DNA of 64,000 nucleotides from Naegleria gruberi (taxonomy: Eukaryota). This document shows positions 1-64,000 of the stretch, piece after piece; within the stretch, counting starts at the first letter, position 1, and the number at the start of each line of letters is the position of its first letter. The position numbers were made by a program, and so were the translations under genes. Location: the NCBI GenBank assembly GCA_000004985.1, contig GG738878.1. One strand, given 5' to 3'. The notes below the pieces were generated by a model. That model searched no databases. It was given only the letters and a program-made list of their open reading frames with translations, and was not told where the DNA came from.

Positions 1-2
1 AC

Positions 3-1089
3 TATCCAGTAACATCATCGTTGATACAGGTTGGAGGAACTTCGATTTGCTTACTGGTGGCAGTTGTTTTAAATTGGATAATCAAGACTAAATTATTGGA
101 TTTACCTCATCCTTATTTTGTGTTTAGTGGTGGATTGAAGCAATTCTTTTTGAAAATGTAAGTTGAATGAGGATGAAATTTGACATTTTGAAAGTAAGGA
201 GCTTGTGTTGGTTGCATTTCTATTTGCTTGTGTTATAGTATTGAGTAATTTGGGATTGGATAAGGCTTCTATTAATGTAAATGTTTTATTGAGGACAACG
301 AGTATTATTTGGATAATAATTTTATCATTTTTATTGAGATCTGAAAGACCATCTCTATTGCAAGTATTATTTGCATTATTAGTGACAGCTGGAGCAGTGT
401 TATTGAGTTTGGATGTTGGACTTGGATGGTCGGTCAAGACAACTAATATTCCTGCTGTGATTGTTAATTTGGCATCTGCTCTTTGTACTGGTATCATGTT
501 TGTTTCAATGAGATTTGTTGTGGCGAGACAGGAAAAGTATGAACATTTGAGAATGGGACTTTTGGAAATGACCATGGTTAAAATGTTTATGGCAACTTTA
601 TTTATTGTAATTCCAGCATTGGCAATGGAAACTATTGTTCCATTTGCAGATGCCAAAGTAACAGTATGGCAAATATTATTTACAAAATTGGATATGTTAG
701 TAATGGTCTTGGGAGGAGTATTGATCACCTTACTATTCCAAGGTTCCATTCTATCTTTGACAGTTTACTCAAAAGCTCTCAGTGTTGGAATCATTCAACA
801 ATTTATGATATTTCCACAAGTTGCTTTATATACTATCATTAGTGTAACTCATCTGGTACCAAGAAATTGGAATATTCAAGTATTGCAACCAACATGGTCA
901 CATATTACTGGTGGATCGTTAATTATTGCTGGAACTTTCTTTTATGGAATTTTGAGAATTGTTAAAACAATTGACCAAAAGAGAAGAATGAAGCAATTAC
1001 AGGATTCTCCATCGATCAATGAAGAAACAACATCTCTGGTCAATTCCAAAGAGCAAATACCTAAAAAGTGGTATGATTGGATTATTTAA
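3..1089 (+). CDS. Multi-pass membrane transporter of the DMT superfamily (nucleotide-sugar/triose-phosphate-transporter-like), 3' part. The gene starts upstream of the window. A putative exon at 3..157 is joined by a 37-nt GTAAGT...AG intron (158..194) to the exon at 195..1089.
   Basis: The long ORF encodes about 8 hydrophobic helices (LVAFLFACVIVLSNL..., LLVTAGAVLLSLDVG...). The upstream in-frame hydrophobic segment (YPVTSSLIQVGGTSICLLVAVVLNWIIKTKLL...FFLK) ends at a GTAAGT, and the acceptor restores the frame. The antisense ORF 102..749 is probably spurious. Confidence 0.5.
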
Positions 1090-1153
1090 TTAAGACGAGT
1101 AAAGAGAGAAAATTGAGCTTTCGAATAATCAAAACTATTTAATATATAACTAT

Positions 1154-1777
1154 TTAATAAAAGATGGAATCGATAAGCATCATCAAGAAACCAATCATTA
1201 CCAAAACAGCAACCGATGAAGAAACATGATACAAAACACCACCATAAACAATTGGAGAAGAGGCATCATTCTTAATAGAAGCACCAACACCAATAGTTCC
1301 ATTGTTGGAATTACCTGGATTGTTATTTCCAGGATTAGATGAAGTGGAACAGATTGGAAGTTGAGGAGTACCACTTGTCAAAGTTCCATTGGTAATACCG
1401 ATGGCATTTGGAGCCCAAGCGAATTGAGAAATTGTAGAATTGGTAGTATTAGATCTAAGAAAATCAATAATTTGAACTCCAAATGTGTATTGTGTAAGAG
1501 TGAGGAGAGTTCTCAAGTTTACAACAATTGAAGCTGAATTGATGGAATTAGGTAATGGAGTGGAAATATTGGAAACATTAACAATCCAAACGTAGGATCT
1601 TGAGATGAGAGTATAGTTTGGAGCAATTGCAATAGTTGGATTAATAGTCAATGTCAAATTTGTTTGACAGGCATTTAATTGCGATCCAGAAGGTGACAAG
1701 GTTAAACTTGTTGCTTGAGCATTGATTAGAGCAATACTTGCAATAAGAGCAAGTAATAGAAGAATGAATCTGGTCAT
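1154..1777 (-). CDS. Secreted Ser/Thr/Asn-rich glycoprotein with an N-terminal signal peptide and a C-terminal hydrophobic tail (GPI-anchor-like).
   Basis: MTRFILLLLALIASIALINA is a signal peptide. The protein has many N-x-S/T sequons, and the terminal stretch VAVLVMIGFLMMLI is hydrophobic. Confidence 0.5.
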   Translation of the reverse strand: MTRFILLLLALIASIALINAQATSLTLSPSGSQLNACQTNLTLTINPTIAIAPNYTLISRSYVWIVNVSNISTPLPNSINSASIVVNLRTLLTLTQYTFGVQIIDFLRSNTTNSTISQFAWAPNAIGITNGTLTSGTPQLPICSTSSNPGNNNPGNSNNGTIGVGASIKNDASSPIVYGGVLYHVSSSVAVLVMIGFLMMLIDSIFY

Positions 1778-1967
1778 TTTGTTTGTTGTCTATTTCTTGT
1801 AATCAACACAATAGTTTTTATTGGGAAATTTCGATGTTTCCTTTCAATACTATTTTAGGCTTGCTACAAAGTTGACCTAGTGATGTTTAGAGGTTCGTTT
1901 AGCAAATGTAAATTTTCCAACAATCTAAAGTGAGTAATCTTCTTTTACAGGTGACAATTCCTTTCTT

Positions 1968-3461
1968 TTATTCCTCTTCCAAGTTAGAAGTACTGCCGTT
2001 GGTGTTGATTTGTGGTTTTCTGTATTGAAGAGTCGGAGCTTCAAGGAATTGTTTTGCCTCTTCAACCTTATTCTGACTCACAAACTTGAGAACAACGTCT
2101 ACAATTAATTTGACATGATTATTTTCATTAATGTGTCTGGAAATGTCAAACATGAGTTTTTTAAGGGTGTTTGAGGTAATGTTCTTATTGATGTAGTTGG
2201 CTAATTCTCGTTGAGTTGGATTTTCTTCCATTATTTTCTTAACACGTTGCAGTGTTCTTTCAGAGAATTGATCAATGACATTCCACAGTTCATCATTGAA
2301 TGTTTTTAAATATTCCTTTTCCTCTTCAGTGTTTAGAATTGGAATCAAATCATCAATTCCTCCCTCTAAAACTAACCACCATGAGTGAGATTCATTGATG
2401 TAGTTGAATTCCAATCGTTGTTTCTTAAAGTGAATAGTACTGTACCAATCTGATTTTACCTTGTACATTTCACCATTCCAAAATCGAATAACGCATCCTT
2501 CAAAATCTGTCTTTTTCTTAATTTCAGCAATAATCTCTGCAATTGAATGCTGTTTATCTTCTTGGAAGTGAAATTCGGTTGATTTTACACAATCAATCGA
2601 GTACTTGTTGGCAATATTTGTCATTTCATCAAATTCAACATAATCACCATTAATGGTATCTCTAATAGCAATCAAACTCAATTGTGGTGAATCATAGATA
2701 ATTACAATCTTGTAATCTGGTGAGCAGAATTCAAAAATTGGTGTAAATCCTTTCTCAATATAATCCAAACAGAATCGGACTGTATTTTTGAGTTGAAATT
2801 GTGAAGAATTCTGTAAAAATTGATCAACTGTTGGTATTAATTGTTCATATTCCTCATTGGAAACTTCTCTCAACCCATACATGTACTTTTCACATCCTTT
2901 AGATGTGGAATTATGTCCAAAACCTTGTTTAGTTCTAAATCTGAGTCTCTTCTTCATTTCTCCATTCACCTCAATCGTTTCCAATATTGGAATTACCAAA
3001 CTTCCATCCAATTTATCCAAAACATGCATCTTCTTACTCAATTTAACACTCTCTTCCAACTTGTCTTGCACTTTCTTCATATTCGTCTCTTCCTTCTCTC
3101 CAACATTGAAGAATTTATGCAAACAACGTGAAACAAGCTTTCCAGATGCACTATCAAAGGCCAATCCTCTAATTTCCCTCCTAATTAAATCATCAATCGT
3201 TCTGATGGGTGAAGGAAACGTTGTAGAAGTCACTCTCCGATAACTAATATAAATAAAACCTCTTCCATCATTATTTACATTAAATTCCTTAGCATCTCCG
3301 ATGGATTTTAAACATTGATCCAAGCATTCAATAATTGGCCATCCTTGCTCTCCAACACTTTCACCCACAATAAATGGTGATGATGAGGTTTCTGTTGTTG
3401 TTGTTGTTGTATGATCTTTTTCTGAGGTTGGGGGTGATGATTGTTGTTGTTGTGGAATCAT
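1968..3461 (-). CDS. Putative ATP-dependent RNA ligase (T4 Rnl1-like nucleotidyltransferase).
   Basis: Nucleotidyltransferase motif I KLDGSLV, a downstream EGCVIRF (motif IV-like) and YKVKSDWY (motif V-like). The N-terminus is poly-Q/Thr low complexity. Confidence 0.45.
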   Translation of the reverse strand: MIPQQQQSSPPTSEKDHTTTTTTETSSSPFIVGESVGEQGWPIIECLDQCLKSIGDAKEFNVNNDGRGFIYISYRRVTSTTFPSPIRTIDDLIRREIRGLAFDSASGKLVSRCLHKFFNVGEKEETNMKKVQDKLEESVKLSKKMHVLDKLDGSLVIPILETIEVNGEMKKRLRFRTKQGFGHNSTSKGCEKYMYGLREVSNEEYEQLIPTVDQFLQNSSQFQLKNTVRFCLDYIEKGFTPIFEFCSPDYKIVIIYDSPQLSLIAIRDTINGDYVEFDEMTNIANKYSIDCVKSTEFHFQEDKQHSIAEIIAEIKKKTDFEGCVIRFWNGEMYKVKSDWYSTIHFKKQRLEFNYINESHSWWLVLEGGIDDLIPILNTEEEKEYLKTFNDELWNVIDQFSERTLQRVKKIMEENPTQRELANYINKNITSNTLKKLMFDISRHINENNHVKLIVDVVLKFVSQNKVEEAKQFLEAPTLQYRKPQINTNGSTSNLEEE

Positions 3462-3742
3462 TTTTTTTTTGTAAATTTGGATGAACTTGTGAAAATTGCA
3501 CTTTTAGAGTTGAAAAAGTGCAATTTGGTGGATTGCAGTGACATTGTTAAATTTGTTAAATATTTTTGTAAACAGTCAACTTGTGTGTACTATATTGTTG
3601 AAATTACTGTTCTTTATAAAAGAATCTAATTGGATTAGTAGAATGGAAATGTCCTACTTCACTACCATAATAAAAACATGTCAATTTTCAACCCATGTGA
3701 ATATGTGACCTGAAATTAACATGTCATCTTGTTTATTAAAAA

Positions 3743-6700
3743 ATGTCAGCACTCAAAGCGGTGATTTTGTTGCTTTGTATTAGTGTATTTGCATCCTGTA
3801 CTAATGCATGGGATGAGTTGGAGACTGCTACTACGTATTTTGCTTCTAGAAAGCCATTTCACATGAAACGCCAAATGTCAGACCAACAATTTTTCATCAG
3901 AGCCAAGGAAAGAATTAAATCTCATACCAAAATGACAAGTAAAAGACTCATAGGACCTGATGGCTCATTGTCCAATAAGGATAACAAACAATTCTTTGCC
4001 TATGACGCTACATTGACTTTTGACACTGTCAATTTAGACATGCATCCTGACGTGTTAGATATTGGATGTTCCAAAGACAGACTTTACTTGAAAGTGAGAA
4101 AGACCAGACATACCAATACTCATATCAAGATTGGTTCATTATTAGTTTCAAGTATGGACGATTTTGAATGTGAAATTGGTCAACCAACTGATGAACCAGT
4201 TTTGTACAGATTGGCAGAAAATATTCATGAAGTGAAAACTGAAAATGGAGAAATTGTCTATGTGGTAGATACTAAAACAATTGAATTTAATCAAGTTTTC
4301 ACACACATCAAACTTCAAACTCATAATCCAAGTGTCAAACAACCTGAATCGAGCTCTGTAACTCAAACAACGCCAAACAAACGTTGGAGTGTCAATAGAT
4401 CTTTTGATATTGTCAATTTTAATTGGGATAGAGATAGAAAAACTGCCAGAAATCCATCCATTGAAAATCAAGAAGGAAATTTCAAATATGTCTGCAGTAA
4501 TTGTTATTTCTACAGTACAGTTCGGTTTACAATGGAAATTAACTTTAGATGGTGTAAACCAAATAGAGCTGCTGCATCAGTTCACTTTGACAATGCATTG
4601 AATGCTAATTTGACAATGACAGCTGAATTTGAAAAGACAAAAGACTTTACAATTTTGAAAAAGAAGAAAATTACTAGTATCAAGTTTACAATTCTAGCAA
4701 TTCCAGTTGTTGTAAATGTAAATTTTGCATTGGAAGGTCAATTACAAGTTCAAGCAAAAATTCAATTTAATGTTGCCGCTTCCTTTTCAAGAGAAGGTCA
4801 ATTTGGATTCAATTATGATAAGAGGAGAGGACATTTCAATTGGATTAAATCATTCAAGGGTCAAGATTTGAAATATAGCTTTAAATTACAAGAAGTTAGT
4901 TTAGAAATTAAGCTTTATTTAATTCCTGTTTTGGGAATTGACGTTTATGGATTATTGGTTTTGGATATGAAATTTAAACCATGGATCAAAGTTGGCGGCA
5001 AGTATTTGAATCCAGCAGATGATGGATGCAAGTTATCTTATGAAAGTTCTTGGGGAATGGATGGTAGTTTCCACGTTGGAAGAATGAAACTAAAGAAGTG
5101 GACTATTTTCGATGGTCGTGATCATGATTGGACATTTATTAATGAAAGAAAAATCAAATCATTATCTGGTTGTTGGATTAAGGAGCCAACTCAACCTGCT
5201 CCTCCAACAGATGATGGTCAATCAGAGGATAGCTCAACATCCACGAGATCAATCAAGGCAATTCAATCAAGCACTAATTCAACATATTACAAACAAGTGG
5301 TTTCATGTTGTGATGATATGAAAATGTTGAATATTTCACAGAATACTACTTTGGTTCAGTACGAATTTCAACTTGATGACAATGTTCTTGACTATGGACA
5401 ATATTTGGTTTTTAATTTGACATACGACAACGTTGCTACAGTTCAATATGGCAGTGTATTGACCTATCCAGTTGACAAGAAGGTCTATGTCCCATTGTAT
5501 GAACTATTTAATACTCAAAATACCTCTTCAATCTTTGTTAGATTCACCAAAGAATTATCTGAACCCGTATTTATAGATTATTATTTGGAAAGGTCTGTTT
5601 TAGACATTGGAAAGACTATTAAAATGAAAAGAGGATTCATCGAAATTCAAGAACAAGAGATTCATCCTGATTACCTTTCATTCGCAGTTTCTGAAGGTTG
5701 CCAACTTAAGTTTGCAAACTCTACTTCCATTAGAGAAGATTCCTTAATAGATGTCACCACTCAAAACTATCCAATCAGATTGGAATTTATTGGAGAAGGA
5801 ACAGTTAATATCTATCCTATTTACAACTACTTAAGTGGAAATGACCTTTCCTTACTACTTGATACACCAATCAAATTTGGATTGAAATATTCTAGAAAAC
5901 TAATTGATGGTATGAAATTATCCCACTTACACGTTTCATCTAACAATGAGGGTGTTGAGGAGAATACTAATTTAGATGTAAACATTAGAATGAGTCATGG
6001 TCAATTATTCAGCATTGATAATTTTGGAGAATTGAGTCAACTGACTGCTACTTTTACTTTGGATGAAAGCATTTCTTCAGAAACTAACTATTTCTATTTT
6101 GATGTTAGTGGCAATTTTGGTCCTATGTATTTAGGTCTTGAACTAGTAGATGTTTATGATATAACTCCTTCAAGTACGAATCTATTCACTTTGAAATACT
6201 CAACCAGCTCACCATTTGTTGCATTATTGAATTTCACACAACTATTATCCAATTCGTCTGGCATTTCAATCAAAACAGACGGAATTTCAGATCTCTTCAT
6301 CGATGAATCAATTCCAACCAATTTCAAAAAGGAAAATTCAATGTGGATGAGTGGAAGTGATAGCTCTGAAGTTTTTGGATTTTCAGAATATTCCAATGAC
6401 GAACTAGTTGATATTGGATCTATTTATTTGAGAATAGAGCCTGTTGTACAATCAATCCAAACCAGAACTATACAAGAAATGTCTGGTCAATTGAATATTC
6501 AATCCTTAAAGAATGAAAACATTACAGTGAAATTTTCGTTCCGAGCCAACAGCAAGTCAGCACCTTCAGAAAGCATCAATCTCTCTGATTTGGTGAATGG
6601 AAATGTCAGTTTGATAATTAGCATCCTAGACGATCAATATTCCTTCGACAATTCAAAGATTGAAAGTGGCGACACTATAGTTAACTTTCTTTCTTCAATG

Positions 6701-6985
6701 ACATCCTCATCTATTACTTCCAGATGGGATGATACAATCATTCCAGTCATTGCCTATGCAATCAACGTAGAAGGTTTGGAATTGGAATTGGAAAATCCTC
6801 AAACTCTAGTATTGACCATTCCAAAAATTCCTCCATTCGAAAGTATGGACGAAACGATTACTCTTGGAGCTCTAGACGATGGTATCTTCCTACCAACACC
6901 AAGAGCAGTTAAAGCAATTGGTTCCATCAAACTTGTGAATAATGTCCTCACCAATGGCTACATTGGCACAATTTCTGAGCAATAA
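3743..6985 (+). CDS. Large secreted protein (1080 aa) of unknown function.
   Basis: Clean 3.2-kb ORF starting at an ATG with signal peptide MSALKAVILLLCISVFASCTNA. It is beta-rich and has no motif I can name. Confidence 0.6.
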   Translation: MSALKAVILLLCISVFASCTNAWDELETATTYFASRKPFHMKRQMSDQQFFIRAKERIKSHTKMTSKRLIGPDGSLSNKDNKQFFAYDATLTFDTVNLDMHPDVLDIGCSKDRLYLKVRKTRHTNTHIKIGSLLVSSMDDFECEIGQPTDEPVLYRLAENIHEVKTENGEIVYVVDTKTIEFNQVFTHIKLQTHNPSVKQPESSSVTQTTPNKRWSVNRSFDIVNFNWDRDRKTARNPSIENQEGNFKYVCSNCYFYSTVRFTMEINFRWCKPNRAAASVHFDNALNANLTMTAEFEKTKDFTILKKKKITSIKFTILAIPVVVNVNFALEGQLQVQAKIQFNVAASFSREGQFGFNYDKRRGHFNWIKSFKGQDLKYSFKLQEVSLEIKLYLIPVLGIDVYGLLVLDMKFKPWIKVGGKYLNPADDGCKLSYESSWGMDGSFHVGRMKLKKWTIFDGRDHDWTFINERKIKSLSGCWIKEPTQPAPPTDDGQSEDSSTSTRSIKAIQSSTNSTYYKQVVSCCDDMKMLNISQNTTLVQYEFQLDDNVLDYGQYLVFNLTYDNVATVQYGSVLTYPVDKKVYVPLYELFNTQNTSSIFVRFTKELSEPVFIDYYLERSVLDIGKTIKMKRGFIEIQEQEIHPDYLSFAVSEGCQLKFANSTSIREDSLIDVTTQNYPIRLEFIGEGTVNIYPIYNYLSGNDLSLLLDTPIKFGLKYSRKLIDGMKLSHLHVSSNNEGVEENTNLDVNIRMSHGQLFSIDNFGELSQLTATFTLDESISSETNYFYFDVSGNFGPMYLGLELVDVYDITPSSTNLFTLKYSTSSPFVALLNFTQLLSNSSGISIKTDGISDLFIDESIPTNFKKENSMWMSGSDSSEVFGFSEYSNDELVDIGSIYLRIEPVVQSIQTRTIQEMSGQLNIQSLKNENITVKFSFRANSKSAPSESINLSDLVNGNVSLIISILDDQYSFDNSKIESGDTIVNFLSSMTSSSITSRWDDTIIPVIAYAINVEGLELELENPQTLVLTIPKIPPFESMDETITLGALDDGIFLPTPRAVKAIGSIKLVNNVLTNGYIGTISEQ

Positions 6986-8911
6986 AGTGTGGAGAAGAAC
7001 GGTGAATAACTTTCCATTCAATTCCATTCCATTTCGAAAGTAATTTAAACATCATGCTGGAGAAAGAGGATGGACTTTTAAGAATTTGAAGTTTTTTCAA
7101 TTTTGGTGGTTTAAACTGTTGCAATAACTCAATATCTTTGTAAGATGAAAATGCACATTCCAATTCAATCAAATTCTCATTTTTACCCAATTCTTCAAAA
7201 AATTCTTTTGGAAATTCTTTCTTTATACAATTAATACTTAAATATTCCAAATTTCTCAGTACATCCAATTTAATAAGATCCATCAATTGCTCCTTTCCAC
7301 TGATTTCCACTGATAATCTCCTCAAATGTTTTAAATGTTTAAGCTTTTCCAAATTTTTGGAGATACCTGAGCATGTAAATAGCGATTCCAAATTATTCAA
7401 ACAATCATTAGAAAACATATAAAAATCTATATCTCCTAGGACTCTTATACGTAAATGCTTCAAATTTTTAAATAAGCTCAAATTACTCAAACTAAATGCT
7501 AAATCTTTGGTTACATATACACTAAATACTAATGTTTCTAAATTCCTCAATGTATTATTAATGAAAAATTTTTCAGTGCCCCTTTTAAATACTCTCGAAA
7601 TTATTTGCAATATTTTCAGATTTGAAAAGTTATATTTCCATGCATGATTAAGATCAAGACAATAACTGTCTTGATCAATTTTTTTTTGAATAAGTATTTT
7701 AAATTTAGAATCATATCAGTGTCAGCAACTTCATCATCTTGCTCGCTTGCATCTATCATGTATGCTCTTAAAATTTCTAATGTTTTAATATTATTAAGAA
7801 TCGTTATTAGTTGGCTTTCACCATCGAGATGTATCTCCAAAATTGAGAGGAGTTTCAAATTTAAAATTGGAGAAATATTGCTAAATATATCATCAATTCT
7901 CAATATTCTAAGGCAGTCAGTATAATTATTGATAATTAGTGATAGATTTTTCATATTATCATACACACCCATTTGTATATCTAAAATTTTCAAATTATAT
8001 AAATTTCTGTCTTTTAATTCTATTTTGTTAGAACTATTTTTAATTTTTATAGATTGTATAGTAGGTTTCTTGAAATGGAATGTGAAAGTTTTATCATTTT
8101 CCTCAAATAACACCCCAATGATAAGGTGTTTGATGTTTACACATTTGAGAATTAATTTTAATAGAGAATCGGGTTCATATTGAGAATGTATTTCCAAATT
8201 TTCTATTTGAATTAAATCACAATTAGGTGTTATAGTAGATTTTCCTATCAATAAATTGTTAACAGTATTAATAACATTCCTAAATTGTTTTGAAACTGTC
8301 AAGTATTTAAAAATCTCAAAATCATAATTTAAATATGCAAATACTCTGCGTAATGCATCATCACAAAATAATTCCGAACATGTTTTGATTTGTTTGGTTT
8401 TCAACTCAAGTTTATCGTGATCAACACCTAGATTACTAATTTCCTCAAATTTACGTTTGTTCTTTTTTTCATCAGTGCTACTTCCACCCGATTTTAATTT
8501 ACACAATTCAATTTCCAATTTTAATTCTTCCTGTCTTGCTTTTGATTGTATTGCTTTGGCTTCTTCTTGTTTCAATTTTAATTCTTCTTGAGTGAATTGT
8601 AATTTTAATTCTTCTTGTCTTAATTTCATCTTCCACAATTCAAATATTTGTTCCGAAGAGAGTCCAAGCCTTTGACATTGTTCAATGAAATCATCAGAGT
8701 TCGCACCGTTCAGCTGCGCCACAGCATTTTGTTGCAACATTTTTTTAAGCTCGCTTTCCATTAATCTTTGGATGATAAATTGTAACAAGTTTATGATGCT
8801 AATTGTTAAACAACCATTCATGATATTGCCAAATCTAGTCATTTGATTATAATACTCACAATATTTAACATATGTACCCTGACACTCAATTGGGTAATTG
8901 TTTTCCATCAT
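6948..8911 (-). CDS. F-box-like/leucine-rich-repeat protein with an N-terminal coiled coil, currently split into two ORFs (7616..8911 and 6948..7610) by a frame break in an A9/T9 homopolymer near 7680-7690.
   Basis: F-box-like segment CSELFCDDALRRVFAYLNYDFEIFKYLTVSKQFRNVI. The irregular LRRs (LxxLxLxxN...) continue seamlessly into the second ORF if one A is added to the A9 run (...KYLFKKK[I]DQDSYCLDLNHAWKYNFSNLKILQIISRVFKRG...). Confidence 0.5.
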
Positions 8912-9236
8912 TCTAAAAAGGAATTGACAATATTAAATTACATAATACTACCCAAATAAGAAATATGATTACAATCCATGTGATTAAATATCTTTCATTG
9001 TAAAAGATATTTAATATTATTAGCCATTACATAACATTGTATTAAAGATTGTGTTGAACAATTCATTTCACATGTGAAAGTTGACTATTTCTTTGATTAC
9101 CCTAACGGTTATTTGAAATTGTTCATGTTTTTCCTTTTGGTGCCCAGTAATGCACAACGAACTGCTTATGAGACCCGTTATGACATGAGCGTTTGCTGGC
9201 AGACAAGTGACAGGAACAAAAAATTTAAATAAAAAA

Positions 9237-12200
9237 ATGTCAGAAACAAAGAAGCCATCGTCATCTACATCTCCATCTACTGGTACGGCAAAACCAGTCA
9301 AAGGAGTACAAAAATTGGCAGGTGACATTGGTAAGAAATATAAATTACTTGTCCAAATTATGACATCCGATCCAAGATATGCCAAAGCACTAGCAGATGT
9401 TGTTCCACCTGCACAACATGAAAAACTTGCCGATTCATTAATTTCACTTTCCTATGAAATTGGAGCATCACTTGCCATTATTAAATCTTTAATTGGTTTA
9501 GAATTTGATAGAAAACAATCTCATCCTAGTACCATTCTCAGAGTTAATTCTATCGTTTCTAAAATGATGGGTAAATATACTAAAAGAGTTGGTACTCAAT
9601 ATTTAAAATTGTTATTGAGCAAGGTTGTGAATGAAGTTGTTGAACAGGCAGAAACTTTGGATTTGGAAGTTGATCCAGAGAAAGTTCAAGGAGAAAACAA
9701 ACAAGAGATTATTGATCGTCGTCTTCAACAAATTGAAGAAGTTTGTCAACGTTTTCTCGATCGTATTACTTCTGAATCAATGATTGAAGAAATGCCACGT
9801 GAATTGAGAGCTGTTTGCTATTTTTTGAAACAATATGGTGAATATTACAAGTTTGATATTGAAAAGATGATTTTACCATTGATTTCTGGTTTTGTTTGTT
9901 TACGTTATATTTGTCCTGTTATTGCCATGCCTCAAAATGCTGATATTATTAAAATGGATGATTGGAAGAAGGGATGTGTCAGACAAAATTTAACACAAAT
10001 TGCAAAAGTGTAAGTTTTTATTAATATTTTATAATATTTATTATTAATATTTTATTTAATAATTGATAATATTTGATAATATTGTCTTTTATTTGATTGT
10101 ATTTGATAATAATTGATGGGTATTTTAAAATAACTGTTCATATTTTCAATGAATGTCATTGTAAATTGACAATTCTTGATGTGTTTTACAAAAATAGAAT
10201 TCAAAAATTGGCCAATGGTGAATTGTTTGATACAGCAACACCTTCACTCATGCCATTGAATGGTTGGATTCAAAAGAATCAAGAAGGTATTTTCAAATAT
10301 ATGGCTCAACTTCCAGTTGATCCAAAACAACAAGAAGGTTTGAATCCATTCGGTGATTTGCAACGTTCCATTACATTTGAAGATATTCACTACAAATCAT
10401 TTGATATGGATGATTTATTGTTCCTTCACACTTTAATTTATGATTATGGTTATGAGTTAATTGTTTCATTGCAAAATGAAGTTATCATGACACATGACAA
10501 GAGACCAGTTAGTATTGTGAGTACAGAAACTGACTTTTTATCACTTGTTCAAGATTTGGGACCTCCACCAGAAAAAGATAGAAAACTTCCACTTCCTGAA
10601 AAGAAACAAGAACCACCAAGAAAGGGCTCTGTTAAACCAAGTGATAAGAAAGACGAAACTGCACAACCTCAAAACAAACTCCAAAGAGAAACACTTGTTG
10701 GTAAGACATATGATCAAATTCAAGAAAAGGTTTTGGAACGTTCAATGGACAATTTGATGAAGAATAGTGAAAAGTTTGACTTGTCTGAGCTTGATAGAAC
10801 TAGATTTTTATATGTTGGTAAGCCAACTCGTCAAAATTTACCTGTTGTGTACTTGATTTTGCATCGTTTAAAGCAAGAATTTTTGAATCACAATGACAAG
10901 TTAATGATTTACATTTACAAAACTTTGGGTGCATTGTTTAATCAAAAGTATTGCTTGATTATTGATTTGAGTTGGGCTGATATGGCTGATGAATATCAAG
11001 CTTTATTATACAGAGCTGTTGTTGCCTTTGCTAGATTAATGAAGATTGAACATTTGGCCAATTGTCAACAAATTTATATTTTGCATCCAAATTTCAAGAC
11101 CAAGACAGCTGTTGATGATATTTTCAATATTATTCCAAATGAAACTAGACAAAGATTAATCAAGGTCAAGTATGATTGGACCTCTTTGAGTGATATCATT
11201 GAACCAATCAAGATTTGGATTCCATTCGTTTCTAAAAAGTTTATTCCAACCACTTACAATCTCATGTTAATGAAGGAAAAGGGTGACAGTGGTAATGAAC
11301 GTTTAATGAAGATTACCAACGATTCACTTCTCGTTTTGGACTCTAAATTGGGAACTGTTCTCGATGAAATTCCATTCACAACCATTGTTGACATTAGAAT
11401 TAAGAAGAATTGTAATGAATTCTTGATCAAACACAAGACTGAAACAGAACACATGTTAAAGGAAAGAGGTGGTGATCTTGGATACATTTCCAAGAATATT
11501 GCAACTGCCAATCAAACAGAAGTTGTCAAGAGATTCAATTGTGTCTCTGATCAACAAAGAGATAACCTTGTTGAAACCATTGCTGATGTTGGTGTAAGAT
11601 GTACTTCATTGGAAAAGAAACAAACTTTCATTGTTGAAAAGGATACTAAATCTGGAAAGAGACAAAAGAGAATTCTCAAATTTGCCTATGACTCTGTACT
11701 CGTCTTTAAGGAAGGTGTTATTAAGAGAGAAATTCCATTCTCCACACTCCAATCCTTCTATATTGATAAGGAAGAAAAGAGTAGAATGTTCATTAACTTT
11801 ATGTTACTAGGAAGAAAGAAGGCATACGTTGTCTATCATGAAAATGCAACAGCTCTTCGTGATAGCTTGTTGGACACTGTTGTTAGATTCAAGTTTAATG
11901 TTGATCTTGAAAAGGAACTTTTCATTAGAAAGGATTTGGATGCAGTTGTTGATCGTTTCTTCTCTGCTGCCAAGGACAAGACTCTCACTGATGAATCTGG
12001 TTTAACCTCTGACATCAAACAAATCGTCAATATTCACAATGCTTCTGAAGATATTAAGAAATTATTCTACAAATTCAATCCTCAGAATGATAAGCGTGCT
12101 CCACTAAGTGTCGATAAGATGAGAATTATTGCTACAAGTCTCAATGTTGATTTTTCTGAAGAACATAGCAGACATTTGGTTAGCATTTTGGATGAAAAGA

Positions 12201-12343
12201 GTGTTGGTTATGTGGTTTTGGATGATATTGTAAGGAATTACATCCTCAACAAGAGAATGAAGGGTATGATTCAAAAGAGAAAGGATGCACTTGTTAAGAG
12301 AAATGAAATACTTCAAAAGCAAGGATCCTCTTCATCTAAGTAA
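9237..12343 (+). CDS. RasGAP-domain protein (neurofibromin-like GAP plus a Sec14-like C-terminal region). Two exons, 9237..10009 and 10198..12343, separated by a 188-nt AT-rich intron.
   Basis: RasGAP signature region ...ILRVNSIVSKMMGKYTKRVGTQYLKLLL... (FLRxNS-type). Exon 1 ends at GTAAGT (10010) and the acceptor is ...aaaatag|a at 10197. The junction reads QIAK-V-IQKLANGELFD in frame. The track start at 9207 is a GTG, and the true ATG is at 9237. Confidence 0.65.
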
Positions 12344-12396
12344 AATAATGTACTTTAATAAAACAGTTTAGAAATTGAATTCATGTTCAGCTTTCA

Positions 12397-14708
12397 TTAA
12401 ATATTTATTGTTGCCTTCTTCCATTTCATCTTCTTATTATAAAGATGATTATTAATTTCTTCCTGGAGAGAAATTTTATCAGGGCCTTCATATCGTCTAT
12501 TGATATCCTCCTTAACCTTGATAAGCATGTCTCTGTCTTTGAGCTCGTTGACAATGCATTGAATTGCAATGTCATAAATTCTATATTCATTGGCAATCTC
12601 TGCCTTGAGTTCCATTTCAGTTTTCTGGAAGGAAAATGATTGAAGTAAATCTCTAATCATTGGTATTGGAGCTCTGAATAACTTCAATACTTGCATAACA
12701 TTGTAAATATTGAGAATTGAGTTTGAATCAGCTCTGTTTGGTTTTCCTGTTAGCAATTTCATAAATCCACTATTTCCCTTTTGCATTTTCATATCGTAGG
12801 CAGAACAATAACAAAGGCCATCCTTTTGTGCCTTTGAATAGGCAATCATTACCCCCTTCCAATCACCAATTCTACTTCTTGCAACAATGGCATCATAAAA
12901 AAATCTATGTTGTGAGAGGTCAAAAAATTTGGCCAATGTTCTAGGACAAGCAATTTGATCATCTGGAGCAGCATTGTGATAGAATAGGCAGTATTTCATA
13001 GTCTCAGATAAAGTACTTCCATAAATTGGGAACTTTTTGTACTGTTTGAATATTGGATGTTTTCCTGAAAGAGCAATTGAATTATCTTGTTCATCAATTT
13101 TAAGTTGTTTTGCTGTTAAATGAATTAAATTGGCAGTGGCAATACTGAGCTCTTCTGCACAATCTAGAGAATATTTGTTAGATTTAAACCCAACTGGATT
13201 ATCAATAGCTTGTGCATTCTTTTGAATAAAAGAAAGACAATGTTCCAATGAATCCATCTTTTCGTATGGCTATTTAAATATTAGGTTCCTGAATTCAATT
13301 ATTTGATAATACTTACATCAGTAATTGTGATTGCCATCTTGTATTGAAGCAAAGCTTCATCTCTAATCATGTTATTGAATTTGTAAACCCTTTGAAGAGT
13401 TTTGTTGTCTCCAAGTTTCTTGAGGAATGAAATATAGGTCAAGACGAAAAATCCTGTCTCCCTATCAGCTTCAATTAAAACCTCCATGAAAGATCTAAAT
13501 GCCAGAGATTGTTCAATTGAAATTATTACTGGAATAATGACATCATAATTTCTTCCACAACTCTTCAAAAGAGCTACCTTTTGCTTTGACTCTCTGAGTC
13601 TTCTTAAATTACACCAGGCATCCAATTCTCTTTCTTGATTGGAAAATTGATCATTAGATCTATATTTATATTCATAATCCTCATCCAATGACTCGTTAAT
13701 TAATTCCTCCTCCTCATCAATTACCTCTTTATAAACTGGTGGCTTGGTAACTTTTCTTTTCTTTACCTTATCCAAGACAACCTTATTCAATTCATTAGAT
13801 TCAAGTCCTTCTCTAATTAAATCTCCCAAAGTTTTCACAACAACCTTCTCCTCCTCAAAGTAATCATCATATTTAGAGGAAGCGCTTTTTGGAGTTTCAC
13901 TAACAAAATCCTCCAATGAATTATTGGAATGTTCCAATTCCTTTCTGAGCTTGTGATTTTCCTCTTCCAATTTGAATAATTGTTTCTTTAATTGTTCGAA
14001 ATGTTCAAATGAAAATTCAAATTCCCTTGTTTGTCTCTTTTCTGATTTTTCAGTAGATTTAACAACCATTGGAGTTTCACTTTTTTCATTAACTACTACT
14101 GCTTTTGGAGAAATATTTAAAGATCCACTTGAAGGCACACGTGTTGGCAGAGGTTTAGTACTACCCACTGATGCTTCATTCATTGGTTGTTGTTGTTGTT
14201 GTTGATGTGAATTAGGAGGAGGTGTAGTTGATGTTTTTGATGAAGGAGGAACTGTTGGTAAATTCTTCTTATTATTTGCTTGAGGTGTCATTGGTAAACT
14301 CTTTGAAGGAATTGGAGGCTGTGTTGGAAGATTATTGATGAATGAATCGACATCGAATGGTTCAGCAGAGGCCTTACTGTTATTATTATGTTGTTGTTGT
14401 TGTTGATTATTTGTAATTATATTATTGGATGAAGAATTTTGTTTGTTACTAGTCGATGTAGTGGTGGTGAGGGAAGAAGGAAGAGGAGGCAATGAAGATA
14501 ATCGTGATGATGAACTATCAGGAGTTTCAATATGATCGTACAAATCTTCGGAATTAATAGAGAAGAAATTGGAGGCTGTTTCTGTAGCTGTTGATGAATC
14601 TGTAGTTGCTTCTTGGGATGATTGGAATTTACCTCCAGAGAGAAGCAAGATGGGATCATCGTCCTCTACTCTCTTTTGCATTTCACGCTTCTTACTCACC
14701 CAAGACAT
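12397..14708 (-). CDS. Hypothetical protein of about 770 aa with a Pro/Ser/Gln-rich low-complexity N-terminus and a coiled coil. Two exons, 14708..13317 and 13269..12397, with a 47-nt intron.
   Basis: The minus-strand ORF ends ...MAITITD followed by GTAAGT. The acceptor ...ttaaatag restores the frame into PYEKMDSLEHC..., which is the second ORF. Codon usage is coding-like. Confidence 0.55.
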
Positions 14709-14904
14709 TTTTTGATTATAATTTAAATATAATTATTATTAAAATTATAAATTATTTAAATATTGATTTTTCCCGGTTGACATGAAATTGGTTTCGTATT
14801 GCACATTTTCCATAATTATAGCATTCCACATTCTCTCTTAGTTATAAATTTATTATTTAACAAAGCAATGTACAAGTGCCATGATGGCAGTTTATTTCCT
14901 CAGC

Positions 14905-15544
<640 letters not shown>

Positions 15545-15872
15545 TTAGGGGCTTTTTTTCCTATGAGTTTTATGCTGCGTGAGGTATCTCTAAAGTTATT
15601 GTAATCGGAATTGTACTTTATTTTTGGCGTACTTTTCATTTTGTGTCTGGAAACAAAAAGCGACCAATGCAAGCCAATTTCCTTGCTGAATGATGAACAA
15701 TGGAAGACAACTTCAACCATAATGTTAACTACAAGTTACATTAATACAATGGATGAACATTCCGATGATGGTAGATAACACCATCCATCTTGATCTGATT
15801 ATCAACTCCTATTATCAACTAATTCGATTAATCGATCTTTGAACCATAAAAATCTTCAAGCCTTCGACCCTG

Positions 15873-17928
15873 ATGACAATAAAAAATATGAAAACTTCTT
15901 CCACATTTGCCTCCTCAAGCAATAAGTCTTCCTTATCATCAATGCGAGGAAGTGGATTGAATAAATTATTTTGTAGTAATAATGATTATTATCGGAAAAG
16001 TGTTTGGATATTTGTGTTGATTTGTTCGGTATGGATGATCATGATTGGAAGTGGAGTGGATGCATATAGAATTAATTTTGATGAAAGTCATGGGAGTGTA
16101 AGTGTTCTTTTTTGATCTTTGTGTGGAAAGAGAGATTTATCAATATTTGTGGAATTTTCAAATTATTTAGTTTACTTCGGATGTAACTCAGGGAAAATTA
16201 TTGGATGAATATGAATTGGGAATGTATGCTAGAGAGGATCTTCCATTGAGAGTTTTAACAAGACCCATTGCTAATGGTGACACATTTGTTCAAGTTTATT
16301 GTAAGTACACTATTTAATGATACAATATATTTACGAGGTTTTTTTAGTAAATGTTAAACAATCAAGCATTCCAACTCCTGATACCAAATTAGTTCTCATT
16401 GTTGCTAACAGTGAGATACTTGCAACTGGTTTTAAGAAGGATCAGAAAGTATGTAATAATTATTAATTCTGTTTGGATCTGATTGAAATTATATTTTAGA
16501 ATGAATATTTGTGTGGAGACGAAGGATTAGTTCCAACTTCTCAAAGCACACTCGATGATGATGGAATTTTATATTACAAATATTTCAGTGGAGATGAAGT
16601 AATTGATGAGAATTTCGAAGTGCCATTAACAGGTCTCTACCAATACAAATTATTCTACTGTCCTGCCACTAACCCAACTAAGGAAAGACCAAAGTCTGGT
16701 GAAGCCAATTTCAAAATGAATGGTTACATTCAATTCATCAATCCATATGGTCACTTGCCAGGTCAATATTTCTTCTTCTTGCCAGTATGTATATTTGCTT
16801 AATATTTTCCTAATAATTCAATTCCAGTTCCAAGCATTCATGACAATTGCTTATATTGTTTTTGCTGTCCTTTGGTTTTTGGCCTCTATTTTCAATAGAA
16901 AGGAATTCTTAACTCTCCAATTCTACATTACTATTGTCTTGATGAGTTGTTTAGCAGAAGCTTTGATTGTCTATTTTGATTACTTTTTAACTAACAAAAT
17001 TGGAAGTCGTAACTTTGTTGTTCAACTTTGCTCAATGGTTATGACTGTCATTAGAAAGACTTGGACTAGACTCATCATTTTGGTGGTTTGTTCAGGATAC
17101 TCAAGTGCCACAAAGGAGGAGGATGATGAATCATCTGAAAATACCTCTTCTCAAAAGAAAGTAACAACAACCATGATCATTATTTATTCAGTTATATTTG
17201 CAATTTCATGCTCAGTTTCAGAATTTGGAGAATTTTTATTCTTTAGAGAGCTCATTTCACACACTCAATATTTGATCTCCATGGTTCCAACATCCTGCTT
17301 GGATTTCTTCTTCTATGTCTGGGCTCTTTACTTGCTCTACCATACTATGAAGATGTACAAGCCTTCAAATCCAAAAGCTGTCACTGCCAGAGAAAGGGCT
17401 TCCCCAGAATGGAAACATGCAGTTGCCAATAACCACTACTTCTACTTGTATAGAAGATTAATGTTTGCCATGATTATTTACGCTTGGACTGTGCTTATTT
17501 TCTTAGTTCTCCAATTCTTCTACGAATATGGTCAATACTACAGAAGTGCTTGGTATTTGAACTGGCTTTTTGACTCTGCATCTTACCAAATTGCATTCTT
17601 TGCCTTCTTTGTTTTAGTTGGTTTATTGTACAGACCTGCCAAACACAACTCACTTTACTTACATTCTGAACAACTCCCAACTGATGAATTGGATGCTGAT
17701 ATGATGCTAAAGGAAGGTACTGGTCTCGAATATCAAAGTGACGATAGTGATGAAAAGGATGTAGAAATGATGATGATGCAAAATAATGAGCCAATATCTA
17801 ACGATGACGAATCTGACTCTAAGGAAAGCAGAAAGAGTCAAGAAAAACTTGTATTCTCTGAAGATCATGAAACCCCAACAAGTACAACTCCTGCAGTTGA
17901 GAAGGTTGAGACCACCACTCAACAATAA
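15873..17928 (+). CDS. Lung seven-transmembrane receptor family protein (GPR107/GPR108/TMEM87-like), about 613 aa. Five exons: 15873..16097, 16171..16300, 16348..16448, 16500..16784 and 16828..17928.
   Basis: Four introns have GTAAGT/GTATGT donors and AG acceptors that all keep the frame (phases 0,1,0,0). The lumenal domain is followed by 7 TM helices (FQAFMTIAYIVFAVLWFLASIF..., LQFYITIVLMSCLAEALIVYFDYF... and so on) and an acidic C-tail, matching the GPR107 architecture. Confidence 0.7.
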
Positions 17929-17939
17929 CTGTAAATAAA

Positions 17940-19679
17940 TTATTTATTATTTTCCTTCTCATTCTGGTAATTATTTATTGTTATGAAAAGTTTGTTGACG
18001 AGCCAATCAACAAGTGGTGAATGGGATTGCATATCTTTGAGTATCTTTTCTAATTCTTCTCCACTTCTTTTATCTTCACAATCTAGAATTCTTTCGAATA
18101 AATCTCCCATATTGGAAAGAACAAGATCTGACTTACTATGATCAAAATGGAGCTTGTCATCCTTAATAGTGACATAACCAAGCTTTTCGTAAATCTTATA
18201 AGTACTTATTGCTGAGATTATGTATGGTCTCAAACTTGACTTGTCAAACATGGCAAATCGTCTAAAATCTTGCATTGCAAAGGAGGCAAGTGATCTTGAC
18301 AACTCCTCAGATGAAATGTGACCATTCTTGTGGAGGAGCCTCATAGTAAAGAGTGCAGTAAGTTCAGCTCTTGGTTCTTCGAGGAGAGATTTAGTATCAA
18401 CCTTGATGTGTTCCTTAATGAACTCCAAGTTGTAAATTGCATGGCCAATTTCATGAGCAGCAATGTGATTCTTAATTGTATCGATGGTATTAATGTAGGA
18501 AGCAAGTTCTTCACTATTTTCACAGACCTTATTGACTAAACTGATGGTTTGGTGTCGTCTGGATTCGGTTGCTACTGGATCGAAATAAATCTTTACACCC
18601 TTCTTATTCTTTACTTCAGTTCTATTAGGAATGGATTGTCCAGAGAATTTAAAAGACAAGGATTGACCACAATGGAAAGGAATTGAATAAATGGAACACA
18701 TTGAGTTTTCGACAGCATAAATTCCATTGTCAGCAATTTCAGTATTTCTTGATTTGAAGTATTCAACCATTGATCCTTGAACTTTGGTCTTGATAAAATT
18801 GTTGGTTGATTCGTATTCTTCATCTACAAGACGGCAGCTGAAATCAGGAATACTCTTACATCTCAAAACATCTCCATATCCATACTCAATATCGTGAACA
18901 TATTGAATGTATGATTTCACATCCATCCACAATTCATCCAATTCAGTATTGAGTGTTTCCAATTTTTCTTTATCAGTTTCAATCAAAGTTTCTCTATATT
19001 TTTCAATATATTTAATATAAGCTTCCAAATCTTCATAATTTTCTCCACTATTTCTCAATGAATACAAATCATTCAATAATTCAGAAAATTGATTAATAAT
19101 TGGAGCAAATTCATTCTTGAAAAATTCACCATAAGAAACATCATAAAACTCATTAGTGGCCTCGTCCAACAAGATAATAGTATAAGAATTTGTTAATTTC
19201 CTATCAATAGTTGAAGCTCTCTTTTCCAATTCTTCAGCAACCTTATTTCCTTGAACTGCCTTCATCCACTTGACATAGAACGGATGATACTGTCCAGAAA
19301 TCATAGCAGCATGACGTAACAATGCACTATCAAACTTATTAAACAAATGATCAACTCCAGAATCCTTTTCCAAAGCCAAATATACAAAATCTCTTGCCAA
19401 TTGTTGTCTCTTATTACAAACATCAACAATTTTATAAAACTCTTCTGTAAAATCGGTAATTCCCTCAAAATTCTGATGAATAGCAGCTTGTGCTACAAGT
19501 GATTGTTTTTCCTCTCCGAGAATATTCAAGTCTTGTTGGAAATCTTGATGAGTAGCAAAGATTTCATCTGTAACCGAAACAATTTTCTTCAATAGGGGAA
19601 TTCGGGAGAGATTGGAAAAGCCTGATTTATATTGATTGAAAAGGGATTTGGAGGATTGAAGCAAAAGTGATGACGCCAT
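17940..19679 (-). CDS. Putative zinc metallopeptidase (HExxH gluzincin-like), 579 aa.
   Basis: AAHEIGHAIYNLEF is an HEIGH zinc-binding motif with a downstream Glu-containing stretch (EEPRAELTALF). The family is not assigned. Its stop lies only 11 bp from the stop of the convergent upstream gene. Confidence 0.5.
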   Translation of the reverse strand: MASSLLLQSSKSLFNQYKSGFSNLSRIPLLKKIVSVTDEIFATHQDFQQDLNILGEEKQSLVAQAAIHQNFEGITDFTEEFYKIVDVCNKRQQLARDFVYLALEKDSGVDHLFNKFDSALLRHAAMISGQYHPFYVKWMKAVQGNKVAEELEKRASTIDRKLTNSYTIILLDEATNEFYDVSYGEFFKNEFAPIINQFSELLNDLYSLRNSGENYEDLEAYIKYIEKYRETLIETDKEKLETLNTELDELWMDVKSYIQYVHDIEYGYGDVLRCKSIPDFSCRLVDEEYESTNNFIKTKVQGSMVEYFKSRNTEIADNGIYAVENSMCSIYSIPFHCGQSLSFKFSGQSIPNRTEVKNKKGVKIYFDPVATESRRHQTISLVNKVCENSEELASYINTIDTIKNHIAAHEIGHAIYNLEFIKEHIKVDTKSLLEEPRAELTALFTMRLLHKNGHISSEELSRSLASFAMQDFRRFAMFDKSSLRPYIISAISTYKIYEKLGYVTIKDDKLHFDHSKSDLVLSNMGDLFERILDCEDKRSGEELEKILKDMQSHSPLVDWLVNKLFITINNYQNEKENNK

Positions 19680-19780
19680 TTTTTTTAATAAATTATTTAT
19701 ATTTTATTAATACTTTACAATGCAGTATTTAAATATATTTAATGTTTAGCTATGGACAAGGTAGTATTTAAAGATGATGA

Positions 19781-21206
19781 TTATTGAATGAGATCAGAGA
19801 TGGCTCTTTGAATATCACCTTCATACCTATTCAATAAGGTAATATTAAGAATGTGATTGGTGAAACCCATTTGATTCAATAATTTCAATTCTTTTTGATA
19901 TTTGTGTGGAATGGTTGTTTTCACAACTGGTTCTTCTTCTTCATCAGGAATTGATTCAATAATTGGATCTTGATTTTCAAGATTTTGATTGGAAACTTGT
20001 TGAGCTTGTTGTTGATTGACTGATTCATTTTCTTCTTGAGAAGCAATTGTTTCTTGTTGAATTTGTTCAACGACTGATTCAATTGGTTGATCTTCAATTA
20101 AATTGGAGAGAAGCAATGAAGTGGTCATTGTTGGAGTATTTTCAGTAACAATTTCTTAGTTCTTGAATTGGTTCTTCTTCTTTTGGTTGAGAAACAACAA
20201 TTGCAGATGGAGAAGTTTGAATTGGTTTCTCTTCTTGTTTCTTTTCTTGAGTTTGTGATTGTTGACTCTTTTGCTCTTCTTCTCTCATTTCCTTCATTCT
20301 TTGAAGTAATAATTCTCTGAATGATTGAGGTGTAGTTTCCTTCTTTTCTTTCTTTGTTTCTTCCTTTTCTGGTTGTTGTTGTTGTTGAGCAGCTTCATTA
20401 CTTGTTGGAATTCCCAAAAGATCAGCAAGACTAATTTCAATTCTTCTCACTTTTGGTTTTGTTTGAGGAGTGGAAGCAGAAACTTGTGGAAAGAATGATT
20501 GTTTTGGTTGAGCTGGATTTTCATTTGAGAAGGCAGATCTAAATGCCTTTTCAATCATATTTTCCCAAGATTGTTCTGCTTGTTGTTGAGGAGATTGTTT
20601 CTTTTGAGATTCAACTCTTGGTTGTTGGAATTGAGCAAATAAACATGCTGATGGTGATGCTTGTGAAATTCTATTGAAGGCAATATGTTGTTGAGGATAT
20701 TGTTGAGGATATGCTTGTTGTTGTGGTGATTTGATTGATTTCTTTTCACAAATAATCTTGGTCAATTTTCCTTTCATTAATTTCAACATGAATTGGAAAT
20801 CTCTTAAATTGGTCAATGAAACCAAATCATCTTCATCATCAACATAATGTAATTCAAATTGTCTCCTATCAATGGAATGTTCTCTCAAAACTCTATCAAA
20901 TAATTCGAAACTTCTCTCATGATTAGAATCAATTTCAAATCTCAAAACATTTGAAGCACTATTCAAATTGTGATTGAATTTTCCTTCAAAAACATAAATT
21001 TTGAATGGAACATTTCTTTCAACTTGTCTTGTTTGTGGAGAAATCAAAAGTGGAATTTTCTTTACATTATTTGCAAAATGTTGAGTTGGATAATCATTGA
21101 ATGATGAAGTTTCTCTCAAATTTGGATAAGAAACTTGTCTTGGAATAGTTTGTTGTTGAGGTTGGAAAGCAGCTGCAGTAGAAATTGGAATGTGGATGAA
21201 ACTCAT
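19781..21206 (-). pseudogene. PB1-UBA protein (p62/SQSTM1-like), frameshifted paralog of the gene at 46540..47979. It is split into ORFs 20142..21206 and 19781..20128.
   Basis: Alignment to the intact copy shows an 11-nt deletion (copy 2 caagaacAAGTGAAGGAGAAAGaaattg versus copy 1 caagaacTAAGaaattg) plus a 3-nt in-frame indel. Otherwise the two copies are about 97% identical. Confidence 0.55.
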
Positions 21207-21876
21207 TTTGATTTGGTTGATTGATATTTAGTAGTAGTATTATTTACACTTCTTAATATTCAGATTTTGTACACAAAATTTGACAAGTAGTTTAAAAGAC
21301 TAGTTGTTGATGTTAATTAATTTTTTTTCTTATTGTTTTGCTTTCACATTTTTCACTCTTGATCTATTTATAGTTTTGATAAGGAAAATAATTTGAACGT
21401 GCTCAATACTTTGTACTCACAACAAGCGCAGTTATTTTTGTCGATTGAGTGAAGAACTCACAAATTCTTAATGTGTGATTGAAGGAAAGGAACCCACGGA
21501 ATTTCATACGGAATGTTATTTTTATCTTCGGAAGCAGAAATTTCCTTACTCGATTAAACTCAAGGAAACCAAAACAATCAAATGATAACATTCTTCCAAT
21601 CATTCAGTAAGGAAGTCATCAAAATTACACCCCATGTTTTTACCTCCCTCTGCCCTCAATGTTATTGTTCTGTTCAATTCTTGCTTGGATGGAATAATAA
21701 TGGAGGAGGATAGGAATCTACATCTTTAACGGTCATTCTTTCATACTTTCAATCTCAGTACTGAAGATTGATCCGTTTTGTTTGAAGAAATGAACATTAT
21801 TCTATAACTTATCAAAGTGTTACTAAGGGATGAGAGAAAAATTTCAAACTGGGGATCTGGAAAGCTTAAACTTCAC

Positions 21877-23154
21877 TCAATATAATCCCTTATATGTAAG
21901 TGATGTTAATTGTTTCATTTCCCTTATATATTTGACTCCTTCATCACCAATTCGATTGGCACGAATATTAAGTGATATCAACTGTTTCATTTCACTTATC
22001 AATTTGGTTCCTTCATCACCAATTTGATTGTAAGAAATATCAAGTGATTTTAATTGTTTCATTTCACTCATAGATTTGGCTCCTTCATCACCAATTCGAT
22101 TGCCAGAAATATTAAGTGATGTTAATTGTTTCATTTCACTTATTAATTTGGCTCCTTCATCACCAATTTGATTGTTAGAAATATCAAGTGATGTTAATTG
22201 TTTCATTTCACTTATCAATTTGACTCCTTCACCACCAATTTGATTGTTAGAAATATTAAGTGATGTTAATTGTTTCATTTCACTTATCAATTTGGCTCCT
22301 TCATCACCAATTAGATTGTCAGAAATATTAAGTGATGTTAATTGTTTCATTTCACTTATAAACTTGGCTCCTTCTACACCAATTAGATTGTCAGAAATAT
22401 CAAGTGATGTTAATTGTTTCATTTCACTTATGAATTTGGCTCCTTCACCACCAATTTGAGTGAAACCAATATTAAGTGATGTTAATTGTCTGGTTTCACT
22501 TATCAATTTGGCTCCTTCATCACCAATTTCATTTTCACAAATATTAAGTGATATCAACTGTTTCATTTCACTTAGATATTTGGCCCCTTCTACACCAATT
22601 CGATTGCAACAAATATTAAGTGATGTTAATTGTTTCATTTCACTTATCAATTTGGCTCCTTCATCACCAATTAGATTGTCAGAAATATTAAGTGATGTTA
22701 ATTGTTTCATTTCACTTATCAATTTGGCTTCTTCATCACCAATTTCATTTTTACCAATATTGAGTGATATCAACTGTTTCATTTCACTTATCAATTTGGC
22801 TTCATCACCAATTCCATTGCCAGAAATATCAAGTGATGTCAATTGTTTCATTTTGCTAATGAATTTGGCTTCTTCAAAAGAATCAAGCAACCAATCAGAA
22901 TATGTAACATTAACAATACAATTCATAAATTGACTTTTCAAAAATAATTGAACTCGTGTCTTTGTAAATTTTTTGTTAAATTGAATAGCAAGTTTTGAAC
23001 GTTCCTTGATCACATTAAAGAATTGTTTTGAAATCAAGGAACAATTATTTAAAATAAACCATGAATCATCAATCATGGAAATTATTTCAAAACAAATGTC
23101 ATCTGAAAATATTTCTTGTTCCACTTTCACACCCTTTTTTACTTTCTCTTCCAT
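21877..23154 (-). CDS. F-box-like protein with about 13 ribonuclease-inhibitor-type leucine-rich repeats (LRR paralog 1).
   Basis: F-box-like segment DDICFEIISMIDDSWFILNNCSLISKQFFNVIKE. The 24-aa repeats have consensus LTSLNISxNxIGDEGAKLISEMKQ, each encoded by a 72-bp unit. The N-terminus is truncated relative to the paralogs by a stop upstream of the MEEK start. Confidence 0.7.
   Translation of the reverse strand: MEEKVKKGVKVEQEIFSDDICFEIISMIDDSWFILNNCSLISKQFFNVIKERSKLAIQFNKKFTKTRVQLFLKSQFMNCIVNVTYSDWLLDSFEEAKFISKMKQLTSLDISGNGIGDEAKLISEMKQLISLNIGKNEIGDEEAKLISEMKQLTSLNISDNLIGDEGAKLISEMKQLTSLNICCNRIGVEGAKYLSEMKQLISLNICENEIGDEGAKLISETRQLTSLNIGFTQIGGEGAKFISEMKQLTSLDISDNLIGVEGAKFISEMKQLTSLNISDNLIGDEGAKLISEMKQLTSLNISNNQIGGEGVKLISEMKQLTSLDISNNQIGDEGAKLISEMKQLTSLNISGNRIGDEGAKSMSEMKQLKSLDISYNQIGDEGTKLISEMKQLISLNIRANRIGDEGVKYIREMKQLTSLTYKGLY
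21890..22830 (-). repeat. Tandem array of about 13 near-identical 72-bp units (the coding LRR modules of paralog 1).
   Basis: Visible 72-nt periodicity, for example the recurring gtgatgttaattgtttcatttcacttatcaatttggctccttcatcaccaatt. Confidence 0.8.
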
Positions 23155-23772
23155 ATTATTATTATTAAAATTGTTAGTGAATATTATTTGTTAAATATCT
23201 CCTCCGAATTAATGAATTGCTGATTTTCAAATTCTTATTTTTTTTTAAATGAGAAAATTTACACAGTTCGGACGATCATATGTTTTTTTAATAAATATTT
23301 AATATTTACTATTAGATGTAATTAGAAAAGTTGGGATAGGAAGATAGGAACTATTGTGCTTTGAAATATTTACATGAACCAATTTTATTCACCGAGTACA
23401 AATCAAACAATATTATATTGAATAATAAGAAAGATAGGGAAAACAATTTGAACGTGCTCAATACTTTGAATCACAACACAAATCCAGATTTATTGAATTG
23501 TTCTTTGCAGATTAAGTAAGAACTCACAATTTGTTAATGTGTATGAAAGGAACTTACAAAATTTCACACGGAATTTTATGTTTATCTTCAGGCAGAAATT
23601 TCCTTACTAGATTAAACTACCCATTCTATAACAAAAATAACAAAATCACATTCCGTATGAAATTCCAATCAAGTGATAACATTGATAAGTTATAGAATAA
23701 TGTTCATTTCTTCAAATACAAGCAAGAGTCTTTAAAGCTAAGATTGGGAAGGTCTTCACTCAATTTAATCCC

Positions 23773-25128
23773 TTATATGAGCGTAATTGATGTTAATTGT
23801 TTCATTTCACTTATCAATTTGGCTCCTTCACCACCAATTCGATTGTCAGCAATATTAAGTGATGTTAATTGTTTCATTTCACTTATAAGTTTAGCTCCTT
23901 CTATACCAATTTGATTGTAAGAAATATCAAGTGATTTTAATTGTTTCATTTCACTTATCAATTTGGTTTCTTCATCACCAATTTCATTGTTAGAAATATT
24001 AAGTAATGTTAATTGTCTCATTTCACTTATCAATTTGGTTCCTTCATTACTAATTCGATTGCTACGAATATTAAGTGATATCAACTGTTTCATTTCACTT
24101 ATCAATTTGACTCCTTCTATACCAATTCTATTGTTAGAAATATTAAGTGATCTTAATTGTCTCATTTCACTTATGAATTTGGCTCCTTGATTAACAATTC
24201 GATTGGCACGAATATTAAGTGATATCAACTGCTTCATTTCACTTATCAATTTGGCTCCTTCATCACCAATTAGATTGTTAGAAATATTAAGTGATGTTAA
24301 TTGTTTCATTTCACTTATCAATTTGGTTCCTTCTATACCAATATCACTTTCACCAATATTAAGCGATGTTAATTGTCTCATTTCACTTATCAATTTGACT
24401 CCTTCAATACCAATTCGATTGCCACAAATATTAAGTGATGTTAATTGTCTCATTTCACGTATGCATTTGGCTCCTTCAACATCAACTTGAGTGTAAGAAA
24501 TATCAAGTGATGCTAATTGTTTCATTTCACTTATATATTTGGCTCCTTCATCAATTTCATTTTTACCAATATTGAGTGATATCAACTGTTTCATTTCACT
24601 TAGATATTTGGCTCCTTCATCACCAATTAGATTGGCAGAAATATCAAGTGACGTTAATTGTTTCATTTCACTTATCAATTTGGCTTCTTCATCACCAATT
24701 CCATTGCCAGAAATACTAAGTGATGTCAATTGTTTCATTTTACTAATGAATTTGGCTTCTTCAAAAGAATCAAGCAACCAATCAGAATATGTAACATTAA
24801 CAATACAATTCATAAATTGACTTTTCAAAAATAATTGAACTCGTTTCTTTGTAAATTTTTTTTTAAATTGAATAGTAAGTTTTGAACGTTCCTTGATCAC
24901 ATTAAAGAATTGTTTTGAAATCAAGGAACAATTATTTAAAATAAACCATGAATCATCAATCATGGAAATTATTTCAAAACAAATGTCATCTGAAAATATT
25001 TCATGTTCCAGTTTTACAACCTTTTTTGATTTCTCTTCCATATTATTATTATTAAAATTGTTAGTGAATATTTCCTCCGAATTAATGAATTGATGATTTT
25101 CAAAATCTTGTCTGTTTCGTTTGCTCAT
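23773..25128 (-). CDS. F-box-like/RI-type LRR protein (LRR paralog 2, 451 aa), tandem to paralog 1.
   Basis: Same architecture as paralog 1. The N-terminus MSKRNRQDFENHQFINSEEIF... is almost identical to that of the gene at 45393. Confidence 0.7.
   Translation of the reverse strand: MSKRNRQDFENHQFINSEEIFTNNFNNNNMEEKSKKVVKLEHEIFSDDICFEIISMIDDSWFILNNCSLISKQFFNVIKERSKLTIQFKKKFTKKRVQLFLKSQFMNCIVNVTYSDWLLDSFEEAKFISKMKQLTSLSISGNGIGDEEAKLISEMKQLTSLDISANLIGDEGAKYLSEMKQLISLNIGKNEIDEGAKYISEMKQLASLDISYTQVDVEGAKCIREMRQLTSLNICGNRIGIEGVKLISEMRQLTSLNIGESDIGIEGTKLISEMKQLTSLNISNNLIGDEGAKLISEMKQLISLNIRANRIVNQGAKFISEMRQLRSLNISNNRIGIEGVKLISEMKQLISLNIRSNRISNEGTKLISEMRQLTLLNISNNEIGDEETKLISEMKQLKSLDISYNQIGIEGAKLISEMKQLTSLNIADNRIGGEGAKLISEMKQLTSITLI
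23780..24720 (-). repeat. Tandem array of 72-bp LRR-coding units (paralog 2).
   Basis: 72-nt periodicity. The units are about 85-95% identical to each other and to the array at 21890..22830. Confidence 0.8.
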
Positions 25129-25225
25129 TTTTTAATAAAATTTTAATAATATTTAATTTTTTTAGAATATGGTGTGATTGATCACTTGTAAGTATTGACT
25201 TCATCACAATCCTTCAAGTGTTCTC
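25129..25225 (-). promoter_or_regulatory. Conserved 5' flank (about 95 bp) shared by the LRR paralogs. The same block occurs at 45297..45392 upstream of paralog 3.
   Basis: Near-identical sequence gaaggattgtgaagtcaatacttacaagtgatcaatcacaccatattctaaaaaaattaaatattattaaaattttattaaaaaATG in both copies. Confidence 0.4.
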
Positions 25226-25328
25226 TTTATTGGTATGGTTAATGTATTATTCTCCATTTGTAGTAGTGACCTTTTTGTGAGTTAATTTCTTGCAGTTTTA
25301 ATTTGGTAAAGATTTTGATTCATCTCAA

Positions 25329-25628
25329 TCAATGCTCATTATTCTTGATTTCTTTAAATTGTTCCAAAACATCGAATTCATGTTCCAAAACATCATCCAA
25401 TTCATTTGCCTGTTGTTGTTGAGATGTAAAATCATCATTAGTATTGCGCCATCCTTTCGTGAGGAGGAAATTCTTCAAGAAGTTTTCATTATTATCATTT
25501 AGTTCATGATTATTTACATCTTGATTATCAAGATTCAACGATTTGATCTTGTCAAGAGATTTTTCAATATCTTCTTCGAGTGGAATTTCCTCCTTTTCAA
25601 CATTTTCGTCGGCTTTAGTTTGTGACAT
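25329..25628 (-). CDS. Small acidic protein (99 aa), hypothetical.
   Basis: ATG-initiated ORF with coding-like codon usage (GCC GAC, CGC, ACG). No domain recognised. Confidence 0.35.
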   Translation of the reverse strand: MSQTKADENVEKEEIPLEEDIEKSLDKIKSLNLDNQDVNNHELNDNNENFLKNFLLTKGWRNTNDDFTSQQQQANELDDVLEHEFDVLEQFKEIKNNEH

Positions 25629-25714
25629 TTTTTTTCAATTTGTTTGGATTTATTGTTGATCATTCAAGTAGTTTGTGTAACAATTATTGTTGTTTTATTA
25701 CAAGATAGCTTGAT

Positions 25715-27577
25715 TTAATCAGAATCTTCGTCTGTGCTACTCATATCCAAATCATCTTCTTCATCTTCATCAGAATCTGATGAGGACATGCTCAGTGAAA
25801 TATCTGAATCAGAATCGTCCTTTTGTTGCTGTTGCTGTTGTTGAGCTTGTTTGGATCCAATGATTTTAGTGGTTGGTACAGTGGTGGTAGTTGGTGTGCT
25901 TGTTGCTGATTTGGGAGTGTTATTGGAATTGGCATTGTTGGATGGAGAGGAAGATAGTTGGGCACTACTATTATTGTTATAGAGCTTGGATAGGAGTTCA
26001 GATTGCATGAAATTGGATTCAATGGTTGGAGGTGATTGAACCATTGGTTGAGCAGCTGTTGTGGAGGGAGTTGTAGAAATTGGATTGGAGGAGGTGATTG
26101 GCTTATTTGGTGATGTGGTTGGTTGGGAGTTGTTTTGTGAAGGGGTAGAAACTTGACGAATGGTTTGGTTGGAAGTTTTTGTAAAACTGGAAACCGTGTT
26201 GAGAGGTTTGGCAGCTGTATTTGATGGTTTGGCAGCAATCACTCTTGGAATACTCTTGATATGATTCTCAATTTCTTGCTCTGATCGTTTCATTAACCAA
26301 GCATATTCATCTTCAGTATTCGAATCATCTTTGGTAATGGAAACAACATCCTGCTCCACAAGTTTATCCTTTCTATTTTCTACAATTCTAATACAATCCA
26401 AACTTCCAGAATTTTCCATATTTTGATAAAGTGGATTTAAGAATTCAATTTCGTTAGCATCCAATTCAAATCTTTCAATGAAAAACAAAACCCAATCGAA
26501 TGGGGTTGGTGTTTGTGAGTTTGAGCCACCACTATGAGATTTTAGCAATGAAGTTAATGTGGATTGACCAATTATTTGTTGACCACTTGATTGTGGAAGA
26601 ATTCCAGTAGGTGTCAGCGATTTTCTCTTTTCACTCACAGTCAATCCACCTGTATTCACAGGAGAAGATGTCATTCCTAATGAGCCAACAATTGGAGAAC
26701 CCAAAGCAAATTTAGCACTCAATCTCTTATTATTAGGTCCTAACATTTGTTGTGAGACCATGAATTTCAGATCATTTGATTTCAGGGTGATTTGATGTTT
26801 CAGGGAGGCAAATTGTTGAGACATTTGAAGTAGCATGTTTGATTGTTTCAAATGTGATTTAATATCTGATGTGGAGGTTATAAATTGATAGCCATGTGGT
26901 GGAATGAATTGTGGTTGTGAATCTCCTCTCACCTCATCATAATATTCTTCTCTATTGAGAATATTTTCTAATTCTGATGGAATTTCAAAAATCTGATCAA
27001 ATCCAAGCTTGAAAGAAGGATCCTTATCACAAATATTACTCAATGCAAATGTAAATTGTAACAATTGCTGATCATTATCAAAGGAAAAGACAAATTCTTG
27101 AGTTTCATTCTCATTTACAACATGATAGAGAACTAGACGATTTGACTTGGCAAAAACATCTTTTTCTTCACTTGGTGTATAGTCATCTTCATAATCATCA
27201 TAATCACTTGAATCACTTTGCATTGATTCTTTTCTCTTTCTATTCAATTCTTGAACTTTCTCATCAGGAGTTTTCACATTTCTAATCTGAACAAAGAAAC
27301 TATAATTCTTGATTGGAATACAATCTCTCAACTTGAGATTTTCATTAAATAAAAAGATGGCATATTCGCCTCCATTCTGACGATGATAAATTAATGTCAA
27401 TAAAACAACACGATGTTTAGTTTCGGAAATTATTTGGGTGACAGGACAGAGAAATCTACATTGTTCTAGATTAGGATTTAGAATAGATGTTATTTCTTTG
27501 TGTATGGAGTTAAGTGTACGAAGTGTTTTTAGTTTTGAATTTGATGAAGTGATTGAAGGAAGATCAACATCAGCCAT
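25715..27577 (-). CDS. Hypothetical 620-aa protein with a structured N-terminal half, a Ser/Thr/Pro/Gln-rich region and an acidic C-terminal tail.
   Basis: Long ATG-initiated ORF. The overlapping ORF 25792..26238 is antisense noise. Confidence 0.6.
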   Translation of the reverse strand: MADVDLPSITSSNSKLKTLRTLNSIHKEITSILNPNLEQCRFLCPVTQIISETKHRVVLLTLIYHRQNGGEYAIFLFNENLKLRDCIPIKNYSFFVQIRNVKTPDEKVQELNRKRKESMQSDSSDYDDYEDDYTPSEEKDVFAKSNRLVLYHVVNENETQEFVFSFDNDQQLLQFTFALSNICDKDPSFKLGFDQIFEIPSELENILNREEYYDEVRGDSQPQFIPPHGYQFITSTSDIKSHLKQSNMLLQMSQQFASLKHQITLKSNDLKFMVSQQMLGPNNKRLSAKFALGSPIVGSLGMTSSPVNTGGLTVSEKRKSLTPTGILPQSSGQQIIGQSTLTSLLKSHSGGSNSQTPTPFDWVLFFIERFELDANEIEFLNPLYQNMENSGSLDCIRIVENRKDKLVEQDVVSITKDDSNTEDEYAWLMKRSEQEIENHIKSIPRVIAAKPSNTAAKPLNTVSSFTKTSNQTIRQVSTPSQNNSQPTTSPNKPITSSNPISTTPSTTAAQPMVQSPPTIESNFMQSELLSKLYNNNSSAQLSSSPSNNANSNNTPKSATSTPTTTTVPTTKIIGSKQAQQQQQQQKDDSDSDISLSMSSSDSDEDEEDDLDMSSTDEDSD

Positions 27578-27746
27578 TTTTTTTATGATGAATTAATTAT
27601 CAATTATTGACAGGTGAGGATGATTGCTTTTTGGCCAATGGGCACAACTTTAAAGTACTTTAATTTGTTTTTACCGTAGTTTGGTTTGAGATGGAAGTAA
27701 ATATAAAAGGAAGTGTTAAGAAGTATTGAAAAAATGCAGATTTGTT

Positions 27747-27795
27747 TTGGTCGTTAAACGGTATCGAACCTGCGACCAAAAAAATGGCTTATTAT
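27747..27795 (-). pseudogene. tRNA-Ile-like 3' half (anticodon arm to T arm) with no matching 5' half. This is a tRNA remnant or pseudogene.
   Basis: The reverse complement reads ...ATAATAAGCCATTTTTTTGGTCGCAGGTTCGATACCG..., closely matching CTAATAAGCCATTGGTCGCCGGTTCGATCCCG of the intact tRNA at 28904..28976. No acceptor or D arm is present upstream. Confidence 0.45.
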
Positions 27796-28086
27796 CATTT
27801 TATCAACCACATGAAGGAATTAGAGTATTATTTTCGAAACAACCTTGACAATGGCAATTTTCATTAAGAATAACAGAATTAATGTTGTACTCATTGATCT
27901 TAATTATAATCTTTGTTGTAATAGGATTACAATGACCTAATTTTCTTGGAAAATCATCTCCCAAAAAGTTTTAATTGCGCTTCAACATTCCTTCCAATGC
28001 CATTATTACTACTACGATGGTTTTCCTATCAATCAAACAAGTACGAAAGAAGTTGACAAAAAAACTATTCACACAAACTCAACAAA

Positions 28087-28713
28087 ATGCAAAGAAAAAG
28101 TTCTAATTTGTTCCATGTTGTTGTTGGCAGGATTGGAAAACCATTGCCAATACTTGCTGAAAATTCATATGATCGTTCAATTACTTTACTTTCGAATAAT
28201 GCGTATAACATTCGAACAGAGTTTCAGAAAATAGATTACAATCCATACGTTGTAATATTTCTAAGTCCACCAACTCCAGAAGGAGAAACCACCAGAATTT
28301 CTTTCAGATTAACCTATTCTGTTTCGTATATTTCTAACAAACCATTTTACAAATATTATTATGGAGATGGAGATAATAGAACTAAGTATGAGATTTCATA
28401 CTATTACAAAGATAATTCACCAATTGGAAAATTAACATCAACTTTTATCTTTAGTTCATCAATTACATTTACTGTAAATCCAAATGCATATAATGGAGAA
28501 ACAATTAATCCAACAACTATTCGATTCACAGAAACCAATTTAACTACTGCTTCAAGTCCAACTGTCCATTTCCTACCAAGTGATACACGATTTGACAAGT
28601 GCTCAAGAATACTTGACATGAGACAAAAGCCAGAAACTTCAACAATTATCGTTGCTGTGGTTCTTCCTGTTTGTGCCTGTTTAATGATTGCATTGTTTGT
28701 TACCATGTTTTGA
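28087..28713 (+). CDS. Hypothetical single-pass membrane protein (208 aa). A coding-like in-frame extension runs to 28866 after the TGA.
   Basis: ORF with a C-terminal TM helix IIVAVVLPVCACLMIALFVTMF, then TGA. The next 50 in-frame codons are G-rich (GRGGDGGGGGGNNDRGSTGYSNFNDCSNNNNDSGGGGYYTSGGGSGFAD*), which is atypical for AT-rich intergenic DNA. Confidence 0.45.
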   Translation: MQRKSSNLFHVVVGRIGKPLPILAENSYDRSITLLSNNAYNIRTEFQKIDYNPYVVIFLSPPTPEGETTRISFRLTYSVSYISNKPFYKYYYGDGDNRTKYEISYYYKDNSPIGKLTSTFIFSSSITFTVNPNAYNGETINPTTIRFTETNLTTASSPTVHFLPSDTRFDKCSRILDMRQKPETSTIIVAVVLPVCACLMIALFVTMF

Positions 28714-28903
28714 GGACGTGGTGGAGATGGAGGTGGTGGAGGAGGTAATAATGATCGTGGATCAACTGGTTACAGCAATTTCAATGATTGTTCCAATAAC
28801 AATAATGATTCAGGTGGAGGCGGATATTATACGAGTGGTGGAGGTTCTGGTTTTGCTGATTAGTAAAATTATGAATGGAAATGAGCCTTCTTTATAAAAC
28901 ATC

Positions 28904-28976
28904 TGCTGACGGACGGGATCGAACCGGCGACCAATGGCTTATTAGACCAACGCTCTACCGACTGAGCTACGCCAGC
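28904..28976 (-). tRNA. tRNA-Ile (anticodon AAT), 73 nt.
   Basis: The reverse complement is GCTGGCGTAGCTCAGTCGGTAGAGCGTTGGTCTAATAAGCCATTGGTCGCCGGTTCGATCCCGTCCGTCAGCA. It has a 7-bp acceptor stem (one G-U), a D arm GCTC/GAGC, an anticodon loop CTAATAA and a T loop TTCGATC. One mismatch sits in the T stem. Confidence 0.75.
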
Positions 28977-29075
28977 TTATTATCTACCTTATCTTCCTTA
29001 ATCATTACCTTAGATATGGTAGTGTTTCTTGAAATTGGTTTATTTTGAATTCCTTGTTGTAAATCGTCCAACAAT

Positions 29076-29783
29076 TTACAAAGCTTGAACAGTATTAATA
29101 ACCTTATCCAAATCATTAACCTTCTTATCAACAACACTTGTTGCCTGATTAACAATTCCATTAGCAGCATTTGAAATATTATCAGCAGCTTGTTCAACCT
29201 TCTTTTGAACTGAATCAGTCACTTGATTAATCTTTGCATTGATTGCTTCGGTAATTTGCTTTTCCTTCTTTTGATATTCTTGTTCAAGTTTCTTGACAAT
29301 ACTTTCAATTTGCTTCTTGAGTTGAGCTTCAATCTTTTCCTTAGTCTTTTCGAATTGAACTTTGAGTTTATCCTTTAATTGAACTGCCTTCTTGGAAATT
29401 TCACCTTTAATCTTGTCAACTTGTTGTTTGGCAATTGTGCTGACTTTGGAGAAAACTTCCTTTGCTTTGGCTTCGACTGCCTTCTTGACTTTATTCTTGG
29501 TTTCGGCGAATTTCTTACCTAAAAATTGTTTCTTAGCTTCAACGAATTCGGCTACTTTATCCTTAACTCCATTAATTCCCTTTCCAAGATTAGTTTTGAG
29601 ATTTTCACCAATCTTTTTCAATTCATCGAGGAATTCAGTATCAGCTTCCAATGAATCAGCTTCTAAGGAGAGTGCACTCAATCCTCTGGCATTAAGTGAA
29701 ACTGCTGCTTGGGTGTTTCCAATAATGAGCGCAAGAATGCAGACGAAAGTAAGAGCTAATACAAGTTTGAATGTTGTTGACAT
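29076..29783 (-). CDS. Secreted lysine-rich amphipathic helical-repeat protein (apolipophorin/LEA-like), 235 aa.
   Basis: Signal peptide MSTTFKLVLALTFVCILALIIGNTQA is followed by repetitive K/E/A/V-rich heptad/11-mer-like helices (KAVEAKAKEVFSKV..., KLKVQFEKTKEKIEAQLKKQIE...). Confidence 0.55.
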   Translation of the reverse strand: MSTTFKLVLALTFVCILALIIGNTQAAVSLNARGLSALSLEADSLEADTEFLDELKKIGENLKTNLGKGINGVKDKVAEFVEAKKQFLGKKFAETKNKVKKAVEAKAKEVFSKVSTIAKQQVDKIKGEISKKAVQLKDKLKVQFEKTKEKIEAQLKKQIESIVKKLEQEYQKKEKQITEAINAKINQVTDSVQKKVEQAADNISNAANGIVNQATSVVDKKVNDLDKVINTVQAL

Positions 29784-30240
29784 TTTTTTTTGATTTTAAT
29801 GATTAGTAACAGATCAATGTTGAATGAAATTTATAGTTTTGGAGAATGATGTTTTGAGATGACTCCCCTTTCGAATTATTATTCGAAAATACAAAACTAC
29901 AACTCTGAAATCGGGTGACAAGACTTTCAGTGAACTATTGTTTGAAAACTTTATACAACCTATTGGCAGGAATTCAAGATTAAGTTTTGTGGAATTTAAT
30001 TTTGTAATAAATCAAAATTTCAAAGTTTCGAATAGCTAAGCGTTCAGTTTAAGTAATGAAATTGTCCAAGAAAGTATCATTCAAAAGTTACCAATTAATA
30101 TTCAAAAAGTCCAAAATAGGCAAAACAAAATAGCTCCAAAAAAAGTCAAATCACAAAACTACAATTCTATAAATTCCCGCCAATTTTTTTCACTTCCAAA
30201 AAACCAACACAAAAAAACAACAACAAAACATCACAACAAC

Positions 30241-30510
30241 ATGACTGCCGCTCATAAACTCGGATTTCAATACTTTATCTACAAGCCTTACGTTTGGTTG
30301 GGTGGATTAACACTCTTGAGTGCTGGTTCTTATTTGAATTTACAATGGCAAACTAATCAACAAGGAAAGAAGTTTCAGGATGCTCGTCCTTCAGTGGAAA
30401 CTCTTGCTTTTGAATCAAAATATAGTTTGAGACCAGGAGAACAGAAGGATGCATTGACTGGTGTTGATTTTTCACCAATTTCTCATTCGAATTGGGTTAA
30501 GAGAGATTAG
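30241..30510 (+). CDS. Small (89 aa) single-TM protein, hypothetical (possibly a small mitochondrial or membrane-complex subunit).
   Basis: ATG in an A-rich context. Codons are coding-like (GCC, CTC, TAC, ATC). One hydrophobic helix PYVWLGGLTLLSAGSYLNL. Confidence 0.4.
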   Translation: MTAAHKLGFQYFIYKPYVWLGGLTLLSAGSYLNLQWQTNQQGKKFQDARPSVETLAFESKYSLRPGEQKDALTGVDFSPISHSNWVKRD

Positions 30511-31162
30511 TATATTACATTATATCAATCTCCATCGCATTTTCTTCCTCACTTTCTAAATATTCTGTAAATTAACCTTCTTTCCAAATTGCTAATGCTC
30601 AACTAATGTAAATAAATCCAACTGAAATGACTAAATTATAAGGAGTGACCAAAGAATTGAAATGTTCCTTAGAACAATTGAGAATCTTCGCAAAAATTGG
30701 TGATGAAAGAGCTTCCATAATAAAAAAGTAGCGATTTCAATTACTTTGTCTGGATTATTCAATGGTTGAGAATCATGTGGATTGCAATATTGAGATTCGA
30801 ACAACCATGCGAAGTTATTGGAAATACATAACACCGATGATACGCCAAGTACAAATTTTCCTTATTGACAAGCTACATACTAAAAACCGCAAAGATAACA
30901 AATCCAAACAAATCACTAATCAATGGGTAAGTTTATGACAAGTTATGCATTATTTGTATCGGGAAAGAGTCCTTTGATGGCATTCTTCTTTTTCTAACAA
31001 AAATTTCCTTTCGAATAATTATAACAACGAAAAATCAAATCTCCTCAACTCACAAATGTAACCAAGATGTGCATTTTCAGTCCTGTTCACAACAAACATT
31101 GTCAAATTGATTCGAATAGTATTTAAACATTTCAAAGATACAAAAAACAAGAAAAAAACAAA

Positions 31163-32697
31163 ATGACAAACCAACAACAAGATGGTGGAGTAATTAACAC
31201 CACCTTCTCATCACCTCCAAACCAACAGTTTCGTATAAATTCACCACCTTCTCTCACTAACCTGACAAGTCAAACTTCATCTCAAGACACAATGCTTGCT
31301 GACTCACCAACCAAGATCAATAACAGTTCTCTTAATAGAAGAGAGTCCTCCACTCAAAAATCTACAACTAAAAGTTTACCATCCTCATCCAAAACTCCAA
31401 GAAGCTCCTCAGTTACAGGTTTCCATTCGAGAAACTTTCGTATATATACATGCTGTGGTATTCTAGAGCTGAATTGCTTGAAAATGACAAGTTTCCTTGC
31501 CTTGATCGTTAGTTTATTTGCTTTTGCATCCTTGATTGTGATCATTAGTGTAAACTATTCGATTGTTGCAGGTTTCAAAGCAACATTAGCAAATTTAGAC
31601 ACTGACGGAACTTATTACAGAGAATTAATGAAGTTATCTGCACGTGCTGCAGTCACAGCTGAATATAACAGAACATTGTCATTGGAATATGTCAATTTGT
31701 ACAATAATTATTACTATTTATACTATGTAGATTTAAACGCAACCATTGCAAATGTTCCTGCTTCAGTGCTGTATTGGAATCAACACAACATGTTGAGAGA
31801 CGATGTCAAATCCAGAAGAGCTGTCAAGATGGAAATCACCATGATGGTTCAAGTGACAAGTGGCAACTATTCTGCAGCTTTACAAACTCTCGATTCAGCT
31901 CAATACAAAGATTTATTAACAGGTTACCAGGAAGAAGTTCAAAGTATCTTTGATTATGCCGATAACATGAAAGAACAAAGTGCAAATCTCGATTTGGCAA
32001 CCACAACTGCTGCACTGATCATAGCCTGCACTTCCATTGTAATTGTGGTTCCTGTTCTGATTGTGTTTATTGTGTTGAGTGTCAAGAAAGATAATTCGAA
32101 AGAGAAACAATTGAGACAAGTGAAGAAATACATGATTATGGACACGATTAATGATCCTTCAGTGGTGGAAAAGTTTAAAGATTTTTGCAAACAAGAGAGA
32201 AGTGAAGAGAATTTTGCATTATTGGAAAAGATTAACGAATATAAGAAATTGTGTGAAAGAAGTTTCGATATTCAGGTTTTCTTATTCGATACTGATGTTT
32301 TGAGTAGTTCAGATCAATTTTCTGAGATGACTTCGTCGAGTAATGATGATTCTTCCAAGAAGAAGAACAAAGCAAAAAGGGATATACTGAAAAGGATTTA
32401 TTGGAAATTGAAAAGAAGAAATTCGAAATTGCATTCGAAATTTATTCAGAATTTTTGGATGTTCGTGGTGATCGTTCAGTGAATATCAGTAAGGCATTTG
32501 CTGATAATGTGAAACAACACTTGGATTATTTCGCAAAGGGAGAAAACGAATCCATTCCAGAAAGTTTATTCGAAAGTATTGAATACGAAATGTGTGTCTT
32601 GATGATGGACACTCACCACAGATTCAAACAACACTTGGAATTGCAAATGAAAGAAAAGAAACAAATCTTGTCTTCTCTCAAGAAATCCAAAAAGTAA
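31163..32697 (+). CDS. Transmembrane RGS-domain protein, paralog 1. The frame is broken by a 1-nt deletion at about 32373 and continues as ORF 32401..32697.
   Basis: Ser-rich N-terminus, a CCGILELNC motif, a TM helix, an extracellular region, a second TM, then an RGS domain (FKDFCKQERSEENFALLEKINEYKK ... EIYSEFLDVRGDRSVNIS...MMDTHHRFKQ). Compared with paralog 2 (gctaaaaaggg), this copy reads gcaaaaaggg, one nucleotide short. Confidence 0.6.
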
Positions 32698-33320
32698 ATC
32701 TCCACAATTATATTCGAAAGGGTTGTTTACATGTTATTATCACTTGATAAATTCACAGCTTTTGATATCTAAATTACAAGATTCTTGACTACAGGACTGA
32801 AGATTAATTGAGTTTATTCGATTCATCTAGTAAGGAGAAAGTGTCAAGCGTTTAGATCCCTTTTGCTAAAAAGTTTATTGGCAACGAAACATTGATTCCT
32901 CTCCGAAGAAAATGCTAAAACAAATACTAGTCCGCAAATACAAAATTCAACATGATTCGAATAACTTTTGTATTACTGATTGGACTAATGATTCTAAGAA
33001 ACAATGATTCTCTTGAGTAACAATCACAGCAACGGGTTTTTGATACTACTCAGTGCATCTATTATTTTTCAACACCATTTTCCTTATTAATGTTGCACTT
33101 TCTTTAAATGAGTAATCTTTCTGTTTTAATACGAAAGGTCCTACATCGAAATCTGTCAAATGTTGGAATTTGAATAACTCTATGGTTTCTCTGTATACTT
33201 TCGTGGCAAGACTCTCTTCAATTGATTTCAAAACAAACCATCAGTTGCCACAAACAACCGTTCATATGAAAGATTTCTCATAGTTTCGAAACACATCAAA
33301 ACATCAAAAAAAAACACAAC

Positions 33321-34874
33321 ATGACAGGTACAACAATCGAAATGCTAGATAGTAGTGCTACGAACATTAATACTTCCACAACTAGCTTTTCCTCCAATCA
33401 AATCAACAGAATCAACTCTCCACCTTCAGTCAACCTGACCAGTTTGACCTCTTCACAAGATTCCATGATTCCAACATCACCAACCAATAATTCCAACTCT
33501 ATGAACAGAAGAGATTCCACTCACAAATCCACAACTGGTAAAAGTTTACCATCCTCATTGAAAACACCAAGAACTTCATCTGTTACTGCTTTCCATTCGA
33601 AAAACTTTCGTATACATACATGTTGTGGCATTCTAGAGCTGAATTGCTTGAAAATGACAAGTTTGGCAGCACTTGTTGTTAGTTTATTCGCATTTACTGC
33701 CTTAATTGCAATCATTAGTTTAAACTATTCAGTAGTTGCCACCTATCACTCAAGTTTAGAAACTTTAGAAACTTCTGGAACTTATTACAGAGAATTGATG
33801 AAATTATCTGCACGTGCTGCAGTCACAGCTGATTATAACAGAACCTTGTCATTGGAATATGTCGACTTGTACAATAGTTATTTTAAAGAGTATTATGTAG
33901 TAATGAATAATTTAATTGCAAACGTTCCTCCTTCAGTGCTGTATTGGAATCAACATAACATGTTGAGAGAAAATGTCAAATCAAGAAAAGCTGTCAATAT
34001 GGAAGTTGCCATGATGTCACAAGTCACAAATGGAAATTATACAGCAGCTCTCAGATCCCTCGATTCAGATCAATACAAAGATTTGCTAACAGGTTATGAA
34101 GAAGAAGTTCAAAGTATCATTGATTATGTCGCCGACCTTAAATATTCGAATGCAGAAATGGATTTGGCAACCACAACTGTTGCCTTGATTATTATTTGCA
34201 TTTCTCTGGCAATTGTTATTCCAGTTCTGATTGTATTTGTATTATTGAGTGTTCAGAAAGATAATTCGAAAGAGAAACAATTGAGACAAGTGAAGAAATA
34301 CATGATTATGGATACGATTAATGATCCTTCTGTGGTGGAGAAGTTTAAAGATTTTTGCAAACAAGAGAGAAGTGAAGAAAATTTTGCATTGTTGGAAAAG
34401 ATTAATGAGTATAAGAAATTGTGTGAAAGAAGTTTCGATATTCAGGTTTTCTTATTCGATACTGATGTATTGAGTAGTTCAGATCAATTTTCTGAAACAA
34501 CAACATCCAGTACTGAAGACGCATCCAAGAAGAAGAACAAAGCTAAAAAGGGATATACTGAAAAAGATTTAATGGAAATTGAAAAGAAGAAATTCGAAAT
34601 TGCATTCGAAATTTATTCAGAATTCTTGGATGTTCGTGGTGATCGTTCAGTGAATATCAGCAAGGCATTTGCTGATAATGTGAAACAGCATTTGGATTAT
34701 TTCGCAAAGGGAGAAAATGAATCCATTCCAGAAAGTTTATTCGATAGTGTGGAATACGAAATGTGTGTCTTGATGATGGACACCCACCACAGATTCAAAC
34801 AATTTATGGAAGTTTCCCTCAAGGAAAAGAAACAAATTCTTTCAACATTGAAGAGAAAAACTGTAAAAAAGTAA
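33321..34874 (+). CDS. Transmembrane RGS-domain protein, paralog 2 (intact, 517 aa).
   Basis: Same architecture as paralog 1 (about 80% identity) with an uninterrupted ORF and a complete RGS domain. Confidence 0.65.
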   Translation: MTGTTIEMLDSSATNINTSTTSFSSNQINRINSPPSVNLTSLTSSQDSMIPTSPTNNSNSMNRRDSTHKSTTGKSLPSSLKTPRTSSVTAFHSKNFRIHTCCGILELNCLKMTSLAALVVSLFAFTALIAIISLNYSVVATYHSSLETLETSGTYYRELMKLSARAAVTADYNRTLSLEYVDLYNSYFKEYYVVMNNLIANVPPSVLYWNQHNMLRENVKSRKAVNMEVAMMSQVTNGNYTAALRSLDSDQYKDLLTGYEEEVQSIIDYVADLKYSNAEMDLATTTVALIIICISLAIVIPVLIVFVLLSVQKDNSKEKQLRQVKKYMIMDTINDPSVVEKFKDFCKQERSEENFALLEKINEYKKLCERSFDIQVFLFDTDVLSSSDQFSETTTSSTEDASKKKNKAKKGYTEKDLMEIEKKKFEIAFEIYSEFLDVRGDRSVNISKAFADNVKQHLDYFAKGENESIPESLFDSVEYEMCVLMMDTHHRFKQFMEVSLKEKKQILSTLKRKTVKK

Positions 34875-36112
34875 AATTGTAAATTAGGTTTCTTTATTCG
34901 AATTATTTAGGATAGATAACAGAACTTGGGTGTTGTTCGAAAACTCCATTTTCAATGCTTTAGGATAATGGCTATATTGCTCTCAAATCATTACTGTTTC
35001 GATTGATAGTTTACTTTCCAATATACTTTAGACGAAACCATTCGGCTATTAACAATTGCAGGTTCTGCAAAACCATCCATCAAGGATTCGGCACCATTGT
35101 ATACAATACTTTACAAAACACTGTAGATCAATACAATACAATAAAAAATTGATAGAGTTCACTGGTGTGAAAAAAAATGCTTATTTTTTATTAAATTTGG
35201 CAACCAAACCGATTTGTACTTCTATTACGCTCCAACTCATCAACAAACATCAAAATGACATTTAACTGATCATATTGATGAAGTTGCCAAAAACCCTTCT
35301 CCTTGACATTTGCTTGTCAAGTGACAGAAATCATTGAATTTCATCATGAACACAAAGATATAAACTCTTACCACTTGTTTTTCATCAAATAAACATCAAG
35401 ACATCTACTAGCACCATTTTCTACCTTTTTCAAGTTACGTTGTAATTGAGACAATTTATGGTCAACACGAAATTGGATGGACATGCCAACAAAACCAAAA
35501 AACGAAACCTTTTCTTGATAGGGACAGCTGTTGGCTTCTCATAAGTCATTGTGTTAACACCTGTCAGTGAACCAAGACAATTGACATTGTTGATTCCGCT
35601 ATAAAACAATAGAAAAAAAATTTCACTGCTGCCACGCTGCCACAAGAAGGTAATTTTTATATGCAATTTGATCTTATCCATTCTTTTTATTTGTCATGTT
35701 GTTGATAATTGTTCACAACATATTGAAAATGTCACTTGTCTTTGTTGGATTCAATAATGAAAACGTACATTCCAATGATGTTAATCTCTTCTGAAAAGAA
35801 ATTACAAACAACGAACCATTTGATTATCATATTGGACATTTTAACGCTTGGTGACAGCAGCATCAGTCAATAATCAAAAACACAAAAACAATTTAAAAAA
35901 CGGAGAACTCTTCAACAACCACCACTAAACTCTCCATTCTCCGTTTATTCTCATCAATTACACAACAATTTGTCAGAAGTGTCAGAAGTCACTGGGTCAC
36001 TAAAAAATTTCTCAACAGCTAATTGATCAATTTTTTAGCTACAACAAGAACAAAGAAACAAGATAATAGTATCAAGATTGTGTTTTTAACTCTTTGATTA
36101 CTGACAGTTAAA

Positions 36113-38207
36113 ATGTCACTCTCAGAATACGTACGTCGGGAAGATTTAAAAACACTTTATGCTCTTCCTATGAAGGAAGCAAGTAAAAAATTAGGAGTGA
36201 GTGAAAGTAGTTTGAGAAATATTTGTAGAAAACACAACATTGAACGATGGCCATGTATGTAAATTACTTTACAATAATATATTTAATACTATTTAATAAT
36301 ATTTAATAATAATATTTAATAATATTTAAAAATTACAAAAAATAATTGAATCGTTCCAAGATCGTAAATTTCAACAATTAGACGCTCACATTGCCTCATT
36401 GCAAAATGTCGAAGTTTCACAACAATCTCAACAACAAAAAGAAATGATTGAAAGTTTATTAAGAGCTCGATCAATTCTCGAAGATAATCCAAACATGACA
36501 TGTGAAATGGCAATTCTACAAGCTAACAAACAGTTACTGGCCAATAATCCACAAAATGGATCTCAGGTTCAAGAAATGACAGCTCAAATGATGAACATGA
36601 TGAATCAGAATCCATCAATGGATGATGCTTCTCCAACCATTAGTGAAAATTCATCACTTCATCATTCAATGGGTGGTGGTGTTGGTAATAATAATAATAA
36701 TTTGGATAATTCTTCAAATCAAATTCAACGAAGTCCAATGCATCAGCATCATCATCATGGAACAACGTTTGTGCCAAGTTATCCAACTCATGTTACTTCA
36801 CATTTGAGTGCTAGTGCTGCATTGAGTGCAATGGCTAGACGAAAGAAACATCCACAATATGTTTCGAATAATGCAGCTTCGTCTTCTATATTAGATACTT
36901 TGGATCAACAATCTAGATCTACATCCATGTTTTCAGTTCAATCCAATCCAACAATTGAAATTCAACAACCAAATAGATTTACAGATTCTGATGTCATGAA
37001 TCCACAACATCATGCCTATTTGCATCATCAGACAATTCTCAATTCTCATAATCCACATATGAGAAGTGTTTCCTCTGATAATATTTTCCCATCAGCATCG
37101 AATGGAATGATTGGTGTTGGTAATATGCAAGGTAATTCTTCAATGGAAATGATAACAAATATGGGTGAGAGAAGAGGAGCTGTTTCACATAGAGATTCAT
37201 TGGCTTTTGGACAGGGATTTGTGTTGGTCAATCAGGGAAGTGGTGGTTCAGTGATGGACGAATCGAATGAGTCCTCCACCACAGCAAGTGAACAACAATC
37301 AGTTTATTATAATGGTGAACTATCTCCACAACAGCAATACTCTCAACAACAACACAATAATGGAATGATGTTTAATGAGTATCAATTATTGGATCCAAAT
37401 GTGAAATCACGACACATTTCTCTATTGAAACAACAGAGAAGACCACCTCCACAACCACCACGTTCACTCTCCACTTCAACTGCACTCTCACCAATGCCCA
37501 ATTTAAATTCCTCTCCTCAACTGCAGCCACAATATCAATCACCAAATGCCTCCAATAATAGAAGTAGCAATTCCATGATGCAAGATCTTCAAATTAATAA
37601 TAGAAAATTCACATCGACAACGACACCACCTTCCTCCTCACACAATTCATCACTGAGAAGTAGTTCAGCATCTCACACAGATTTTGATTCACCTTTTATA
37701 GATATTATGCAATCAGATCAGGAGGGAGATATTTCAATGGGTGATAATTTCCTTTCTTCACCTTCAATTCTAATTAATAATAGATTATCTGATGATCAAA
37801 ATTCAACTCATCCTTTCCAAAGAACAAGTCAATCTTCACTAACGAGTCAAGTTTCATTGAATAGATATTTACTAGATTCACCTAATCATCACGATTTTGA
37901 TTTTGTTTCAAAACAAGAACAACGTGAGAATAATCATAGAATCTTGGAAGCTTTGAGAATAACACCAACTACACCATCAAATAATTCTGTTGGTAGTAGT
38001 GTTAATAATCTGTATGATCCTCTATTTGATAGTAATGCCTTCTTAAGAGGAAGAACAAGTTCAGTTTCGTCTACTTTCTCAGATGGTATGTCAACTCCAA
38101 TGACTCCAACAGGAGAAGGTGGAAGATTGTCAAATGCATCAAATTTAAGTTTAAGACTTTCACACGGCATGAATTCTGATTTTAATTTTTCCAATAACAA
38201 TTATTAA
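36113..38207 (+). CDS. RWP-RK domain transcription factor. Two exons, 36113..36253 and 36361..38207, with a 107-nt intron. The long C-terminus is Q/N/S-rich.
   Basis: Exon 1 encodes MSLSEYVRREDLKTLYALPMKEASKKLGVSESSLRNICRKHNIERWP and ends at GTATGT. The acceptor ...ttccaag|at completes the Y codon, so the spliced product reads RWPYRK, the diagnostic RWP-RK motif split exactly by the intron. The track start at 36399 is a TTG. Confidence 0.75.
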
Positions 38208-38343
38208 GAGTTTTTAATTTTGCTAATTTGTGCGGTTTGATTAATATTTGAGTTATTTTAATATTATTGTAATTTTACACACACAACAATAAAGTTTTAC
38301 AAATGTACAATTTATTTAAAAATCCACAACTTTGAATTGTGTA

Positions 38344-39566
38344 TTAAACTTCAGTCTTGAGGTGAACAATTTCAGGACCAACTTCATCATATTGTTCCCT
38401 TGTAACACACAAATCAAAGAATGAAGACAAGGTAGCTCTAATACTGCCACCAATCCATGCCAATTGATCTCTCCTATCTCCTGCAACAATACGAATATCC
38501 ATTGAAGATGGTGCCTTCTCTGTCATTTCCTTTGTTAATCTCTCTTCAATACCTTCAAATTTTGTTGAACCACCAGCAAGAACTGAATTACGATACAATG
38601 TCTTACGAACGTCGATTGGTGAACGACTAATTGATTCAAACAAGAGTTCATGTATACCAGATGATTCCATACCAATAAGTTGAGGATAGAAGAGAACTTC
38701 TGGTGCACGGAATCTTTCAGAATTGATTGTAATTGCTGTACCATCAGGTAAGTTGTAAACTTGATCCAAAGATGAACTTTCCTCTGCTTTTTCCATTTCT
38801 TCATCATAATCCAATGGAATGTAACAGTGTTTTTCTTTCATTTGTCTAATAATTTCATGTTCGGCTGTTGTGTGGAAATTGTGGTCCTTTTCACTTAACA
38901 TTTTCATTAAATATTCTGTCACATCTCTTCCAGCAATATTCAATCGGAGTACAGCATGAAGCATGACTGTATTTTAATGAAAATCCAAGAAATTATAATC
39001 GAAACAATTATTCGAAACACAAAATCTATCAAAGGACATTATACAAATAAAAACATACCAAGACCATCATACATTGGAACACAATGAGCTGCACCATCAC
39101 CAACATCCAAACAAACACCTGTCAATCTACCAGAAGCCATCAATGACAATGCTCCTTGAATACCCAAATAAAAAGCAGGAACTTCAAACTTTTCCATTAA
39201 AATTTCACAAACTTTCTCACGTTGTACTTTTGGTGTGAAAGGAGCATCTGTTAATAAAAGTGGTTGTTCCTCAGGTGCTAATTTTAATTCATTGTAATAG
39301 GTGTGAGCAATAACAGATTCCCAGTGATCATAATTTTCAATTGTTCCGTGTACCATTGGATAGTCTAATTGCAAAACACCTCTCTTGGATTGAGCAGAAT
39401 GTCCAACATAATGTTCTCGGTTGACTGTACCAACAAGTACTGAAGTATCTTTTGCTTTACCAATCATATTGGAAAATACGGCACTTGGTGATTGATAACC
39501 AGCAACACCAGCTTTGATGAAGCCAGATCCATTATCGATAACTACTGTTGGAAGTTGTGATGCCAT
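38344..39566 (-). CDS. Actin-related protein, Arp1/centractin-like. Two exons: about 39060..39566 and 38344..38966. The 92-nt intron is at about 38967..39059 (display numbering uncertain by 1 nt).
   Basis: MASQLPTVVIDNGSGFIKAGVAGYQ ... LTDAPFTPKVQREKVCEILMEKFEVPAFYLGIQGALSLMASGRLTGVCLDVGDGAAHCVPMYDGL, then GTATGT...acag, then V-MLHAVLRLNIAGRDVTEYLMK...ISERFRAPEVLFYP...WIGGSI.... This aligns along its full length with actin and Arp1. The likely true start is the second Met (MASQ...). Confidence 0.8.
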
Positions 39567-39756
39567 TTTTTTTGATGGAAACTTTTGACAGGTGTTATTA
39601 TTTAGATGATGAGTGAAATCCATAAATATTAAAACAATGAAGAAATAAAATTGAAAAGATTTTGAGAAAATAAAATCTTAATCAATTCTTCCAATACACA
39701 ATAGTTAAATTAATTATTCAAATAAATTTTAAATTTGAATAATTTATAATAATAAT

Positions 39757-40498
39757 TTAAATATTTACAAATTTAGTATTTCCATGTTCTGTTACAATCT
39801 TAATCAAAGATCCAGATACAGGTTTTTCTCTACATTCAATCCAATCCACAATCTTTTCAGAAACATGATCCAAAGGAGTCCAATTTGAAAAATCAGCATT
39901 TGGCATTGCATTTCTATTAGCTTCAGTATCCAACATTGAAGGAACAATTCCAACAGTTGTTGTTCCTCTAGGAAGTCCACATTGTTCAGGATCTGCAAAG
40001 CTCTTCACCAAATGATGAACAGAACTCTTAGCCACACCATAAGCCAATGTCACTGGAGTTTTCCCTAAAGCTCCTGCAGCTCCAGGCAAAACCAACAAAC
40101 CATCCTCTCTCATATATTTACTAGCACACAACGCACTCAACAAGGACGATTGAACACTCACTTGCCACATCAAATCAACTTGTGAGAGGAGAGTTGGTTC
40201 CTTCAAATCTCCCATCATGAAACCACCTGCAACATTAATCACAGCCTCCAAATTATTATTATTAGCTGGATTTAGAGAGGAGAGAATTCAAGGCTTTCTC
40301 AATGGTTTGTTGACTCAATTCACCCGAATGATTATTTGCGTTTGATGATGATGCTGAAGGTAATACAATGGAATGATCAGCTTCGGAATTTTCCTTCAAA
40401 TCAATGGAAATGGCAATGAAATTCTTCTTTTTTAAAGAACGGATGAGATTTTTTCCGAGAGCACCAAAGCCACCAAAGACTGCTACGTGTTTAGACAT
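39757..40498 (-). CDS. QDPR: Dihydropteridine reductase (QDPR, SDR family). The frame is broken inside a (TAA)4/(AAT)4 microsatellite at about 40252-40262.
   Basis: N-terminal MSKHVAVFGGFGALGKNLIRSLKKKNFIAISIDL matches the Rossmann GxxGxxG fold. The C-terminal ORF reads ...VINVAGGFMMGDL...DLMWQVSVQSS...LLVLPGAAGALGKTPVTLAYGVAKSSVHHLVKS...LDTEANRNAMPNADFSNWTPLD...SGSLIKIVTEHG. This aligns closely with human QDPR ([39 protein letters not shown]). Confidence 0.75.
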
Positions 40499-40598
40499 TT
40501 TTTTTTAATAATATTTAAACTATTTAAATAATATTTAATATATTTAAAAAAAATTGTAAAGTGTATTAAACAACAAAAATATCCAACACCAAAAAAAA

Positions 40599-42002
40599 AT
40601 GAATCAAGAGTTGGGAGCAGGTCAACAAATCGTCGTTGCCTCTAACAGTAGTAGCACAGTGGTTCATAATGATTCTTCATTGTCGTCATCTTTGATCAGA
40701 ATAAATAATTCCGATGATGATGAACTCGCACCAATCATGACTAACTTTAACCGATCCAATACAACAGCAACAGTTTCATCTAATATAATTTCCCGATCGC
40801 CACCATCAAAGGATGAGGAGATGGCTACTAGTGGTGGTGGTAGTAATTTAAATCAACAACTCCCATTAATATTAAATCATGAAAGTGATATTTTGGGAGA
40901 AAAATCGGTGAAGGCTTTTTCTGGTGTTTGGATGAGAAGGCTTGGAAGTATCTTTTCTTTCATTCCGAGAATATTTAGAAATTTATTGAGAATGTGTGGA
41001 ATTAAAGCGAAATATTTAACATTTTTGGACAAGTTGCCTTCAAGGAATTTGATTATTTCTGTATTGGCAGTTATTGGATTGATATTTATGATTTTAATTG
41101 CTGTACAATCTAACAAACCAAAGGGTTTGATTCCATTGGTTAGAGATGATAATAGACTTGTTGGGTATATTGTAAAAACAAATACCAATCCATCCTTTTA
41201 TATGAGAGTGTTGAATCCTGCTAGAGATACTGGATTTTCAAAGCACATGGTTAGATATGGCAATTGGGAATCAGCAACTGAAGAACTATTCAAAATGTTA
41301 ATTGAGAAATTCCAAAGAGATTCAAAAATAACTGGAAAGAAGTGTCTCATTGTTGATGTTGGTTCTCATTTGGGATTTTATTCAATTTATCCTGCACTGT
41401 TGGGTTGTAAAGTTATCTCGTATGAAATTCAACCAAAAATGGTGGAAGTGATTAAGAGTTCTGCATCTCTAAATGATGTTGACAAATTGGTTTCAGTTAA
41501 AAACTTGGCTGTTTTCAGAGATGCCAGAAAATATATTCAATACTCAACCAAGTACAATGCTGATCTTACAAATGTTGTTACTGCAGATGAGGAAACTGAA
41601 AGTAAGACTCCAGGATCTGTTGAAACCATATCACTCGATGAGGACTACTTCTCGGCAGATATTCATATCAATTTGCTAAAGGTTGATATTTCTAAAAAGT
41701 CAGATGATGTCTTTGCTGGTGGTTTGAGAACACTCTCCTTTATGATTGATCACATTATTACTGAATTGACAGCAGACGATGCTGTGCCCATTCGTTACAT
41801 TTTGAATGCATACTATGATAAGGTTGTTGTTTTAGAAGATAGCTCAGGAATTTCAGGACTCTTTTTCAAATCATCCACACCAAAAATCTTTAGAGGAAGC
41901 GAAGTTTCAGTTGAAGCAATCACTGCATACTTGGCCAAGACTGGTAAGAGAAATGTTTGGTTCTCCAGAAAGAAGAACACAATCCCATACTATGGTAAAT
42001 AA
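40599..42002 (+). CDS. FkbM-family SAM-dependent methyltransferase with type II membrane (Golgi-like) topology.
   Basis: N-terminal Ser-rich cytosolic region, a TM anchor NLIISVLAVIGLIFMILIAV, then the methyltransferase motif KCLIVDVGSHLGFYSIY (DVGAxxG-type, Methyltransf_21-like). Confidence 0.55.
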   Translation: MNQELGAGQQIVVASNSSSTVVHNDSSLSSSLIRINNSDDDELAPIMTNFNRSNTTATVSSNIISRSPPSKDEEMATSGGGSNLNQQLPLILNHESDILGEKSVKAFSGVWMRRLGSIFSFIPRIFRNLLRMCGIKAKYLTFLDKLPSRNLIISVLAVIGLIFMILIAVQSNKPKGLIPLVRDDNRLVGYIVKTNTNPSFYMRVLNPARDTGFSKHMVRYGNWESATEELFKMLIEKFQRDSKITGKKCLIVDVGSHLGFYSIYPALLGCKVISYEIQPKMVEVIKSSASLNDVDKLVSVKNLAVFRDARKYIQYSTKYNADLTNVVTADEETESKTPGSVETISLDEDYFSADIHINLLKVDISKKSDDVFAGGLRTLSFMIDHIITELTADDAVPIRYILNAYYDKVVVLEDSSGISGLFFKSSTPKIFRGSEVSVEAITAYLAKTGKRNVWFSRKKNTIPYYGK

Positions 42003-42012
42003 TATTACAAGA

Positions 42013-44554
42013 TTATTTTATAAATACTTTCTTTGACTCTTTCCACATCTCTGACAAATCTTTTCCTCGAATTAGAGAATTACTTGCTCTCAAGTAGAAA
42101 TGATCTTGATGTTCAAATTGACTGGCACTAGTTAAAATACGTTCCTTAAATTGATTTTCCAATTGTGGAGACTCTGGAATAGATATAGTATTTTCAAAAA
42201 AGGAGGTAATGAGATAATTCTGCAGGGAATTGAGGATTGAAAGAATAATTGGAGATTTGAGGTTCTTGGCTATGTGGAAGAAATCTTTCCCAACGCTTGC
42301 ATTCATTTCTTGAAGATTCTTATCGTTAGTGTTGAGAATACCTTGCATGTAAATACTCAAGTTCAACAACTTGGACATGTACTCCAAGAAGAGAACTTCC
42401 AAATCTTGCTCCCCTTCTGATGTGATAACGCTCAAGAAGGTCAAACATTCTGTCAAGTTTCTTGGAATAAAGCATTCCATTTCTGCCATAACATAGTTGG
42501 TATTCAGTGACATGGAGCTGTACTGACTAGTGAGAATGGCAAAGAATTTCGTGTTAAACTTTTCAAATTGATCGACAAGTTTTGCTGATTTCGTAGTGAT
42601 TCCAGAGAGGTAAGTAAGCTTGAGAAAGTTGAACACCAATTTCTTGAACTGTACACTATTGGTTGTACATCCCTCAATCTGTTGATGGATTTCAATGAGC
42701 AACAAGTATCTGGTAAATAGAGCATGTTGTAACTCCAATACACTTTGAATATCAACATTCTCTGATAACTTGTTCACAATTAGATCAAGCATATTCTTAA
42801 TGACGAGTTGATTGTAGGATGAATTCACACTCTTGAATTCGAGGATGGTATTAAAGAAGGAACTCCACAGATTACAAATTATAGTCTGTATGTCATTGGT
42901 GATAATATTGAAATCCTTCTTATTTTGCTTTACACTCTTCTCACTTTCTAATAATAAGATTGGTCTATTATCATCATGTGGGGAGAGCTTGAATAGACAA
43001 TAGTATTTCAAAAAGAGAGACTCTAGGGAAAAATACATGCCGTGGTAGTATGGTTCCATAATTCTATTGAGAATAGAGAGGAGAACCTTTTCTCTAATGA
43101 AAGGCATCAATTGATTCTTACTCTTATTACCATCCATACACTCAACCAAAAAGCTAACGAATTCATCTGATAAAAAGAGACGAAACATTTCGTTAAAGCT
43201 ATCATCTGGACAGTTTTCCTTAATATCATTAGGGAGGTTTGCTTCAGGGAAGATCATGTGTAAAATGTAATTTCTTCTATCAATTTCCTTTCTAGAGAAG
43301 AGGGCTGGGATTACTGGTGTGGTAGTTGCTGCATTGGAGCTGCTGGAGGCAATTATCTGAGAGTTAGACTGCAATAGATTGGTCCTTTCCAAATCTACTA
43401 CTGTTGCAGAGGGAACCTCATTCTTCTTAGAGACCTTTCTTTTCTTTGCTTCCTCCTTACTTTGAGCTTCCTCTTCAGCTGTCTTCATCTTTGGTCCTCT
43501 CTTCTTAGGTTCATAATAAACACATTCATCAGGTATTCCTCTCTTTTTACATTCACCACAAGGCATTCCCTTATCTTTAAAATGGGGTCTGTAAATTTTA
43601 CTGTAATCTCTACAAATACTTACCACTAAATTAGAGTCAATTACAACCTGCCTAATACATTGAAAATACTTACCATTTACGATGTGATTTTCTACAATTT
43701 ATACATGCCATTCTGGCTTGACTTGGATCTGTGGGTGGTTGTTGGGTTTGGGAGTTATTGGATGAAGGGGCTTGTTGGACGGATGAGGAGGCCACTATTA
43801 CTGATTGTGTTGTCTTTACCAACTCTTGGTCAGCAATACAGTGAGAAACCTTAACTGGTGTCGTGGTAGGACTGTTTGTGACAATAATTCCAGTTGTTGT
43901 GGAAGAGGAAGGATTAGATGATGGTTGCATTTCAGGACTTGTCCCAATTGTTACTTGCTGTGGAGTCTTTCTGTATCCAGATATATAGCCAGGAATAAAA
44001 CTATCCATAGGAACAATATCAATACTTGGTTGAATAATGGCTTGATAAAGAGGAGGTGCATATCTTACAATAGTTTGTGGTTGTGCTGACAAGGCTTCCA
44101 TCAAATCATGACCACCATTACTATGAAGAGGTGGTTTTGGTTCCATATTATTACCACGCCACGATTGTGGATGTTGTTGTTGATAGTGATGAATGTGATC
44201 CACCATGACTTTTGAAGATGGTTGTTGTGAAGTCAAATTATGAATGGAAGGAAGACTGAATCCTTGTTGATGTTGATGTGGAGGTGTCTGGGAAGGAATA
44301 AAAGAGGAAGAATTGCTCTTCATAGCAAGAGGCAAACAGGAAGGGTAAATTGATGAACTCGGATTCATCATGATTAAATTATTGTGCTGATGATGATGAT
44401 TATTACCCACATGATGATGGTGACCACTAGAAGCAATATGAGAATTATTTGTGGTATTATTGGTGGAGGAGGAATTGGTTGGTGTGGATGGAGTGGATGG
44501 CGATTGTTGTTGTTGCCCAGGCTCCACTTTCACCATCACAGCTAAAGGTTTCAT
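42013..44554 (-). CDS. Zn(II)2Cys6 (fungal-type zinc cluster) transcription factor. Two exons, 43674..44554 and 42013..43600, with a 73-nt intron. The N-terminus is His/Gln/Ser/Pro-rich.
   Basis: Exon 1 ends ...RMACINCRKSHRK-TG|GTAAGT. The acceptor ...gattacag|t gives Cys, so the spliced product reads ACINCRKSHRKC-KIYRPHFKDKGM-PCGECKKRGIPDECVYYEPKKRGPK, a six-Cys cluster pattern CX2CX6C...CX2CX8C. The track start at 44617 is a GTG, and the first ATG is at 44554. Confidence 0.6.
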
Positions 44555-45392
44555 AGTTGTTTGTCCCTTCTTGTGTTTTTTGTGGTGTCTTTTTGCTGAT
44601 GAACGCAGAAATCGCACAGAAAGGTTAAAAACGTTTTTTTTTGCGTAAAAATTTTTTTAAGGATTTTATCGTTGCGGGTAAACGAGAAAACTCCGAGTTG
44701 AAAGGTCATCATTCTCTCAAGAAATTGCAATTCTGTTTCAATCAATGGGACAACACAAGTGGGTAATGCAATATATTACTCCATTTCTCCTCAACTTCCT
44801 TGCAATACAAAGTCTAACTTCTGGTTGATTTTATTTGTGAGAAAGAGAAAAAAACATTGAGGGAAAATGCATCATCCAATATTGTTAAACCTTCTCACAT
44901 TTTCCACTGCACCTGCTCTTTATCCATCCAGTAACTGCAGTTTACAGTACAGTTGGAAAATTGTTTGGATACGGCTCCACCTTATCTGAATAGCAAACCC
45001 TTTTCTCAAAGATCCAAAGGGCAGTTTCTCAATGAACCAATGAGATGCAGTAAGTAGTGGGAGCTTTGTAAACTTGAAAAGATCAATTGCGTAAATCATT
45101 TATTTGAATAAATTTTCAAATCTGCCAAATAACCAAAGAAGGGAGCTGTTTCTTACAAATTTTCTTTGAATTCTTGTATAATTCTCCAAGTGAATTCTAA
45201 TATAATGGAAATTTCCAATAGGAATTGTTGCATTAATGAGATGGTTCCACAACAATAAACTTCTCCTTTGGTTGCATACCATCTCACCAAATAATTTCTC
45301 GAATCTATGAAGGATTGTGAAGTCAATACTTACAAGTGATCAATCACACCATATTCTAAAAAAATTAAATATTATTAAAATTTTATTAAAAA

Positions 45393-46040
45393 ATGAGCAA
45401 ACGAAACAGACAAGATTTTGAAAATCATCAATTCATTAATTCGGAGGAAATATTCACTAACAATTTTAATAATAATAATATGGAAGAGAAATCAAAAAAA
45501 ATTGTAAAACTGGAACAAGAAATATTTTCAGATGACATTTGTTTTGAAATAATTTCCATGATTGATGATTCATGGTTTATTTTAAATAATTGTACTTTAA
45601 TTTCAAAACAATTCTTTAATGTGATCAAGGAACGTTCAAAACTTGCTATTCAATTTAAAAAAAAATTTACAGAGAAACGAGTTCAATTATTTTTGAAAAC
45701 TCAATTCATGAATAGTATTGTTAATGTTACATTTTCTAGTTGGTTGCTTGATTCTTTTGAAGAAGCCAAATTCATAACTGAAATGAAACAGTTGATATCA
45801 CTTAATATTCGTGGCTATGATTTTGGTGATGAAGAAGCCAAATTGATAAGTGAAATGAAACAATTAACATCACTTGATATTTCTTACAATCAAATTGGTG
45901 ATGAAGGAGCCAAATATCTAAGTGAAATGAAACAGTTGATATCACTTAATATTCGTGGCAATCGAATTGGTGATGAAGGAGTCAAATATATAAGTGAAAT
46001 GAAACAATTAACATCACTTACATATAAGGGATTATATTGA
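45393..46040 (+). CDS. F-box-like/RI-type LRR protein, paralog 3 (215 aa, only about 4 LRR units).
   Basis: The N-terminal 110 aa are about 95% identical to paralog 2. The C-terminus LTSLTYKGLY is the same as paralog 1. The repeat array has far fewer 72-bp units. Confidence 0.7.
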   Translation: MSKRNRQDFENHQFINSEEIFTNNFNNNNMEEKSKKIVKLEQEIFSDDICFEIISMIDDSWFILNNCTLISKQFFNVIKERSKLAIQFKKKFTEKRVQLFLKTQFMNSIVNVTFSSWLLDSFEEAKFITEMKQLISLNIRGYDFGDEEAKLISEMKQLTSLDISYNQIGDEGAKYLSEMKQLISLNIRGNRIGDEGVKYISEMKQLTSLTYKGLY

Positions 46041-46539
46041 GTGAAGTTTAAGCTTTCCAGATCCCCAGTTTGAAATTTTTCTCTCATCCCTTAGTAACAC
46101 TTTGAAAAGTTATAGAATAATATTCATTTCTTCAAACAACACGGATCAATCTTCAGTACTGAGATTGAAAGTATGAAAGAATGACTGTTGTTTCGGTTTC
46201 CTTGAGTTTAATCGAGTAAGGAAATTTCTGCTTCCGAAGATAAAAATAACATTCCGTATGAAATTCCGTGAGTTCCTTTCCTTCAATCACACATTAAGAA
46301 TTTGTGAGTTCTTCACTCAATCGACAAAAATAACTGCGCTTGTTGTGAGTACAAAGTATTGAGCACGTTCAAATTATTTTCCTTATCAAAACTATAAATA
46401 GATCATGTGAAAAATGTGAAAGCAAAACAATAAGAAAAAAAATTAATTAACATCAACAACTGGTCTACTTGTCAAATTTTGTGTACAAAATCTTAAGAAG
46501 TGTAAATAATACTACTAAATACCAATCAACCAAATCAAA

Positions 46540-47979
46540 ATGAGTTTCATCCACATTCCAATTTCTACTGCAGCTGCTTTCCAACCTCAACAACAAACTA
46601 TTCCAAGACAAGTTTCTTATCCAAATTTGAGAGAAACTTCATCATTCAATGATTATCCAACTCAAAATTTTGTAAATAATGTAACAAAAATTCCACTTTT
46701 GATTTCTCCACAAACAAGACAAGTTGAAAGAAATGTTCCATTCAAAATTTATGTTTTTGAAGGAAAATTCAATCACAATTTGAATAGTGCTTCAAATGTT
46801 TTGAGATTTGAAATTGATTCTAATCATGAGAGAAGTTTCGAATTATTTGATAGAGTTTTGAGAGAACATTCCATTGATAGGAGACAATTTGAATTACATT
46901 ATGTTGATGATGAAGATGATTTGGTTTCATTGACAAATTTAAGAGATTTCCAATTCATGTTGAAATTAATGAAAGGAAAATTGACCAAGATTATTTGTGA
47001 AAAGAAATCAATCAAATCACCACAACAACAAGCATATCCTCAACAATATCCTCAACAACATATTGCCTTCAATAGAATTTCACAAGCATCACCATCAGCA
47101 TGTTTATTTGCTCAATTCCAACAACCAAGAGTTGAATCTCAAAAGAAACAAGCTCCTCAACAACAAGCAGAACAATCTTGGGAAAATATGATTGAAAAGG
47201 CATTTAGATCTGCCTTCTCAAATGAAAATCCAACTCAACCAAAACAATCATTCTTTCCACAAGTTGCTGCTTCCACTCCTCAAACAAAACCAAAAGTGAG
47301 AAGAATTGAAATTAGTCTTTCTGATCTTTTGGGAATTCCAACAAGTAATGAAGCTGCTCAACAACCAGAAAAGGAAGAAACAAAGAAAGAAAAGAAGGAA
47401 AGTACTTCTACACCTCAATCATTCAGAGAATTATTACTTCAAAGAATGAAGGAAATGAGAGAAGAAGAGCAAAAGAGTCAACAATCACAAACTCAAGAAA
47501 AGAAACAAGAAGAGAAACCTATTCAAACTTCTCCAACTGCAATTGTTGTTTCTCAACCAAAAGAAGAAGAAGAACCAATTCAAGAACAAGTGAAGGAGAA
47601 AGAAATTGTTACTGAAAATACTCCAACTATGACCACTTCATTGCTTCTCTCCAATTTAATTGAAGATCAACCAACTGAATCAGTCGTTGAACAAGTTCAA
47701 CAAGAAACAATTGCTTCTCAAGAAGAAACAGAATCAGTGAATCAACAACAAGCTCAACAAGTTTCCAATCAAAATCTTGAAAATCAAGATCCAATTATTG
47801 AATCAATTCCTGAAGAAGAAGAAGAACCAGTTGTGAAAACAACCATTCCACACAAATATCAAAAAGAATTGAAATTATTGAATCAAATGGGTTTCACCAA
47901 TCATATTCTTAATATTACCTTATTGAATAGGTATGAAGGTGATATTCAAAGAGCCATCTCTGATCTCATTCATCAATAA
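46540..47979 (+). CDS. PB1-UBA protein (p62/SQSTM1-like ubiquitin-binding scaffold), the intact copy (479 aa).
   Basis: N-terminal PB1 domain (VPFKIYVFEGKF...LHYVDDEDDLVSLTNLRDFQFMLKL, an OPCA-type acidic motif), a Q/E/K-rich linker and a C-terminal UBA (ELKLLNQMGFTNHILNITLLNRYEGDIQRAISDLI). Confidence 0.7.
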   Translation: MSFIHIPISTAAAFQPQQQTIPRQVSYPNLRETSSFNDYPTQNFVNNVTKIPLLISPQTRQVERNVPFKIYVFEGKFNHNLNSASNVLRFEIDSNHERSFELFDRVLREHSIDRRQFELHYVDDEDDLVSLTNLRDFQFMLKLMKGKLTKIICEKKSIKSPQQQAYPQQYPQQHIAFNRISQASPSACLFAQFQQPRVESQKKQAPQQQAEQSWENMIEKAFRSAFSNENPTQPKQSFFPQVAASTPQTKPKVRRIEISLSDLLGIPTSNEAAQQPEKEETKKEKKESTSTPQSFRELLLQRMKEMREEEQKSQQSQTQEKKQEEKPIQTSPTAIVVSQPKEEEEPIQEQVKEKEIVTENTPTMTTSLLLSNLIEDQPTESVVEQVQQETIASQEETESVNQQQAQQVSNQNLENQDPIIESIPEEEEEPVVKTTIPHKYQKELKLLNQMGFTNHILNITLLNRYEGDIQRAISDLIHQ

Positions 47980-48298
47980 TCATCAAGTTTAAATAAATAC
48001 TACCTTGTAAATATCTAAATATTAAATAATTCGCTTTACAAGTAGTTGCCTGTTAAGCCATGCATGTTAACCGTACTACAGAATGTAGTTATACTTGTAG
48101 TAGGAGGAAGATCATCTGTTGTTACAAGAGATTCACAAATCAAGTTCTTTATGTAATTGCCATCATTAATTTCTGTTTTTAGTATAATCTACAAATGTTT
48201 AATATTTTGATCTATGTCCTTCAATACATCTGTAACATTAGAATACTGCAAATTTTTCATCTTCTTAATAATATTTGATAAAGGAAGAACATCAAATT

Positions 48299-50697
48299 CT
48301 ACAAAGTGAATGTCGCTCCAAACTTTCTCGTCCACCTTTGAATAAAACTCAAAAGTTTCTTAACAACAATTGACAAGGCGTAAATGTCATGAAGAACTGT
48401 GAATCTTAATTTTGGGTCTGAAGGAGAGTAATCTTCCTTGTAGTTCACAATGCTGGACTGATTCAATAATGTTGAATTGTTAAAATCTATCAAAACTGCT
48501 TCAAAATCAGTTTCATTTTTCATTCTGAACATGATATTATGGACACTTATATCACAATGAACAACTCCATGTTCATGTAGACTTTCCAGAGCCCTAAGAC
48601 ATCCAATAACGGACTTTAAAATTATGTTTCTAACTATTACATTGAGATTTTCATAGATTTCGAGTTTTTGTAAAATATCTGTCAACTCTTCATAATTAAG
48701 CAACTTCTCTTGAACAGTTATATACAATAGATTATTGACCGGACCATAATAATAAATTTCACAAATATTAGTATTTTTTAAACCTTGAATAAGATTCATA
48801 ACTTGAATATTTTCAAACTTTTTGTTTGTGATCTTGAAATAAGATTCCTTAGTATTGTATTTCATTGTACCAAGCATTGTCTTTTGTTTTACAAGTTCAA
48901 TATTATAATTTGATCCAATATTCAAGTTATGAATCTCAGATGATAACATTATAACATTATTCTTGTTATCACCGTCATAAGCATCGTTGTCGTTATTATT
49001 GTTATCACTGTCATCATTACCATAATTGTCTTCACAATCAGTATCATTGTCGGTGTCATTATCATTGTGAAATTGCATTGAATTTAGTTGTTCTACAGTT
49101 CGTATAGAAACCTTCAATACGTAATATACAACTTTTTTTGTAGTATTCCTTAATTTGAAAACTAGTTCTATTTCGTTAGTGGGATGGACGCAATTTTTTC
49201 CCCTTAATAATACTTGCAAAGGAAATCCTTCTGTTTGGGCATTGCTTTTTAAAAACACACATGTCCTATTTTTTTCCTTTTTGAAAATATTATCTGCGTA
49301 ACTATTCATAGTATATTTTGTAATGTTTTTGTGGGGAGGTAAGGGAAACGATAATAATTTTGAAAATACATCTAGAGCTTCATTGTAAGAGTTAAATTCT
49401 AATATGTCAAGTGAAGCGAATCGGTCATAATTGAGATTGAAAAATGGTAAGTCACAAAGTCCTGGATGGAACACAGACTTTGATGATGTTGGAGTGTCAG
49501 CAATCTTTTCTACAAACGACAAACTCTTTTGATTGAACTGAGAGTTTAGAAACCTTCTTCCAATCTGAAGAATAATAGACATTACTTTTGAAATACCGTA
49601 TGGAGTAGTGAAATCATACCATATGCTAGTATATAATCTATAACTATAACTAAAATATTGTTTGTTATCAACTTTAGGAATCAAAAATAATCTCAAAAAG
49701 CAAATTTTGGTACCGGCTGATAGAGACCCAAAAACGTCCAACTCAGTGTCAGAACTTAGCAATTTTCTTTCAAACAGTTCAAAGAGCAACTCTGTTAATG
49801 ATCCTCTCATTAACAACACCACTTTCTTAAAGTCAGGATGATCATACACACTATCTATTTCAATAGGTTTCCATTCTCCAAAAAAGAAACGCCAATCAAA
49901 ATTTTCTAAAACATTAACTCTTGTCAATATTGTGCCAGGCATGAAGTATTTTGTTGTGAAATATCGAGTCAGTCTGGATTGGTTGGATAGTGCATCTTCG
50001 TTTACATTTCTTAAAAAGAATTTGAAAATGTTCGTTGAAATACTTACGCTCTCGATGAAATCTGTCCATTAGAAATGCTTGTAAGGTACGAAAATATGAT
50101 TGAGAGTGATTCGTGATAGTTAATTTCATAATTTTGCTCAAAATGCAAGTTTCTTAAAGCAAAGAGAGGAGATAACAACGGATTTGGATTTCCCTTATTG
50201 TAACTTGAAAAAAGATCATTAGAGAACTCTATAGGACAATTCACGTTTCCTATTTTGTCTTTTTGAAGTACCTGAGTCATAGTTTGCTCCAAAAAACTCA
50301 TTTCTTTGTTGTCGTCAAAACCAATACCGCTCTTTTTAAGAGAAATTAAGCCTTTAGCCAAGAAGGATTTAGTACTTGTGTTTAGATGTGGAGCAACTTG
50401 TTGATTATCTGCTTCTATCTGATCTACATGAATTTCATTTACATTTCCATATACATGTTTCATAATCAAATCATTCTTTGTATTATGTGAAGCCTCAACA
50501 TAAGCACTCTCCCATGCAGATTGGAGGTGATTTGGTATTTTGTTTGAAAAGATATCAGAACCAAATGTATGTAAACTAACCACTGAAAGCACATCAAATG
50601 AATCTCCCAATACATCACCATTTAAAAGATTAGCCTTTTGAGTGTTCTTATTAAACATTCCAGGCCAATACAGCATTCCATTTGTTCCGAATATCAA
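48299..50697 (-). CDS. Protein with a C-terminal divergent protein-kinase-like domain. Two exons, 50048..about 50697 and 48299..50009, with a 38-nt intron. The start codon is uncertain.
   Basis: Exon 1 ends ...NGQISSR-GC|GTAAGT. The 38-nt intron ends ...ttttaag, and exon 2 continues A-NVNEDALSNQSRLTRYFTTKYFMPGTILTRV.... The kinase-like motifs are HEHGVVHCDISVHNIMF (catalytic-loop-like) and LIDFNNS (a DFG-like motif with G replaced by N, so possibly a pseudokinase). There is an acidic DN/DT low-complexity insert. Confidence 0.5.
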
Positions 50698-51144
50698 AAC
50701 CCAAACACCTTCTCCATCTTCAAAATCTTGATCTATTAAATTAAGTTTTCTTTTCTCTCCTCTGCTTTCTGTCTAGGTTTATTCAAAGATCAAATACCTA
50801 CTTGAAAAATGCACTAAGGGAAACTTCCTTAAATCTGTTCATTTTTTTTTATTTTGATACGAAAAGAAAAGGTGGTAAAATGCCCTATGTTTTATCTAGT
50901 CATCATCATCTTTAAAATGTCACATAAATCACTTTGTTACAAAGTCTCCAATTACATGTTAACCTTACTCTCCTCCCCAAATCCAAGTAACACTCTTAAA
51001 AAACCTTCAAATCTACAAAACCATGAGCTTTTGTTCTTCCTTTGAACTCTTTAAAAAAATTCAACAAAAATGCAAATCAACGGCTAATTAGGAAGCCTTG
51101 ATGATTTTGTATTGAAAAGGCTGGAAAATCAAACGAACAAAAAA

Positions 51145-52923
51145 ATGAGTCAACTTCAACCCTCGACGATTCTCTCATCGTTTAATAGTAAACAACAGCA
51201 AGGTGGTGTTGGAGGATTGGGATTTAAATCATCTGGATTTCAGGGATTGTCTCTTCCGTTACATTCTATATCTTCATTAAATTCTGTAAATAATCCACCG
51301 TCGACACCTTCACCTATCAATTCAGCTGCCTCCGGTGGCAGTGAAAGTGGTAGGGGAAGAGAACGAGGAAATCATCATCGGCAATCTTCATCGCATGATA
51401 TGGATCAGACACAATTACACTCATCAAGATCAAGAACATCATCGATAGCTTCTGGATTTAATACACCTACTGCTGAATTGTCAGAATTTAGTTTTGGATT
51501 TACAGAGAGGACATCATATCAACATGATGGTAAAAAGAGAGACTTGTCAGAGATGGTGTCCAACTTGTCAAGTGATCGTCAACAGGGTGGTGATGAGTTG
51601 GAAATTTTGAAAAGACAACTTGAATCAACAAAGGAAAGATACGATACATTTAGAAAAGGTTTTATCTTGGAGAGAAATCAGAGATTAAAAACTGTTCACG
51701 ATTTGTACAAATTCACAAAGAAGATGGAAATATTACAAAAACAATTATTCGAGAAAGATACAGCCCTCTTGGCTCTCTCAACGGAAAATGTAAAATTAAA
51801 AGAGGATATTTATGAAATTCACAAGTTTGGAGTAAATTCAACAATGGCACAACCATCAAACAATAATCAACCAACAGCTGCAGCAAGCAACAAGGACAAT
51901 TCCGATAGTGGTTCTAAAAGAAGATTATTCTTTTCGAGAAAGAGAAACATGTCCACAGACTCTGCTGACAACTCGAAAAATTCACTGTCAAACGAGAACT
52001 TAAAACAAGTTGTCAATATGGATTTCACCGACAAGACAGAGTCTCCAAAGGCTGGTAATAACGAAAGCAAGCTGGATGCTATTCAAGAAATGAAACACTG
52101 GAGAGAATTATATAGAAAGACTCAGAACGACCTTAAAAAACGAGAAAAGCAAATAAGTGACCTCCAATCACAGGAACATGTACAAAAGCAAATGTTGCAA
52201 GAAATTCAGGCCAAATATCGTAATACTGAGGGAAATTTGTCAAAGAGTCAAGAGGCTATTACTAGTTTAAAGTCACAATTATTCGAGAGAGAGCAATCAC
52301 ATTTAAACCTTTCAAAGGAAAATGATTTATTACAACAACAGTTGTCAGAGTATCAAAAATGGAAGGAAGACTTTTTGGAAGATTACCAAAACATGGAACA
52401 AACAGTGGCAAACTTGAAGGAAGAAATTGAACGTAAAGATTTAGATCTATTAAGATTAACAGAGAAATGTATGGAACTAAAGGAACAACTCAACTCTGTG
52501 AGGTTGCAAATTAGAAAATTCAGATGTAAGCGTATTTCACAAGGAGGTCTTGCCAACAAGTTGATGGGATCTGTAACAAAAAGCGATGCAGCCATTGTAC
52601 TTCACAAAAATCCACAAAATGGTATTCTTTGGATTGATATCAAAATACGGACAGGAAAAGATCAAGACAGATCAGATTTCAATGCCATTAATTCGAATAT
52701 TGTTCAATCTCACCCTCTCACTTCTATTACAGATATAGTACCGGACGTTCACGACCCAAAACGTTTTTCAATTTATTTCTTTTCTAATGCCACAGCCAGT
52801 CCTTCCAAGAATACTCCAAATTCTGTAATTGAAACATTTGAATGCACCAGTGAAAGTGAAAGAACTGAAACCATGCAAAGTATTCAAGAGTTTATTAGCA
52901 TTGCAGCACAAGCATTCGATTAA
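51145..52923 (+). CDS. Coiled-coil protein (about 590 aa) with a Ser-rich N-terminus and a C-terminal globular (PH-like?) region. Hypothetical.
   Basis: Long ORF. The first ATG is at 51145 (the track start at 51112 is a TTG). Heptad-rich central region. Confidence 0.55.
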   Translation: MSQLQPSTILSSFNSKQQQGGVGGLGFKSSGFQGLSLPLHSISSLNSVNNPPSTPSPINSAASGGSESGRGRERGNHHRQSSSHDMDQTQLHSSRSRTSSIASGFNTPTAELSEFSFGFTERTSYQHDGKKRDLSEMVSNLSSDRQQGGDELEILKRQLESTKERYDTFRKGFILERNQRLKTVHDLYKFTKKMEILQKQLFEKDTALLALSTENVKLKEDIYEIHKFGVNSTMAQPSNNNQPTAAASNKDNSDSGSKRRLFFSRKRNMSTDSADNSKNSLSNENLKQVVNMDFTDKTESPKAGNNESKLDAIQEMKHWRELYRKTQNDLKKREKQISDLQSQEHVQKQMLQEIQAKYRNTEGNLSKSQEAITSLKSQLFEREQSHLNLSKENDLLQQQLSEYQKWKEDFLEDYQNMEQTVANLKEEIERKDLDLLRLTEKCMELKEQLNSVRLQIRKFRCKRISQGGLANKLMGSVTKSDAAIVLHKNPQNGILWIDIKIRTGKDQDRSDFNAINSNIVQSHPLTSITDIVPDVHDPKRFSIYFFSNATASPSKNTPNSVIETFECTSESERTETMQSIQEFISIAAQAFD

Positions 52924-52929
52924 ATTATT

Positions 52930-53256
52930 TCATACATTATCAATTACTTGTCTTGATTGATAAAATCCTTCTTTTGGATGATTTCTATGCCATTTTTTAT
53001 GATTTGTATCGGTAGACTGGGTTTTTCGAGAAGAGTATTTTTCTGATTGTATGTTAGTCTGTTTCTTTTCATATACCCATTCCCATTTCTCTAATCCCTT
53101 TGTTGTACAATATTTTTGGAAAGTAAACTCCCAAACATTGTTTGATTTACATTTAGTTCTGAATTTGCTAGCACTGTACTTAGGTGATTTTTCCGAACTC
53201 TTCTCTACACGAGGTGTTTGTGATCTCACTTTTCCGTATGGAACTAGACTCATCAA
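52930..53256 (-). CDS. Small basic Lys/Ser-rich protein (108 aa), hypothetical.
   Basis: ATG-initiated ORF lying between two convergent gene ends. Codon usage is coding-like but there is no recognisable domain. Confidence 0.3.
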   Translation of the reverse strand: MMSLVPYGKVRSQTPRVEKSSEKSPKYSASKFRTKCKSNNVWEFTFQKYCTTKGLEKWEWVYEKKQTNIQSEKYSSRKTQSTDTNHKKWHRNHPKEGFYQSRQVIDNV

Positions 53257-53348
53257 AATGTTTTTTTTTAATTTTATTGTAAACTCTGAATGTTTAGTGA
53301 TGTGTGCTCTAAAATTATCAATAAAGGTAACTGGCAGTGTTGTATTTT

Positions 53349-55253
53349 CTATTCTTCAAATAGCAACAATTCAATGAAAATGAAAAAGGCACCCACAAGA
53401 ATGACAAGTGGTGTGATTATCAATCCAAATTTGAGGAATGTGAAATAATTAATCTGCTTACTAGTAATACCATTCTGTCTCAAAATACTCAAAAACATAA
53501 TACCTGCCAATGCACCGAATAAGGTAATGTTGGCTCCAAAGTTAGATCCCAAAATGAGACTAAACATTGATCCTTTTCTTTGCAATGGAGAAAGAATCTT
53601 GTACTCCTTACTTGAAATTACACTTGTGAAAAGAATAGTCATTGGTTGATTGTTAATAATGTTACAAGAGATGGCTGACAGGTAGCTCATTACCAAGGTA
53701 GTAACTGCAAGAGAACGAACTGTAGGTTTCTGATCTAGTGGATTATTAGCACCAGAAAGAGAAACAATCAATTCAGCTGCTCTCTTAGCCAATAGATCTG
53801 TCCATCCATAATAATTCAACAATTGCACGATTGTAAACATGGACAAGATGAATGGAATAATTTTCCATGGCAATCTCTTCAATACTTTCCAAATACTACT
53901 CTCAAATACTTTCACTGTTCCTCTTCTCTTCTTGATAAATTGAATTGTATCCATTATAACATCGTAGATGAGTGAAAATCCAAAGAATGAGCAAGTGACA
54001 ATCCATGGAGGGATGGTGTCTCCAGATTCTCCAAACTTGATCAGGGAAGTCACACTCAATGTCACTAAACACAACAATAAGGCAATTGATTTGATAATGG
54101 CTGCCTTGATGTCCAAATCATTTTTCTTTTCTTCTCCTTGACCTATTAAACTTGATTTGTCTTCATTGGATAATTGTTGAGCTACCACTTGATCTATAGT
54201 TGGATTTTCCTCCTCAATCGAAGTAGTATTCTCTTCTGGAACTGTTTCTTTCCCAGCAGGTTCTGAGTTTTGACTTTCAACTTCAATCTTTGTTGGAATT
54301 GAACTGAAAAAGTAAACATAAAGCAATACGAAACAAACAATTCCAGAAGCAGTTGCTGGAATAGCCATCCATTTAGAGTAAACCAAAAAATTCAAATCAT
54401 ATGCCAAGGCCACAATGACATTTGTTGGATTTCCAATTTCCAAAATTACACTCCAAACATTTGCCAAAAAGAATTGAGAAATCACATACGGAGTTGGATC
54501 CAAATTCTTACTACACGAACACATATAACAGCAAATAGGTGTCAATGTCAAAATCACAATATCATTCGATGTAAAAATTGTCAAAACACTTGCAAATAAT
54601 GAAAACCAAATAAACAGTTTGTGTCCATTATAATTTGATTTTTTGATAATCCAATTGGCAATAAAACTGAATAATCCAGTAATATCCAATGAAACACAAA
54701 CATATGACAATGACATGAACAATAACAAGATACTGTATGGTTGCAAATGTTGTCCAGGAGCTCCAATTAACCCAATTTTCATATTATCCCAATCCAATGT
54801 TCCACTAATTAATAAAACAATAAATGCAATAATCGAAGCCAAACTCAAATCCAAATCAACATGATAGAATTTTGATTGGGAAAGAAGAGATGTGAAGGAA
54901 TGAGTAGGTCCACTACTGTTAGCAATGGTTCTGTTTGTTGTTGATTCCTCTACTTCTTCTTCCTGTTGAATATTAGTATTATTATTATTGGAAGAGGGTT
55001 CTCTTTTCACATATCGATACCATGTCTTGATGGTTGAAAGAGTTGGGAATATCGGAATGGAAGGAGAGGCAATAATAAATATAATATCAATGATGAAAAC
55101 GATTAGACAAAACCATGAGTGGAATATATAGGTTGGATTGTTATGGTCATTATCATCACTGCTTGTATGATCACTGGTTTGTGATGTAGTGATGGTGGTT
55201 AGAAATTCACTTCCAATTATTGGTGAAAGCAAAGTTTGTTGGTGTGAAAACAT
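53349..55253 (-). CDS. ArsB/NhaD-superfamily anion permease (arsenite-transporter / P-protein-like), 634 aa, multi-pass.
   Basis: More than 10 TM helices. The signature-like segment TSNDIVILTLTPICCY (compare ArsB TANDxxALxLTPI) and a two-repeat topology with a central hydrophilic loop. Confidence 0.6.
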   Translation of the reverse strand: MFSHQQTLLSPIIGSEFLTTITTSQTSDHTSSDDNDHNNPTYIFHSWFCLIVFIIDIIFIIASPSIPIFPTLSTIKTWYRYVKREPSSNNNNTNIQQEEEVEESTTNRTIANSSGPTHSFTSLLSQSKFYHVDLDLSLASIIAFIVLLISGTLDWDNMKIGLIGAPGQHLQPYSILLLFMSLSYVCVSLDITGLFSFIANWIIKKSNYNGHKLFIWFSLFASVLTIFTSNDIVILTLTPICCYMCSCSKNLDPTPYVISQFFLANVWSVILEIGNPTNVIVALAYDLNFLVYSKWMAIPATASGIVCFVLLYVYFFSSIPTKIEVESQNSEPAGKETVPEENTTSIEEENPTIDQVVAQQLSNEDKSSLIGQGEEKKNDLDIKAAIIKSIALLLCLVTLSVTSLIKFGESGDTIPPWIVTCSFFGFSLIYDVIMDTIQFIKKRRGTVKVFESSIWKVLKRLPWKIIPFILSMFTIVQLLNYYGWTDLLAKRAAELIVSLSGANNPLDQKPTVRSLAVTTLVMSYLSAISCNIINNQPMTILFTSVISSKEYKILSPLQRKGSMFSLILGSNFGANITLFGALAGIMFLSILRQNGITSKQINYFTFLKFGLIITPLVILVGAFFIFIELLLFEE

Positions 55254-55317
55254 TTTTTTGTAAAATGATTATTTAAAATATAAAGAAATATATTGGTTGA
55301 GTAGAATTTAAACATGT

Positions 55318-56679
55318 TTATTCGTCGTCTTGCTCATCGTCTTCTTGTGTTGAGGTACTTGATTGTTTGGCGAATTTCTTTGCCTTCTTCTTTTCCTTTT
55401 TAGATTGTTTCTTATTGGAGGAGGTTTGGACTAATTCTTCATCTGAATCATTATTTACATTGGATGATGGTTCTTGATCTTCATCTGAATGAGAAGAGGC
55501 CTTCTTATTGGATGTTGGTGCTTTCTTAGCAGCTGTCTTTTTTGGTTTCTCTTCCTCTTCATCGTCTTCAATGGTGGCAGCAGCTTCATCATCAGAATCA
55601 TCTTGTTGAGTTTGCTTCTTCTTGGCCTTCTTCTTTTCCTTTTTGGATTGTTTCTTGTTGGAACTTGAGATTAATTGCTCTTCGTCACTTTCATCCTTAG
55701 TAGTGGTGGTTTTTTCTGGCTTTTCATCATCACTTTCATTCTTGTTGGACTTTTTGTTCTTTTTGGTTGGTTTCTTCTTGGAATCTTCAGACTTTTTCTT
55801 GCTCTTCTTTGATGTTTCCTCTTCTTCCTCATTGTCAGAATTTTCCACTGTAGAATGGTGAATTGGTTTCTTTTCAGATTCATCTTGCTTATCATCCAAT
55901 TCATCAATGGTTGTATCACCTTCCTCAGAGACAGTTGTATCCAAAACTTGAACTTCTCCATCTTCTTCATCAACAATATCAAAAATGTGACGATAGAGAC
56001 CTGGATCAATTCTACAAATAATGTTTGCAGTTTCAGTCTCTGGTGAATAATCGTCTTGTTCAAATTTAACTTGTTCTTCTTCCTTATTGGCAGTCTTGAA
56101 GAGTTGTCTCAATTTTTTAATATTTTCCTTGCCACTTAGTGTCAACTTTACACGCATATGGGCCTTTTCAATTGGAATTTTCCTCTTTAACTTTGAGATG
56201 GCCTCCAAAGCTTGTTGTTTAGTACTCTTGCTTGGTTTTACAGAAAAGTGAATTTGTTCTTTCAGAGCTCTTTCAATAACTCCTCCAGGATATGGTCTTT
56301 GTGTATCAGGATTTATACACTTATTCGTAATAATTGTAACTATATCCTTAAACATTGATTCGTACATTTCCTCTCTTTCCTTAGTACTCACTTGTAATTC
56401 ACCATCTTGTAAAATCTTTTTACAAACTTCCTTTGTATCACTAGTTCCAAAATACTTTTGAAGATCAGTCTTCTTTGCAGCTTCTCCTTTAGAAACATTT
56501 GTAAAAACTGTATCAATTTGAACAACTTCTGACAAATCCTTTTCAATTCCCTTTCTCCATGAAACGACACTGTTTTTATAACAAGCAATTTCAAAAACTG
56601 CTTTTTGAATTTTCATCCTCACCACAGCAACGTTGGTGTGTAAGATTTGATTTACAGGTGTTTTTACAGCTCGGGACAT
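55318..56679 (-). CDS. SBDS: SBDS (Shwachman-Bodian-Diamond) ribosome maturation factor with a long Lys/Asp/Glu/Ser-rich C-terminal extension.
   Basis: The N-terminal 250 aa align throughout with SBDS: NVAVVRMKIQKAVFEIACYKNSVVSWRKGIEKDLSEVVQIDTVFTNVSKGEAAKKTDL...KEREEMYESMFKDIVTIITNKCINPDTQRPYP...KPSKSTKQQALEAISKLKRKIPIEKAHMRVKL.... Confidence 0.85.
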   Translation of the reverse strand: MSRAVKTPVNQILHTNVAVVRMKIQKAVFEIACYKNSVVSWRKGIEKDLSEVVQIDTVFTNVSKGEAAKKTDLQKYFGTSDTKEVCKKILQDGELQVSTKEREEMYESMFKDIVTIITNKCINPDTQRPYPGGVIERALKEQIHFSVKPSKSTKQQALEAISKLKRKIPIEKAHMRVKLTLSGKENIKKLRQLFKTANKEEEQVKFEQDDYSPETETANIICRIDPGLYRHIFDIVDEEDGEVQVLDTTVSEEGDTTIDELDDKQDESEKKPIHHSTVENSDNEEEEETSKKSKKKSEDSKKKPTKKNKKSNKNESDDEKPEKTTTTKDESDEEQLISSSNKKQSKKEKKKAKKKQTQQDDSDDEAAATIEDDEEEEKPKKTAAKKAPTSNKKASSHSDEDQEPSSNVNNDSDEELVQTSSNKKQSKKEKKKAKKFAKQSSTSTQEDDEQDDE

Positions 56680-57688
56680 TTTCCTAGTAATTAATTAATT
56701 AATAATAATAATATTCAATATTCAATAAATAAAATTCAAAATCGGATCCGACAATACTAATATTTTATACTGTGTCGATATTTAAAATCCTCTCTGATGA
56801 TAGAGCGTGTTGTAAAATCAAAAAAAAAACAAGTGTTTGATGCCTTGTTGTTGATTAATTTTTTTTGAAGATTTATTTTTAAACTTTGAGTTTCAAATTT
56901 GATGTTGAGATAAATTGTTGAGTTTTTGTGTGATTGAGTTCATAAAGATTCAAACTTGAGCTAGAAGTGGTGAAATAATTTTATTGAATGAAAGGTTTTG
57001 AAAATTTTTTGTTTGGAAATGATTCAAGGTTTATTAACATTTCATACTGAGAATTATTTAAATTTTTGGCATTGTCATTCTTATTGAGTACCATCAGGAT
57101 ATTGATACACGACCATCAAACAAGCAAACCAAACAGAATTCGTCCATGGATTATCCTAAACAATCAAAATCAAAGGTTTGTTATTGGAATAAGGCTTGGC
57201 GAAATAAATTTATGTATTTTTTTGTTGTTTTTGACTGAAAATTTTTGTCTACAAAAAAGGAAAAGAAGATTTTTGCAATAAATTTAATCAATAATATTGA
57301 TGTTTAATTATTAACATTTGGAGGGAGTTTGTTATGGTGAAGGCGCTATTCAATGACCACCCATCCATCAATTATTTGATTTAATTCAATTTTGTTAATA
57401 AAAACAAGCACCTGGCTAGGAATTGATGTTGTAAAAAAAATAGCCACACATTCCCCTTACCGAAAATCCCATCGTTTTTTTCTCGCTTCAATTAGCAAGT
57501 TTGCAGAAGAATTCATACACACAACGACGACGGATTATTGTAGTAGTAATAATTTATACTATCTAGACGCACACACACAGTAGAAAATAACAATAATCGC
57601 TTATCTTATTTTTATATAGGTAACGAAGAATATTGATCATCATCATCTAACCGAAGAAGAACAACAACCAAATAATTAATTTATTAAA

Positions 57689-58363
57689 ATGTCATCATCA
57701 ACATCACAATCACCAATGGATGAAACCATGAATGATGAAGAATTTTTCGAAGAACCAAACGTACAAGAGGAAGAACACAAAAAGACCAAGGTTAAGCCTA
57801 AAGCATTGAAGAGCAAGTGGAGATTTTGGCATGAAAAAATTGGTACCCAAGACGCTTGGAAGAGTTTAGATCACTTGGTTGATTTGTGTGAATTTGGAAC
57901 TGTTCAAGAATTTTGGAGTTGTTTTAATAATTTACCAGCCATCACTCACCTCAAAGTTAAGGAATCTTTCCACTTGATGAAGAATTTGAACGGCCCAAAT
58001 GATAATACATCAAAGGTTGCTAACTTGACCATTTGTCCTGCTTGGGAAGATCCTAACAATGTTAATGGTGGTGAATGGATTTTCCGTACTTCCAAAGATG
58101 TTTCTGATATCGTATGGAGAGAATTGGTTTTGGCTGTTATCGGAGAACAATACCACTCTGCATTGCAACCAGGTGATGAAATTTGTGGTTTGAGTGTTTC
58201 TCAAAGACCAACAGATAACATTTTCAGAATTTGGAATATGAAATGTGGAACTGAAGTAGACCAGAAAAAGATTTATGAAAGAACAATTGAAATTTTGACT
58301 GAACAAGTGAAAGAAATTGCTTCAATCATACAAACACCATACTATAGAAAGCATAAGGAATAA
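57689..58363 (+). CDS. eIF4E: Translation initiation factor eIF4E family cap-binding protein (224 aa).
   Basis: KSKWRFWHEK...WEDPNNVNGGEWIFR...WRELVLAVIGEQY... carries the conserved cap-binding Trp residues and the WEDxxNxxGGxW motif. Confidence 0.8.
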   Translation: MSSSTSQSPMDETMNDEEFFEEPNVQEEEHKKTKVKPKALKSKWRFWHEKIGTQDAWKSLDHLVDLCEFGTVQEFWSCFNNLPAITHLKVKESFHLMKNLNGPNDNTSKVANLTICPAWEDPNNVNGGEWIFRTSKDVSDIVWRELVLAVIGEQYHSALQPGDEICGLSVSQRPTDNIFRIWNMKCGTEVDQKKIYERTIEILTEQVKEIASIIQTPYYRKHKE

Positions 58364-58446
58364 ATATTTTACAACTTGATTTTATTCTTAGGGTTTTGGT
58401 ATTTATAATTTAAATAAGGTTAATGGTGGCGAAATATAGTTCTACT

Positions 58447-59709
58447 TTAGTAGGTTCTTCTGTGAATAATTTGTGGTCCATAGTCATTGTAATCAGTTTT
58501 CTTAATCCACATTGAGCTGAATGAAGAAAGTGATGAAAGAACAGATGCACCATACCAAACAGCGTTAGAAGGATCTTTGGTTTCAACAAGACTGACAATT
58601 GTACTGGTTGTTGAAACTTCTTGAACTTCTATTCTCAATCTCTCAGCAAATGAGTTAATGCATGCAGTACCACCACAAACAATAATATTTGAGAACATTT
58701 CCTTCTTTGTATCAAATTCACATTGATTAGCACAATCGTGCAGAATATGTTGAATTCCTGGAATTTCAAATTCTCTTCCTGGGAGATGAACAGATGGATT
58801 AAAGAATATTTCTGTTGGTAAAAATCTTTCCTTTTGGCCAACAGAAACTTTTTTACCATCTGGTAATGTATAATCCTTATAATAGCTCACTTGATTGGCA
58901 GCACTCTTTGCTTTGGATTTCTTCTTGTCTGTTGTTTCGGCTTCTGAAGCTCCATTCAAAAGACTGTCCTCGGTTTTTTGTTTCAATTCTTGTGATAATT
59001 TCATTTGCTTGTGATATTCATAACCAGATGTGTAAACTAGCTTTCTTTTGATTTGTTCAATTACATTGGCATTAAATACAGTATTAAATTCATCAGGAGT
59101 CATGGAAGAAAATTCAGTATTAATCTTTAGAGTTTTTTGTGGTGCATCACCTTCGGAAGTGTCCATACTATTGTTACTATGTAATAATTGTTTTTGGAGA
59201 AGTGTTTTAAGATATTCATTAGCATGTTTTCCTCCTATATTTACAAAATCAGCTGCATGTGGGAAAGCCAATCCTTCATAAATTGGTGTAAATCTAGTTT
59301 GCTCATATCCAACATCGCACACTATACCAGTAATTTTTCCGCAACTATAAAGAGCCAAAAGACCTTGATTAGCAATAAAAAGGCCTGGTATTTCATATTG
59401 TTCAAACATGTGTTGTGTAATTCTTTCCGAATGTAATTTTGGAGCAAGAGTATGTTCAGACATGATGACAGACATATCAGTGGCTGGTCCATCCAACATA
59501 TCACCTTTTAGCATAGCCTTGTTAAATCCGTAACGCCAAACTCTGTCCATGGCATCAAAATTATTGATCAATCCTCTCTTCATTGGTGATTGATCATTAT
59601 AAAAAAAGGCAGGATCTTGAGTTTGATAGATATCAAGTGGAGCATCCTCACCAGACAAACCTATACGTGTCTCGTAGGTACCATTATCAATCACTACCGA
59701 TTTGCTCAT
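58447..59709 (-). CDS. Divergent actin-related protein (Arp, 420 aa).
   Basis: MSKSVVIDNGTYETRIGLSGEDAP... is an actin-fold N-terminus. GKITGIVCDVGYEQTRFTPIYEGLAFPHAADFVNIGGKHANEYL corresponds to the actin DxG/VPIYEG region. Long inserts are typical of nuclear or dynactin Arps. Confidence 0.65.
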   Translation of the reverse strand: MSKSVVIDNGTYETRIGLSGEDAPLDIYQTQDPAFFYNDQSPMKRGLINNFDAMDRVWRYGFNKAMLKGDMLDGPATDMSVIMSEHTLAPKLHSERITQHMFEQYEIPGLFIANQGLLALYSCGKITGIVCDVGYEQTRFTPIYEGLAFPHAADFVNIGGKHANEYLKTLLQKQLLHSNNSMDTSEGDAPQKTLKINTEFSSMTPDEFNTVFNANVIEQIKRKLVYTSGYEYHKQMKLSQELKQKTEDSLLNGASEAETTDKKKSKAKSAANQVSYYKDYTLPDGKKVSVGQKERFLPTEIFFNPSVHLPGREFEIPGIQHILHDCANQCEFDTKKEMFSNIIVCGGTACINSFAERLRIEVQEVSTTSTIVSLVETKDPSNAVWYGASVLSSLSSFSSMWIKKTDYNDYGPQIIHRRTY

Positions 59710-60075
59710 TTTTTTTAATAATAAATAAAATTTTTATTTTTTTATAAATGATTTTGTGATGGCCAATAAGAAATAAACAAACAACACAAATTGCTTCCGA
59801 TTCTTTGGGAATCAATGAATTTATCATTTCATAAATTGATATGTGGAGAGTCGGTCCTATTGCATGTCTTTTATCAGACGGAAAATGATTTTTATTTTAA
59901 AACCCTAACTTGATTCGAGTATTTGCAAAATCAGAGAACTTGAAGGTTGAGAATAGCCGATAATCAATGCGGGGATGAGTTTGGCTGGTGCTGAATGCAG
60001 CCTTCAAAGCTGTAGCTACTGTTCGGTAGAGAGGATCGATTCCTCCTTTCCCGCGTACTGTCTTTTTACTTTTTC

Positions 60076-62025
60076 CTAGTAGTAATGGTCCAAATATTCT
60101 GGATAGTGGATTGGAATGGGATGATCTGGAGCATAAGTGATGCCAGAAATGACATGGGTTAAGGCATTCATACTTTTGATATCAAGCATTTTGATTTTCA
60201 AATTTCGTTCTGGACAGTTCAATAAATGTTCTTCCAAATCTTGTGTTGTACATTCTGTTTTACAACATGGACAAGTGGCTAGAGTCCTTACTGTCTTCTT
60301 ATGGACAATATCAGAAAGGGTGTGAAAATCTTTAAAGTGCTGAGGAATGGCATGTCTTGGCAATGTTTTAAAACATCCAGGACAAATAACTTTAGAGTTT
60401 TGTAGAGCTAATTTGAAGGACTTGCGTTGCTCAATAATTGTATTAATATCTTGGTCGTAATCAATCTCAGGCAGAGAGCTATCATTTTCAATAATTGGTT
60501 TGAATTTGAAATCGATTTGTGGAATTGTTTTAAGTTTGGTGATGGTCTCTTGCGACATTAAAGGTAATCTCTTCAATGAAACCCAACACTTTCTCGATGT
60601 ATCATCAAGAACTGCAATCAGGAGACTTTCATTTTCAAAAACGTCCATATATGGGAATTCAAATAGTATTTTGGTTAGTTTCTTATTTCTCAAGAGAGTG
60701 GAAATTAATTCAAAGTAACTGGATTCATATTGTTTCTTATGTTCATAAAATGAAATCTTAATTGTTGTCAGATTGGACAATCTCGACAATGCATTTTTAA
60801 CAAGGAGTGCATCTTTTGATATTACATTTTCCAATACCAGATTTTTCACATTTTCACATCCTTCAATAAGTGAATTCAGCTTAATTTTAGAGCATGCATC
60901 TCCTATTTTTCTAAGATAAAGATCCTCAATCCTGCTTCCCAAACCCGAAAAATCAAGTGCACAAGACCTTCCAAACAATGTGATGAATCCAAATCCCAAT
61001 GTTAATCGTTTCAGCCTTGGACTGTATCTAATATAGTCACAGAGTTTATCCAGTGCTTCTTGAACTTCGCTCATTTGAATTGTGGAATAGATATCATTTG
61101 GATAAATGTTAATTTCAACTGATTCATGGTCCTTATCTATGACAACTTTGGAAAATAATGAATTAAAATCTCTGACGCTCATATCTGGTAGTCTGATACT
61201 CTTGCATGAGGTATAGAAAATTTCAGAGTCTACTGGAAATAGATCAGTATATTCGGAAGAATAATTTCCAAACGGAACAAACCCATCTGTAAAAAACGAA
61301 TAATGGAAGTGGCATGAATTGTTGAAATACTCAACCAGAGAATTATCAACAACTACAATTTTGGCATTACATATTAAATCAGTCAGGTATCTTTGTGCTG
61401 AAATATTCGATAAGGACACCATCTGCACATCCTTACAAACCTCTGCAAGTAATTTAAACGTATCTGAATCTACTAGTTCATTGAGCATGTCAAAGCATGA
61501 ACTCAGTGATGATTCAGAAAGTGTCAACCGTCTAAGAGCTGGCTCTGATAAACTGTTTGGAAAATAGCTGTCAAAATTAGCCAACCTCTTACAGAACTCT
61601 TCAGTTTCTCTCTGTGATCTATTTGCAATAAAGACATTATCATTATTTCCTTGTATATTCTTCAAAAATCCAAATTGTTTCCTACAAATTACATCCCCAA
61701 CTTGTCCATTCATGAATAAATGTTTAATTGTCATTCCATTTGCTTTCACAAATTTAATCACATATCTAATGAAGGGAAGCAAATTTAATTGAACATTATT
61801 ATTAAAATCATCATGAATATTTGTCAATGGCTTGTTGGTTGTATGTTCTTGGTCATTCAACTCAACATTCGGATACAAATGAAGAGTTTGCAATTTTTCA
61901 ATAATCAATCGTCTCCAAACCGAGCATACATGAGGAATCACTCTTATTAATTGATGAAAATCAATAAATGGAAACAATCGATAGAAAGCAACCTCTTCCG
62001 GCACTTGATCATGAAAATTAATCAT
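60076..62025 (-). CDS. F-box protein with irregular LRR-like repeats and a C-terminal Cys/His zinc-finger-like region (649 aa).
   Basis: The N-terminal F-box VPEEVAFYRLFPFIDFHQLIRVIPHVCSVWRRLI. The C-terminal ICPGCFKTLPRHAIPQHFKDFH...CPCCKTECTTQDLEEHLLNC is a TRAF/C2HC-like metal-binding pattern. Confidence 0.55.
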   Translation of the reverse strand: MINFHDQVPEEVAFYRLFPFIDFHQLIRVIPHVCSVWRRLIIEKLQTLHLYPNVELNDQEHTTNKPLTNIHDDFNNNVQLNLLPFIRYVIKFVKANGMTIKHLFMNGQVGDVICRKQFGFLKNIQGNNDNVFIANRSQRETEEFCKRLANFDSYFPNSLSEPALRRLTLSESSLSSCFDMLNELVDSDTFKLLAEVCKDVQMVSLSNISAQRYLTDLICNAKIVVVDNSLVEYFNNSCHFHYSFFTDGFVPFGNYSSEYTDLFPVDSEIFYTSCKSIRLPDMSVRDFNSLFSKVVIDKDHESVEINIYPNDIYSTIQMSEVQEALDKLCDYIRYSPRLKRLTLGFGFITLFGRSCALDFSGLGSRIEDLYLRKIGDACSKIKLNSLIEGCENVKNLVLENVISKDALLVKNALSRLSNLTTIKISFYEHKKQYESSYFELISTLLRNKKLTKILFEFPYMDVFENESLLIAVLDDTSRKCWVSLKRLPLMSQETITKLKTIPQIDFKFKPIIENDSSLPEIDYDQDINTIIEQRKSFKLALQNSKVICPGCFKTLPRHAIPQHFKDFHTLSDIVHKKTVRTLATCPCCKTECTTQDLEEHLLNCPERNLKIKMLDIKSMNALTHVISGITYAPDHPIPIHYPEYLDHYY

Positions 62026-62150
62026 TTTTTTAAATTAATTAATTATTATTTGGATGGAACTTATGAACTTTAATTGATGGAAGAATATTAATATATTTAA
62101 AATAATATTAAAAAATTAATAATATTTAAATATATTAAATTAAAAAAAAT

Positions 62151-62351
62151 ATGACAAATCAATCATACAGACAAGCTATTGGAAATTTGTGGTCCATGAT
62201 AAAATATGTGATTGTACTTATTTTGGAAAAGGATCCATTCAAATTCTATACCTTGTTTACTTTGCCAGTATTGACAATCTTGTCGGTTCAAAATATTAGA
62301 ATGACACGACAATTATCAAGACAAACAGCAAGAGCCATTGAATCAATTTAA
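62151..62351 (+). CDS. Possible small ORF (66 aa) with one hydrophobic segment. Low confidence.
   Basis: ATG follows a very AT-rich promoter-like tract. There are no homology cues. Confidence 0.2.
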   Translation: MTNQSYRQAIGNLWSMIKYVIVLILEKDPFKFYTLFTLPVLTILSVQNIRMTRQLSRQTARAIESI

Positions 62352-62470
62352 AGAAGGGTTTATTCCGATGATGAAAATTAGAAAATCAAAATTTAAATGG
62401 TGGTGAGGGAAAATAGATTGGAGAATCAACTATTTACAAATGGTTAAGTTTATGCAAGGTAAAAATTGGA

Positions 62471-63339
62471 TTACTTTTTAGAGAGGAATATTTCGAGTCG
62501 TCTTTTGATGTCTCCATAAATTTCATCATTGCTATCAATTCTGGTTTGATATTCGGTATGAGGAACTGTTTTAGCTACTTGTCTCAATTTCTATGGGAAT
62601 AATTATATGATGAATATAGAATTATTATTAAGGATTTGTACTTACAGACATGCTCAAATACGAAATTTGATCAGTGACCATATTAATGAACCAATAAGGA
62701 ACGTAGGAAAGTTTTGGATCGACACTTCCAACAATTTGAACAAATGTTTCCTCTGGAGAAACATACTTTACAAGGAAGCTAGCATATTCACATTCTGCAC
62801 AGACATTATCCTGACTGACGTAGCTCCCAATTTTATCCTTATACTCTGGATGAGTCGCTGGTGTAATTCCCTGTACAGACACCATAATGGATCCATCACT
62901 TTCCAATCTATCAATTGCAAATGCATACGAAATCAAATCTCTAGGACTGAATGGCCAAGGTAAATTGAATGAAAAATAGGACAGGAATCGATATTTACCA
63001 AACTTGTGAATGACCAAAGAATCTCTCATCGATGGAACCCAAGATTTGTATAAATCGACTAATATCCAATAATATTATTTAGATAATTATCCAAAATGAT
63101 TCAGACATACCCTCATAGAAGATTGAAAGAACCTGAAACATGGATGCATGAATTGTTCCCTCAACTTTTACGGCATGCATTCCACTTCCTCGATCCTTAT
63201 AAAAACTTTTCATACTCTCCTTTTCAACGCACAACTTCCACTCATTATGTGTTTCAAATTCTCCAATAATAAATTCTGCAAATCTACCATCATGAATTAT
63301 TCTTCTGATAGATTGTTGCTCCTGATTTTGGAATTGCAT
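62471..63339 (-). CDS. START-domain (StAR-related lipid-transfer, PCTP-like) protein. Exons 63111..63339, 62646..63058 and 62471..62590, with introns of 52 and 55 nt. An overlapping upstream ORF 63290..63493 lies in the +1 frame.
   Basis: GTATGT and GTAAGT donors and AG acceptors keep the frame. The product MQFQNQEQQSIRRIIHDGRFAEF...WKLCVEKESMKSFYKDRGSGMHAVKVEGTIHASMFQVLSIFYEG-VDLYKSWVPSMRDSLVIHKFGKYRFLSYFSFNLPWPFSPRDLISYAF...VSPEETFVQIVGSVDPKLSYVPYWFINMVTDQISYLSMS-KLRQVAKTVPHTEYQ... matches the START-domain hallmarks (SPRD, IPxWLxN). Confidence 0.65.
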
Positions 63340-63720
63340 TCACTGCCTCTTCCAATTTGTCTTTGTTTTCCAATAGGTGACCATACTTTTCCTTCAATAA
63401 TTTAAAACTCTCCAACATTTTGTCCTTCTCCGATAAGTTTAATACTTGAGCAATGTCTTCAGTGGAAAAACATGAAGTGTCGTTGTCAGCCATTTTTATT
63501 TTGGATTTTAATCAGAATTTGCATTATCTGGGTTGATTTAAATTTCTTTGTTGTTCAAATGAAACTGCAACTGGCAGTGAGAAATGTAACGTTCGATATT
63601 AATGATTAATATTAATACATATCAGAATTATTCAATCATTGTTGAGCTCTTTCTTTTCCTTTTCCAATTTTCTTGTTAATAATTTCAATTCCTTTTTGAG
63701 TTTTTTCTTTTTTTCTTCTT

Positions 63721-64000
63721 TCAAAAGCTTTTTTTGCTCCTTCTTTCTCTTCTTGTTGATTTTCTCCAATTTTCTAAAACAAGATGGACAAAGACAAACC
63801 TTGACAGGCACTGTTTGACTTCACCATTTTCCTTATATGAAAAATTGAGAAGTGAGCTTTGTAATTCTTCCTTTTCTTCACAATTCAATGCTGCACAAAT
63901 GAGATCTCCCTTGCTTCTTAAAACTTCTGATTCTGTTCTCCAGCGCAGCCCAATTTTACCCTCCTTATATTTACTCAAATCGGCAATTGCATAATCCCTA
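63721..64000 (-). CDS. 3' part of a gene that continues beyond the window end. Hypothetical protein with a Cys-containing motif and a Lys-rich C-terminus.
   Basis: The ORF reads ...YKEGKIGLRWRTESEVLRSKGDLICAALNCEEKEELQSS.... A possible 26-nt GTTTGT...TAG intron would replace the tail with a Lys-rich coiled coil (KLEKINKKRKKEQKK...). Confidence 0.3.
   Translation of the reverse strand, partial: RDYAIADLSKYKEGKIGLRWRTESEVLRSKGDLICAALNCEEKEELQSSLLNFSYKENGEVKQCLSRFVFVHLVLENWRKSTRRERRSKKSF

Follow-up and report, generated by a model that had tools for sequence, protein, structure and literature searches.

Within a 64,000-nucleotide stretch of Naegleria gruberi DNA (the window), an LRR gene and a PB1-UBA gene lie side by side at two places in opposite orientations. 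Are these two blocks a genuine duplication or one locus assembled twice, and, if genuine, how did they come to differ and what do their genes probably do?

Extent and identity of the duplicated blocks

The first-pass annotation had proposed that an LRR gene and its PB1-UBA neighbour were duplicated in inverted orientation, with the copies about 20 kb apart and with common flanks. Comparison of the window against itself by BLAST recovered both blocks as inverted arms, and a separate repeat search gave identical arms. Together with alignments (boundary alignments for block A), these searches define the following features:

19732-25216, minus strand: block A, 5485 nt, in the order LRR-2, LRR-1, PB1-UBA-A
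45308-48031, plus strand: block B, 2724 nt, LRR-3 and PB1-UBA-B
25217-45307: unique spacer, 20.1 kb
25129-25216, minus strand: 5' flank of LRR-2, 88 nt, the inner boundary of block A
23773-25128, minus strand: LRR-2, 451 aa; 29-aa basic N-terminal extension, head and 14 LRR units
21877-23154, minus strand: LRR-1, 425 aa; conserved head of ~95 aa and 14 LRR units of 24 aa
45393-46040, plus strand: LRR-3 (P0005), 215 aa; N-terminal extension, head and only 4 LRR units
21578-21727, minus strand: 150-nt stretch in block A only, unique within the window

The main inverted match pairs 19732-21577 with 48031-46188 (95.4% identity, 1873 columns). Two further matches cover the LRR genes: 24505-25216 with 46019-45308 (93.8%, 715 columns) and 21728-22159 with 46189-45758 (93.8%). 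No further copy of the block was found within the window. The common 5' flank, expected to be ~95 bp, measures 88 nt (96.6% identical to 45308-45392), and the region between the LRR and PB1-UBA genes is 93.5-97% identical between blocks. A coding identity above 95% had also been claimed; this holds for PB1-UBA (98.3% by substitutions) but not for the LRR heads (~95% for LRR-2/LRR-3 and ~93% for LRR-1/LRR-3). Block A does contain two tandem LRR genes, as described, and its 150-nt stretch was either gained by A or lost from B.

The spacer carries a tRNA-Ile gene, a tandem RGS pair, an actin-family gene, a short-chain dehydrogenase gene and others. Self-BLAST and Pfam identified RGS, previously listed as single-copy, as a diverged tandem pair, and no RWP-RK match was obtained in the two ORFs scanned with Pfam (42013-43626 and 43670-44617).

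A frameshift in one PB1-UBA copy

The gene pair had been described as intact in both blocks, but PB1-UBA-A carries an 11-nt frameshifting deletion:

46540-47979, plus strand: PB1-UBA-B (P0001), 479 aa, intact copy
19781-21206, minus strand: PB1-UBA-A, frameshifted copy, split into two ORFs
20142-21206, minus strand: PB1-UBA-A ORF 1, 354 aa, PB1 and linker, ending ELRNCY-stop
19781-20128, minus strand: PB1-UBA-A ORF 2, 115 aa, UBA out of frame
20158-20159, minus strand: site of the 11-nt deletion relative to 47588-47598 in block B

After the deletion a substitution creates a TAA codon. The NCBI model XP_002675426 (P0002, 455 aa) bridges the frameshift with a 58-nt GT..AG 'intron' that takes out conserved coding sequence. 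Between the two copies there are ~25 substitutions in 1440 nt (~1.7%; dS 0.024, dN 0.012), the shortfall in the 95.4% BLAST identity being mostly indels. When amino-acid changes were polarised with the outgroup P0003, all five polarisable changes downstream of the frameshift were A-derived, compared with one A-derived and five B-derived changes upstream (Fisher p = 0.015 for asymmetry). This concentration of A-specific changes in the out-of-frame tail indicates that PB1-UBA-A is truncated or decaying; it would now encode at most a PB1-only product, with its UBA-coding tail apparently drifting.

Genuine duplication or assembly artefact

A Sanger-era assembly might have placed one locus, or its two alleles, twice in opposite orientations. 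Such an error would fit with heterozygosity of strain NEG-M, which a passage of PMC9928731 reports with reference to Fritz-Laylin 2010, and with the protein clusters of the block genes, which hold a single contig each. However, the window contains no N bases and thus no scaffold gap at any block junction, and on all four sides homology stops abruptly at unique sequence with different unique genes, whereas a misplaced haplotig should bring its own flanking genes along. The blocks also differ in structure (28 versus 4 LRR units, the 150-nt indel, nine small indels and the frameshift), and the asymmetry of amino-acid changes about the frameshift is that of separately evolving loci. A single N. 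gruberi scaffold of 395,411 bp carries the annotated models P0001, P0002 and P0005. We regard an artefact as very improbable, and the two blocks are confirmed as the product of a real inverted segmental duplication, recent in evolutionary terms, in the N. gruberi nuclear genome.

The LRR genes and their flanks

The LRR units are of the RI type proposed earlier (Pfam LRR_6, E down to 3e-63), and they vary most at positions 18, 19, 21 and 24. LRR-1 and LRR-2 show in-register orthology at unit 1 only, other units being equally alike within and between the genes. Other annotated family members have just 4-6 units. LRR-1 is a 5'-truncated tandem copy in which the original ATG and promoter are gone; it starts at an internal Met and has a 14-nt insertion upstream. 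Its tail (ending TSLTYKGLY-stop) and 3' UTR (21728-21876) are 97-98% identical to LRR-3. In LRR-2 a 4-nt insertion before the stop codon alters the C-terminus (ending SITLI-stop). LRR-3 resembles LRR-2 in its head and 5' flank and LRR-1 in its last units and 3' UTR: identity to LRR-2 is 97-100% over the 5' flank and 87-nt extension (0/87 nt differ in the extension), and identity to LRR-1 is 93-98% over the 3' UTR and the last two units. A terminal architecture of a DISYNQ unit, a NIRxNR unit and a short terminal unit is common to all three genes.

Several flanking elements bear on the history of these genes:

21351-21577, minus strand: PB1-UBA-A upstream (promoter) region, conserved, 97-99% identical to 46188-46414
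46188-46414, plus strand: PB1-UBA-B upstream (promoter) region, conserved
23433-23618, minus strand: third copy of the PB1-UBA upstream element, diverged (79%)
23237-23432, minus strand: tandem-duplication junction, ~196 nt of filler

Over the 352 nt upstream of PB1-UBA the blocks differ by 5 substitutions. The region in block A carries a 21-mer (21393-21413) and a TATAAATAG box, and that in block B has the 21-mer on the minus strand (46352-46372). The third copy lies downstream of LRR-2, ~290 nt upstream of the LRR-1 start; its 21-mer (23448-23468) is intact and its TATA box is not conserved. The 21-mer had been quoted as a threefold motif; three occurrences and no more were counted, at 21393(+), 23448(+) and 46352(-), within ~10 nt of the positions first given, with zero occurrences expected by chance. 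No homolog of the junction filler was found in the window.

The order of events

The tandem LRR duplication had been placed after the inversion, an order that the 3' ends do not support. The terminal units of LRR-1 and LRR-3 are 98% identical, whereas that of LRR-2 is 77-79% identical to either. Likewise, the two copies of the element upstream of PB1-UBA are 97% identical, but the copy downstream of LRR-2 matches them at 79%, and the LRR-2 3' UTR is nearly unalignable to that of LRR-1. The LRR-2 3' flank is thus far more diverged than those of LRR-1 and LRR-3, which suggests that the tandem pair predates the A/B copy.

On this basis the following history can be proposed. An old local tandem duplication would have produced LRR-2 and the 5'-truncated LRR-1. 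One end of the duplicated unit would have lain ~20 nt into the LRR coding sequence and the other immediately upstream of the TATA box of PB1-UBA, which would account for the copy of the PB1-UBA upstream element now in front of LRR-1. LRR-1 and LRR-2 may then have continued to exchange sequence, as their heads are 97-98% identical and they have 14 units each in scrambled order. The whole three-gene block of ~5.5 kb would next have been copied in inverted orientation 20 kb away (divergence ~1.7%, dS ~0.02). Block B would subsequently have lost ~2.6 kb as 72-nt LRR units exchanged unequally or slipped during replication, joining an LRR-2 head to an LRR-1 tail to give the in-frame, 4-unit LRR-3. 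The 11-nt deletion in block A frameshifted PB1-UBA, and small indels and gene-conversion patches explain the uneven identity along the blocks. The A/B copy, the 11-nt deletion and the small indels and conversion patches are visible in the sequence, from which we infer their order and mechanisms. As a whole, this history seems to us somewhat more probable than not.

The LRR heads point the other way. Over 279 nt, LRR-1 and LRR-2 differ at 9 positions, LRR-2 and LRR-3 at 14 and LRR-1 and LRR-3 at 19, and at least three amino-acid states (K, C, Y) common to the LRR-1 and LRR-2 heads are derived when compared with LRR-3 and with five outgroup paralogues. If the tandem duplication came first, the one explanation for this grouping is that LRR-1 and LRR-2 underwent gene conversion with each other once the A/B copy had been made. 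A two-gene unit of a short LRR gene and PB1-UBA might instead have been duplicated and inverted first, with array growth and tandem duplication following in block A. The 4-unit LRR-3 could then be ancestral rather than collapsed, consistent with the unit numbers of other annotated members and with the ending of both long genes in the LRR-3 terminal architecture. The diverged LRR-2 3' end would be ascribed to conversion by a distant paralogue or to non-homologous repair at the duplication junction. However, this order predicts at least 97-98% identity between the LRR-2 and LRR-1 3' flanks, where the element shows 79%, the last unit 77% and the 3' UTR almost no alignment. It also demands growth from 4 to 14 units, duplication and 12-15% array divergence while the A/B flanks changed by less than 2%, and an additional ad hoc conversion from an unseen donor. 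An inversion-first origin is possible but on balance unlikely. Under either order, the 5% head divergence of LRR-2 and LRR-3, greater than the 1.7% elsewhere between blocks, indicates a mosaic history.

The locus resembles inverted segmental duplications and tandem LRR clusters such as plant R-gene clusters: the duplicates are longer than 1 kb, more than 90% identical, inverted and separated by a unique spacer, repeat-unit number has changed (14, 14 and 4), one gene is a head/tail chimera, identity is patchy in a way that indicates conversion, and one copy shows early pseudogenisation. It differs in that the host is a heterolobosean amoeba, that the LRR family is small (~8 members detected) and lacks NB-ARC or other signalling domains, and that continuing turnover is putative here.

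Predicted functions of the two proteins

Intact PB1-UBA-B has a PB1 domain (residues ~63-158), after which a long, disordered linker rich in Q, E and K leads to a UBA at the C-terminus (residues ~438-478). The PB1 domain scores above the Pfam cut-off, and its model finds its best fold matches in the PB1 domains of p62, PKC, NBR1 and p40phox/p67phox. UBA scores fall under the cut-off, the region matches PDB entries for the UBA domains of ubiquilin and Dsk2, and a C-terminal UBA is likely. Profile searches identified PB1-ZZ-UBA and PB1-ZZ-NBR1_IG-UBA proteins as remote relatives. Full-length relatives are confined to Naegleria-like organisms (three representatives among 1.84 billion proteins), and a third N. 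gruberi paralogue, NAEGRDRAFT_69945, lies on a 379,849-bp scaffold. The label 'p62-like' is apt for the end domains only. Like p62/SQSTM1 and NBR1, the protein has an N-terminal PB1 with an acidic YVDDEDDLVSL stretch and first-strand lysine, a long disordered linker and a C-terminal three-helix UBA with an MGF motif; in contrast, it has no ZZ zinc finger or NBR1 FW/Ig domain by Pfam, and no validated LIR motif. By analogy, intact PB1-UBA probably self-oligomerises and acts as a ubiquitin receptor in the manner of p62/NBR1.

The LRR gene had been called an F-box gene, yet with the threshold relaxed to E<=10 its head still matched none of the Pfam models F-box, F-box-like and F-box_5. Profile-profile comparison with the F-box (hhalign) was in register but weak (P 0.0025, probability 12%), and AlphaFold predicts the head with pLDDT <50. 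Profile comparison and fold prediction are only suggestive here, and the ~95-residue head is possibly a divergent F-box. As in the FBXL-type SCF receptors Skp2, FBXL2 and FBXL17, a short helical head directly precedes the LRR solenoid, its motif FSDDICFEIISMIDDSWFILNNCSLISKQFFNVI aligns in register with LPxEILxxIFSxL...VCKxWxxL, and FBXL2, FBXL17, KDM2A-SKP1 and COI1 are among the fold matches. However, NLRP, tropomodulin and Legionella LRR proteins match equally well, a Ser stands where the LP motif of an F-box has its invariant Pro, and the N. gruberi units are of the 24-residue RI type (LRR_6), unlike the 26-residue units of FBXL proteins. From their domains, the LRR proteins are probably protein-binding adaptors, with the variable residues on the LxxLxLxxN face.

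If the LRR protein were an F-box-like adaptor acting in the same pathway as PB1-UBA, a ubiquitin receptor, selection might have co-amplified the two; such a pathway could be the selective, ubiquitin-dependent autophagy of prey or of bacteria inside the cell. In keeping with this, the pair was duplicated as a unit with a highly conserved intergenic region, the LRR residues that vary cluster on the putative ligand-binding face, the arrays are highly unstable in length, and the genes could be co-regulated, since LRR-1 is preceded by a copy of the PB1-UBA upstream element whose 21-mer is unaltered. However, their adjacency is not conserved at two related loci: the locus of a 48%-identical PB1-UBA orthologue in another Naegleria-like organism (L001) has no LRR neighbour, and an LRR paralogue locus (L002) has no PB1-UBA neighbour. 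Moreover, the scaffold with the third PB1-UBA gene has none of the four other annotated N. gruberi LRR paralogues. One PB1-UBA is frameshifted and one LRR gene apparently collapsed, which neutral turnover fits better than dosage selection, and the LRR head is only a candidate F-box. Co-amplification of a functional module consequently strikes us as improbable; the two genes were duplicated together because they were neighbours, not because of a demonstrated joint function. The LRR family is lineage-specific, and the duplication that it shares with PB1-UBA is an ordinary one, whose copies are now being remodelled through loss of repeats, gene conversion and a frameshift.

An inverted duplication of a linked LRR/PB1-UBA gene pair

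Self-comparison of the window bore out the inverted duplication of linked LRR and PB1-UBA genes that the first-pass annotation had proposed. In inverted orientation, 19732-21577 matched 48031-46188 (95.4% over 1873 columns), 24505-25216 matched 46019-45308 (93.8% over 715 columns) and 21728-22159 matched 46189-45758 (93.8%), and the limits of the two blocks were set from these matches.

Duplicated blocks and their genes
19732-25216, genes on the minus strand: block A, 5485 nt
23773..25128, minus: LRR-2, 451 aa, first gene of block A
21877..23154, minus: LRR-1, 425 aa, second gene of block A
20142..21206 + 19781..20128, minus: PB1-UBA-A, split into two ORFs
45308-48031, plus: block B, 2724 nt
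45393..46040, plus: LRR-3, 215 aa
46540..47979, plus: PB1-UBA-B, 479 aa, intact

The two inverted copies are at least 1 kb long and at least 90% identical, and each lies within unique sequence. Each of the four block borders is an abrupt stop of homology at a different unique neighbour (a DUF7897 gene, a small ORF, a Q-rich ORF and a kinase-like gene), and no N occurs anywhere in the window. The gapless sequence, the sharp unique borders, the large structural differences between the blocks and the asymmetric substitutions argue against a mis-assembly.

The 4.6% BLAST "divergence" of the PB1-UBA half consists mostly of indels. Substitutions are few: approximately 25 in the 1440 coding nucleotides of PB1-UBA (dS 0.024, dN 0.012), five in the 352 nt upstream of this gene, and three differing positions in the 88-nt LRR 5′ flank plus the 87-nt N-terminal extension, while the 3′ UTRs of LRR-1 and LRR-3 are 97.3% identical, indicating that the A/B copy is very young. 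For PB1-UBA, omega was ~0.5, based on only 20 countable changes, too few to separate constraint from neutrality. Block A alone has a 150-nt stretch (21578-21727), unique in the window, that separates the 3′ UTR of LRR-1 from the conserved upstream element, with a partial direct repeat at its borders (GATTGAAAGTATGAAAGAATGAC / GATTGGAAGAATG). The inverted segmental duplication of this linked LRR/PB1-UBA pair is both real and young.

The 20.1-kb spacer contains no further copy of the block. The genes there had been described as single-copy, which does not hold for RGS: two diverged copies (31163..32482 and 33321..34874) lie in tandem in direct orientation, with 84.7% DNA identity over ~1.4 kb between 31259-32669 and 33432-34841 and a period of ~2170 nt. 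The spacer also carries an actin-family gene and a short-chain dehydrogenase, compatible with the Arp1 and QDPR assignments, and an RWP-RK domain was not found by Pfam in the spacer ORFs scanned (42013..43626 and 43670..44617). Two tRNA genes were detected in the window, a tRNA-Ile(AAT) within the spacer (28904-28976, minus) and a selenocysteine tRNA at 59969-60054 (plus; Rfam 69.8 bits, ARAGORN anticodon TCA). A transposon or viral origin of the duplication was considered and dropped: the ORF lists held no mobile-element genes, there were no terminal repeats, and G+C content in 2-kb windows was 28-32% across the blocks and 30-36% elsewhere in the window.

LRR genes and their repeat arrays

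All three LRR proteins matched the Pfam model LRR_6 (E = 3.4e-63 for LRR-1, 2.2e-39 for LRR-2 and 1.2e-13 for LRR-3), as well as other LRR models. Each has a conserved head of ~95 residues and, after it, an array of units that are all exactly 24 residues long, with 14 units in LRR-1, 14 in LRR-2 and four in LRR-3. AlphaFold modelled a solenoid with pLDDT 82-94 over residues 131-210, and the Foldseek matches of this model were LRR proteins. The significant profile matches, the 24-residue units, the modelled solenoid and the fold matches together place the proteins among the RI-like LRRs. Variation between units is concentrated at positions 18, 19, 21 and 24, the x positions of LxxLxLxxNxI.

With the head as query, only LRR-3 itself, one metagenomic relative and four N. 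gruberi paralogues from other scaffolds were recovered; the family is thus small in the collections searched, and every member found in this way has 4-6 units. The ORF translations of LRR-1 and LRR-2 had no exact match in a collection of 15 billion proteins, indicating that these genes have not been annotated in this form. On the plus strand, both long arrays (21830-24820) are crossed by long antisense ORFs (56-157 aa) that contain the repeat ...ILSDVNCFISLINLAPSSPI...; these arise from the 72-nt periodicity and do not represent separate genes.

The LRR genes had also been described as F-box genes, which the profile searches did not support. No Pfam F-box family (PF00646, PF12937, PF18511 and related models) matched the full LRR proteins at E<=0.1 or the three isolated heads at E<=10, while seven F-boxes used as a positive control scored 28-77 bits with the same library. 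Alignment of the family head with seven validated F-boxes by hhalign gave a weak match of 34 columns in register (P 0.0025, probability 11.8%), pairing FSDDICFEIISMIDD..SWFILNNCTLISKQFFNVIKE of the head with LPDELLLGIFSCL..ELLKVSGVCKRWYRLASD of the F-box. AlphaFold predicted three helices in the head (47-56, 61-69 and 72-81) with low pLDDT (28-51), and Foldseek returned FBXL2-SKP1 (200 aligned columns), FBXL17, KDM2A-SKP1 and COI1 amid many LRR proteins that are not F-box proteins. These three results are at best suggestive, making an F-box identity of the head plausible as a lead and not an established feature.

A PB1-UBA protein lacking the ZZ finger

The PB1-UBA-B ORF is 100% identical to "predicted protein [Naegleria gruberi]", encoded on a 395,411-bp scaffold, which identifies the window as nuclear DNA of this heterolobosean amoeba. 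The PB1 profile (PF00564) was passed marginally, at 23.9 bits for the block B protein and 25.9 bits for the block A protein against a cut-off of 23.6. The AlphaFold model of residues 67-155 has the bbabbab topology of a beta-grasp (pLDDT 59-81), and its top Foldseek matches were the PB1 domains of p62/PKCzeta, p62, NBR1 and p40phox/p67phox (E = 1.5e-4 to 1e-3). Both profile score and predicted fold thus identify a PB1 domain.

At the C-terminus, the last 40 residues scored 19.8 and 23.5 bits with the UBA profile PF24932 (UBA_NBR1_C), under its cut-off of 27. Three helices were predicted here (pLDDT ~50-62), and a PDB profile search with this region returned solely UBA domains as top matches (ubiquilin-4, -2 and -1, and Dsk2; E = 0.012-0.26). 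Most remote library matches also cover the UBA region, and those scanned bear Pfam UBA domains.

When 1.84 billion representatives were searched exhaustively with the profile, the only full-length relatives (E<1e-30) were P0003, P0004 and P0011; the remaining matches covered the UBA end or the PB1 end alone. P0003 is a third N. gruberi paralogue (XP_002674969, NAEGRDRAFT_69945; 456 aa, 84% identical) on another scaffold (379,849 bp), and its locus offers a natural outgroup for dating the events. The remote relatives that were scanned have PB1-ZZ-UBA or PB1-ZZ-NBR1_IG-UBA architectures, i.e. those of p62 and NBR1. In contrast to p62/SQSTM1, the Naegleria protein has no ZZ zinc finger between PB1 and UBA: Pfam gave no ZZ match in either copy, while the finger was scored in the remote relatives P0014, P0015, P0017, P0043, P0047 and P0054. 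Unlike NBR1, it also lacks the FW/Ig-like domain (PF16158), which is present in P0043 and P0054. The conserved stretches SFREL(L/F) and SWENMI, inspected by eye, are not canonical acidic LIRs.

The description "p62-like" is therefore apt for the PB1 match and the likely UBA at the C-terminus but not for the middle of the protein, and in the strict sense the protein belongs to neither the p62/SQSTM1 nor the NBR1 family. Judging by the matches of its two end domains and the p62/NBR1 type of its remote relatives, PB1-UBA probably acts like a p62/NBR1-type oligomerising ubiquitin receptor.

A conserved element upstream of PB1-UBA

A 227-nt element (21351-21577 / 46188-46414) is near-perfectly conserved between the blocks. 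It contains a motif of 21-24 nt, CAAAGTATTGAGCACGTTCAAATT, followed ~20 nt on by a TATAAATAG box, upstream of the PB1-UBA gene. The first-pass annotation had quoted this 21-mer from three places, and exactly three occurrences were found in the window, with a chance expectation of none.

Copies of the 21-mer motif
21393-21413: block A, upstream of PB1-UBA-A
23448-23468: block A, third copy of the element
46352-46372: block B, upstream of PB1-UBA-B
~2357-2407 of L001: Naegleria-like locus with a PB1-UBA orthologue

The motif CAAAGTATTGAGCACGTTCAAATT is perfect even in the third copy of the element, which is 79% identical overall, and it is largely retained in L001 despite only 48% protein identity; alignment with this locus indicates that the short motif upstream of PB1-UBA is conserved across species. 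A non-coding RNA within the element was considered and rejected. Rfam gave no match at gathering thresholds and only chance-level matches (E over 1) at a permissive threshold, and the promoter is the better reading because the cross-species alignment comes down to a 24-nt motif and a TATA box. The motif is probably a promoter element and a transcription-factor site.

A frameshift in the block A PB1-UBA gene

An 11-nt stretch of block B (47588-47598) is absent from PB1-UBA-A, where a TAA codon follows directly. In the 455-aa NCBI model (XP_002675426, NAEGRDRAFT_69380) the frame is regained by a 58-nt GT..AG "intron". This segment, ...ENTPTMTTSLLLSNLIED, is coding in block B and in the third paralogue, and for the most part also in the orthologue with 48% identity. 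Most likely, the intron is a construct of the annotation.

Amino-acid differences between A and B were polarised using the third paralogue as outgroup. Downstream of the frameshift all five resolvable changes are A-derived, compared with one A-derived and five B-derived upstream (Fisher p = 0.015). This asymmetry fits a real frameshift, with the UBA-coding part downstream of it released from constraint.

Order of the duplications

In block A the tandem unit occupies ~21378 to ~23236 and, a second time, ~23433 to ~25105, with ~196 nt of filler at the junction. The first of these coordinates falls directly upstream of the PB1-UBA TATA box and the last 20 nt inside the LRR coding sequence, and LRR-1 was therefore left without its original ATG and promoter. 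What remains of the N-terminal extension in LRR-1 is interrupted by a 14-nt insertion, and the ORF begins at an internal Met. The third copy of the PB1-UBA upstream element, motif included, now stands ~290 nt in front of promoterless LRR-1.

The first-pass annotation had placed the tandem LRR duplication after the inversion. The tandem pair itself is present, but the placement sits poorly with the 3′ end of LRR-2. The element copy at 23433-23618 shares only 79% identity with the other two, against 97% between those two; the 3′ UTRs of LRR-2 and LRR-1 are almost unalignable; a 4-nt insertion alters the LRR-2 C-terminus; and the terminal unit of LRR-2 is 77-79% identical to those of LRR-1 and LRR-3, compared with 98% between the latter two. 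If these regions are approximately neutral, the tandem duplication long predates the A/B copy, and block B would have begun with both LRR genes. Consistent with this, LRR-3 combines the 5′ flank, N-terminal extension and first units of LRR-2 with the last units and 3′ UTR of LRR-1. A single unequal exchange or slippage between 72-nt units could have produced it, with the loss of about one tandem period and ten units. On these comparisons we lean towards an order in which the tandem duplication came first and the array in block B later collapsed.

The reverse order, in which the inverted duplication came first and the 3′ end of LRR-2 was overwritten later by a diverged donor, appears rather unlikely. 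It would account for the heads (279 nt), where LRR-1 and LRR-2 are closest (nine differences; 14 and 19 for the other pairs) and share three residues derived relative to LRR-3 and five outgroup paralogues, and short arrays are the norm of the LRR family; however, the element, 3′ UTR and last unit of LRR-2 are far more diverged than their LRR-1/LRR-3 counterparts. With the tandem duplication first, we attribute the closeness of the heads and their shared derived residues to gene conversion within the tandem pair.

Such conversion makes the order of events harder to read. The arrays show no in-register unit orthology past unit 1, a clear case, from these alignments, of concerted evolution; dating the array expansion by unit orthology was given up, the arrays being too homogenised save for unit 1 and the terminal units. 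After copying, one copy would have lost LRR units by unequal exchange and the other its putative ubiquitin-binding tail to the frameshift.

Gene pairing and significance

Synteny of the gene pair was examined in relatives. In L001 (Logan SRR25266747) the upstream neighbour of the PB1-UBA orthologue is an EGF-like repeat gene on the opposite strand and not an LRR gene, and PB1-UBA is the only gene this locus has in common with the window. An ENA metagenome contig with an LRR paralogue (L002) has no PB1-UBA neighbour. The LRR/PB1-UBA adjacency is thus absent from both, and none of the other annotated LRR paralogues of N. gruberi shares a scaffold with the third PB1-UBA gene. Physical linkage is thus the best explanation of the co-duplication.

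A far more elaborate reading would unite the LRR adaptor with the ZZ-less PB1-UBA receptor in one ubiquitin/selective-autophagy module, co-regulated and co-amplified in a bacterivorous amoeba, in which the hypervariable, length-unstable array recognises prey or intracellular bacteria, the tandem duplication put LRR-1 under a copy of the PB1-UBA promoter element, and the inverted repeats permit flip-flop inversion of the 20-kb segment; we regard this combination as highly improbable.

A literature search found no description of the locus, the LRR family or the PB1-UBA protein. The duplication is a fresh instance of a well-known type of event, and no sign of unusual biology was found. It has little significance beyond the N. 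gruberi genome, where it provides a clean, small, textbook-scale case of a gene pair copied and then diverging fast. For the annotation of this genome it flags the intron drawn over the frameshift in XP_002675426 and the two missing 14-unit LRR ORFs, and it points out a conserved candidate promoter motif upstream of PB1-UBA. The Naegleria-restricted, ZZ-less PB1-UBA protein is a candidate p62/NBR1-type receptor in Heterolobosea.

Follow-up and report, generated by a model that had tools for sequence, protein, structure and literature searches.

The closest described systems for the genes reported here are p62/SQSTM1, which has the domain order PB1-ZZ-LIR-UBA, NBR1, with the order PB1-ZZ-FW-LIR-UBA, and the ubiquilin/Dsk2 proteins, which combine an N-terminal UBL and STI1 repeats with a UBA domain. 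p62 proper is reported to be confined to Metazoa, the presence of an FW domain together with PB1 or ZZ is the defining feature of NBR1 homologs, and p62-type PB1 domains polymerise through acidic OPCA and basic Lys surfaces (PMC9582228). A search of the literature found no paper on PB1, NBR1 or p62 proteins of Naegleria, nor on the present locus. Here, we analysed a 64,000-nt stretch of Naegleria gruberi DNA, referred to as the window, which has a G+C content of ~33% and carries densely packed, mostly intronless ORFs. The window contains two copies of a PB1-UBA gene. One of these, copy B, is intact, and in the other, copy A, the PB1 part and the UBA part lie in different reading frames.

Copy A (19781-21206, minus strand) corresponds to NAEGRDRAFT_69380 (XP_002675426.1; D2VKG0) and, at 1426 nt, has a length not divisible by 3. 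Copy B (46540-47979, plus strand) corresponds to NAEGRDRAFT_69394 (XP_002675341.1), is intronless and encodes a protein of 479 aa that was 100% identical to a Naegleria gruberi predicted protein in a protein search. The coding sequences of the two copies differ at 20 of 1417 aligned bases, giving an identity of 98.6%, or of 96.4% when gap columns are counted, which makes the value of about 97% given in the preliminary description a fair one. The copies lie in the arms of an inverted segmental duplication, in which arm A (19736-21577) aligns with arm B (46188-48028, read as 48028-46188) at 95.4% identity, gaps included. Homology continues beyond the arms into neighbouring leucine-rich-repeat (LRR) genes, reaching ~25216 in rearranged form on the A side and running down to ~45308 within an LRR gene on the B side; 21728-22159 matches 46189-45758, and 24505-25216 matches 46019-45308. 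At the other end, homology between the copies stops ~45 nt past the stop codon, and the two genes therefore have different 3' surroundings. The 3' flank of copy A below position 19736 is unique and leads towards NAEGRDRAFT_80304. The 5' flanks are as similar as the coding sequences are at aligned bases (98.6%, over 352 aligned bases), and dS between the copies is 0.024 overall. Judged by these measures of divergence, the duplication is young. A third paralog, NAEGRDRAFT_69945 (P0003; 456 aa, 84% identical), is located on another scaffold, and an ortholog recovered from a Logan assembly (P0004) is 48% identical. When the contig that encodes this ortholog (L001) was compared with the window as an outgroup, the gene itself was the sole match and no common neighbours were found.

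The PB1 domain of copy A spans about residues 59-155 (20742-21032, minus strand) and includes an OPCA-like motif, YVDDEDDLV. The Pfam PB1 model (PF00564) scored 23.9 bits on copy B and 25.9 bits on the upstream ORF of copy A (ORF1), both marginal against the cut-off of 23.6. A profile built from the N-terminal regions of six N. gruberi family members gave the PB1 domain of p62/Sequestosome-1 as its best structure match (E = 4.4e-4), followed by the PB1 structures of Cdc24, TFG, NBR1, p40phox and Par6. Only this six-sequence profile was effective, and a PDB search with the PB1 region as a single sequence returned chance matches alone. The profile search aligned the acidic OPCA motif YVDDEDDLVSL on YRDEDGDLVAF of p62. 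In the predicted first strand (FKIYVF), one Lys does not vary among the six family members; it may be the equivalent of K7 of p62, a residue with which HMMER did not align it. AF2 modelled residues 59-155 in the order beta-beta-beta-alpha-beta-beta-alpha-beta, which is beta-grasp-like, at a pLDDT of just 50-67. The mean pLDDT of the whole model was 40, and the linker was mostly disordered. A Foldseek search of the PDB gave no significant match; many PB1 structures were listed, all at E > 0.3.

The UBA remnant of copy A (19787-19894, minus strand) retains the MGF loop, which is also present in the UBA domain of copy B. A three-helix bundle is predicted in the intact copy, with AF2 placing three helices within residues 438-478 (pLDDT 56-71). 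The Pfam model UBA_NBR1_C scored 23.5 bits on copy A and 19.8-24.5 bits across the copies and homologs, below the cut-off of 27, and a UBA profile produced weak matches to the UBA structures of ubiquilin and Dsk2 (E = 0.012-0.08). The domain calls of the preliminary description are thus supported, with PB1 just above its Pfam cut-off, UBA_NBR1_C below its own, and structure-profile matches in addition; for the UBA domain the lines of evidence point the same way, each of them being weak.

An exhaustive profile search found full-length relatives in Naegleria only, these being P0003, P0004 and P0005 (NAEGRDRAFT_59290). Two distant N. gruberi paralogs, NAEGRDRAFT_81162 and NAEGRDRAFT_82058, have the order PB1-ZZ-UBA. 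The ZZ domain is present only in distant paralogs (P0010 and P0041) and is absent from copies A and B, P0003, P0004 and P0005; searches for the FW/NBR1 domain and for ZZ returned none in copy B at E <= 1 and none in P0003, P0004 and P0005 at E <= 0.01. The family resembles p62/SQSTM1 in its N-terminal PB1 with the OPCA motif and the strand-1 Lys, its long disordered linker and its C-terminal UBA, and the ZZ finger of NAEGRDRAFT_81162 and 82058 adds to this likeness. The PB1-UBA subfamily differs from p62 in having neither a ZZ domain nor a demonstrated LIR, and the resemblance is one of architecture, not necessarily of orthology. With NBR1 it shares PB1 and a C-terminal UBA, for which UBA_NBR1_C was the best Pfam model, but it has neither FW nor ZZ. 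Its UBA sequence is closest to the structures of ubiquilin-4, ubiquilin-2 and Dsk2, with the MGF loop and a GDI/L...AI motif in common, but the Naegleria proteins have no N-terminal UBL and no STI1 repeats and carry PB1 at the N-terminus. On domain content, the Naegleria PB1-UBA family falls within the definition of neither NBR1 nor p62. N. gruberi thus has a small, expanded p62-like family made up of PB1-UBA and PB1-ZZ-UBA proteins without FW. By analogy, the family may act as a p62-type scaffold, combining self-association through PB1 with ubiquitin binding through UBA. F-x-x-V/L patterns (FFPQV, FREL) occur in the sequence and are candidate LIR motifs.

Copy B is a single ORF of 479 codons, and the same coding sequence in copy A is divided between two minus-strand ORFs in different frames. 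A pairwise DNA alignment places an 11-column gap in copy A. At the base level, copy B reads GAAC-AAGTGAAGGAGA-AAGAAATT and copy A reads GAAC-T-AAGAAATT, so that the 12 nt at 47588-47599 (plus strand) of copy B, which have AAG microhomology on their flanks, are matched by a single T in copy A, for a net change of -11. The junction in copy A lies at 20158-20159 (minus strand), where C20159 is followed by T20158, within the sequence GAACTAAGAAATT; without the T, the same site would read GAACAAGAAATT. In the UBA frame, this T gives rise to a TAA (20158-20156). A base private to copy A lies 33 nt downstream of the junction (CCAACAATGACC in A, CCAACTATGACC in B). The upstream ORF (20142-21206, minus strand) encodes 354 aa, made up of 349 native residues and the novel tail LRNCY, and ends at a premature TGA (20142-20144, minus strand) located 5 codons past the junction in the PB1 frame (L-R-N-C-Y-stop); the C-terminal end of the truncated product is EEEPIQELRNCY. 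The C-terminal remnant (19781-20155, minus strand) is out of frame; no stop codon interrupts its +1 frame between the new TAA and the original TAA stop codon (19783-19781). The peptides QPIESVVEQIQQ, EENESV and IPDEEEE are specific to copy A on the UBA side. The loss of 11 nt from the linker, as first described, is therefore confirmed as an 11-column gap, and the two ORFs proposed to be out of frame, one for the UBA part (19781-20128, minus strand, 115 aa, falling inside the C-terminal remnant) and one for the PB1 part (20142-21206, 354 aa), were recovered exactly. The term "UBA exon" used for the former is incorrect, since the intact copy has no introns.

The length of copy B at the lesion site (QEQVKEKEIV) is shared by NAEGRDRAFT_69945 (QEQLKEQEIV) and by P0004, and the state of copy A is therefore derived. 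An insertion in copy B in place of a deletion in copy A was ruled out by both outgroup homologs. The change could have arisen either as an 11-nt deletion with an adjacent A>T substitution, as a 12-nt in-frame deletion with a 1-nt insertion, or as one complex event; a 12-nt deletion would sit between two AAG microhomologies. The site contains no homopolymer and consists of purine-rich, low-complexity GAA/AAG sequence. Four further indels distinguish the copies, all of them multiples of 3 (9, 6, 3 and 3 nt), and they sit in CAA/GAA repeats or small tandem duplications. Lengths in multiples of 3 require no selection, because slippage in trinucleotide-repeat and duplicated contexts produces them. 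A ciliate-type genetic code was considered and rejected: the reading frame of intact copy B is closed by a TAA and contains neither TAA nor TAG before it, and the organism is N. gruberi.

The public protein model of copy A, XP_002675426.1 (P0002; 455 aa, one intron), is reconstructed exactly by joining ORF1 and ORF2 and removing 58 nt. The modelled intron (20092-20149, minus strand) starts with GTTACTGAAAAT and ends with AATTGAAG (GTTACT...TTGAAG), and its removal yields the exon-exon junction peptide ELRN-YQPIESV (ELRNYQPIESVVEQIQQ). If the model were correct, splicing of 20149-20092 would give a PB1-UBA protein lacking ~19 linker residues. GT and AG boundaries are indeed present at the segment, removal of 58 nt does restore the frame, and likely N. 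gruberi introns in the window are as short as 38-64 nt. Against this, positions +3 and +5 of the donor GTTACT are occupied by T and C, both of which differ from the GTAAGT (3) and GTATGT (2) donors of the five likely introns that are needed to join long ORFs in the window; at a sixth junction, which is ambiguous, the donor is GTAAGT or GTAAAT. The composition of the segment is exon-like, with an A+T content of 66% compared to 68% in coding sequence and 70-85% in the likely introns, the five unambiguous ones spanning 76-85%. The likely introns carry stop codons in most frames, and the 58-nt segment has one stop-free frame. At 57 of its 58 positions it also agrees with copy B (VTENTPTMTTSLLLSNLIE, coding and in frame there), where the same stretch, with identical sites, is annotated as exon and where splicing of 58 nt would destroy the gene. 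Its removal deletes TTSLLLSN...IED, the best-conserved element of the linker; the TTSLLLSN motif is kept in P0003, P0004 and P0005 and occurs as TTSQLLSS in the ZZ-containing paralog P0041. Finally, the model uses the only GT donor able to bridge the two frames of copy A, and a homology-guided gene caller therefore had no alternative. Taking the sequence features of the segment together, we judged the intron not credible and regard it as an annotation patch over the frameshift. The segment is presumably not spliced, XP_002675426.1 is probably not a real protein, and correctness of the public model is very unlikely. As an annotation correction, this means that XP_002675426.1/D2VKG0 hides a frameshift by removing 58 nt of ancestral coding sequence, and that it should enter counts or alignments of Naegleria PB1-UBA or p62-like genes as a pseudogene or truncated gene.

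We then compared the substitutions in the two copies. The 20 substitutions between A and B comprise 13.5 nonsynonymous and 6.5 synonymous changes by the Nei-Gojobori method (omega 0.51), and the proportion of nonsynonymous changes (13/20) does not differ significantly from neutrality (p = 0.10). Pairwise omega is 0.32 downstream of the junction versus 0.73 upstream, values based on 3-9 changes each that are uninformative on relaxed constraint. Amino-acid changes were polarised against the P0003 protein, with synonymous changes left out. Downstream of the junction, all four polarisable changes (T>I, V>I, T>N, E>D) fell on the A lineage and none on the B lineage, and the penultimate His codon was also lost on the A lineage. 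Upstream, one change was A-derived, five were B-derived and three were ambiguous. The association of lineage with region was marginal on these tiny counts (Fisher p = 0.048). On the A lineage, the rate per nonsynonymous site was 1/834 upstream versus 4/298 downstream (p = 0.019), a contrast that is lost (p = 0.22) if the three ambiguous changes are assigned to A. The four downstream changes are compatible with the 2.1-3.6 expected under neutrality. Changes confined to A are what would be expected downstream if the UBA remnant were no longer translated, and on this pattern of substitutions the remnant looks unconstrained. Codons 50-204 of copy A contain no amino-acid change, which has a probability of 0.01-0.07 if the gene has been neutral since the duplication, for a test region that was picked post hoc; for PB1 proper (residues 59-155), the probability of no change is 0.06-0.19. 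The PB1 sequence of copy A is compatible with constraint, with inactivation at a very recent date and with homogenisation through gene conversion, three states that the data cannot separate.

These results are best explained by a real and recent loss of the UBA domain from copy A, which would make it a young pseudogene or at best a PB1-only truncated paralog, with the 455-aa model an artefact; we assign this reading a probability of about 0.58. According to this reading, an inverted segmental duplication of an intronless PB1-UBA gene would have generated copy A, and a complex indel would later have replaced 12 nt with 1 nt in the low-complexity linker on the A lineage. Translation from the normal ATG would then yield a 354-aa product with PB1 and most of the linker, lacking the TTSLLLSN motif and the UBA domain, and the UBA sequence downstream would be left untranslated and drifting. 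The promoter side, being essentially unchanged, would be expected to drive an mRNA whose 3' UTR is lengthened by ~360 nt that were formerly coding. Automated gene modelling would subsequently have bridged the frameshift with a fake intron, giving rise to the 455-aa database protein. N. gruberi encodes SMG1/SMG9-type NMD factors (PMC6173133), and these may destabilise the copy A transcript.

Copy A resembles a duplicated (non-processed) pseudogene in being a recent duplicate with an intact, parent-like neighbour, a single disabling indel that is derived relative to intact homologs, and near-neutral divergence. It further resembles a duplicated pseudogene masked in annotation, since its model puts a non-consensus intron exactly over the lesion. 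It differs in that the ORF is undamaged over the upstream two-thirds of the gene, PB1 included, and that the promoter side looks intact, and on these grounds copy A may be a truncated gene that is not fully dead. The absence of any PB1 amino-acid change in A is not what one would readily expect of a gene inactive from the duplication onwards; the unchanged PB1 is accounted for equally well by a frameshift of very recent date or by gene conversion. Of the proposal that copy A is a likely recent pseudogene, the derived frameshift, the loss of the UBA domain and the young duplication (dS ~0.024) hold, and the gene may be dead as a whole or may have lost only the UBA domain; loss of function is likely on our preferred reading. 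Either way, copy A represents an ordinary outcome, the commonest fate of a young gene duplicate.

A frameshift that is real in a gene that is still alive would place the 354-aa PB1-only product under selection, for example as a modulator or dominant negative that caps or joins the PB1 polymers of its paralogs. In support of this, the promoter-side flank retains 98.6% identity to that of the intact copy over ~350 nt, PB1-region codons 50-204 are unchanged in copy A, and only one clear A-lineage change lies upstream of the junction compared to four downstream. The OPCA motif aligned to that of p62 and the invariant strand-1 Lys also fit, as p62-type PB1 domains polymerise by these surfaces (PMC9582228). 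The post hoc choice of the PB1 test region, the weaker probability for PB1 proper and the dependence of the upstream/downstream contrast on the three ambiguous changes all count against selection, a recent frameshift or gene conversion would leave the same pattern, and the premature stop with its ~360 nt of extra 3' UTR may trigger NMD through the SMG1/SMG9-type factors (PMC6173133). We therefore consider a selectively kept PB1-only product possible but unlikely. Because PB1 has both an acidic and a basic surface, a truncated product could join paralog polymers without binding ubiquitin, and the dominant-negative action proposed in the preliminary description is plausible by analogy. The more specific proposal that copy A is a selectively retained derivative of a p62-like receptor, which co-assembles with NAEGRDRAFT_69394 and 69945 and tunes or caps filaments or condensates, is a speculative one that we hold to be distinctly improbable. 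If the PB1-only reading were true, copy A would exemplify the natural evolution of a dominant-negative regulator in a protist with independently evolved p62-like architectures. A natural PB1-only truncation would also be a handy means to probe PB1 polymerisation in the Naegleria family.

Alternatively, the frameshift may be a sequencing or assembly error or a single-haplotype variant, in which case copy A would be intact, encode ~474-475 aa and differ only by an in-frame 12-nt deletion. In favour of this, the loss of exactly 12 nt in frame, bounded by AAG microhomologies, together with the gain of a single T would account for the lesion, and without that T copy A has an uninterrupted ORF of 474 codons containing ...PIQEQEIVTENT...; the other four indels are all in frame, and the UBA remnant is unchanged apart from the His lost near its end. 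In the preliminary description, sequencing error was taken to be less likely because the deletion is not in a homopolymer. The sequence context was correctly described, but the argument is weakened, because, should the lesion be a 12-nt in-frame deletion plus a T, one base alone decides the frame. The extra T nevertheless lies in the context C-T-A, outside any homopolymer, and base-calling indels seldom occur in such a setting. Every C-terminal change that could be polarised falls on the A lineage, including positions where B equals P0003, which speaks for a real lesion of some age, and the in-frame indels lie in repeated or duplicated contexts where slippage yields multiples of 3 without selection. 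In a search for a second source of the locus, the proteins of copy B, of the two ORFs of copy A, P0002, P0003 and NAEGRDRAFT_80304 were looked up for exact matches in a contig index, which returned no contig, and in cluster look-ups the relevant clusters consisted of the NCBI entry alone. The Logan run ERR1078381 contains DNA resembling that of N. gruberi, with 99% identity to a distant paralog, and this locus is not in it. Overall, we regard an error or a single-haplotype variant as rather improbable, and the indel is likely to be real in the organism.

Expression of the UBA domain could also continue by recoding, either through a +1 frameshift at UAC-UGA-A or through reinitiation at the ATG at 20128, which lies 13 nt after the stop codon. 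What speaks for this is geometry alone, as the frame is regained by a +1 shift at any point in 20155-20142 and the stop has an ATG after it, but any deletion of 11 nt would yield such geometry. Reinitiation after an ORF of 354 codons is very inefficient in eukaryotes. Recoding is accordingly extremely improbable compared to loss of the UBA domain, and the Met encoded at position 20128 is not conserved, being replaced by Ile in NAEGRDRAFT_69945.

A short linker motif, TTS(L/Q)(L/I)(L/I)S(N/S)..IED, is kept in all members of the family, including the ZZ-bearing P0041 (NAEGRDRAFT_82058) and the 48%-identical ortholog, and may represent a binding motif. It lies at 20089-20127 (-) in the frameshifted PB1-UBA gene (copy A) and at 47627-47665 (+) in the intact gene (copy B). 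In the public annotation, copy A is modelled without this motif.

The PB1-UBA members in N. gruberi are NAEGRDRAFT_69394 (copy B), 69380 (copy A), 69945 and 59290. Two further proteins, P0010 (NAEGRDRAFT_81162) and P0041, both encoded outside the window, have PB1, ZZ and UBA domains without an FW domain, bringing the family to at least six members in this single protist. The FW domain is the defining feature of NBR1, and p62 has been described as restricted to Metazoa (NBR1 review, PMC9582228). The PB1-ZZ-UBA layout of P0010 and P0041 without FW is a p62-like architecture. N. gruberi-like DNA was also found in L002, a contig of 3336 nt from the Logan run ERR1078381, and its encoded protein is identical to NAEGRDRAFT_82058 at 452 of 455 residues, so public data do include a second strain or haplotype.

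Six likely short spliceosomal introns that join long ORFs were located in the window, at 10010-10197 (+), 13270-13316 (-), 38967-39058 (-), 50010-50047 (-), 63059-63110 (-) and about 43610-43680 (-), the last with an ambiguous junction where GTAAAT is the other possible donor. Their lengths range from 38 to 188 nt and their A+T content from 70 to 85%, and a GTAAGT or GTATGT donor option is available in all six. Together they can serve as a modest local standard against which splice sites of N. gruberi are compared.

Upstream of copy A, about 150 nt (21578-21727) have no counterpart in the otherwise collinear B arm of the inverted duplication, where 46188 directly adjoins 46189 at the corresponding point; the difference may stem from either an insertion in A or a deletion in B. 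Both PB1-UBA copies are flanked by leucine-rich-repeat (LRR) genes with an internal period of 72 nt (24 aa). On the A side these form a tandem pair (21877-23154 and 23773-25128, both (-)), and on the B side there is a single short gene, NAEGRDRAFT_69393 (45393-46040 (+), 215 aa). The 5' part of NAEGRDRAFT_69393 resembles the second A-side LRR gene, while its 3' part and flank resemble the first. This arrangement looks like the product of unequal recombination inside the repeat array, during or after the inverted duplication. The intergenic segment between copy A and the first LRR gene (21378-21560) is 77.5% identical to a segment downstream of the second (23433-23618), so the 3' flank travelled along with the LRR tandem duplication.

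Another tandem paralog pair was observed in the window at 31163-32482 (+) and 33321-34874 (+), with a DNA identity of ~84% (31235-32666 vs 33411-34837). Both of its proteins match the RGS domain, that of 33321-34874 above the Pfam cut-off and that of 31163-32482 below it.

Follow-up and report, generated by a model that had tools for sequence, protein, structure and literature searches.

Eukaryotic FBXL substrate receptors such as SKP2, FBXL2, FBXL5, FBXL17, TIR1 and COI1 run from an F-box through linker leucine-rich repeats (LRRs) into an LRR solenoid, whose repeats are typically 26 residues long, contain cysteine and differ from one another. At the xxLxLxx positions of plant resistance-gene LRRs, and at the repeat-variable residues of TAL effectors, a few variable surface sites are kept despite recombination between repeats. 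Among bacteria, the GALA (RipG) type III effectors of Ralstonia solanacearum combine an F-box with LRRs of the 24-residue GALA type, and Legionella LegL1 is also close to the genes described here. The GALA unit carries N3, I5, G6, d7, G9, A10 and L13, has a GAxALA signature and conserves no hydrophobic residue at its position 16 (Kajava 2008); positively selected sites in GALA proteins lie on the convex helix face, at positions 8, 11, 15 and 17 of the same numbering. Nematodes and plants possess lineage-specific F-box families, which are expanded SCF adaptors in which variation and positive selection centre on the substrate-recognition domain (PMC8120010).

We analysed a window of 64,000 nucleotides from contig GG738878.1 of the Naegleria gruberi assembly GCA_000004985.1. 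The interval 21877-25128 consists of exactly two complete open reading frames, both on the minus strand and both encoding F-box-like/LRR proteins: gene A (21877-23154, 425 residues) and gene B (23773-25128, 451 residues). A short paralogue of 215 residues, gene C, lies on the plus strand at 45393-46040. We consider it probable, at about 0.65, that these proteins have the FBXL architecture (a divergent F-box, two degenerate LRRs and an array of 24-residue GALA-like repeats) with a role in SCF, and that their arrays undergo concerted evolution with a diversified surface. By analogy with FBXL proteins, the three-helix N-terminal module would dock on the Skp1 subunit of a Skp1-Cul1-Rbx1 (SCF) ubiquitin ligase, and the LRR solenoid would offer a surface for binding targets. 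Unequal crossing-over and gene conversion would hold the framework of the units near-identical in DNA and alter the number of units (3 versus 13), while residues at the strand end and loop (2, 5, 7, 8 and 10) and at helix positions 13, 16 and 18 would be kept or driven different, with the outcome that nearly each unit would have its own surface signature.

The locus differs from each of the known systems in some respect. GALA/RipG proteins and LegL1 are secreted bacterial effectors, whereas A, B and C are genes of a eukaryote, and the GAxALA signature is only partly retained in them (GAK-L/Y-I-S). The equivalents of the selected GALA sites (E14, K17, E21 and K23) are invariant or nearly so here, and the variable sites fall instead at the strand end and in the next loop. 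The order of domains is that of the FBXL receptors, on which the predicted structure can be overlaid along almost its entire length; however, the units have 24 residues, they are near-identical in DNA outside about eight codons, and the F-box falls below Pfam thresholds. While the nematode and plant F-box families mostly use FTH, FBA or kelch recognition domains and are diverse between paralogues or alleles, the domain here is an LRR array and the diversity lies between tandem units of one gene. The pattern may be compared with plant resistance-gene LRRs and TAL effectors, where near-identical repeats likewise differ at few surface positions, but A, B and C are without NB-ARC, kinase or the DNA-binding repeat type, and nothing in them suggests a code in which one unit reads one ligand element.

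A fast-diversifying ubiquitin-ligase substrate receptor is a known kind of gene family, and the present genes fit it; a literature search found no description of this family in Naegleria, where such receptors have not yet been reported. If our reading is true, the amoeba shows the fast F-box recognition-domain pattern in an unusually clean form, with a near-identical framework and few variable residues per unit, and the genes offer a tractable entry to amoebal defence or regulatory specificity as well as a eukaryotic counterpart to the bacterial GALA/LegL effectors.

This amoeba is free-living and a host of Legionella, chlamydiae and giant viruses, and in nematodes and plants fast-evolving lineage-specific F-box families are candidates for the recognition of pathogens or toxins. 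We offer as speculation, and think it unlikely, that A, B and C form part of a Naegleria-specific set of immune-type receptors acting inside the cell, in which array recombination would reshuffle and diversify the faces that capture proteins of intracellular bacteria or giant viruses for ubiquitin-dependent destruction. Genes of this kind might then also be the host source of bacterial GALA/LegL-type effectors.

Repeat arrays and their LRR class

Tandem Repeats Finder reported a 72-bp period at three sites in the window: 21892-22876 (13.7 copies, 85% matches, score 1380), 23784-24763 (13.7 copies, 81% matches, score 1203) and 45758-46025 (3.7 copies). A 33-nucleotide motif of the unit, with at most three mismatches allowed, occurred 24 times, always inside these three arrays, and 0 times in shuffled sequence. 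In terms of full 24-residue units, there are 13 in gene A (21910-22842, minus strand), 13 in gene B (23797-24729, minus strand) and 3 in gene C (45792-46007, plus strand), or 29 in total. The sole changes in length are single-codon in-frame deletions, one each in genes A and B, which leave unit 1 of gene A (A01) and unit 3 of gene B (B03) at 69 bp. The consensus, LTSLNIS(D/G)N(Q/R)IGDEGAKLISEMKQ, agrees with the 72-bp unit that had been proposed from the letters of the sequence, and the sharp difference in copy number between paralogues was borne out at 13 full units versus 3. Each array is preceded by a linker of two degenerate, or cryptic, LRRs (22843-22998 in gene A and 24730-24885 in gene B, both on the minus strand), and AlphaFold models place strand/helix pairs there, ahead of the first canonical unit. 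Long open reading frames on the opposite strand over the arrays, such as 22460-22933, were rejected as genes; they are by-products of the stop-free repeat unit.

The Pfam profiles LRR_6, LRR_8 and LRR_4 all match, identifying a tandem LRR solenoid, and the best profile is LRR_6 (3.4e-63 for gene A and 2.2e-39 for gene B). The original prediction had called the repeats ribonuclease-inhibitor (RI) type. Although LRR_6 remains the best Pfam profile, this class does not hold, as the units have 24 residues versus 28-29 in classical RI repeats. They are closest to the GALA and GALA-like LRRs of the CC-LRR subfamily, represented by RipG4 and LegL1. The top Foldseek match of the gene C model is the LRR domain of RipG4 (GALA), and the unit sequence N-x-I-G-D-E-G-A-K-x-I fits the published GALA consensus in register. 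Specifically, the signature here is G-A-K-(L/Y/F)-I-S with a conserved Met at position 16, which resembles the GALA-like variant. In the models, a strand occupies unit positions 3-5 and a helix positions 13-20. Pfam gives only LRR families for A, B and C, with no fusion to NACHT/NB-ARC, TIR, kinase or transmembrane segments.

Variation and recombination among units

Unit positions 2, 5, 7, 8, 10, 13, 16 and 18 have an amino-acid entropy above 1 bit, while L1, L4, I6, K17, E21 and Q24 are invariant across units, N9 is present in 25 of the 29 and I11 in 27. At the DNA level, between-unit nucleotide identity is 67.5% at the eight variable codons and 93.6% at the other 16, and nonsynonymous change departs from an even spread over the unit's codons (chi-square 185, 23 df, p ~1e-27). 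Variation is thus concentrated, as had been claimed. The list of variable positions first put forward (5, 7, 8, 9, 10, 13, 18 and 19) gave the right overall picture, but it missed 2 and 16 and overrated 9 and 19. Its placement on the concave beta face needs similar adjustment: positions 2, 5, 7 and 8 are part of the strand or adjoin it, but 10 is in the loop after it and 13, 16 and 18 belong to the helix. The 29 units carry 25 different five-residue signatures, and the positions that vary in A, B and C vary likewise in units from other family members (26 and 45 units).

For the rate test, the exposed positions were the canonical ones of LxxLxLxxNx, chosen in advance. By a spanning-tree count, the nonsynonymous rate at these positions exceeds the synonymous one by a factor of 2.4-2.7 (p = 1e-4 to 3e-6); by a minimum-state count, which is proof against recombination, the factor is 1.69, a borderline result (p = 0.066). 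The expected nonsynonymous excess is therefore clear by the first count and borderline by the second, and in two older arrays elsewhere the ratio was 1.36, with no significant excess (p = 0.11). Because variation is non-uniform across the unit and nonsynonymous change is in excess at the predicted exposed positions, the overall interpretation given in the original prediction is supported.

The lower of these ratios might also come from relaxed constraint alone, with the x positions of the LRR free to vary, concerted homogenisation acting on the array and no selection for diversity. The x positions do carry most of the variation in any LRR protein, and the modest minimum-state ratio and the non-significant arrays elsewhere fit such an account. 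Gene conversion, however, should erase differences in variable codons and at nearby synonymous sites equally, and the two classes of codon differ widely in identity. Within the variable codons, third positions change less (21 changes) than first and second positions (39 and 52), unlike neutral drift. The spanning-tree ratio and the ordinary behaviour of framework synonymous sites, described below, also argue against this explanation, and we consider it rather unlikely.

The arrays carry several traces of recombination. A comparison of the array interiors of A and B gave no diagonal signal of positional orthology. Within gene A, a tract of 109 nucleotides at 22611-22719 is identical to one at 22251-22359 (both minus strand), five units apart, and this tract probably marks a recent conversion or duplication. 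In a homologue from another locus (X20, in L002), gene-specific synonymous codons are common to the gene's own units. Together, these three observations point to concerted evolution with diversification, and with the change from 3 to 13 units they bear out the unequal crossing-over or gene conversion that had been suggested. Between the units of a further locus (L001) and those of A, B and C, pS is 0.16 in the framework and 0.41 in the N-terminal domain. A general constraint on synonymous sites in the framework was considered and rejected, since in three more distant homologues the same codon recurs at conserved framework residues (0.66-0.68) no more frequently than it does in the N-terminal domain (0.55-0.68).

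The N-terminal F-box-like module

The F-box-like motif lies at 22999-23112 in gene A (IFSDDICFEIISMIDDSWFILNNCSLISKQFFNVIKER; minus strand), where it is identified by homology and fold, and at 24886-24999 in gene B (minus strand), where the model contains three helices and the fold matches. Searched against Pfam, the N-terminal regions of A, B and C gave no F-box match (PF00646 or PF12937) even at E <= 10, nor did two clade members searched singly. Among the residues with which an F-box contacts Skp1, the usual LP at the start reads FS in these three genes and the W of helix 3 reads F, with the hydrophobic pattern retained; P0004, which retains the W, reaches only E = 0.045 for the Pfam F-box. 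Naegleria paralogues that do pass the Pfam thresholds make the connection. Among 29 aligned family members, 20 have a Pfam F-box-like match and 16 an F-box match, and three (P0011, P0017 and P0026) reach the gathering score. The N-terminal region of gene B aligns with P0011 (E = 2e-19) and with P0017 (E = 1e-13), in both cases over the motif. When a profile of the family was compared with PDB sequences, all 18 matches were F-box proteins, aligned at their F-box.

The model of gene B residues 38-181 reaches a pLDDT of 93.2 and contains three helices (10-18, 23-28 and 35-44). From end to end it can be overlaid on TIR1, COI1, FBXL2, KDM2A, FBXL17 and FBXL5, of which FBXL2, TIR1, COI1 and FBXL17 are SKP1-bound; the top query-normalised TM-scores are 0.64 for TIR1, 0.64 for COI1, 0.62 for FBXL2 and 0.61 for KDM2A. 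In this predicted structure, the three-helix bundle stands N-terminal to the recognition domain, as it does in the SKP1-bound structures. The earlier assignment of an F-box-like module is therefore upheld by transitive homology and by fold, but in this clade the F-box lies below Pfam thresholds. Because of that, and because of the two replacements in the motif, we infer Skp1 binding from these likenesses; A, B and C would then be substrate receptors of SCF ubiquitin ligases, with the variable face of the solenoid as the putative site of substrate binding.

The absence of a Pfam F-box match and the loss of LP and W might instead mean that the F-box is a relic which no longer binds Skp1, and that the proteins have left the ubiquitin system to serve as scaffolds, decoys or inhibitors. 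We regard this as improbable. Members of the clade show hardly any change in the motif, dN/dS in the N-terminal domain is ~0.4 (measured against gene C) and the hydrophobic pattern has been kept, while the predicted three-helix fold and its position against the LRRs match those of SKP1-bound FBXL structures.

Ahead of the motif, gene B has a basic N-terminal extension, predicted to be disordered, which begins MSKRNRQDF (25000-25128, minus strand). This basic motif is common to family members P0001-4, P0007, P0017, P0024 and P0060, and residues 1-47 of the gene C model have pLDDT < 50. Gene A starts at an internal Met and is missing the extension; upstream of its ATG is an in-frame stop.

Duplication history, gene status and family distribution

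The genes lie in the two arms of an inverted segmental duplication. Arm 1 (19773-25203) contains genes A and B together with an NBR1-like gene that carries a frameshift; arm 2 (45318-47984) contains gene C and an intact NBR1-like gene. The inverted repeats I1-I5 and I18 are 92-97% complementary between the arms, and BLAST blocks support the duplication as well. Two readings of the A/B pair are available. The N-terminal dS of 0.037 would suggest a recent duplication; on the other hand, the 3' flank of B is only 79% like the flank of A and C, A13 and B13 are 86% identical and the C-terminal tails differ, which would suggest an older duplication with a later conversion tract at the 5' end. Gene C resembles B in its 5' part and A in its 3' part, and may be either the ancestral short form or the product of a collapse, with its 5' part from B and its 3' part from A.

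Protein matches to these genes come from N. gruberi, and the product of gene C is identical to XP_002675340.1 (NAEGRDRAFT_69393). The protein collection searched has no entry for the exact product of gene A, whose best relative is 63% identical, or for that of gene B, and both genes are apparently unannotated in the N. gruberi reference gene set. Their absence from the public set, the upstream stop that cost gene A its extension and the frameshift in the NBR1-like copy of the same arm would all suit a pair of genes of which one or both are non-functional recent duplicates becoming pseudogenes. Yet reading frames of 425 and 451 codons are still open in DNA of ~30% GC, and the array has changed in length only by single in-frame codons. 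The invariant core positions and the pattern of variation are those of a folded LRR, and such decay seems to us quite improbable. That mis-joined haplotypes or a mis-assembled repeat produced the inverted duplication or the tandem A/B pair as an artefact is very improbable, since this has no direct support beyond the general proneness of draft assemblies to err at repeat arrays and duplicated segments, whereas the units are only 81-85% alike and hence easy to assemble, A, B and C differ throughout (shared parts are 92-98% identical, with different flanks), and the annotation places gene C and the gene next to it in direct succession on a single 395-kb scaffold.

The two largest clade members are thus apparently absent from the reference gene set, and family counts based on annotation would be underestimates. 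Scans of metagenomes with degenerate unit patterns gave 0 matches. In a search of 1.84 billion representatives, a profile of the N-terminal module recovered only 87 clusters (E <= 1e-3). So far, the A/B/C family has been seen only in Naegleria and in environmental sequences; among ten profile matches that we sampled, six carried a name, and all six were from Naegleria.

Two tandem-repeat genes and a short paralogue

The interval 21877-25128, originally predicted to carry tandem 72-bp LRR genes, corresponds exactly to a pair of ORFs on the minus strand, the 425-aa gene A (21877-23154) and the 451-aa gene B (23773-25128), and the repeat structure is as predicted. By Tandem Repeats Finder (TRF), both genes contain 13.7 copies of a 72-bp period; both arrays (21910-22842 in A, 23797-24729 in B) consist of 13 full units of 24 residues, and each array has one in-frame single-codon deletion. 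Gene C, a short paralogue on the plus strand (ORF 45393-46040), has 3.7 copies and 3 units (45792-46007), a fourfold difference in unit number between paralogues. A 33-nt motif of the unit occurs 24 times, always within the three arrays, and 0 times in shuffled sequence.

The window has a GC content of about 33% and is densely packed with long intron-free ORFs. Those that traverse the arrays antisense, such as 22460-22933 (+) and 24203-24490 (+), were rejected as genes; they are by-products of the repeat, and are long because the unit is stop-free in that frame. Protein searches assign the window to Naegleria gruberi strain NEG-M: gene C is identical to XP_002675340.1 (NAEGRDRAFT_69393), and the adjoining ORF (46540-47979) has the sequence of NAEGRDRAFT_69394, with both on one 395-kb scaffold. 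Gene C and this NBR1-like neighbor are annotated. The exact sequences of A and B are absent from a collection of 15 billion proteins, in which the closest relative of A is 63% identical. Thus, the clade's two longest arrays seem to be absent from the reference annotation. Pfam matches identify a GOST seven-transmembrane protein (16720-17928), a DUF7897 protein (17940-19679) and a protein kinase (48299-49942) nearby, with no functional tie to the LRR genes seen.

Variation within the repeat unit

We numbered unit positions from the Leu after MKQ (position 1) and computed variation over the 29 units of A, B and C. L1, L4, I6, K17, E21 and Q24 are invariant, while entropy exceeds 1 bit at positions 2, 5, 7, 8, 10, 13, 16 and 18, with ten different residues at position 8. 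The predicted focusing of variation on a few positions is evident: mean pairwise nucleotide identity is 67.5% for the eight variable codons and 93.6% for the other 16, and nonsynonymous changes, placed on a minimum spanning tree built from the units, are far from evenly distributed (chi-square 185, p ~1e-27). Changes on this tree at codon positions 1, 2 and 3 number 39, 52 and 21 in the variable codons and 8, 16 and 22 in the others. This concentration is solid, because variation recurs at the same positions in other family members, both among the closest paralogues (26 units) and more widely in the family (45 units). The units fall into two subtypes, split by the residue at position 2: all eight Ile2 units have Asn5 and, at position 7, R, G or C but never Ser, and Thr2 units mostly have Ser there. 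In gene C the subtypes alternate, which is why TRF reports a 144-bp period.

We set the exposed positions beforehand from the LRR motif LxxLxLxxNx (2, 3, 5, 7 and 8, with or without 10). On the spanning tree for A, B and C they changed at 2.4-2.7 times the synonymous rate (p 1e-4 to 3e-6), with quiet codons at 0.40. Counting distinct states minus one, which recombination cannot inflate, gave 1.69 times (p 0.066), with the remaining positions at 0.52. For two homologous genes on environmental contigs, the spanning tree gave 1.36 times (p 0.11) and 0.62, respectively. Selection for diversity at the presumed exposed positions, as originally proposed, is the best reading of these comparisons, short of formal proof: the excess for A, B and C is significant by the spanning tree and borderline by distinct states.

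Constrained synonymous sites in the framework would inflate these ratios. The codon at conserved framework residues agrees with the A/B/C consensus 66-68% of the time in three more distant homologues, no higher than in the N-terminal domain (55-68%), and a general constraint of this kind was therefore rejected. In a comparison with gene B, the units of a closer homologue, P0006 (contig L001, 2086-2877), carry the A/B/C nucleotide framework nearly exactly, with pS of 0.16 and 0 fixed differences; the N-terminal domains of the same genes have pS of 0.41. This effect was not seen in the more distant homologues.

AlphaFold models place a strand at positions 3-5 and a helix at 13-20. The expectation that the variable sites line the concave face holds for 2, 5, 7 and 8, which lie in or beside the strand on that side, but not for the others: 10 is in the loop past the Asn, 13 starts the helix, and 16 and 18 fall within it. 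Changes at position 16, which is occupied by the small Ala of the GA motif, are conservative (A/V/T). The 24-residue unit, which reads N-x-I-G-D-E-G-A-K-x-I, agrees with the consensus of the GALA-LRR, placed in the CC-LRR subfamily by Kajava and colleagues and often linked to F-boxes, protists included. In the GALA proteins of the bacterium Ralstonia, positive selection has been reported on the convex helix face, at Kajava positions 8, 11, 15 and 17 (PMC2244805), whereas the equivalent E14, K17, E21 and K23 show little or no variation in A, B and C, a pattern opposite to that of the GALA proteins.

Recombination and duplication history

Unequal crossing-over or gene conversion, also part of the original prediction, is upheld by the arrays as well as by the difference in unit number. 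Corresponding units of A and B are found only at the array edges (A01/B01 96%, A02/B03 96%), where A12 and B12 also carry the same surface signature, and no similarity diagonal crosses the interiors, whether variable codons are included or left out. Within A, an identical 109-nt tract occurs twice, at 22251-22359 and, at a distance of five units, at 22611-22719. In a homologue on environmental contig L002 (X20/P0020, 214-1143), six units have synonymous codons of their own in common: Asn9 is AAC in all 6, as against AAT in 25 of 25 Asn codons at position 9 in A, B and C, while GGT for Gly15 (4 of 5) and ATA for Ile11 (4 of 5) differ from the window consensus. Such codon sharing is a clear sign of concerted evolution by homogenization within the gene.

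Genes A, B and C lie inside a segmental duplication with inverted arms, 19773-25203 and 45318-47984, which are 92-97% identical. The 5' end of C matches B; its 3' end and downstream flank match A. N-terminal dS is 0.037 between A and B and 0.12-0.16 between either and C, and the low A-B value suggests a recent duplication. The 3' flank of B (23433-23754) is only about 79% similar to that of A and C (21302-21577, 46205-46387), the latter two being 98% identical to each other. Between A and B, identity is 98% in the N-terminal coding regions and 86% for the unit pair A13/B13; the C-terminal tails differ. This contrast would fit an older tandem duplication whose 5' part may later have been homogenized by conversion.

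The NBR1-like gene (PB1 and C-terminal UBA) is intact at 46540-47979 (479 aa). Its copy on the other arm (19781-21206) has an 11-nt deletion that leaves ORFs of 354 and 115 aa, probably a pseudogene or a sequencing error. A tandem paralogue pair with RGS-domain matches (31163-32482 and 33321-34874) shares blocks of 79-91% identity that recur about 2170 bp apart.

The N-terminal module and its family

The N-terminal motif IFSDDICFEIISMIDDSWFILNNCSLISKQFFNVIKER has zero Pfam matches, even at E <= 10, and can be aligned with other Naegleria F-box/LRR-type proteins. Pfam F-box-like is matched by 20 of 29 aligned members and F-box by 16 of 29, with the curated threshold reached by P0011, P0017 and P0026; across the IFSDDICFEIISMIDDSWFILNNCSLISKQFFNVIKER segment, gene B gives E = 2e-19 against P0011 and E = 1e-13 against P0017. 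All 18 matches of the family profile to PDB sequences are F-box proteins, aligned at their F-box. Homology to these relatives and the predicted fold thus mark the module as a divergent F-box, in line with the original prediction. The clade has FS in place of LP and F in place of W, so we only infer that the module would bind Skp1. Most likely, A, B and C encode SCF substrate receptors in which recombination would homogenize the repeat scaffold and keep it uniform while positions on the target-binding surface diversify.

Among 1.84 billion representatives, a profile of the module found 87 clusters at E <= 1e-3, a number that falls to 19 when the cut-off is E <= 1e-10. The six named hits in a sample of ten were all from N. 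gruberi or N. lovaniensis, and for N. lovaniensis the name in UniRef is 'F-box domain-containing protein'. The literature searched held no description of this Naegleria F-box/LRR family. Its kind is already known elsewhere: expanded, fast-evolving F-box families are on record in nematodes and plants (PMC8120010; PMC3030570).

In many family members the protein opens with MSKRxRxD, a conserved basic motif that could be a localization signal, followed by a disordered stretch (25000-25128 in B, 45393-45521 in C). Upstream of the gene A ATG (23155-23334) the relic IFTNNFNNNN is kept, but this upstream region also has an in-frame stop, so A starts at an internal Met.

What the first reader, a model, noticed from the sequence alone, without database searches (positions are those of the whole stretch)
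31163..34874. Tandem paralogous RGS-domain transmembrane proteins, the upstream copy with a 1-nt frameshift just before the RGS domain
Two adjacent same-strand genes share about 80% identity and an unusual architecture. It runs Ser-rich N-terminus, CCGILELNC (palmitoylation-like Cys cluster), TM, extracellular loop, TM, then a cytosolic RGS domain. In copy 1 the run gcaaaaaggg is one base shorter than the gctaaaaaggg of copy 2. This moves the RGS domain into another frame (ORF 32401-32697). Either copy 1 is a decaying duplicate that retains only the membrane part, or an assembly indel sits in the A5 run.
Basis: seen in the sequence. Interest (0 to 1): 0.55.

Follow-up and report, generated by a model that had tools for sequence, protein, structure and literature searches.

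The report
Tandem sensor-RGS receptor genes, one frameshifted
Two neighbouring Naegleria gruberi genes encode membrane proteins that join a bacterial-type extracellular sensor to a G-protein "off-switch" (RGS) domain; one copy has a single missing base in the reference sequence, which is either very recent or a sequencing error, so the defect itself is ordinary.

Summary
The window is Naegleria gruberi. ORF 33321-34874 (copy 2, 517 aa) is 100% identical to an annotated N. gruberi protein. Copy 1 (31163-32697) is 78.5% identical in protein and 81.8% in DNA, and lacks exactly one base after 32373.

Two corrections:
- The lesion lies inside the RGS domain, in a disordered insert between helices 3 and 4, not before the domain.
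- The repaired ORF is 511 aa, not 520.

The public model of copy 1 hides the frameshift behind an implausible 20-nt "intron" (32340-32359).

Copy 1 shows no decay. It has one lesion only, and dN/dS downstream of it is 0.12. The cytosolic halves of the two copies were homogenised by gene conversion. The frameshift is therefore very young or an assembly error. Only reads or cDNA can decide which.

The parts
31163..32373 (+). Copy 1, coding sequence up to the lesion (aa 1-403 plus two bases of codon 404). Covers the N-terminus, Cys motif, TM1, sensor ectodomain, TM2, RGS helices 1-3 and most of the insert.
   Evidence: ORF list, alignment to copy 2, repaired translation
32369..32381 (+). Frameshift site, AAAGC|AAAAAGGG. 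One base is missing after 32373 relative to copy 2 (AAAGCTAAAAAGGG, 34539-34552).
   Evidence: The repeat register changes from 2170 to 2171 at 32374.
32374..32697 (+). Copy 1, coding sequence downstream of the lesion in the shifted frame (RGS helices 4-9 and C-tail; stop codon at 32695-32697). It contains the invariant G-alpha contact residues equivalent to copy 2 N445, D487 and R491.
32374..32482 (+). Out-of-frame tail of the 439-aa product as the assembly reads (35 aa after K404, RDILKRIYWKLKRRNSKLHSKFIQNFWMFVVIVQ, then a stop).
32340..32359 (+). The 20-nt GT..AG 'intron' used by the public gene model of copy 1 (P0002, 504 aa) to step over the frameshift. I read it as a modelling artefact.
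   Evidence: Splicing it out reproduces P0002 exactly. It aligns as coding sequence with copy 2. The mean N. gruberi intron is 203 bp (PMC8296547).
31445..31474 (+). Copy 1 juxtamembrane Cys motif YTCCGILELN (T, first C and G nearly invariant in the family).
31484..31555 (+). Copy 1 TM1
   Evidence: hydropathy, coordinates
31556..31999 (+). Copy 1 extracellular four-helix-bundle sensor domain
32000..32077 (+). Copy 1 TM2
32132..32293 (+). Copy 1 RGS N-terminal part (helices 1-3, SEEN motif)
   Evidence: Pfam RGS positions 5-41, coordinates
32075..32634 (+). Copy 1 side of the low-divergence tract shared with copy 2 (34245-34805), inferred to be a gene-conversion tract. The frameshift lies inside it.
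   Evidence: Third-position differences are 26/180 here against 77/240 in the preceding 720 nt (Fisher P 3e-5). dS is 0.22-0.40 here against 0.59-1.2 elsewhere, while dS to outgroups is saturated everywhere.
33321..34874 (+). Copy 2, intact gene (517 aa plus stop), identical to an annotated N. gruberi predicted protein (P0001).
33615..33644 (+). Copy 2 Cys motif HTCCGILELN
33654..33725 (+). Copy 2 TM1
33726..34169 (+). Copy 2 extracellular four-helix-bundle sensor domain (three N-x-S/T sequons)
34170..34247 (+). Copy 2 TM2
34302..34805 (+). Copy 2 RGS domain (aa 328-495), including the disordered Ser/Lys-rich insert at aa 382-411 (34464-34553)
   Evidence: Pfam RGS E 8e-8, AF2, alignment to RGS10 and RGS4

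Best explanation
The locus is a lineage-specific tandem pair of Naegleria gruberi genes from a heterolobosean family of receptor-like RGS proteins.

Each protein has, in order:
- a disordered cytosolic N-terminus;
- a juxtamembrane Cys motif;
- TM1;
- an extracellular four-helix-bundle sensor domain, about 150 aa, homologous to a bacterial periplasmic histidine-kinase sensor;
- TM2;
- a cytosolic RGS domain that keeps the G-alpha contact residues.

Inferred mechanism: like the 7TM-RGS proteins of plants and Naegleria, the protein places a GTPase-accelerating domain at the membrane under the control of an extracellular input, and so tunes how fast G-alpha subunits are switched off. N. fowleri has self-activating G-alpha subunits.

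Copy 2 is intact. Copy 1 differs from an intact gene by one missing base next to an A-run, inside the disordered insert of the RGS domain. Everything else in copy 1 shows continued purifying selection, and its cytosolic half was homogenised with copy 2 by gene conversion. Copy 1 is therefore a working gene, or was one until very recently. The frameshift is either a consensus error in the reference assembly or a very young null allele, possibly allele-specific or acquired in the laboratory strain. I put these two at roughly equal odds. It is not a long-decaying duplicate.

Shown: the sequence facts, domain homologies, fold similarity, selection signature and the gene-model artefact. Inferred: topology, ligand sensing, GAP regulation, and whether the lesion is real.
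For: Organism and genes: copy 2 is 100% identical to an N. gruberi protein, and copy 1 corresponds to the 504-aa model on the same contig.

The lesion:
- It is a single 1-nt indel.
- The public model equals copy 1 with 32340-32359 removed.

Selection and divergence:
- dN/dS is 0.07 upstream and 0.12 downstream of the lesion within the cytosolic part.
- dS is 0.22-0.40 there, against 0.59-1.23 in the 5' part and 3.1 in the tail.
- Comparisons with outgroups are saturated in all segments.
- Third-position divergence differs between the tract and the preceding 720 nt (Fisher P 3e-5).

Phylogeny: the copies are sisters in both halves (bootstrap 187/200 and 199/200). Their relative distance to the nearest other member is 0.71 in the ectodomain part and 0.27 in the RGS part.

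Age of the lesion: neutral evolution of the downstream segment for 50% or more of the time is rejected (P about 0.01).

RGS domain:
- Pfam match E 8e-8.
- S351, N354, N445, D487 and R491 are invariant in 15 homologues.
- The SEEN and VN motifs align to RGS10 and RGS4.

Sensor domain:
- AF2 ectodomain model, pLDDT 82.
- A profile search of 1.8 billion proteins found 93 hits. The strong ones carry RGS (29 of 44), and the weak ones are histidine kinases and PAS or GGDEF proteins.
- hhalign of the Naegleria module against the bacterial sensor segments gives probability 99.0, E 8e-18 over 174 columns.
- The bacterial domain is widespread, with at least 600 loci.

Topology: two hydrophobic segments with positive-inside charges, and sequons in the ectodomain.

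Context: N. fowleri has self-activating G-alpha subunits, 28 7TM-RGS proteins and 79 other RGS proteins (PMC9283941).
Against: - No reads, cDNA or second N. gruberi assembly could be reached, so whether the missing base is real is undecided.
- The dN/dS argument rests on only about 13 substitutions downstream of the lesion, and the Poisson calculation is rough.
- Recent gene conversion could itself have refreshed a dead copy 1 and erased signs of decay. That would make the pseudogene look younger than it is.
- The bacterial alignment used for hhalign was selected from hits to the Naegleria profile, so that comparison is partly circular.
- Ligand binding, dimerisation, GAP activity and expression are all untested.
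Confidence: 0.7

Rival explanations
1. Copy 1 is an established pseudogene, or a neofunctionalised truncated gene, that has long produced only the membrane and sensor part plus a third of the RGS domain. It might act, for example, as a decoy or dominant-negative partner of copy 2.
For: As assembled, the ORF stops at 32482 after a 35-aa out-of-frame tail. The product would lack N445, D487 and R491, so it could not act as a GAP. Bacterial 4HB sensors work as dimers, so a truncated partner could in principle heterodimerise (established knowledge; not tested here). Gene conversion could mask the age of the lesion.
Against: The untranslated downstream frame is intact for 107 codons and stops at the homologous position. 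Its dN/dS is 0.12, and three of its four replacements are conservative (L/M, E/D, I/V). Neutrality for half or more of the time is rejected. There is no in-frame ATG near the start of the downstream segment that could express it separately.
Confidence: 0.12
2. The public gene model is right. A real 20-nt spliceosomal intron (32340-32359) restores the frame, giving a 504-aa protein.
For: The 20 nt begin with GT and end with AG, and their removal gives an open frame identical to P0002.
Against: The '20-nt intron' aligns codon for codon with coding sequence of copy 2 and of all other homologues, and its removal deletes the conserved KKKNK stretch. The mean N. gruberi intron is 203 bp (PMC8296547). 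An actin-family gene in the same window has an ordinary intron of roughly 70-100 nt. None of the 14 homologues needs an intron here.
Confidence: 0.02
3. The frameshift is real but is bypassed during expression by programmed +1 ribosomal frameshifting or by transcriptional slippage on the A-run.
For: The lesion sits next to a homopolymer, A5.
Against: From general knowledge, not tested here: A5 is far shorter than the runs of 8-9 A or more that give efficient transcriptional slippage, and no recoding system is known in Naegleria. No stimulatory element was sought or seen. Copy 2 and all homologues are encoded in a single frame.
Confidence: 0.01

Closest known systems
7TM-RGS proteins (Arabidopsis AtRGS1; the 28 seven-transmembrane RGS proteins of Naegleria fowleri, PMC9283941)
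   Same: A membrane-embedded, receptor-like N-terminal part is fused to a C-terminal cytosolic RGS domain. They occur in organisms whose G-alpha subunits self-activate, so that regulated GTP hydrolysis is the control point. The genus is the same.
   Different: Here there are two transmembrane helices, not seven, and no GPCR-like bundle. Input would come from a soluble four-helix-bundle ectodomain of bacterial type. The RGS domain carries a conserved insert of about 30-45 aa between helices 3 and 4.
Bacterial periplasmic four-helix-bundle sensor domains of chemoreceptors and histidine kinases (Tar/Tsr, Vc1313-LBD 8bsa, TorS 3i9w, HK9 3va9, NarQ)
   Different: The output is a eukaryotic RGS domain rather than a kinase, MCP or GGDEF module, and there is no HAMP domain. 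No match to Pfam 4HB_MCP_1, TarH or CHASE3 models appeared for either the Naegleria or the bacterial segments. N-glycosylation sequons are present. The ligand is unknown.
Canonical R4/RZ-type RGS domains (RGS4, RGS10)
   Same: SEEN motif, the Asn of the helix 5-6 loop (VN), and the D..R pair of helices 7-8 are all conserved. There is also a Pfam PF00615 match.
   Different: Sequence similarity is weak (E 0.005-0.04 to PDB chains, and only after deleting the insert). The domain has a long disordered insert, and it is tethered to the membrane by a transmembrane helix rather than by an amphipathic helix or lipid anchor.
Young unitary pseudogene or reference-assembly homopolymer indel
   Same: A single 1-nt deletion adjacent to an A-run in an otherwise intact ORF of a tandem duplicate.
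   Different: There are none of the secondary lesions or relaxed constraint that define an established pseudogene.

Membership tests
RGS domain (Pfam PF00615) | Sequence match above the curated Pfam gathering score | tested here: met
   Copy 2 scores 33.1 bits against a cutoff of 23.9, E 8e-8, aa 333-492. The two halves of copy 1 score 21.9 and 19.8 bits separately, each below the cutoff only because the domain is split.
RGS domain (Pfam PF00615) | Conserved G-alpha switch-contact residues (RGS4 S85/E87/N88, N128, D163/R167 equivalents) | tested here: met
   S351, N354, N445, D487 and R491 are invariant in 15 homologues. The alignment to RGS10 and RGS4 places SEEN and VN correctly. Residue equivalence to RGS4 numbering is from my own knowledge of RGS4.
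RGS domain (Pfam PF00615) | All-helical nine-helix fold | tested here: inconclusive
   AF2 predicts helices across aa 315-516 with pLDDT 81-92. The RGS part was not compared with solved RGS structures.
RGS domain (Pfam PF00615) | GTPase-accelerating activity on a G-alpha subunit | not testable with these tools
   This needs recombinant protein and a GTPase or transition-state binding assay, as in PMC9283941.
7TM-RGS (AtRGS1-like) | Seven transmembrane helices N-terminal to the RGS domain | tested here: not met
   Each copy has only two hydrophobic segments, and AF2 shows two membrane-length helices flanking a bundle.
7TM-RGS (AtRGS1-like) | RGS domain cytosolic and C-terminal to the membrane part | tested here: met
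   Domain order; 6 K/R in the 20 residues after TM2.
Bacterial-type 2TM four-helix-bundle sensor domain | Antiparallel helical bundle between two TM helices | tested here: met
Bacterial-type 2TM four-helix-bundle sensor domain | Sequence homology to a bacterial sensor family | tested here: met
   Library-wide hmmsearch E 1e-8 to 1e-4 to bacterial HK N-termini. hhalign probability 99.0, E 8e-18. One hit is named as an Ignavibacteriales sensor histidine kinase. At least 600 bacterial loci were found.
Bacterial-type 2TM four-helix-bundle sensor domain | Match to a curated Pfam 4HB family (4HB_MCP_1, TarH, CHASE3) | tested here: not met
   No such hit appeared for the 15 Naegleria ectodomains at E up to 10, nor for the 20 bacterial segments at E up to 0.01.
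Bacterial-type 2TM four-helix-bundle sensor domain | Ligand binding and dimerisation | not testable with these tools
   No ligand or oligomer prediction was made.
Established pseudogene | Disabling lesion in the reference sequence | tested here: met
   1-nt deletion after 32373.
Established pseudogene | Relaxed constraint (dN/dS near 1) or additional lesions downstream | tested here: not met
   dN/dS is 0.12 downstream. There is no further stop or indel, and the stop codon is at the homologous position.
Established pseudogene | Lesion confirmed in independent reads; no full-length transcript | not testable with these tools
   No N. gruberi reads, ESTs or second assembly were reachable.
Spliceosomal intron (public model of copy 1) | Length within the species' range, and sequence not homologous to coding sequence of paralogues | tested here: not met
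   It is 20 nt against a mean of 203 bp, and it aligns as codons with copy 2 and all homologues.

The most novel reading that the evidence does not exclude
The family is a previously undescribed class of eukaryotic receptor-GAPs. A bacterial-type periplasmic four-helix-bundle chemosensor, possibly acquired by horizontal transfer and since expanded in Naegleria and Willaertia, would be wired through a single transmembrane helix directly to an RGS domain. An extracellular ligand would then set the rate at which self-activating G-alpha subunits are switched off, with no 7TM receptor involved. On this reading the frameshifted copy 1, if real, would be a natural sensor-only decoy able to pair with copy 2.
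Probability: 0.35. Interest if true: 0.6.

Novelty: new variant of a known kind. Interest (0 to 1): 0.35.

Why it matters
The frameshift matters only for annotation. The public protein for copy 1 (504 aa) contains an invented junction (..SEMTSS|KEEQSKKGY..) and lacks the conserved KKKNK stretch. It should be replaced either by a 511-aa product or by a pseudogene flag once reads have been checked.

The architecture matters more. Naegleria regulates G proteins mainly at the GTP-hydrolysis step, through receptor-like RGS proteins. Here, part of the large pool of 'other' RGS proteins uses a bacterial-style two-transmembrane helical sensor instead of a 7TM bundle. That is a second, independent way of coupling an extracellular signal to a GAP. 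It is also an example of a bacterial sensor module recombined with a purely eukaryotic output domain.

It gives a small, soluble ectodomain that could be expressed and screened for ligands. It also points to a widespread bacterial sensor domain (motif DEVLTMSARMAA) that matched no Pfam model.

Tried and rejected
Independent evidence for or against the missing base:
- An exact look-up of the 439-aa product found nothing on record.
- The N. gruberi paralogues P0004 and P0005 are not in the gene-position index.
- A DNA pattern spanning the lesion, allowing either length, found 0 hits in JGI metagenome contigs.
- No protein closer to copy 1 than copy 2 is exists among 5.8 billion clusters.
- A literature search for a re-sequenced NEG-M genome gave nothing usable.

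Searches and tools that failed or gave nothing:
- The Fritz-Laylin 2010 genome paper is not held.
- A PDB sequence search with the full-length family profile gave no hit at E 1e-3. RGS10 and RGS4 appeared only after deleting the insert.
- Single-sequence Pfam scans of the ectodomain gave only noise.
- PF24820 (diguanylate-cyclase-like sensor) matched 3 of 45 weak hits but none of the 20 bacterial segments used for comparison, so I did not use it as the name of the domain.
- The first bootstrapped tree with Biopython timed out. I replaced it with a lighter NJ script.
- The maximum chi-square breakpoint scan on third positions was significant but picked a very broad segment, because both gene ends are highly divergent. 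I used fixed 90-nt windows and a Fisher test instead.

Ideas checked and dropped:
- The gene next to the homologue P0007 on an ENA contig is not a tandem paralogue.
- Neighbouring window genes are unrelated to the pair.
Full report
**Identity of the locus.**
The window has about 33% G+C and is densely packed with genes. ORF 33321-34874 (copy 2, 517 aa) is 100% identical to a 'predicted protein' of Naegleria gruberi on a 395-kb contig. The second-best hit, on the same contig, is a 504-aa N. gruberi protein with 77% identity. That protein turns out to be the public model of copy 1.

**The observation.**
A DNA alignment of the two regions shows collinear homology from a few tens of bases upstream of the ATG to the stop codon. 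There is no similarity in the flanks. Over aligned codons the copies share 81.8% of nucleotides and 78.5% of residues. The direct-repeat register is 2170 nt up to 32373 and 2171 nt from 32374 onward. Copy 1 reads AAAGC-AAAAAGGG where copy 2 reads AAAGCTAAAAAGGG. As assembled, copy 1 therefore gives a 439-aa ORF (31163-32482) with a 35-aa out-of-frame tail, and the homologous reading frame continues from 32374 to 32697. Adding one base after 32373 gives an uninterrupted 511-aa protein that stops at the homologous position.

**Where the lesion sits.**
Pfam aligns RGS profile positions 5-41 to copy 1 residues 328-395, upstream of the lesion, and positions 46-108 to the downstream ORF. In copy 2 the whole domain matches at E 8e-8, above the gathering score. 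The AlphaFold model of copy 2 has a confidently helical RGS region interrupted by a disordered stretch at 382-409. Alignment to RGS10 and RGS4 places this stretch between helix 3 (..EYKKL) and helix 4 (..EIYSEFL). The frameshift therefore splits the RGS domain inside an insert. It does not precede the domain. Residues N445, D487 and R491, invariant in 15 homologues, correspond to the G-alpha contacts N128, D163 and R167 of RGS4 (this equivalence is from my own knowledge of RGS4). All three lie downstream of the lesion, so the 439-aa product could not act as a GAP.

**The public gene model.**
Removing 32340-32359 (GTAATGATGATTCTTCCAAG) from copy 1 reproduces the 504-aa database protein exactly. 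I read this 20-nt 'intron' as a device of the gene predictor for stepping over the frameshift:
- The 20 nt align codon for codon with copy 2 and with all intronless homologues. Removing them replaces the conserved KKKNKAKKG with KEEQSKKG.
- The mean N. gruberi intron is 203 bp (PMC8296547).
- An actin-family gene in the same window has an ordinary intron of roughly 70-100 nt.

**Decay or not.**
Nei-Gojobori estimates between the copies:

| Segment (copy 2 aa) | dS | dN/dS |
|---|---|---|
| 1-95, N-terminus | 1.23 | 0.22 |
| 96-310, TM1-ectodomain-TM2 | 0.59 | 0.30 |
| 311-408, cytosolic, upstream of the lesion | 0.40 | 0.07 |
| 409-495, downstream of the lesion | 0.22 | 0.12 |
| 496-517, tail | 3.1 | 0.10 |

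- Comparisons with two outgroup genes recovered from ENA metagenome contigs (L001 and L002) are saturated at synonymous sites in every segment. The low dS of the cytosolic part is therefore not caused by constraint on synonymous sites. It indicates a gene-conversion tract of about 560 nt (32075-32634 in copy 1, 34245-34805 in copy 2).
- Third-position differences are 26/180 inside the tract and 77/240 in the preceding 720 nt (Fisher P 3e-5).
- The copies are sister genes in both halves (bootstrap 187/200 and 199/200). Relative to the next paralogue they are much closer in the RGS half (distance ratio 0.27) than in the ectodomain half (0.71).
- Downstream of the lesion there are about 7.5 synonymous and 5.5 non-synonymous differences. 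One replacement (E475D) is clearly derived in copy 2, L418M and I477V cannot be polarised, and only H495F looks derived in copy 1, whose H is shared with paralogue P0005.
- A rough Poisson model gives P about 0.01 for so few replacements if copy 1 had drifted neutrally for half of the time since homogenisation. The data fit 0-25% of that time.
- Copy 1 is therefore not a decaying duplicate. Either the lesion is young or it is not real. One caveat is that conversion from copy 2 could itself have refreshed a dead copy.

**Can the two remaining possibilities be separated?**
Not with the data I could reach:
- The 439-aa product is not on record in any other assembly.
- The N. gruberi genome is not in the gene-position index.
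- A pattern spanning the lesion has no match in metagenome contigs.
- No closer homologue of copy 1 exists in the protein collection.

A one-base loss next to an A-run is typical both of replication slippage and of consensus errors. My judgement, which is inference only, is roughly even odds, with recoding or a real micro-intron at a few per cent together.

**What the proteins are.**
Each copy has exactly two strongly hydrophobic segments. Charges follow the positive-inside rule, with 3 K/R in the 20 residues before TM1, 0 after it, 1 before TM2 and 6 after it. The 150-aa segment between them carries N-x-S/T sequons. Modelled alone it folds with pLDDT 82, and around 90 in the core, as a helical bundle continuous with both TM helices.

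Evidence that this segment is a bacterial-type sensor:
- A profile of TM1-ectodomain-TM2 from 15 homologues was searched against 1.84 billion representatives and found 93 proteins.
- Of the 44 strongest hits scanned, 29 carry RGS and no other Pfam domain appears among them. Every strong, RGS-bearing hit whose name I sampled comes from N. gruberi, N. lovaniensis, N. fowleri or Willaertia magna.
- The weaker hits (E 1e-8 to 1e-3) are mostly histidine kinases with PAS, GAF, GGDEF or cyclase modules. One of them is an Ignavibacteriales sensor kinase.
- The N-terminal sensor segments of 20 weak hits align to the Naegleria module with hhalign probability 99.0 and E 8e-18 over 174 columns. Motifs match outside the TM helices: YRELMKxSxRxAV with YDEVLTMSARMAA, KAVxxE with KLVAME, and GNYSxAxxxLDSxxYK with GxxxxAxxxLxSxEYxxQK.
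- The bacterial domain is widespread. At least 600 loci were found in Planctomycetota, Cyanobacteria, Deltaproteobacteria, Pseudomonas and others. It matched no Pfam model in my scan.

**Likely mechanism (inferred).**
N. fowleri G-alpha subunits include self-activating forms, and the RGS domains of its 7TM-RGS proteins accelerate their GTPase. That paper counts 28 7TM-RGS proteins and 79 further RGS proteins but does not describe a two-TM sensor class (PMC9283941). By analogy with AtRGS1 and with bacterial chemoreceptors, ligand binding to the ectodomain would be transmitted through TM2. The model shows TM2 as one helix from residue 250 to 311. The signal would change the availability or activity of the tethered RGS domain. 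The nearly invariant TCCG motif immediately before TM1 is a reasonable S-acylation site. The conserved basic and acidic insert (KKKNKxKKG[FY]TEKDL) has no assigned role. None of this was tested.

**Known or new.**
Both genes are already in public databases as predicted or RGS-domain proteins, so the genes are not new, and a single frameshift in a draft assembly is ordinary. The two-TM four-helix-bundle sensor fused to RGS is a variant of the receptor-RGS idea. I could not find it described. No paper in the searchable library combines RGS with such a sensor, and the G-protein surveys that cover Naegleria do not mention it. That library is incomplete, so prior description elsewhere cannot be excluded.

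**Verdict.**
The frameshift is of low interest. The architecture is of moderate interest to people working on the evolution of G-protein signalling and on bacterial-type sensors in eukaryotes.

Noticed in passing
window 32075-32634 and 34245-34805: The cytosolic and RGS halves of the two copies are far more alike at synonymous sites (dS 0.22-0.40) than the rest (0.59-1.2; tail 3.1), with a sharp 3' boundary near codon 495. This points to a gene-conversion tract of about 560 nt that contains the frameshift site.
   Followed up: yes
L003-L082 (GTDB bacterial genomes); proteins P0060-P0104: A widespread bacterial periplasmic sensor domain with the motif [YH]xDE[VL]LTMSA...WExRY...LVAME..AF..V..G....A...L.S.EY..QK sits at the N-terminus of histidine kinases and of PAS or GGDEF proteins. 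At least 600 loci were found in Planctomycetota, Cyanobacteria, Deltaproteobacteria and Pseudomonas. It matched no Pfam family in 20 members scanned.
   Followed up: partly
window 38344-38964 and 39039-39623, minus strand: An actin-family gene is split into two ORFs (the 3' part matches Pfam Actin at E 5e-53). Together they look like one gene with an ordinary intron of roughly 70-100 nt. This is a useful contrast with the 20-nt 'intron' in the model of copy 1.
   Followed up: partly
P0009 (N. gruberi paralogue): The public model has an aberrant C-terminal extension of about 40 aa (PSPSFLYQNPSVLDIPTRELFIFCMWMRLLG...) that all other family members lack. This is probably another gene-model error in the same family.
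   Followed up: no
P0024 (Willaertia magna, 1302 aa): The two-TM sensor-RGS module is followed by a second hydrophobic-bounded region and a long C-terminal part with no Pfam hit. It is either a fused gene model or a multi-module receptor.
   Followed up: no
P0106, P0108, P0025/P0105: ENA metagenome contigs encode proteins at least 90% identical to N. gruberi members of this family, so close relatives of NEG-M are present in public metagenomes. None carries an orthologue of copy 1 or copy 2.
   Followed up: partly
window 36399-38207 (+) and 29076-29783 (-): The first is a 602-aa Asn/Gln/Ser-rich low-complexity ORF with no Pfam match, immediately downstream of copy 2. The second is a 235-aa ORF with apolipoprotein-like helical repeats, below the Pfam cutoff (41 bits against 90).
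   Followed up: no
P0061 (EukProt record gene11359-4527_t, 223 aa): A short eukaryote-labelled protein carries the bacterial-type version of the sensor motif (YDEVLTMSARMAAA) between two TM segments and has no output domain. The source organism is not identified.
   Followed up: no
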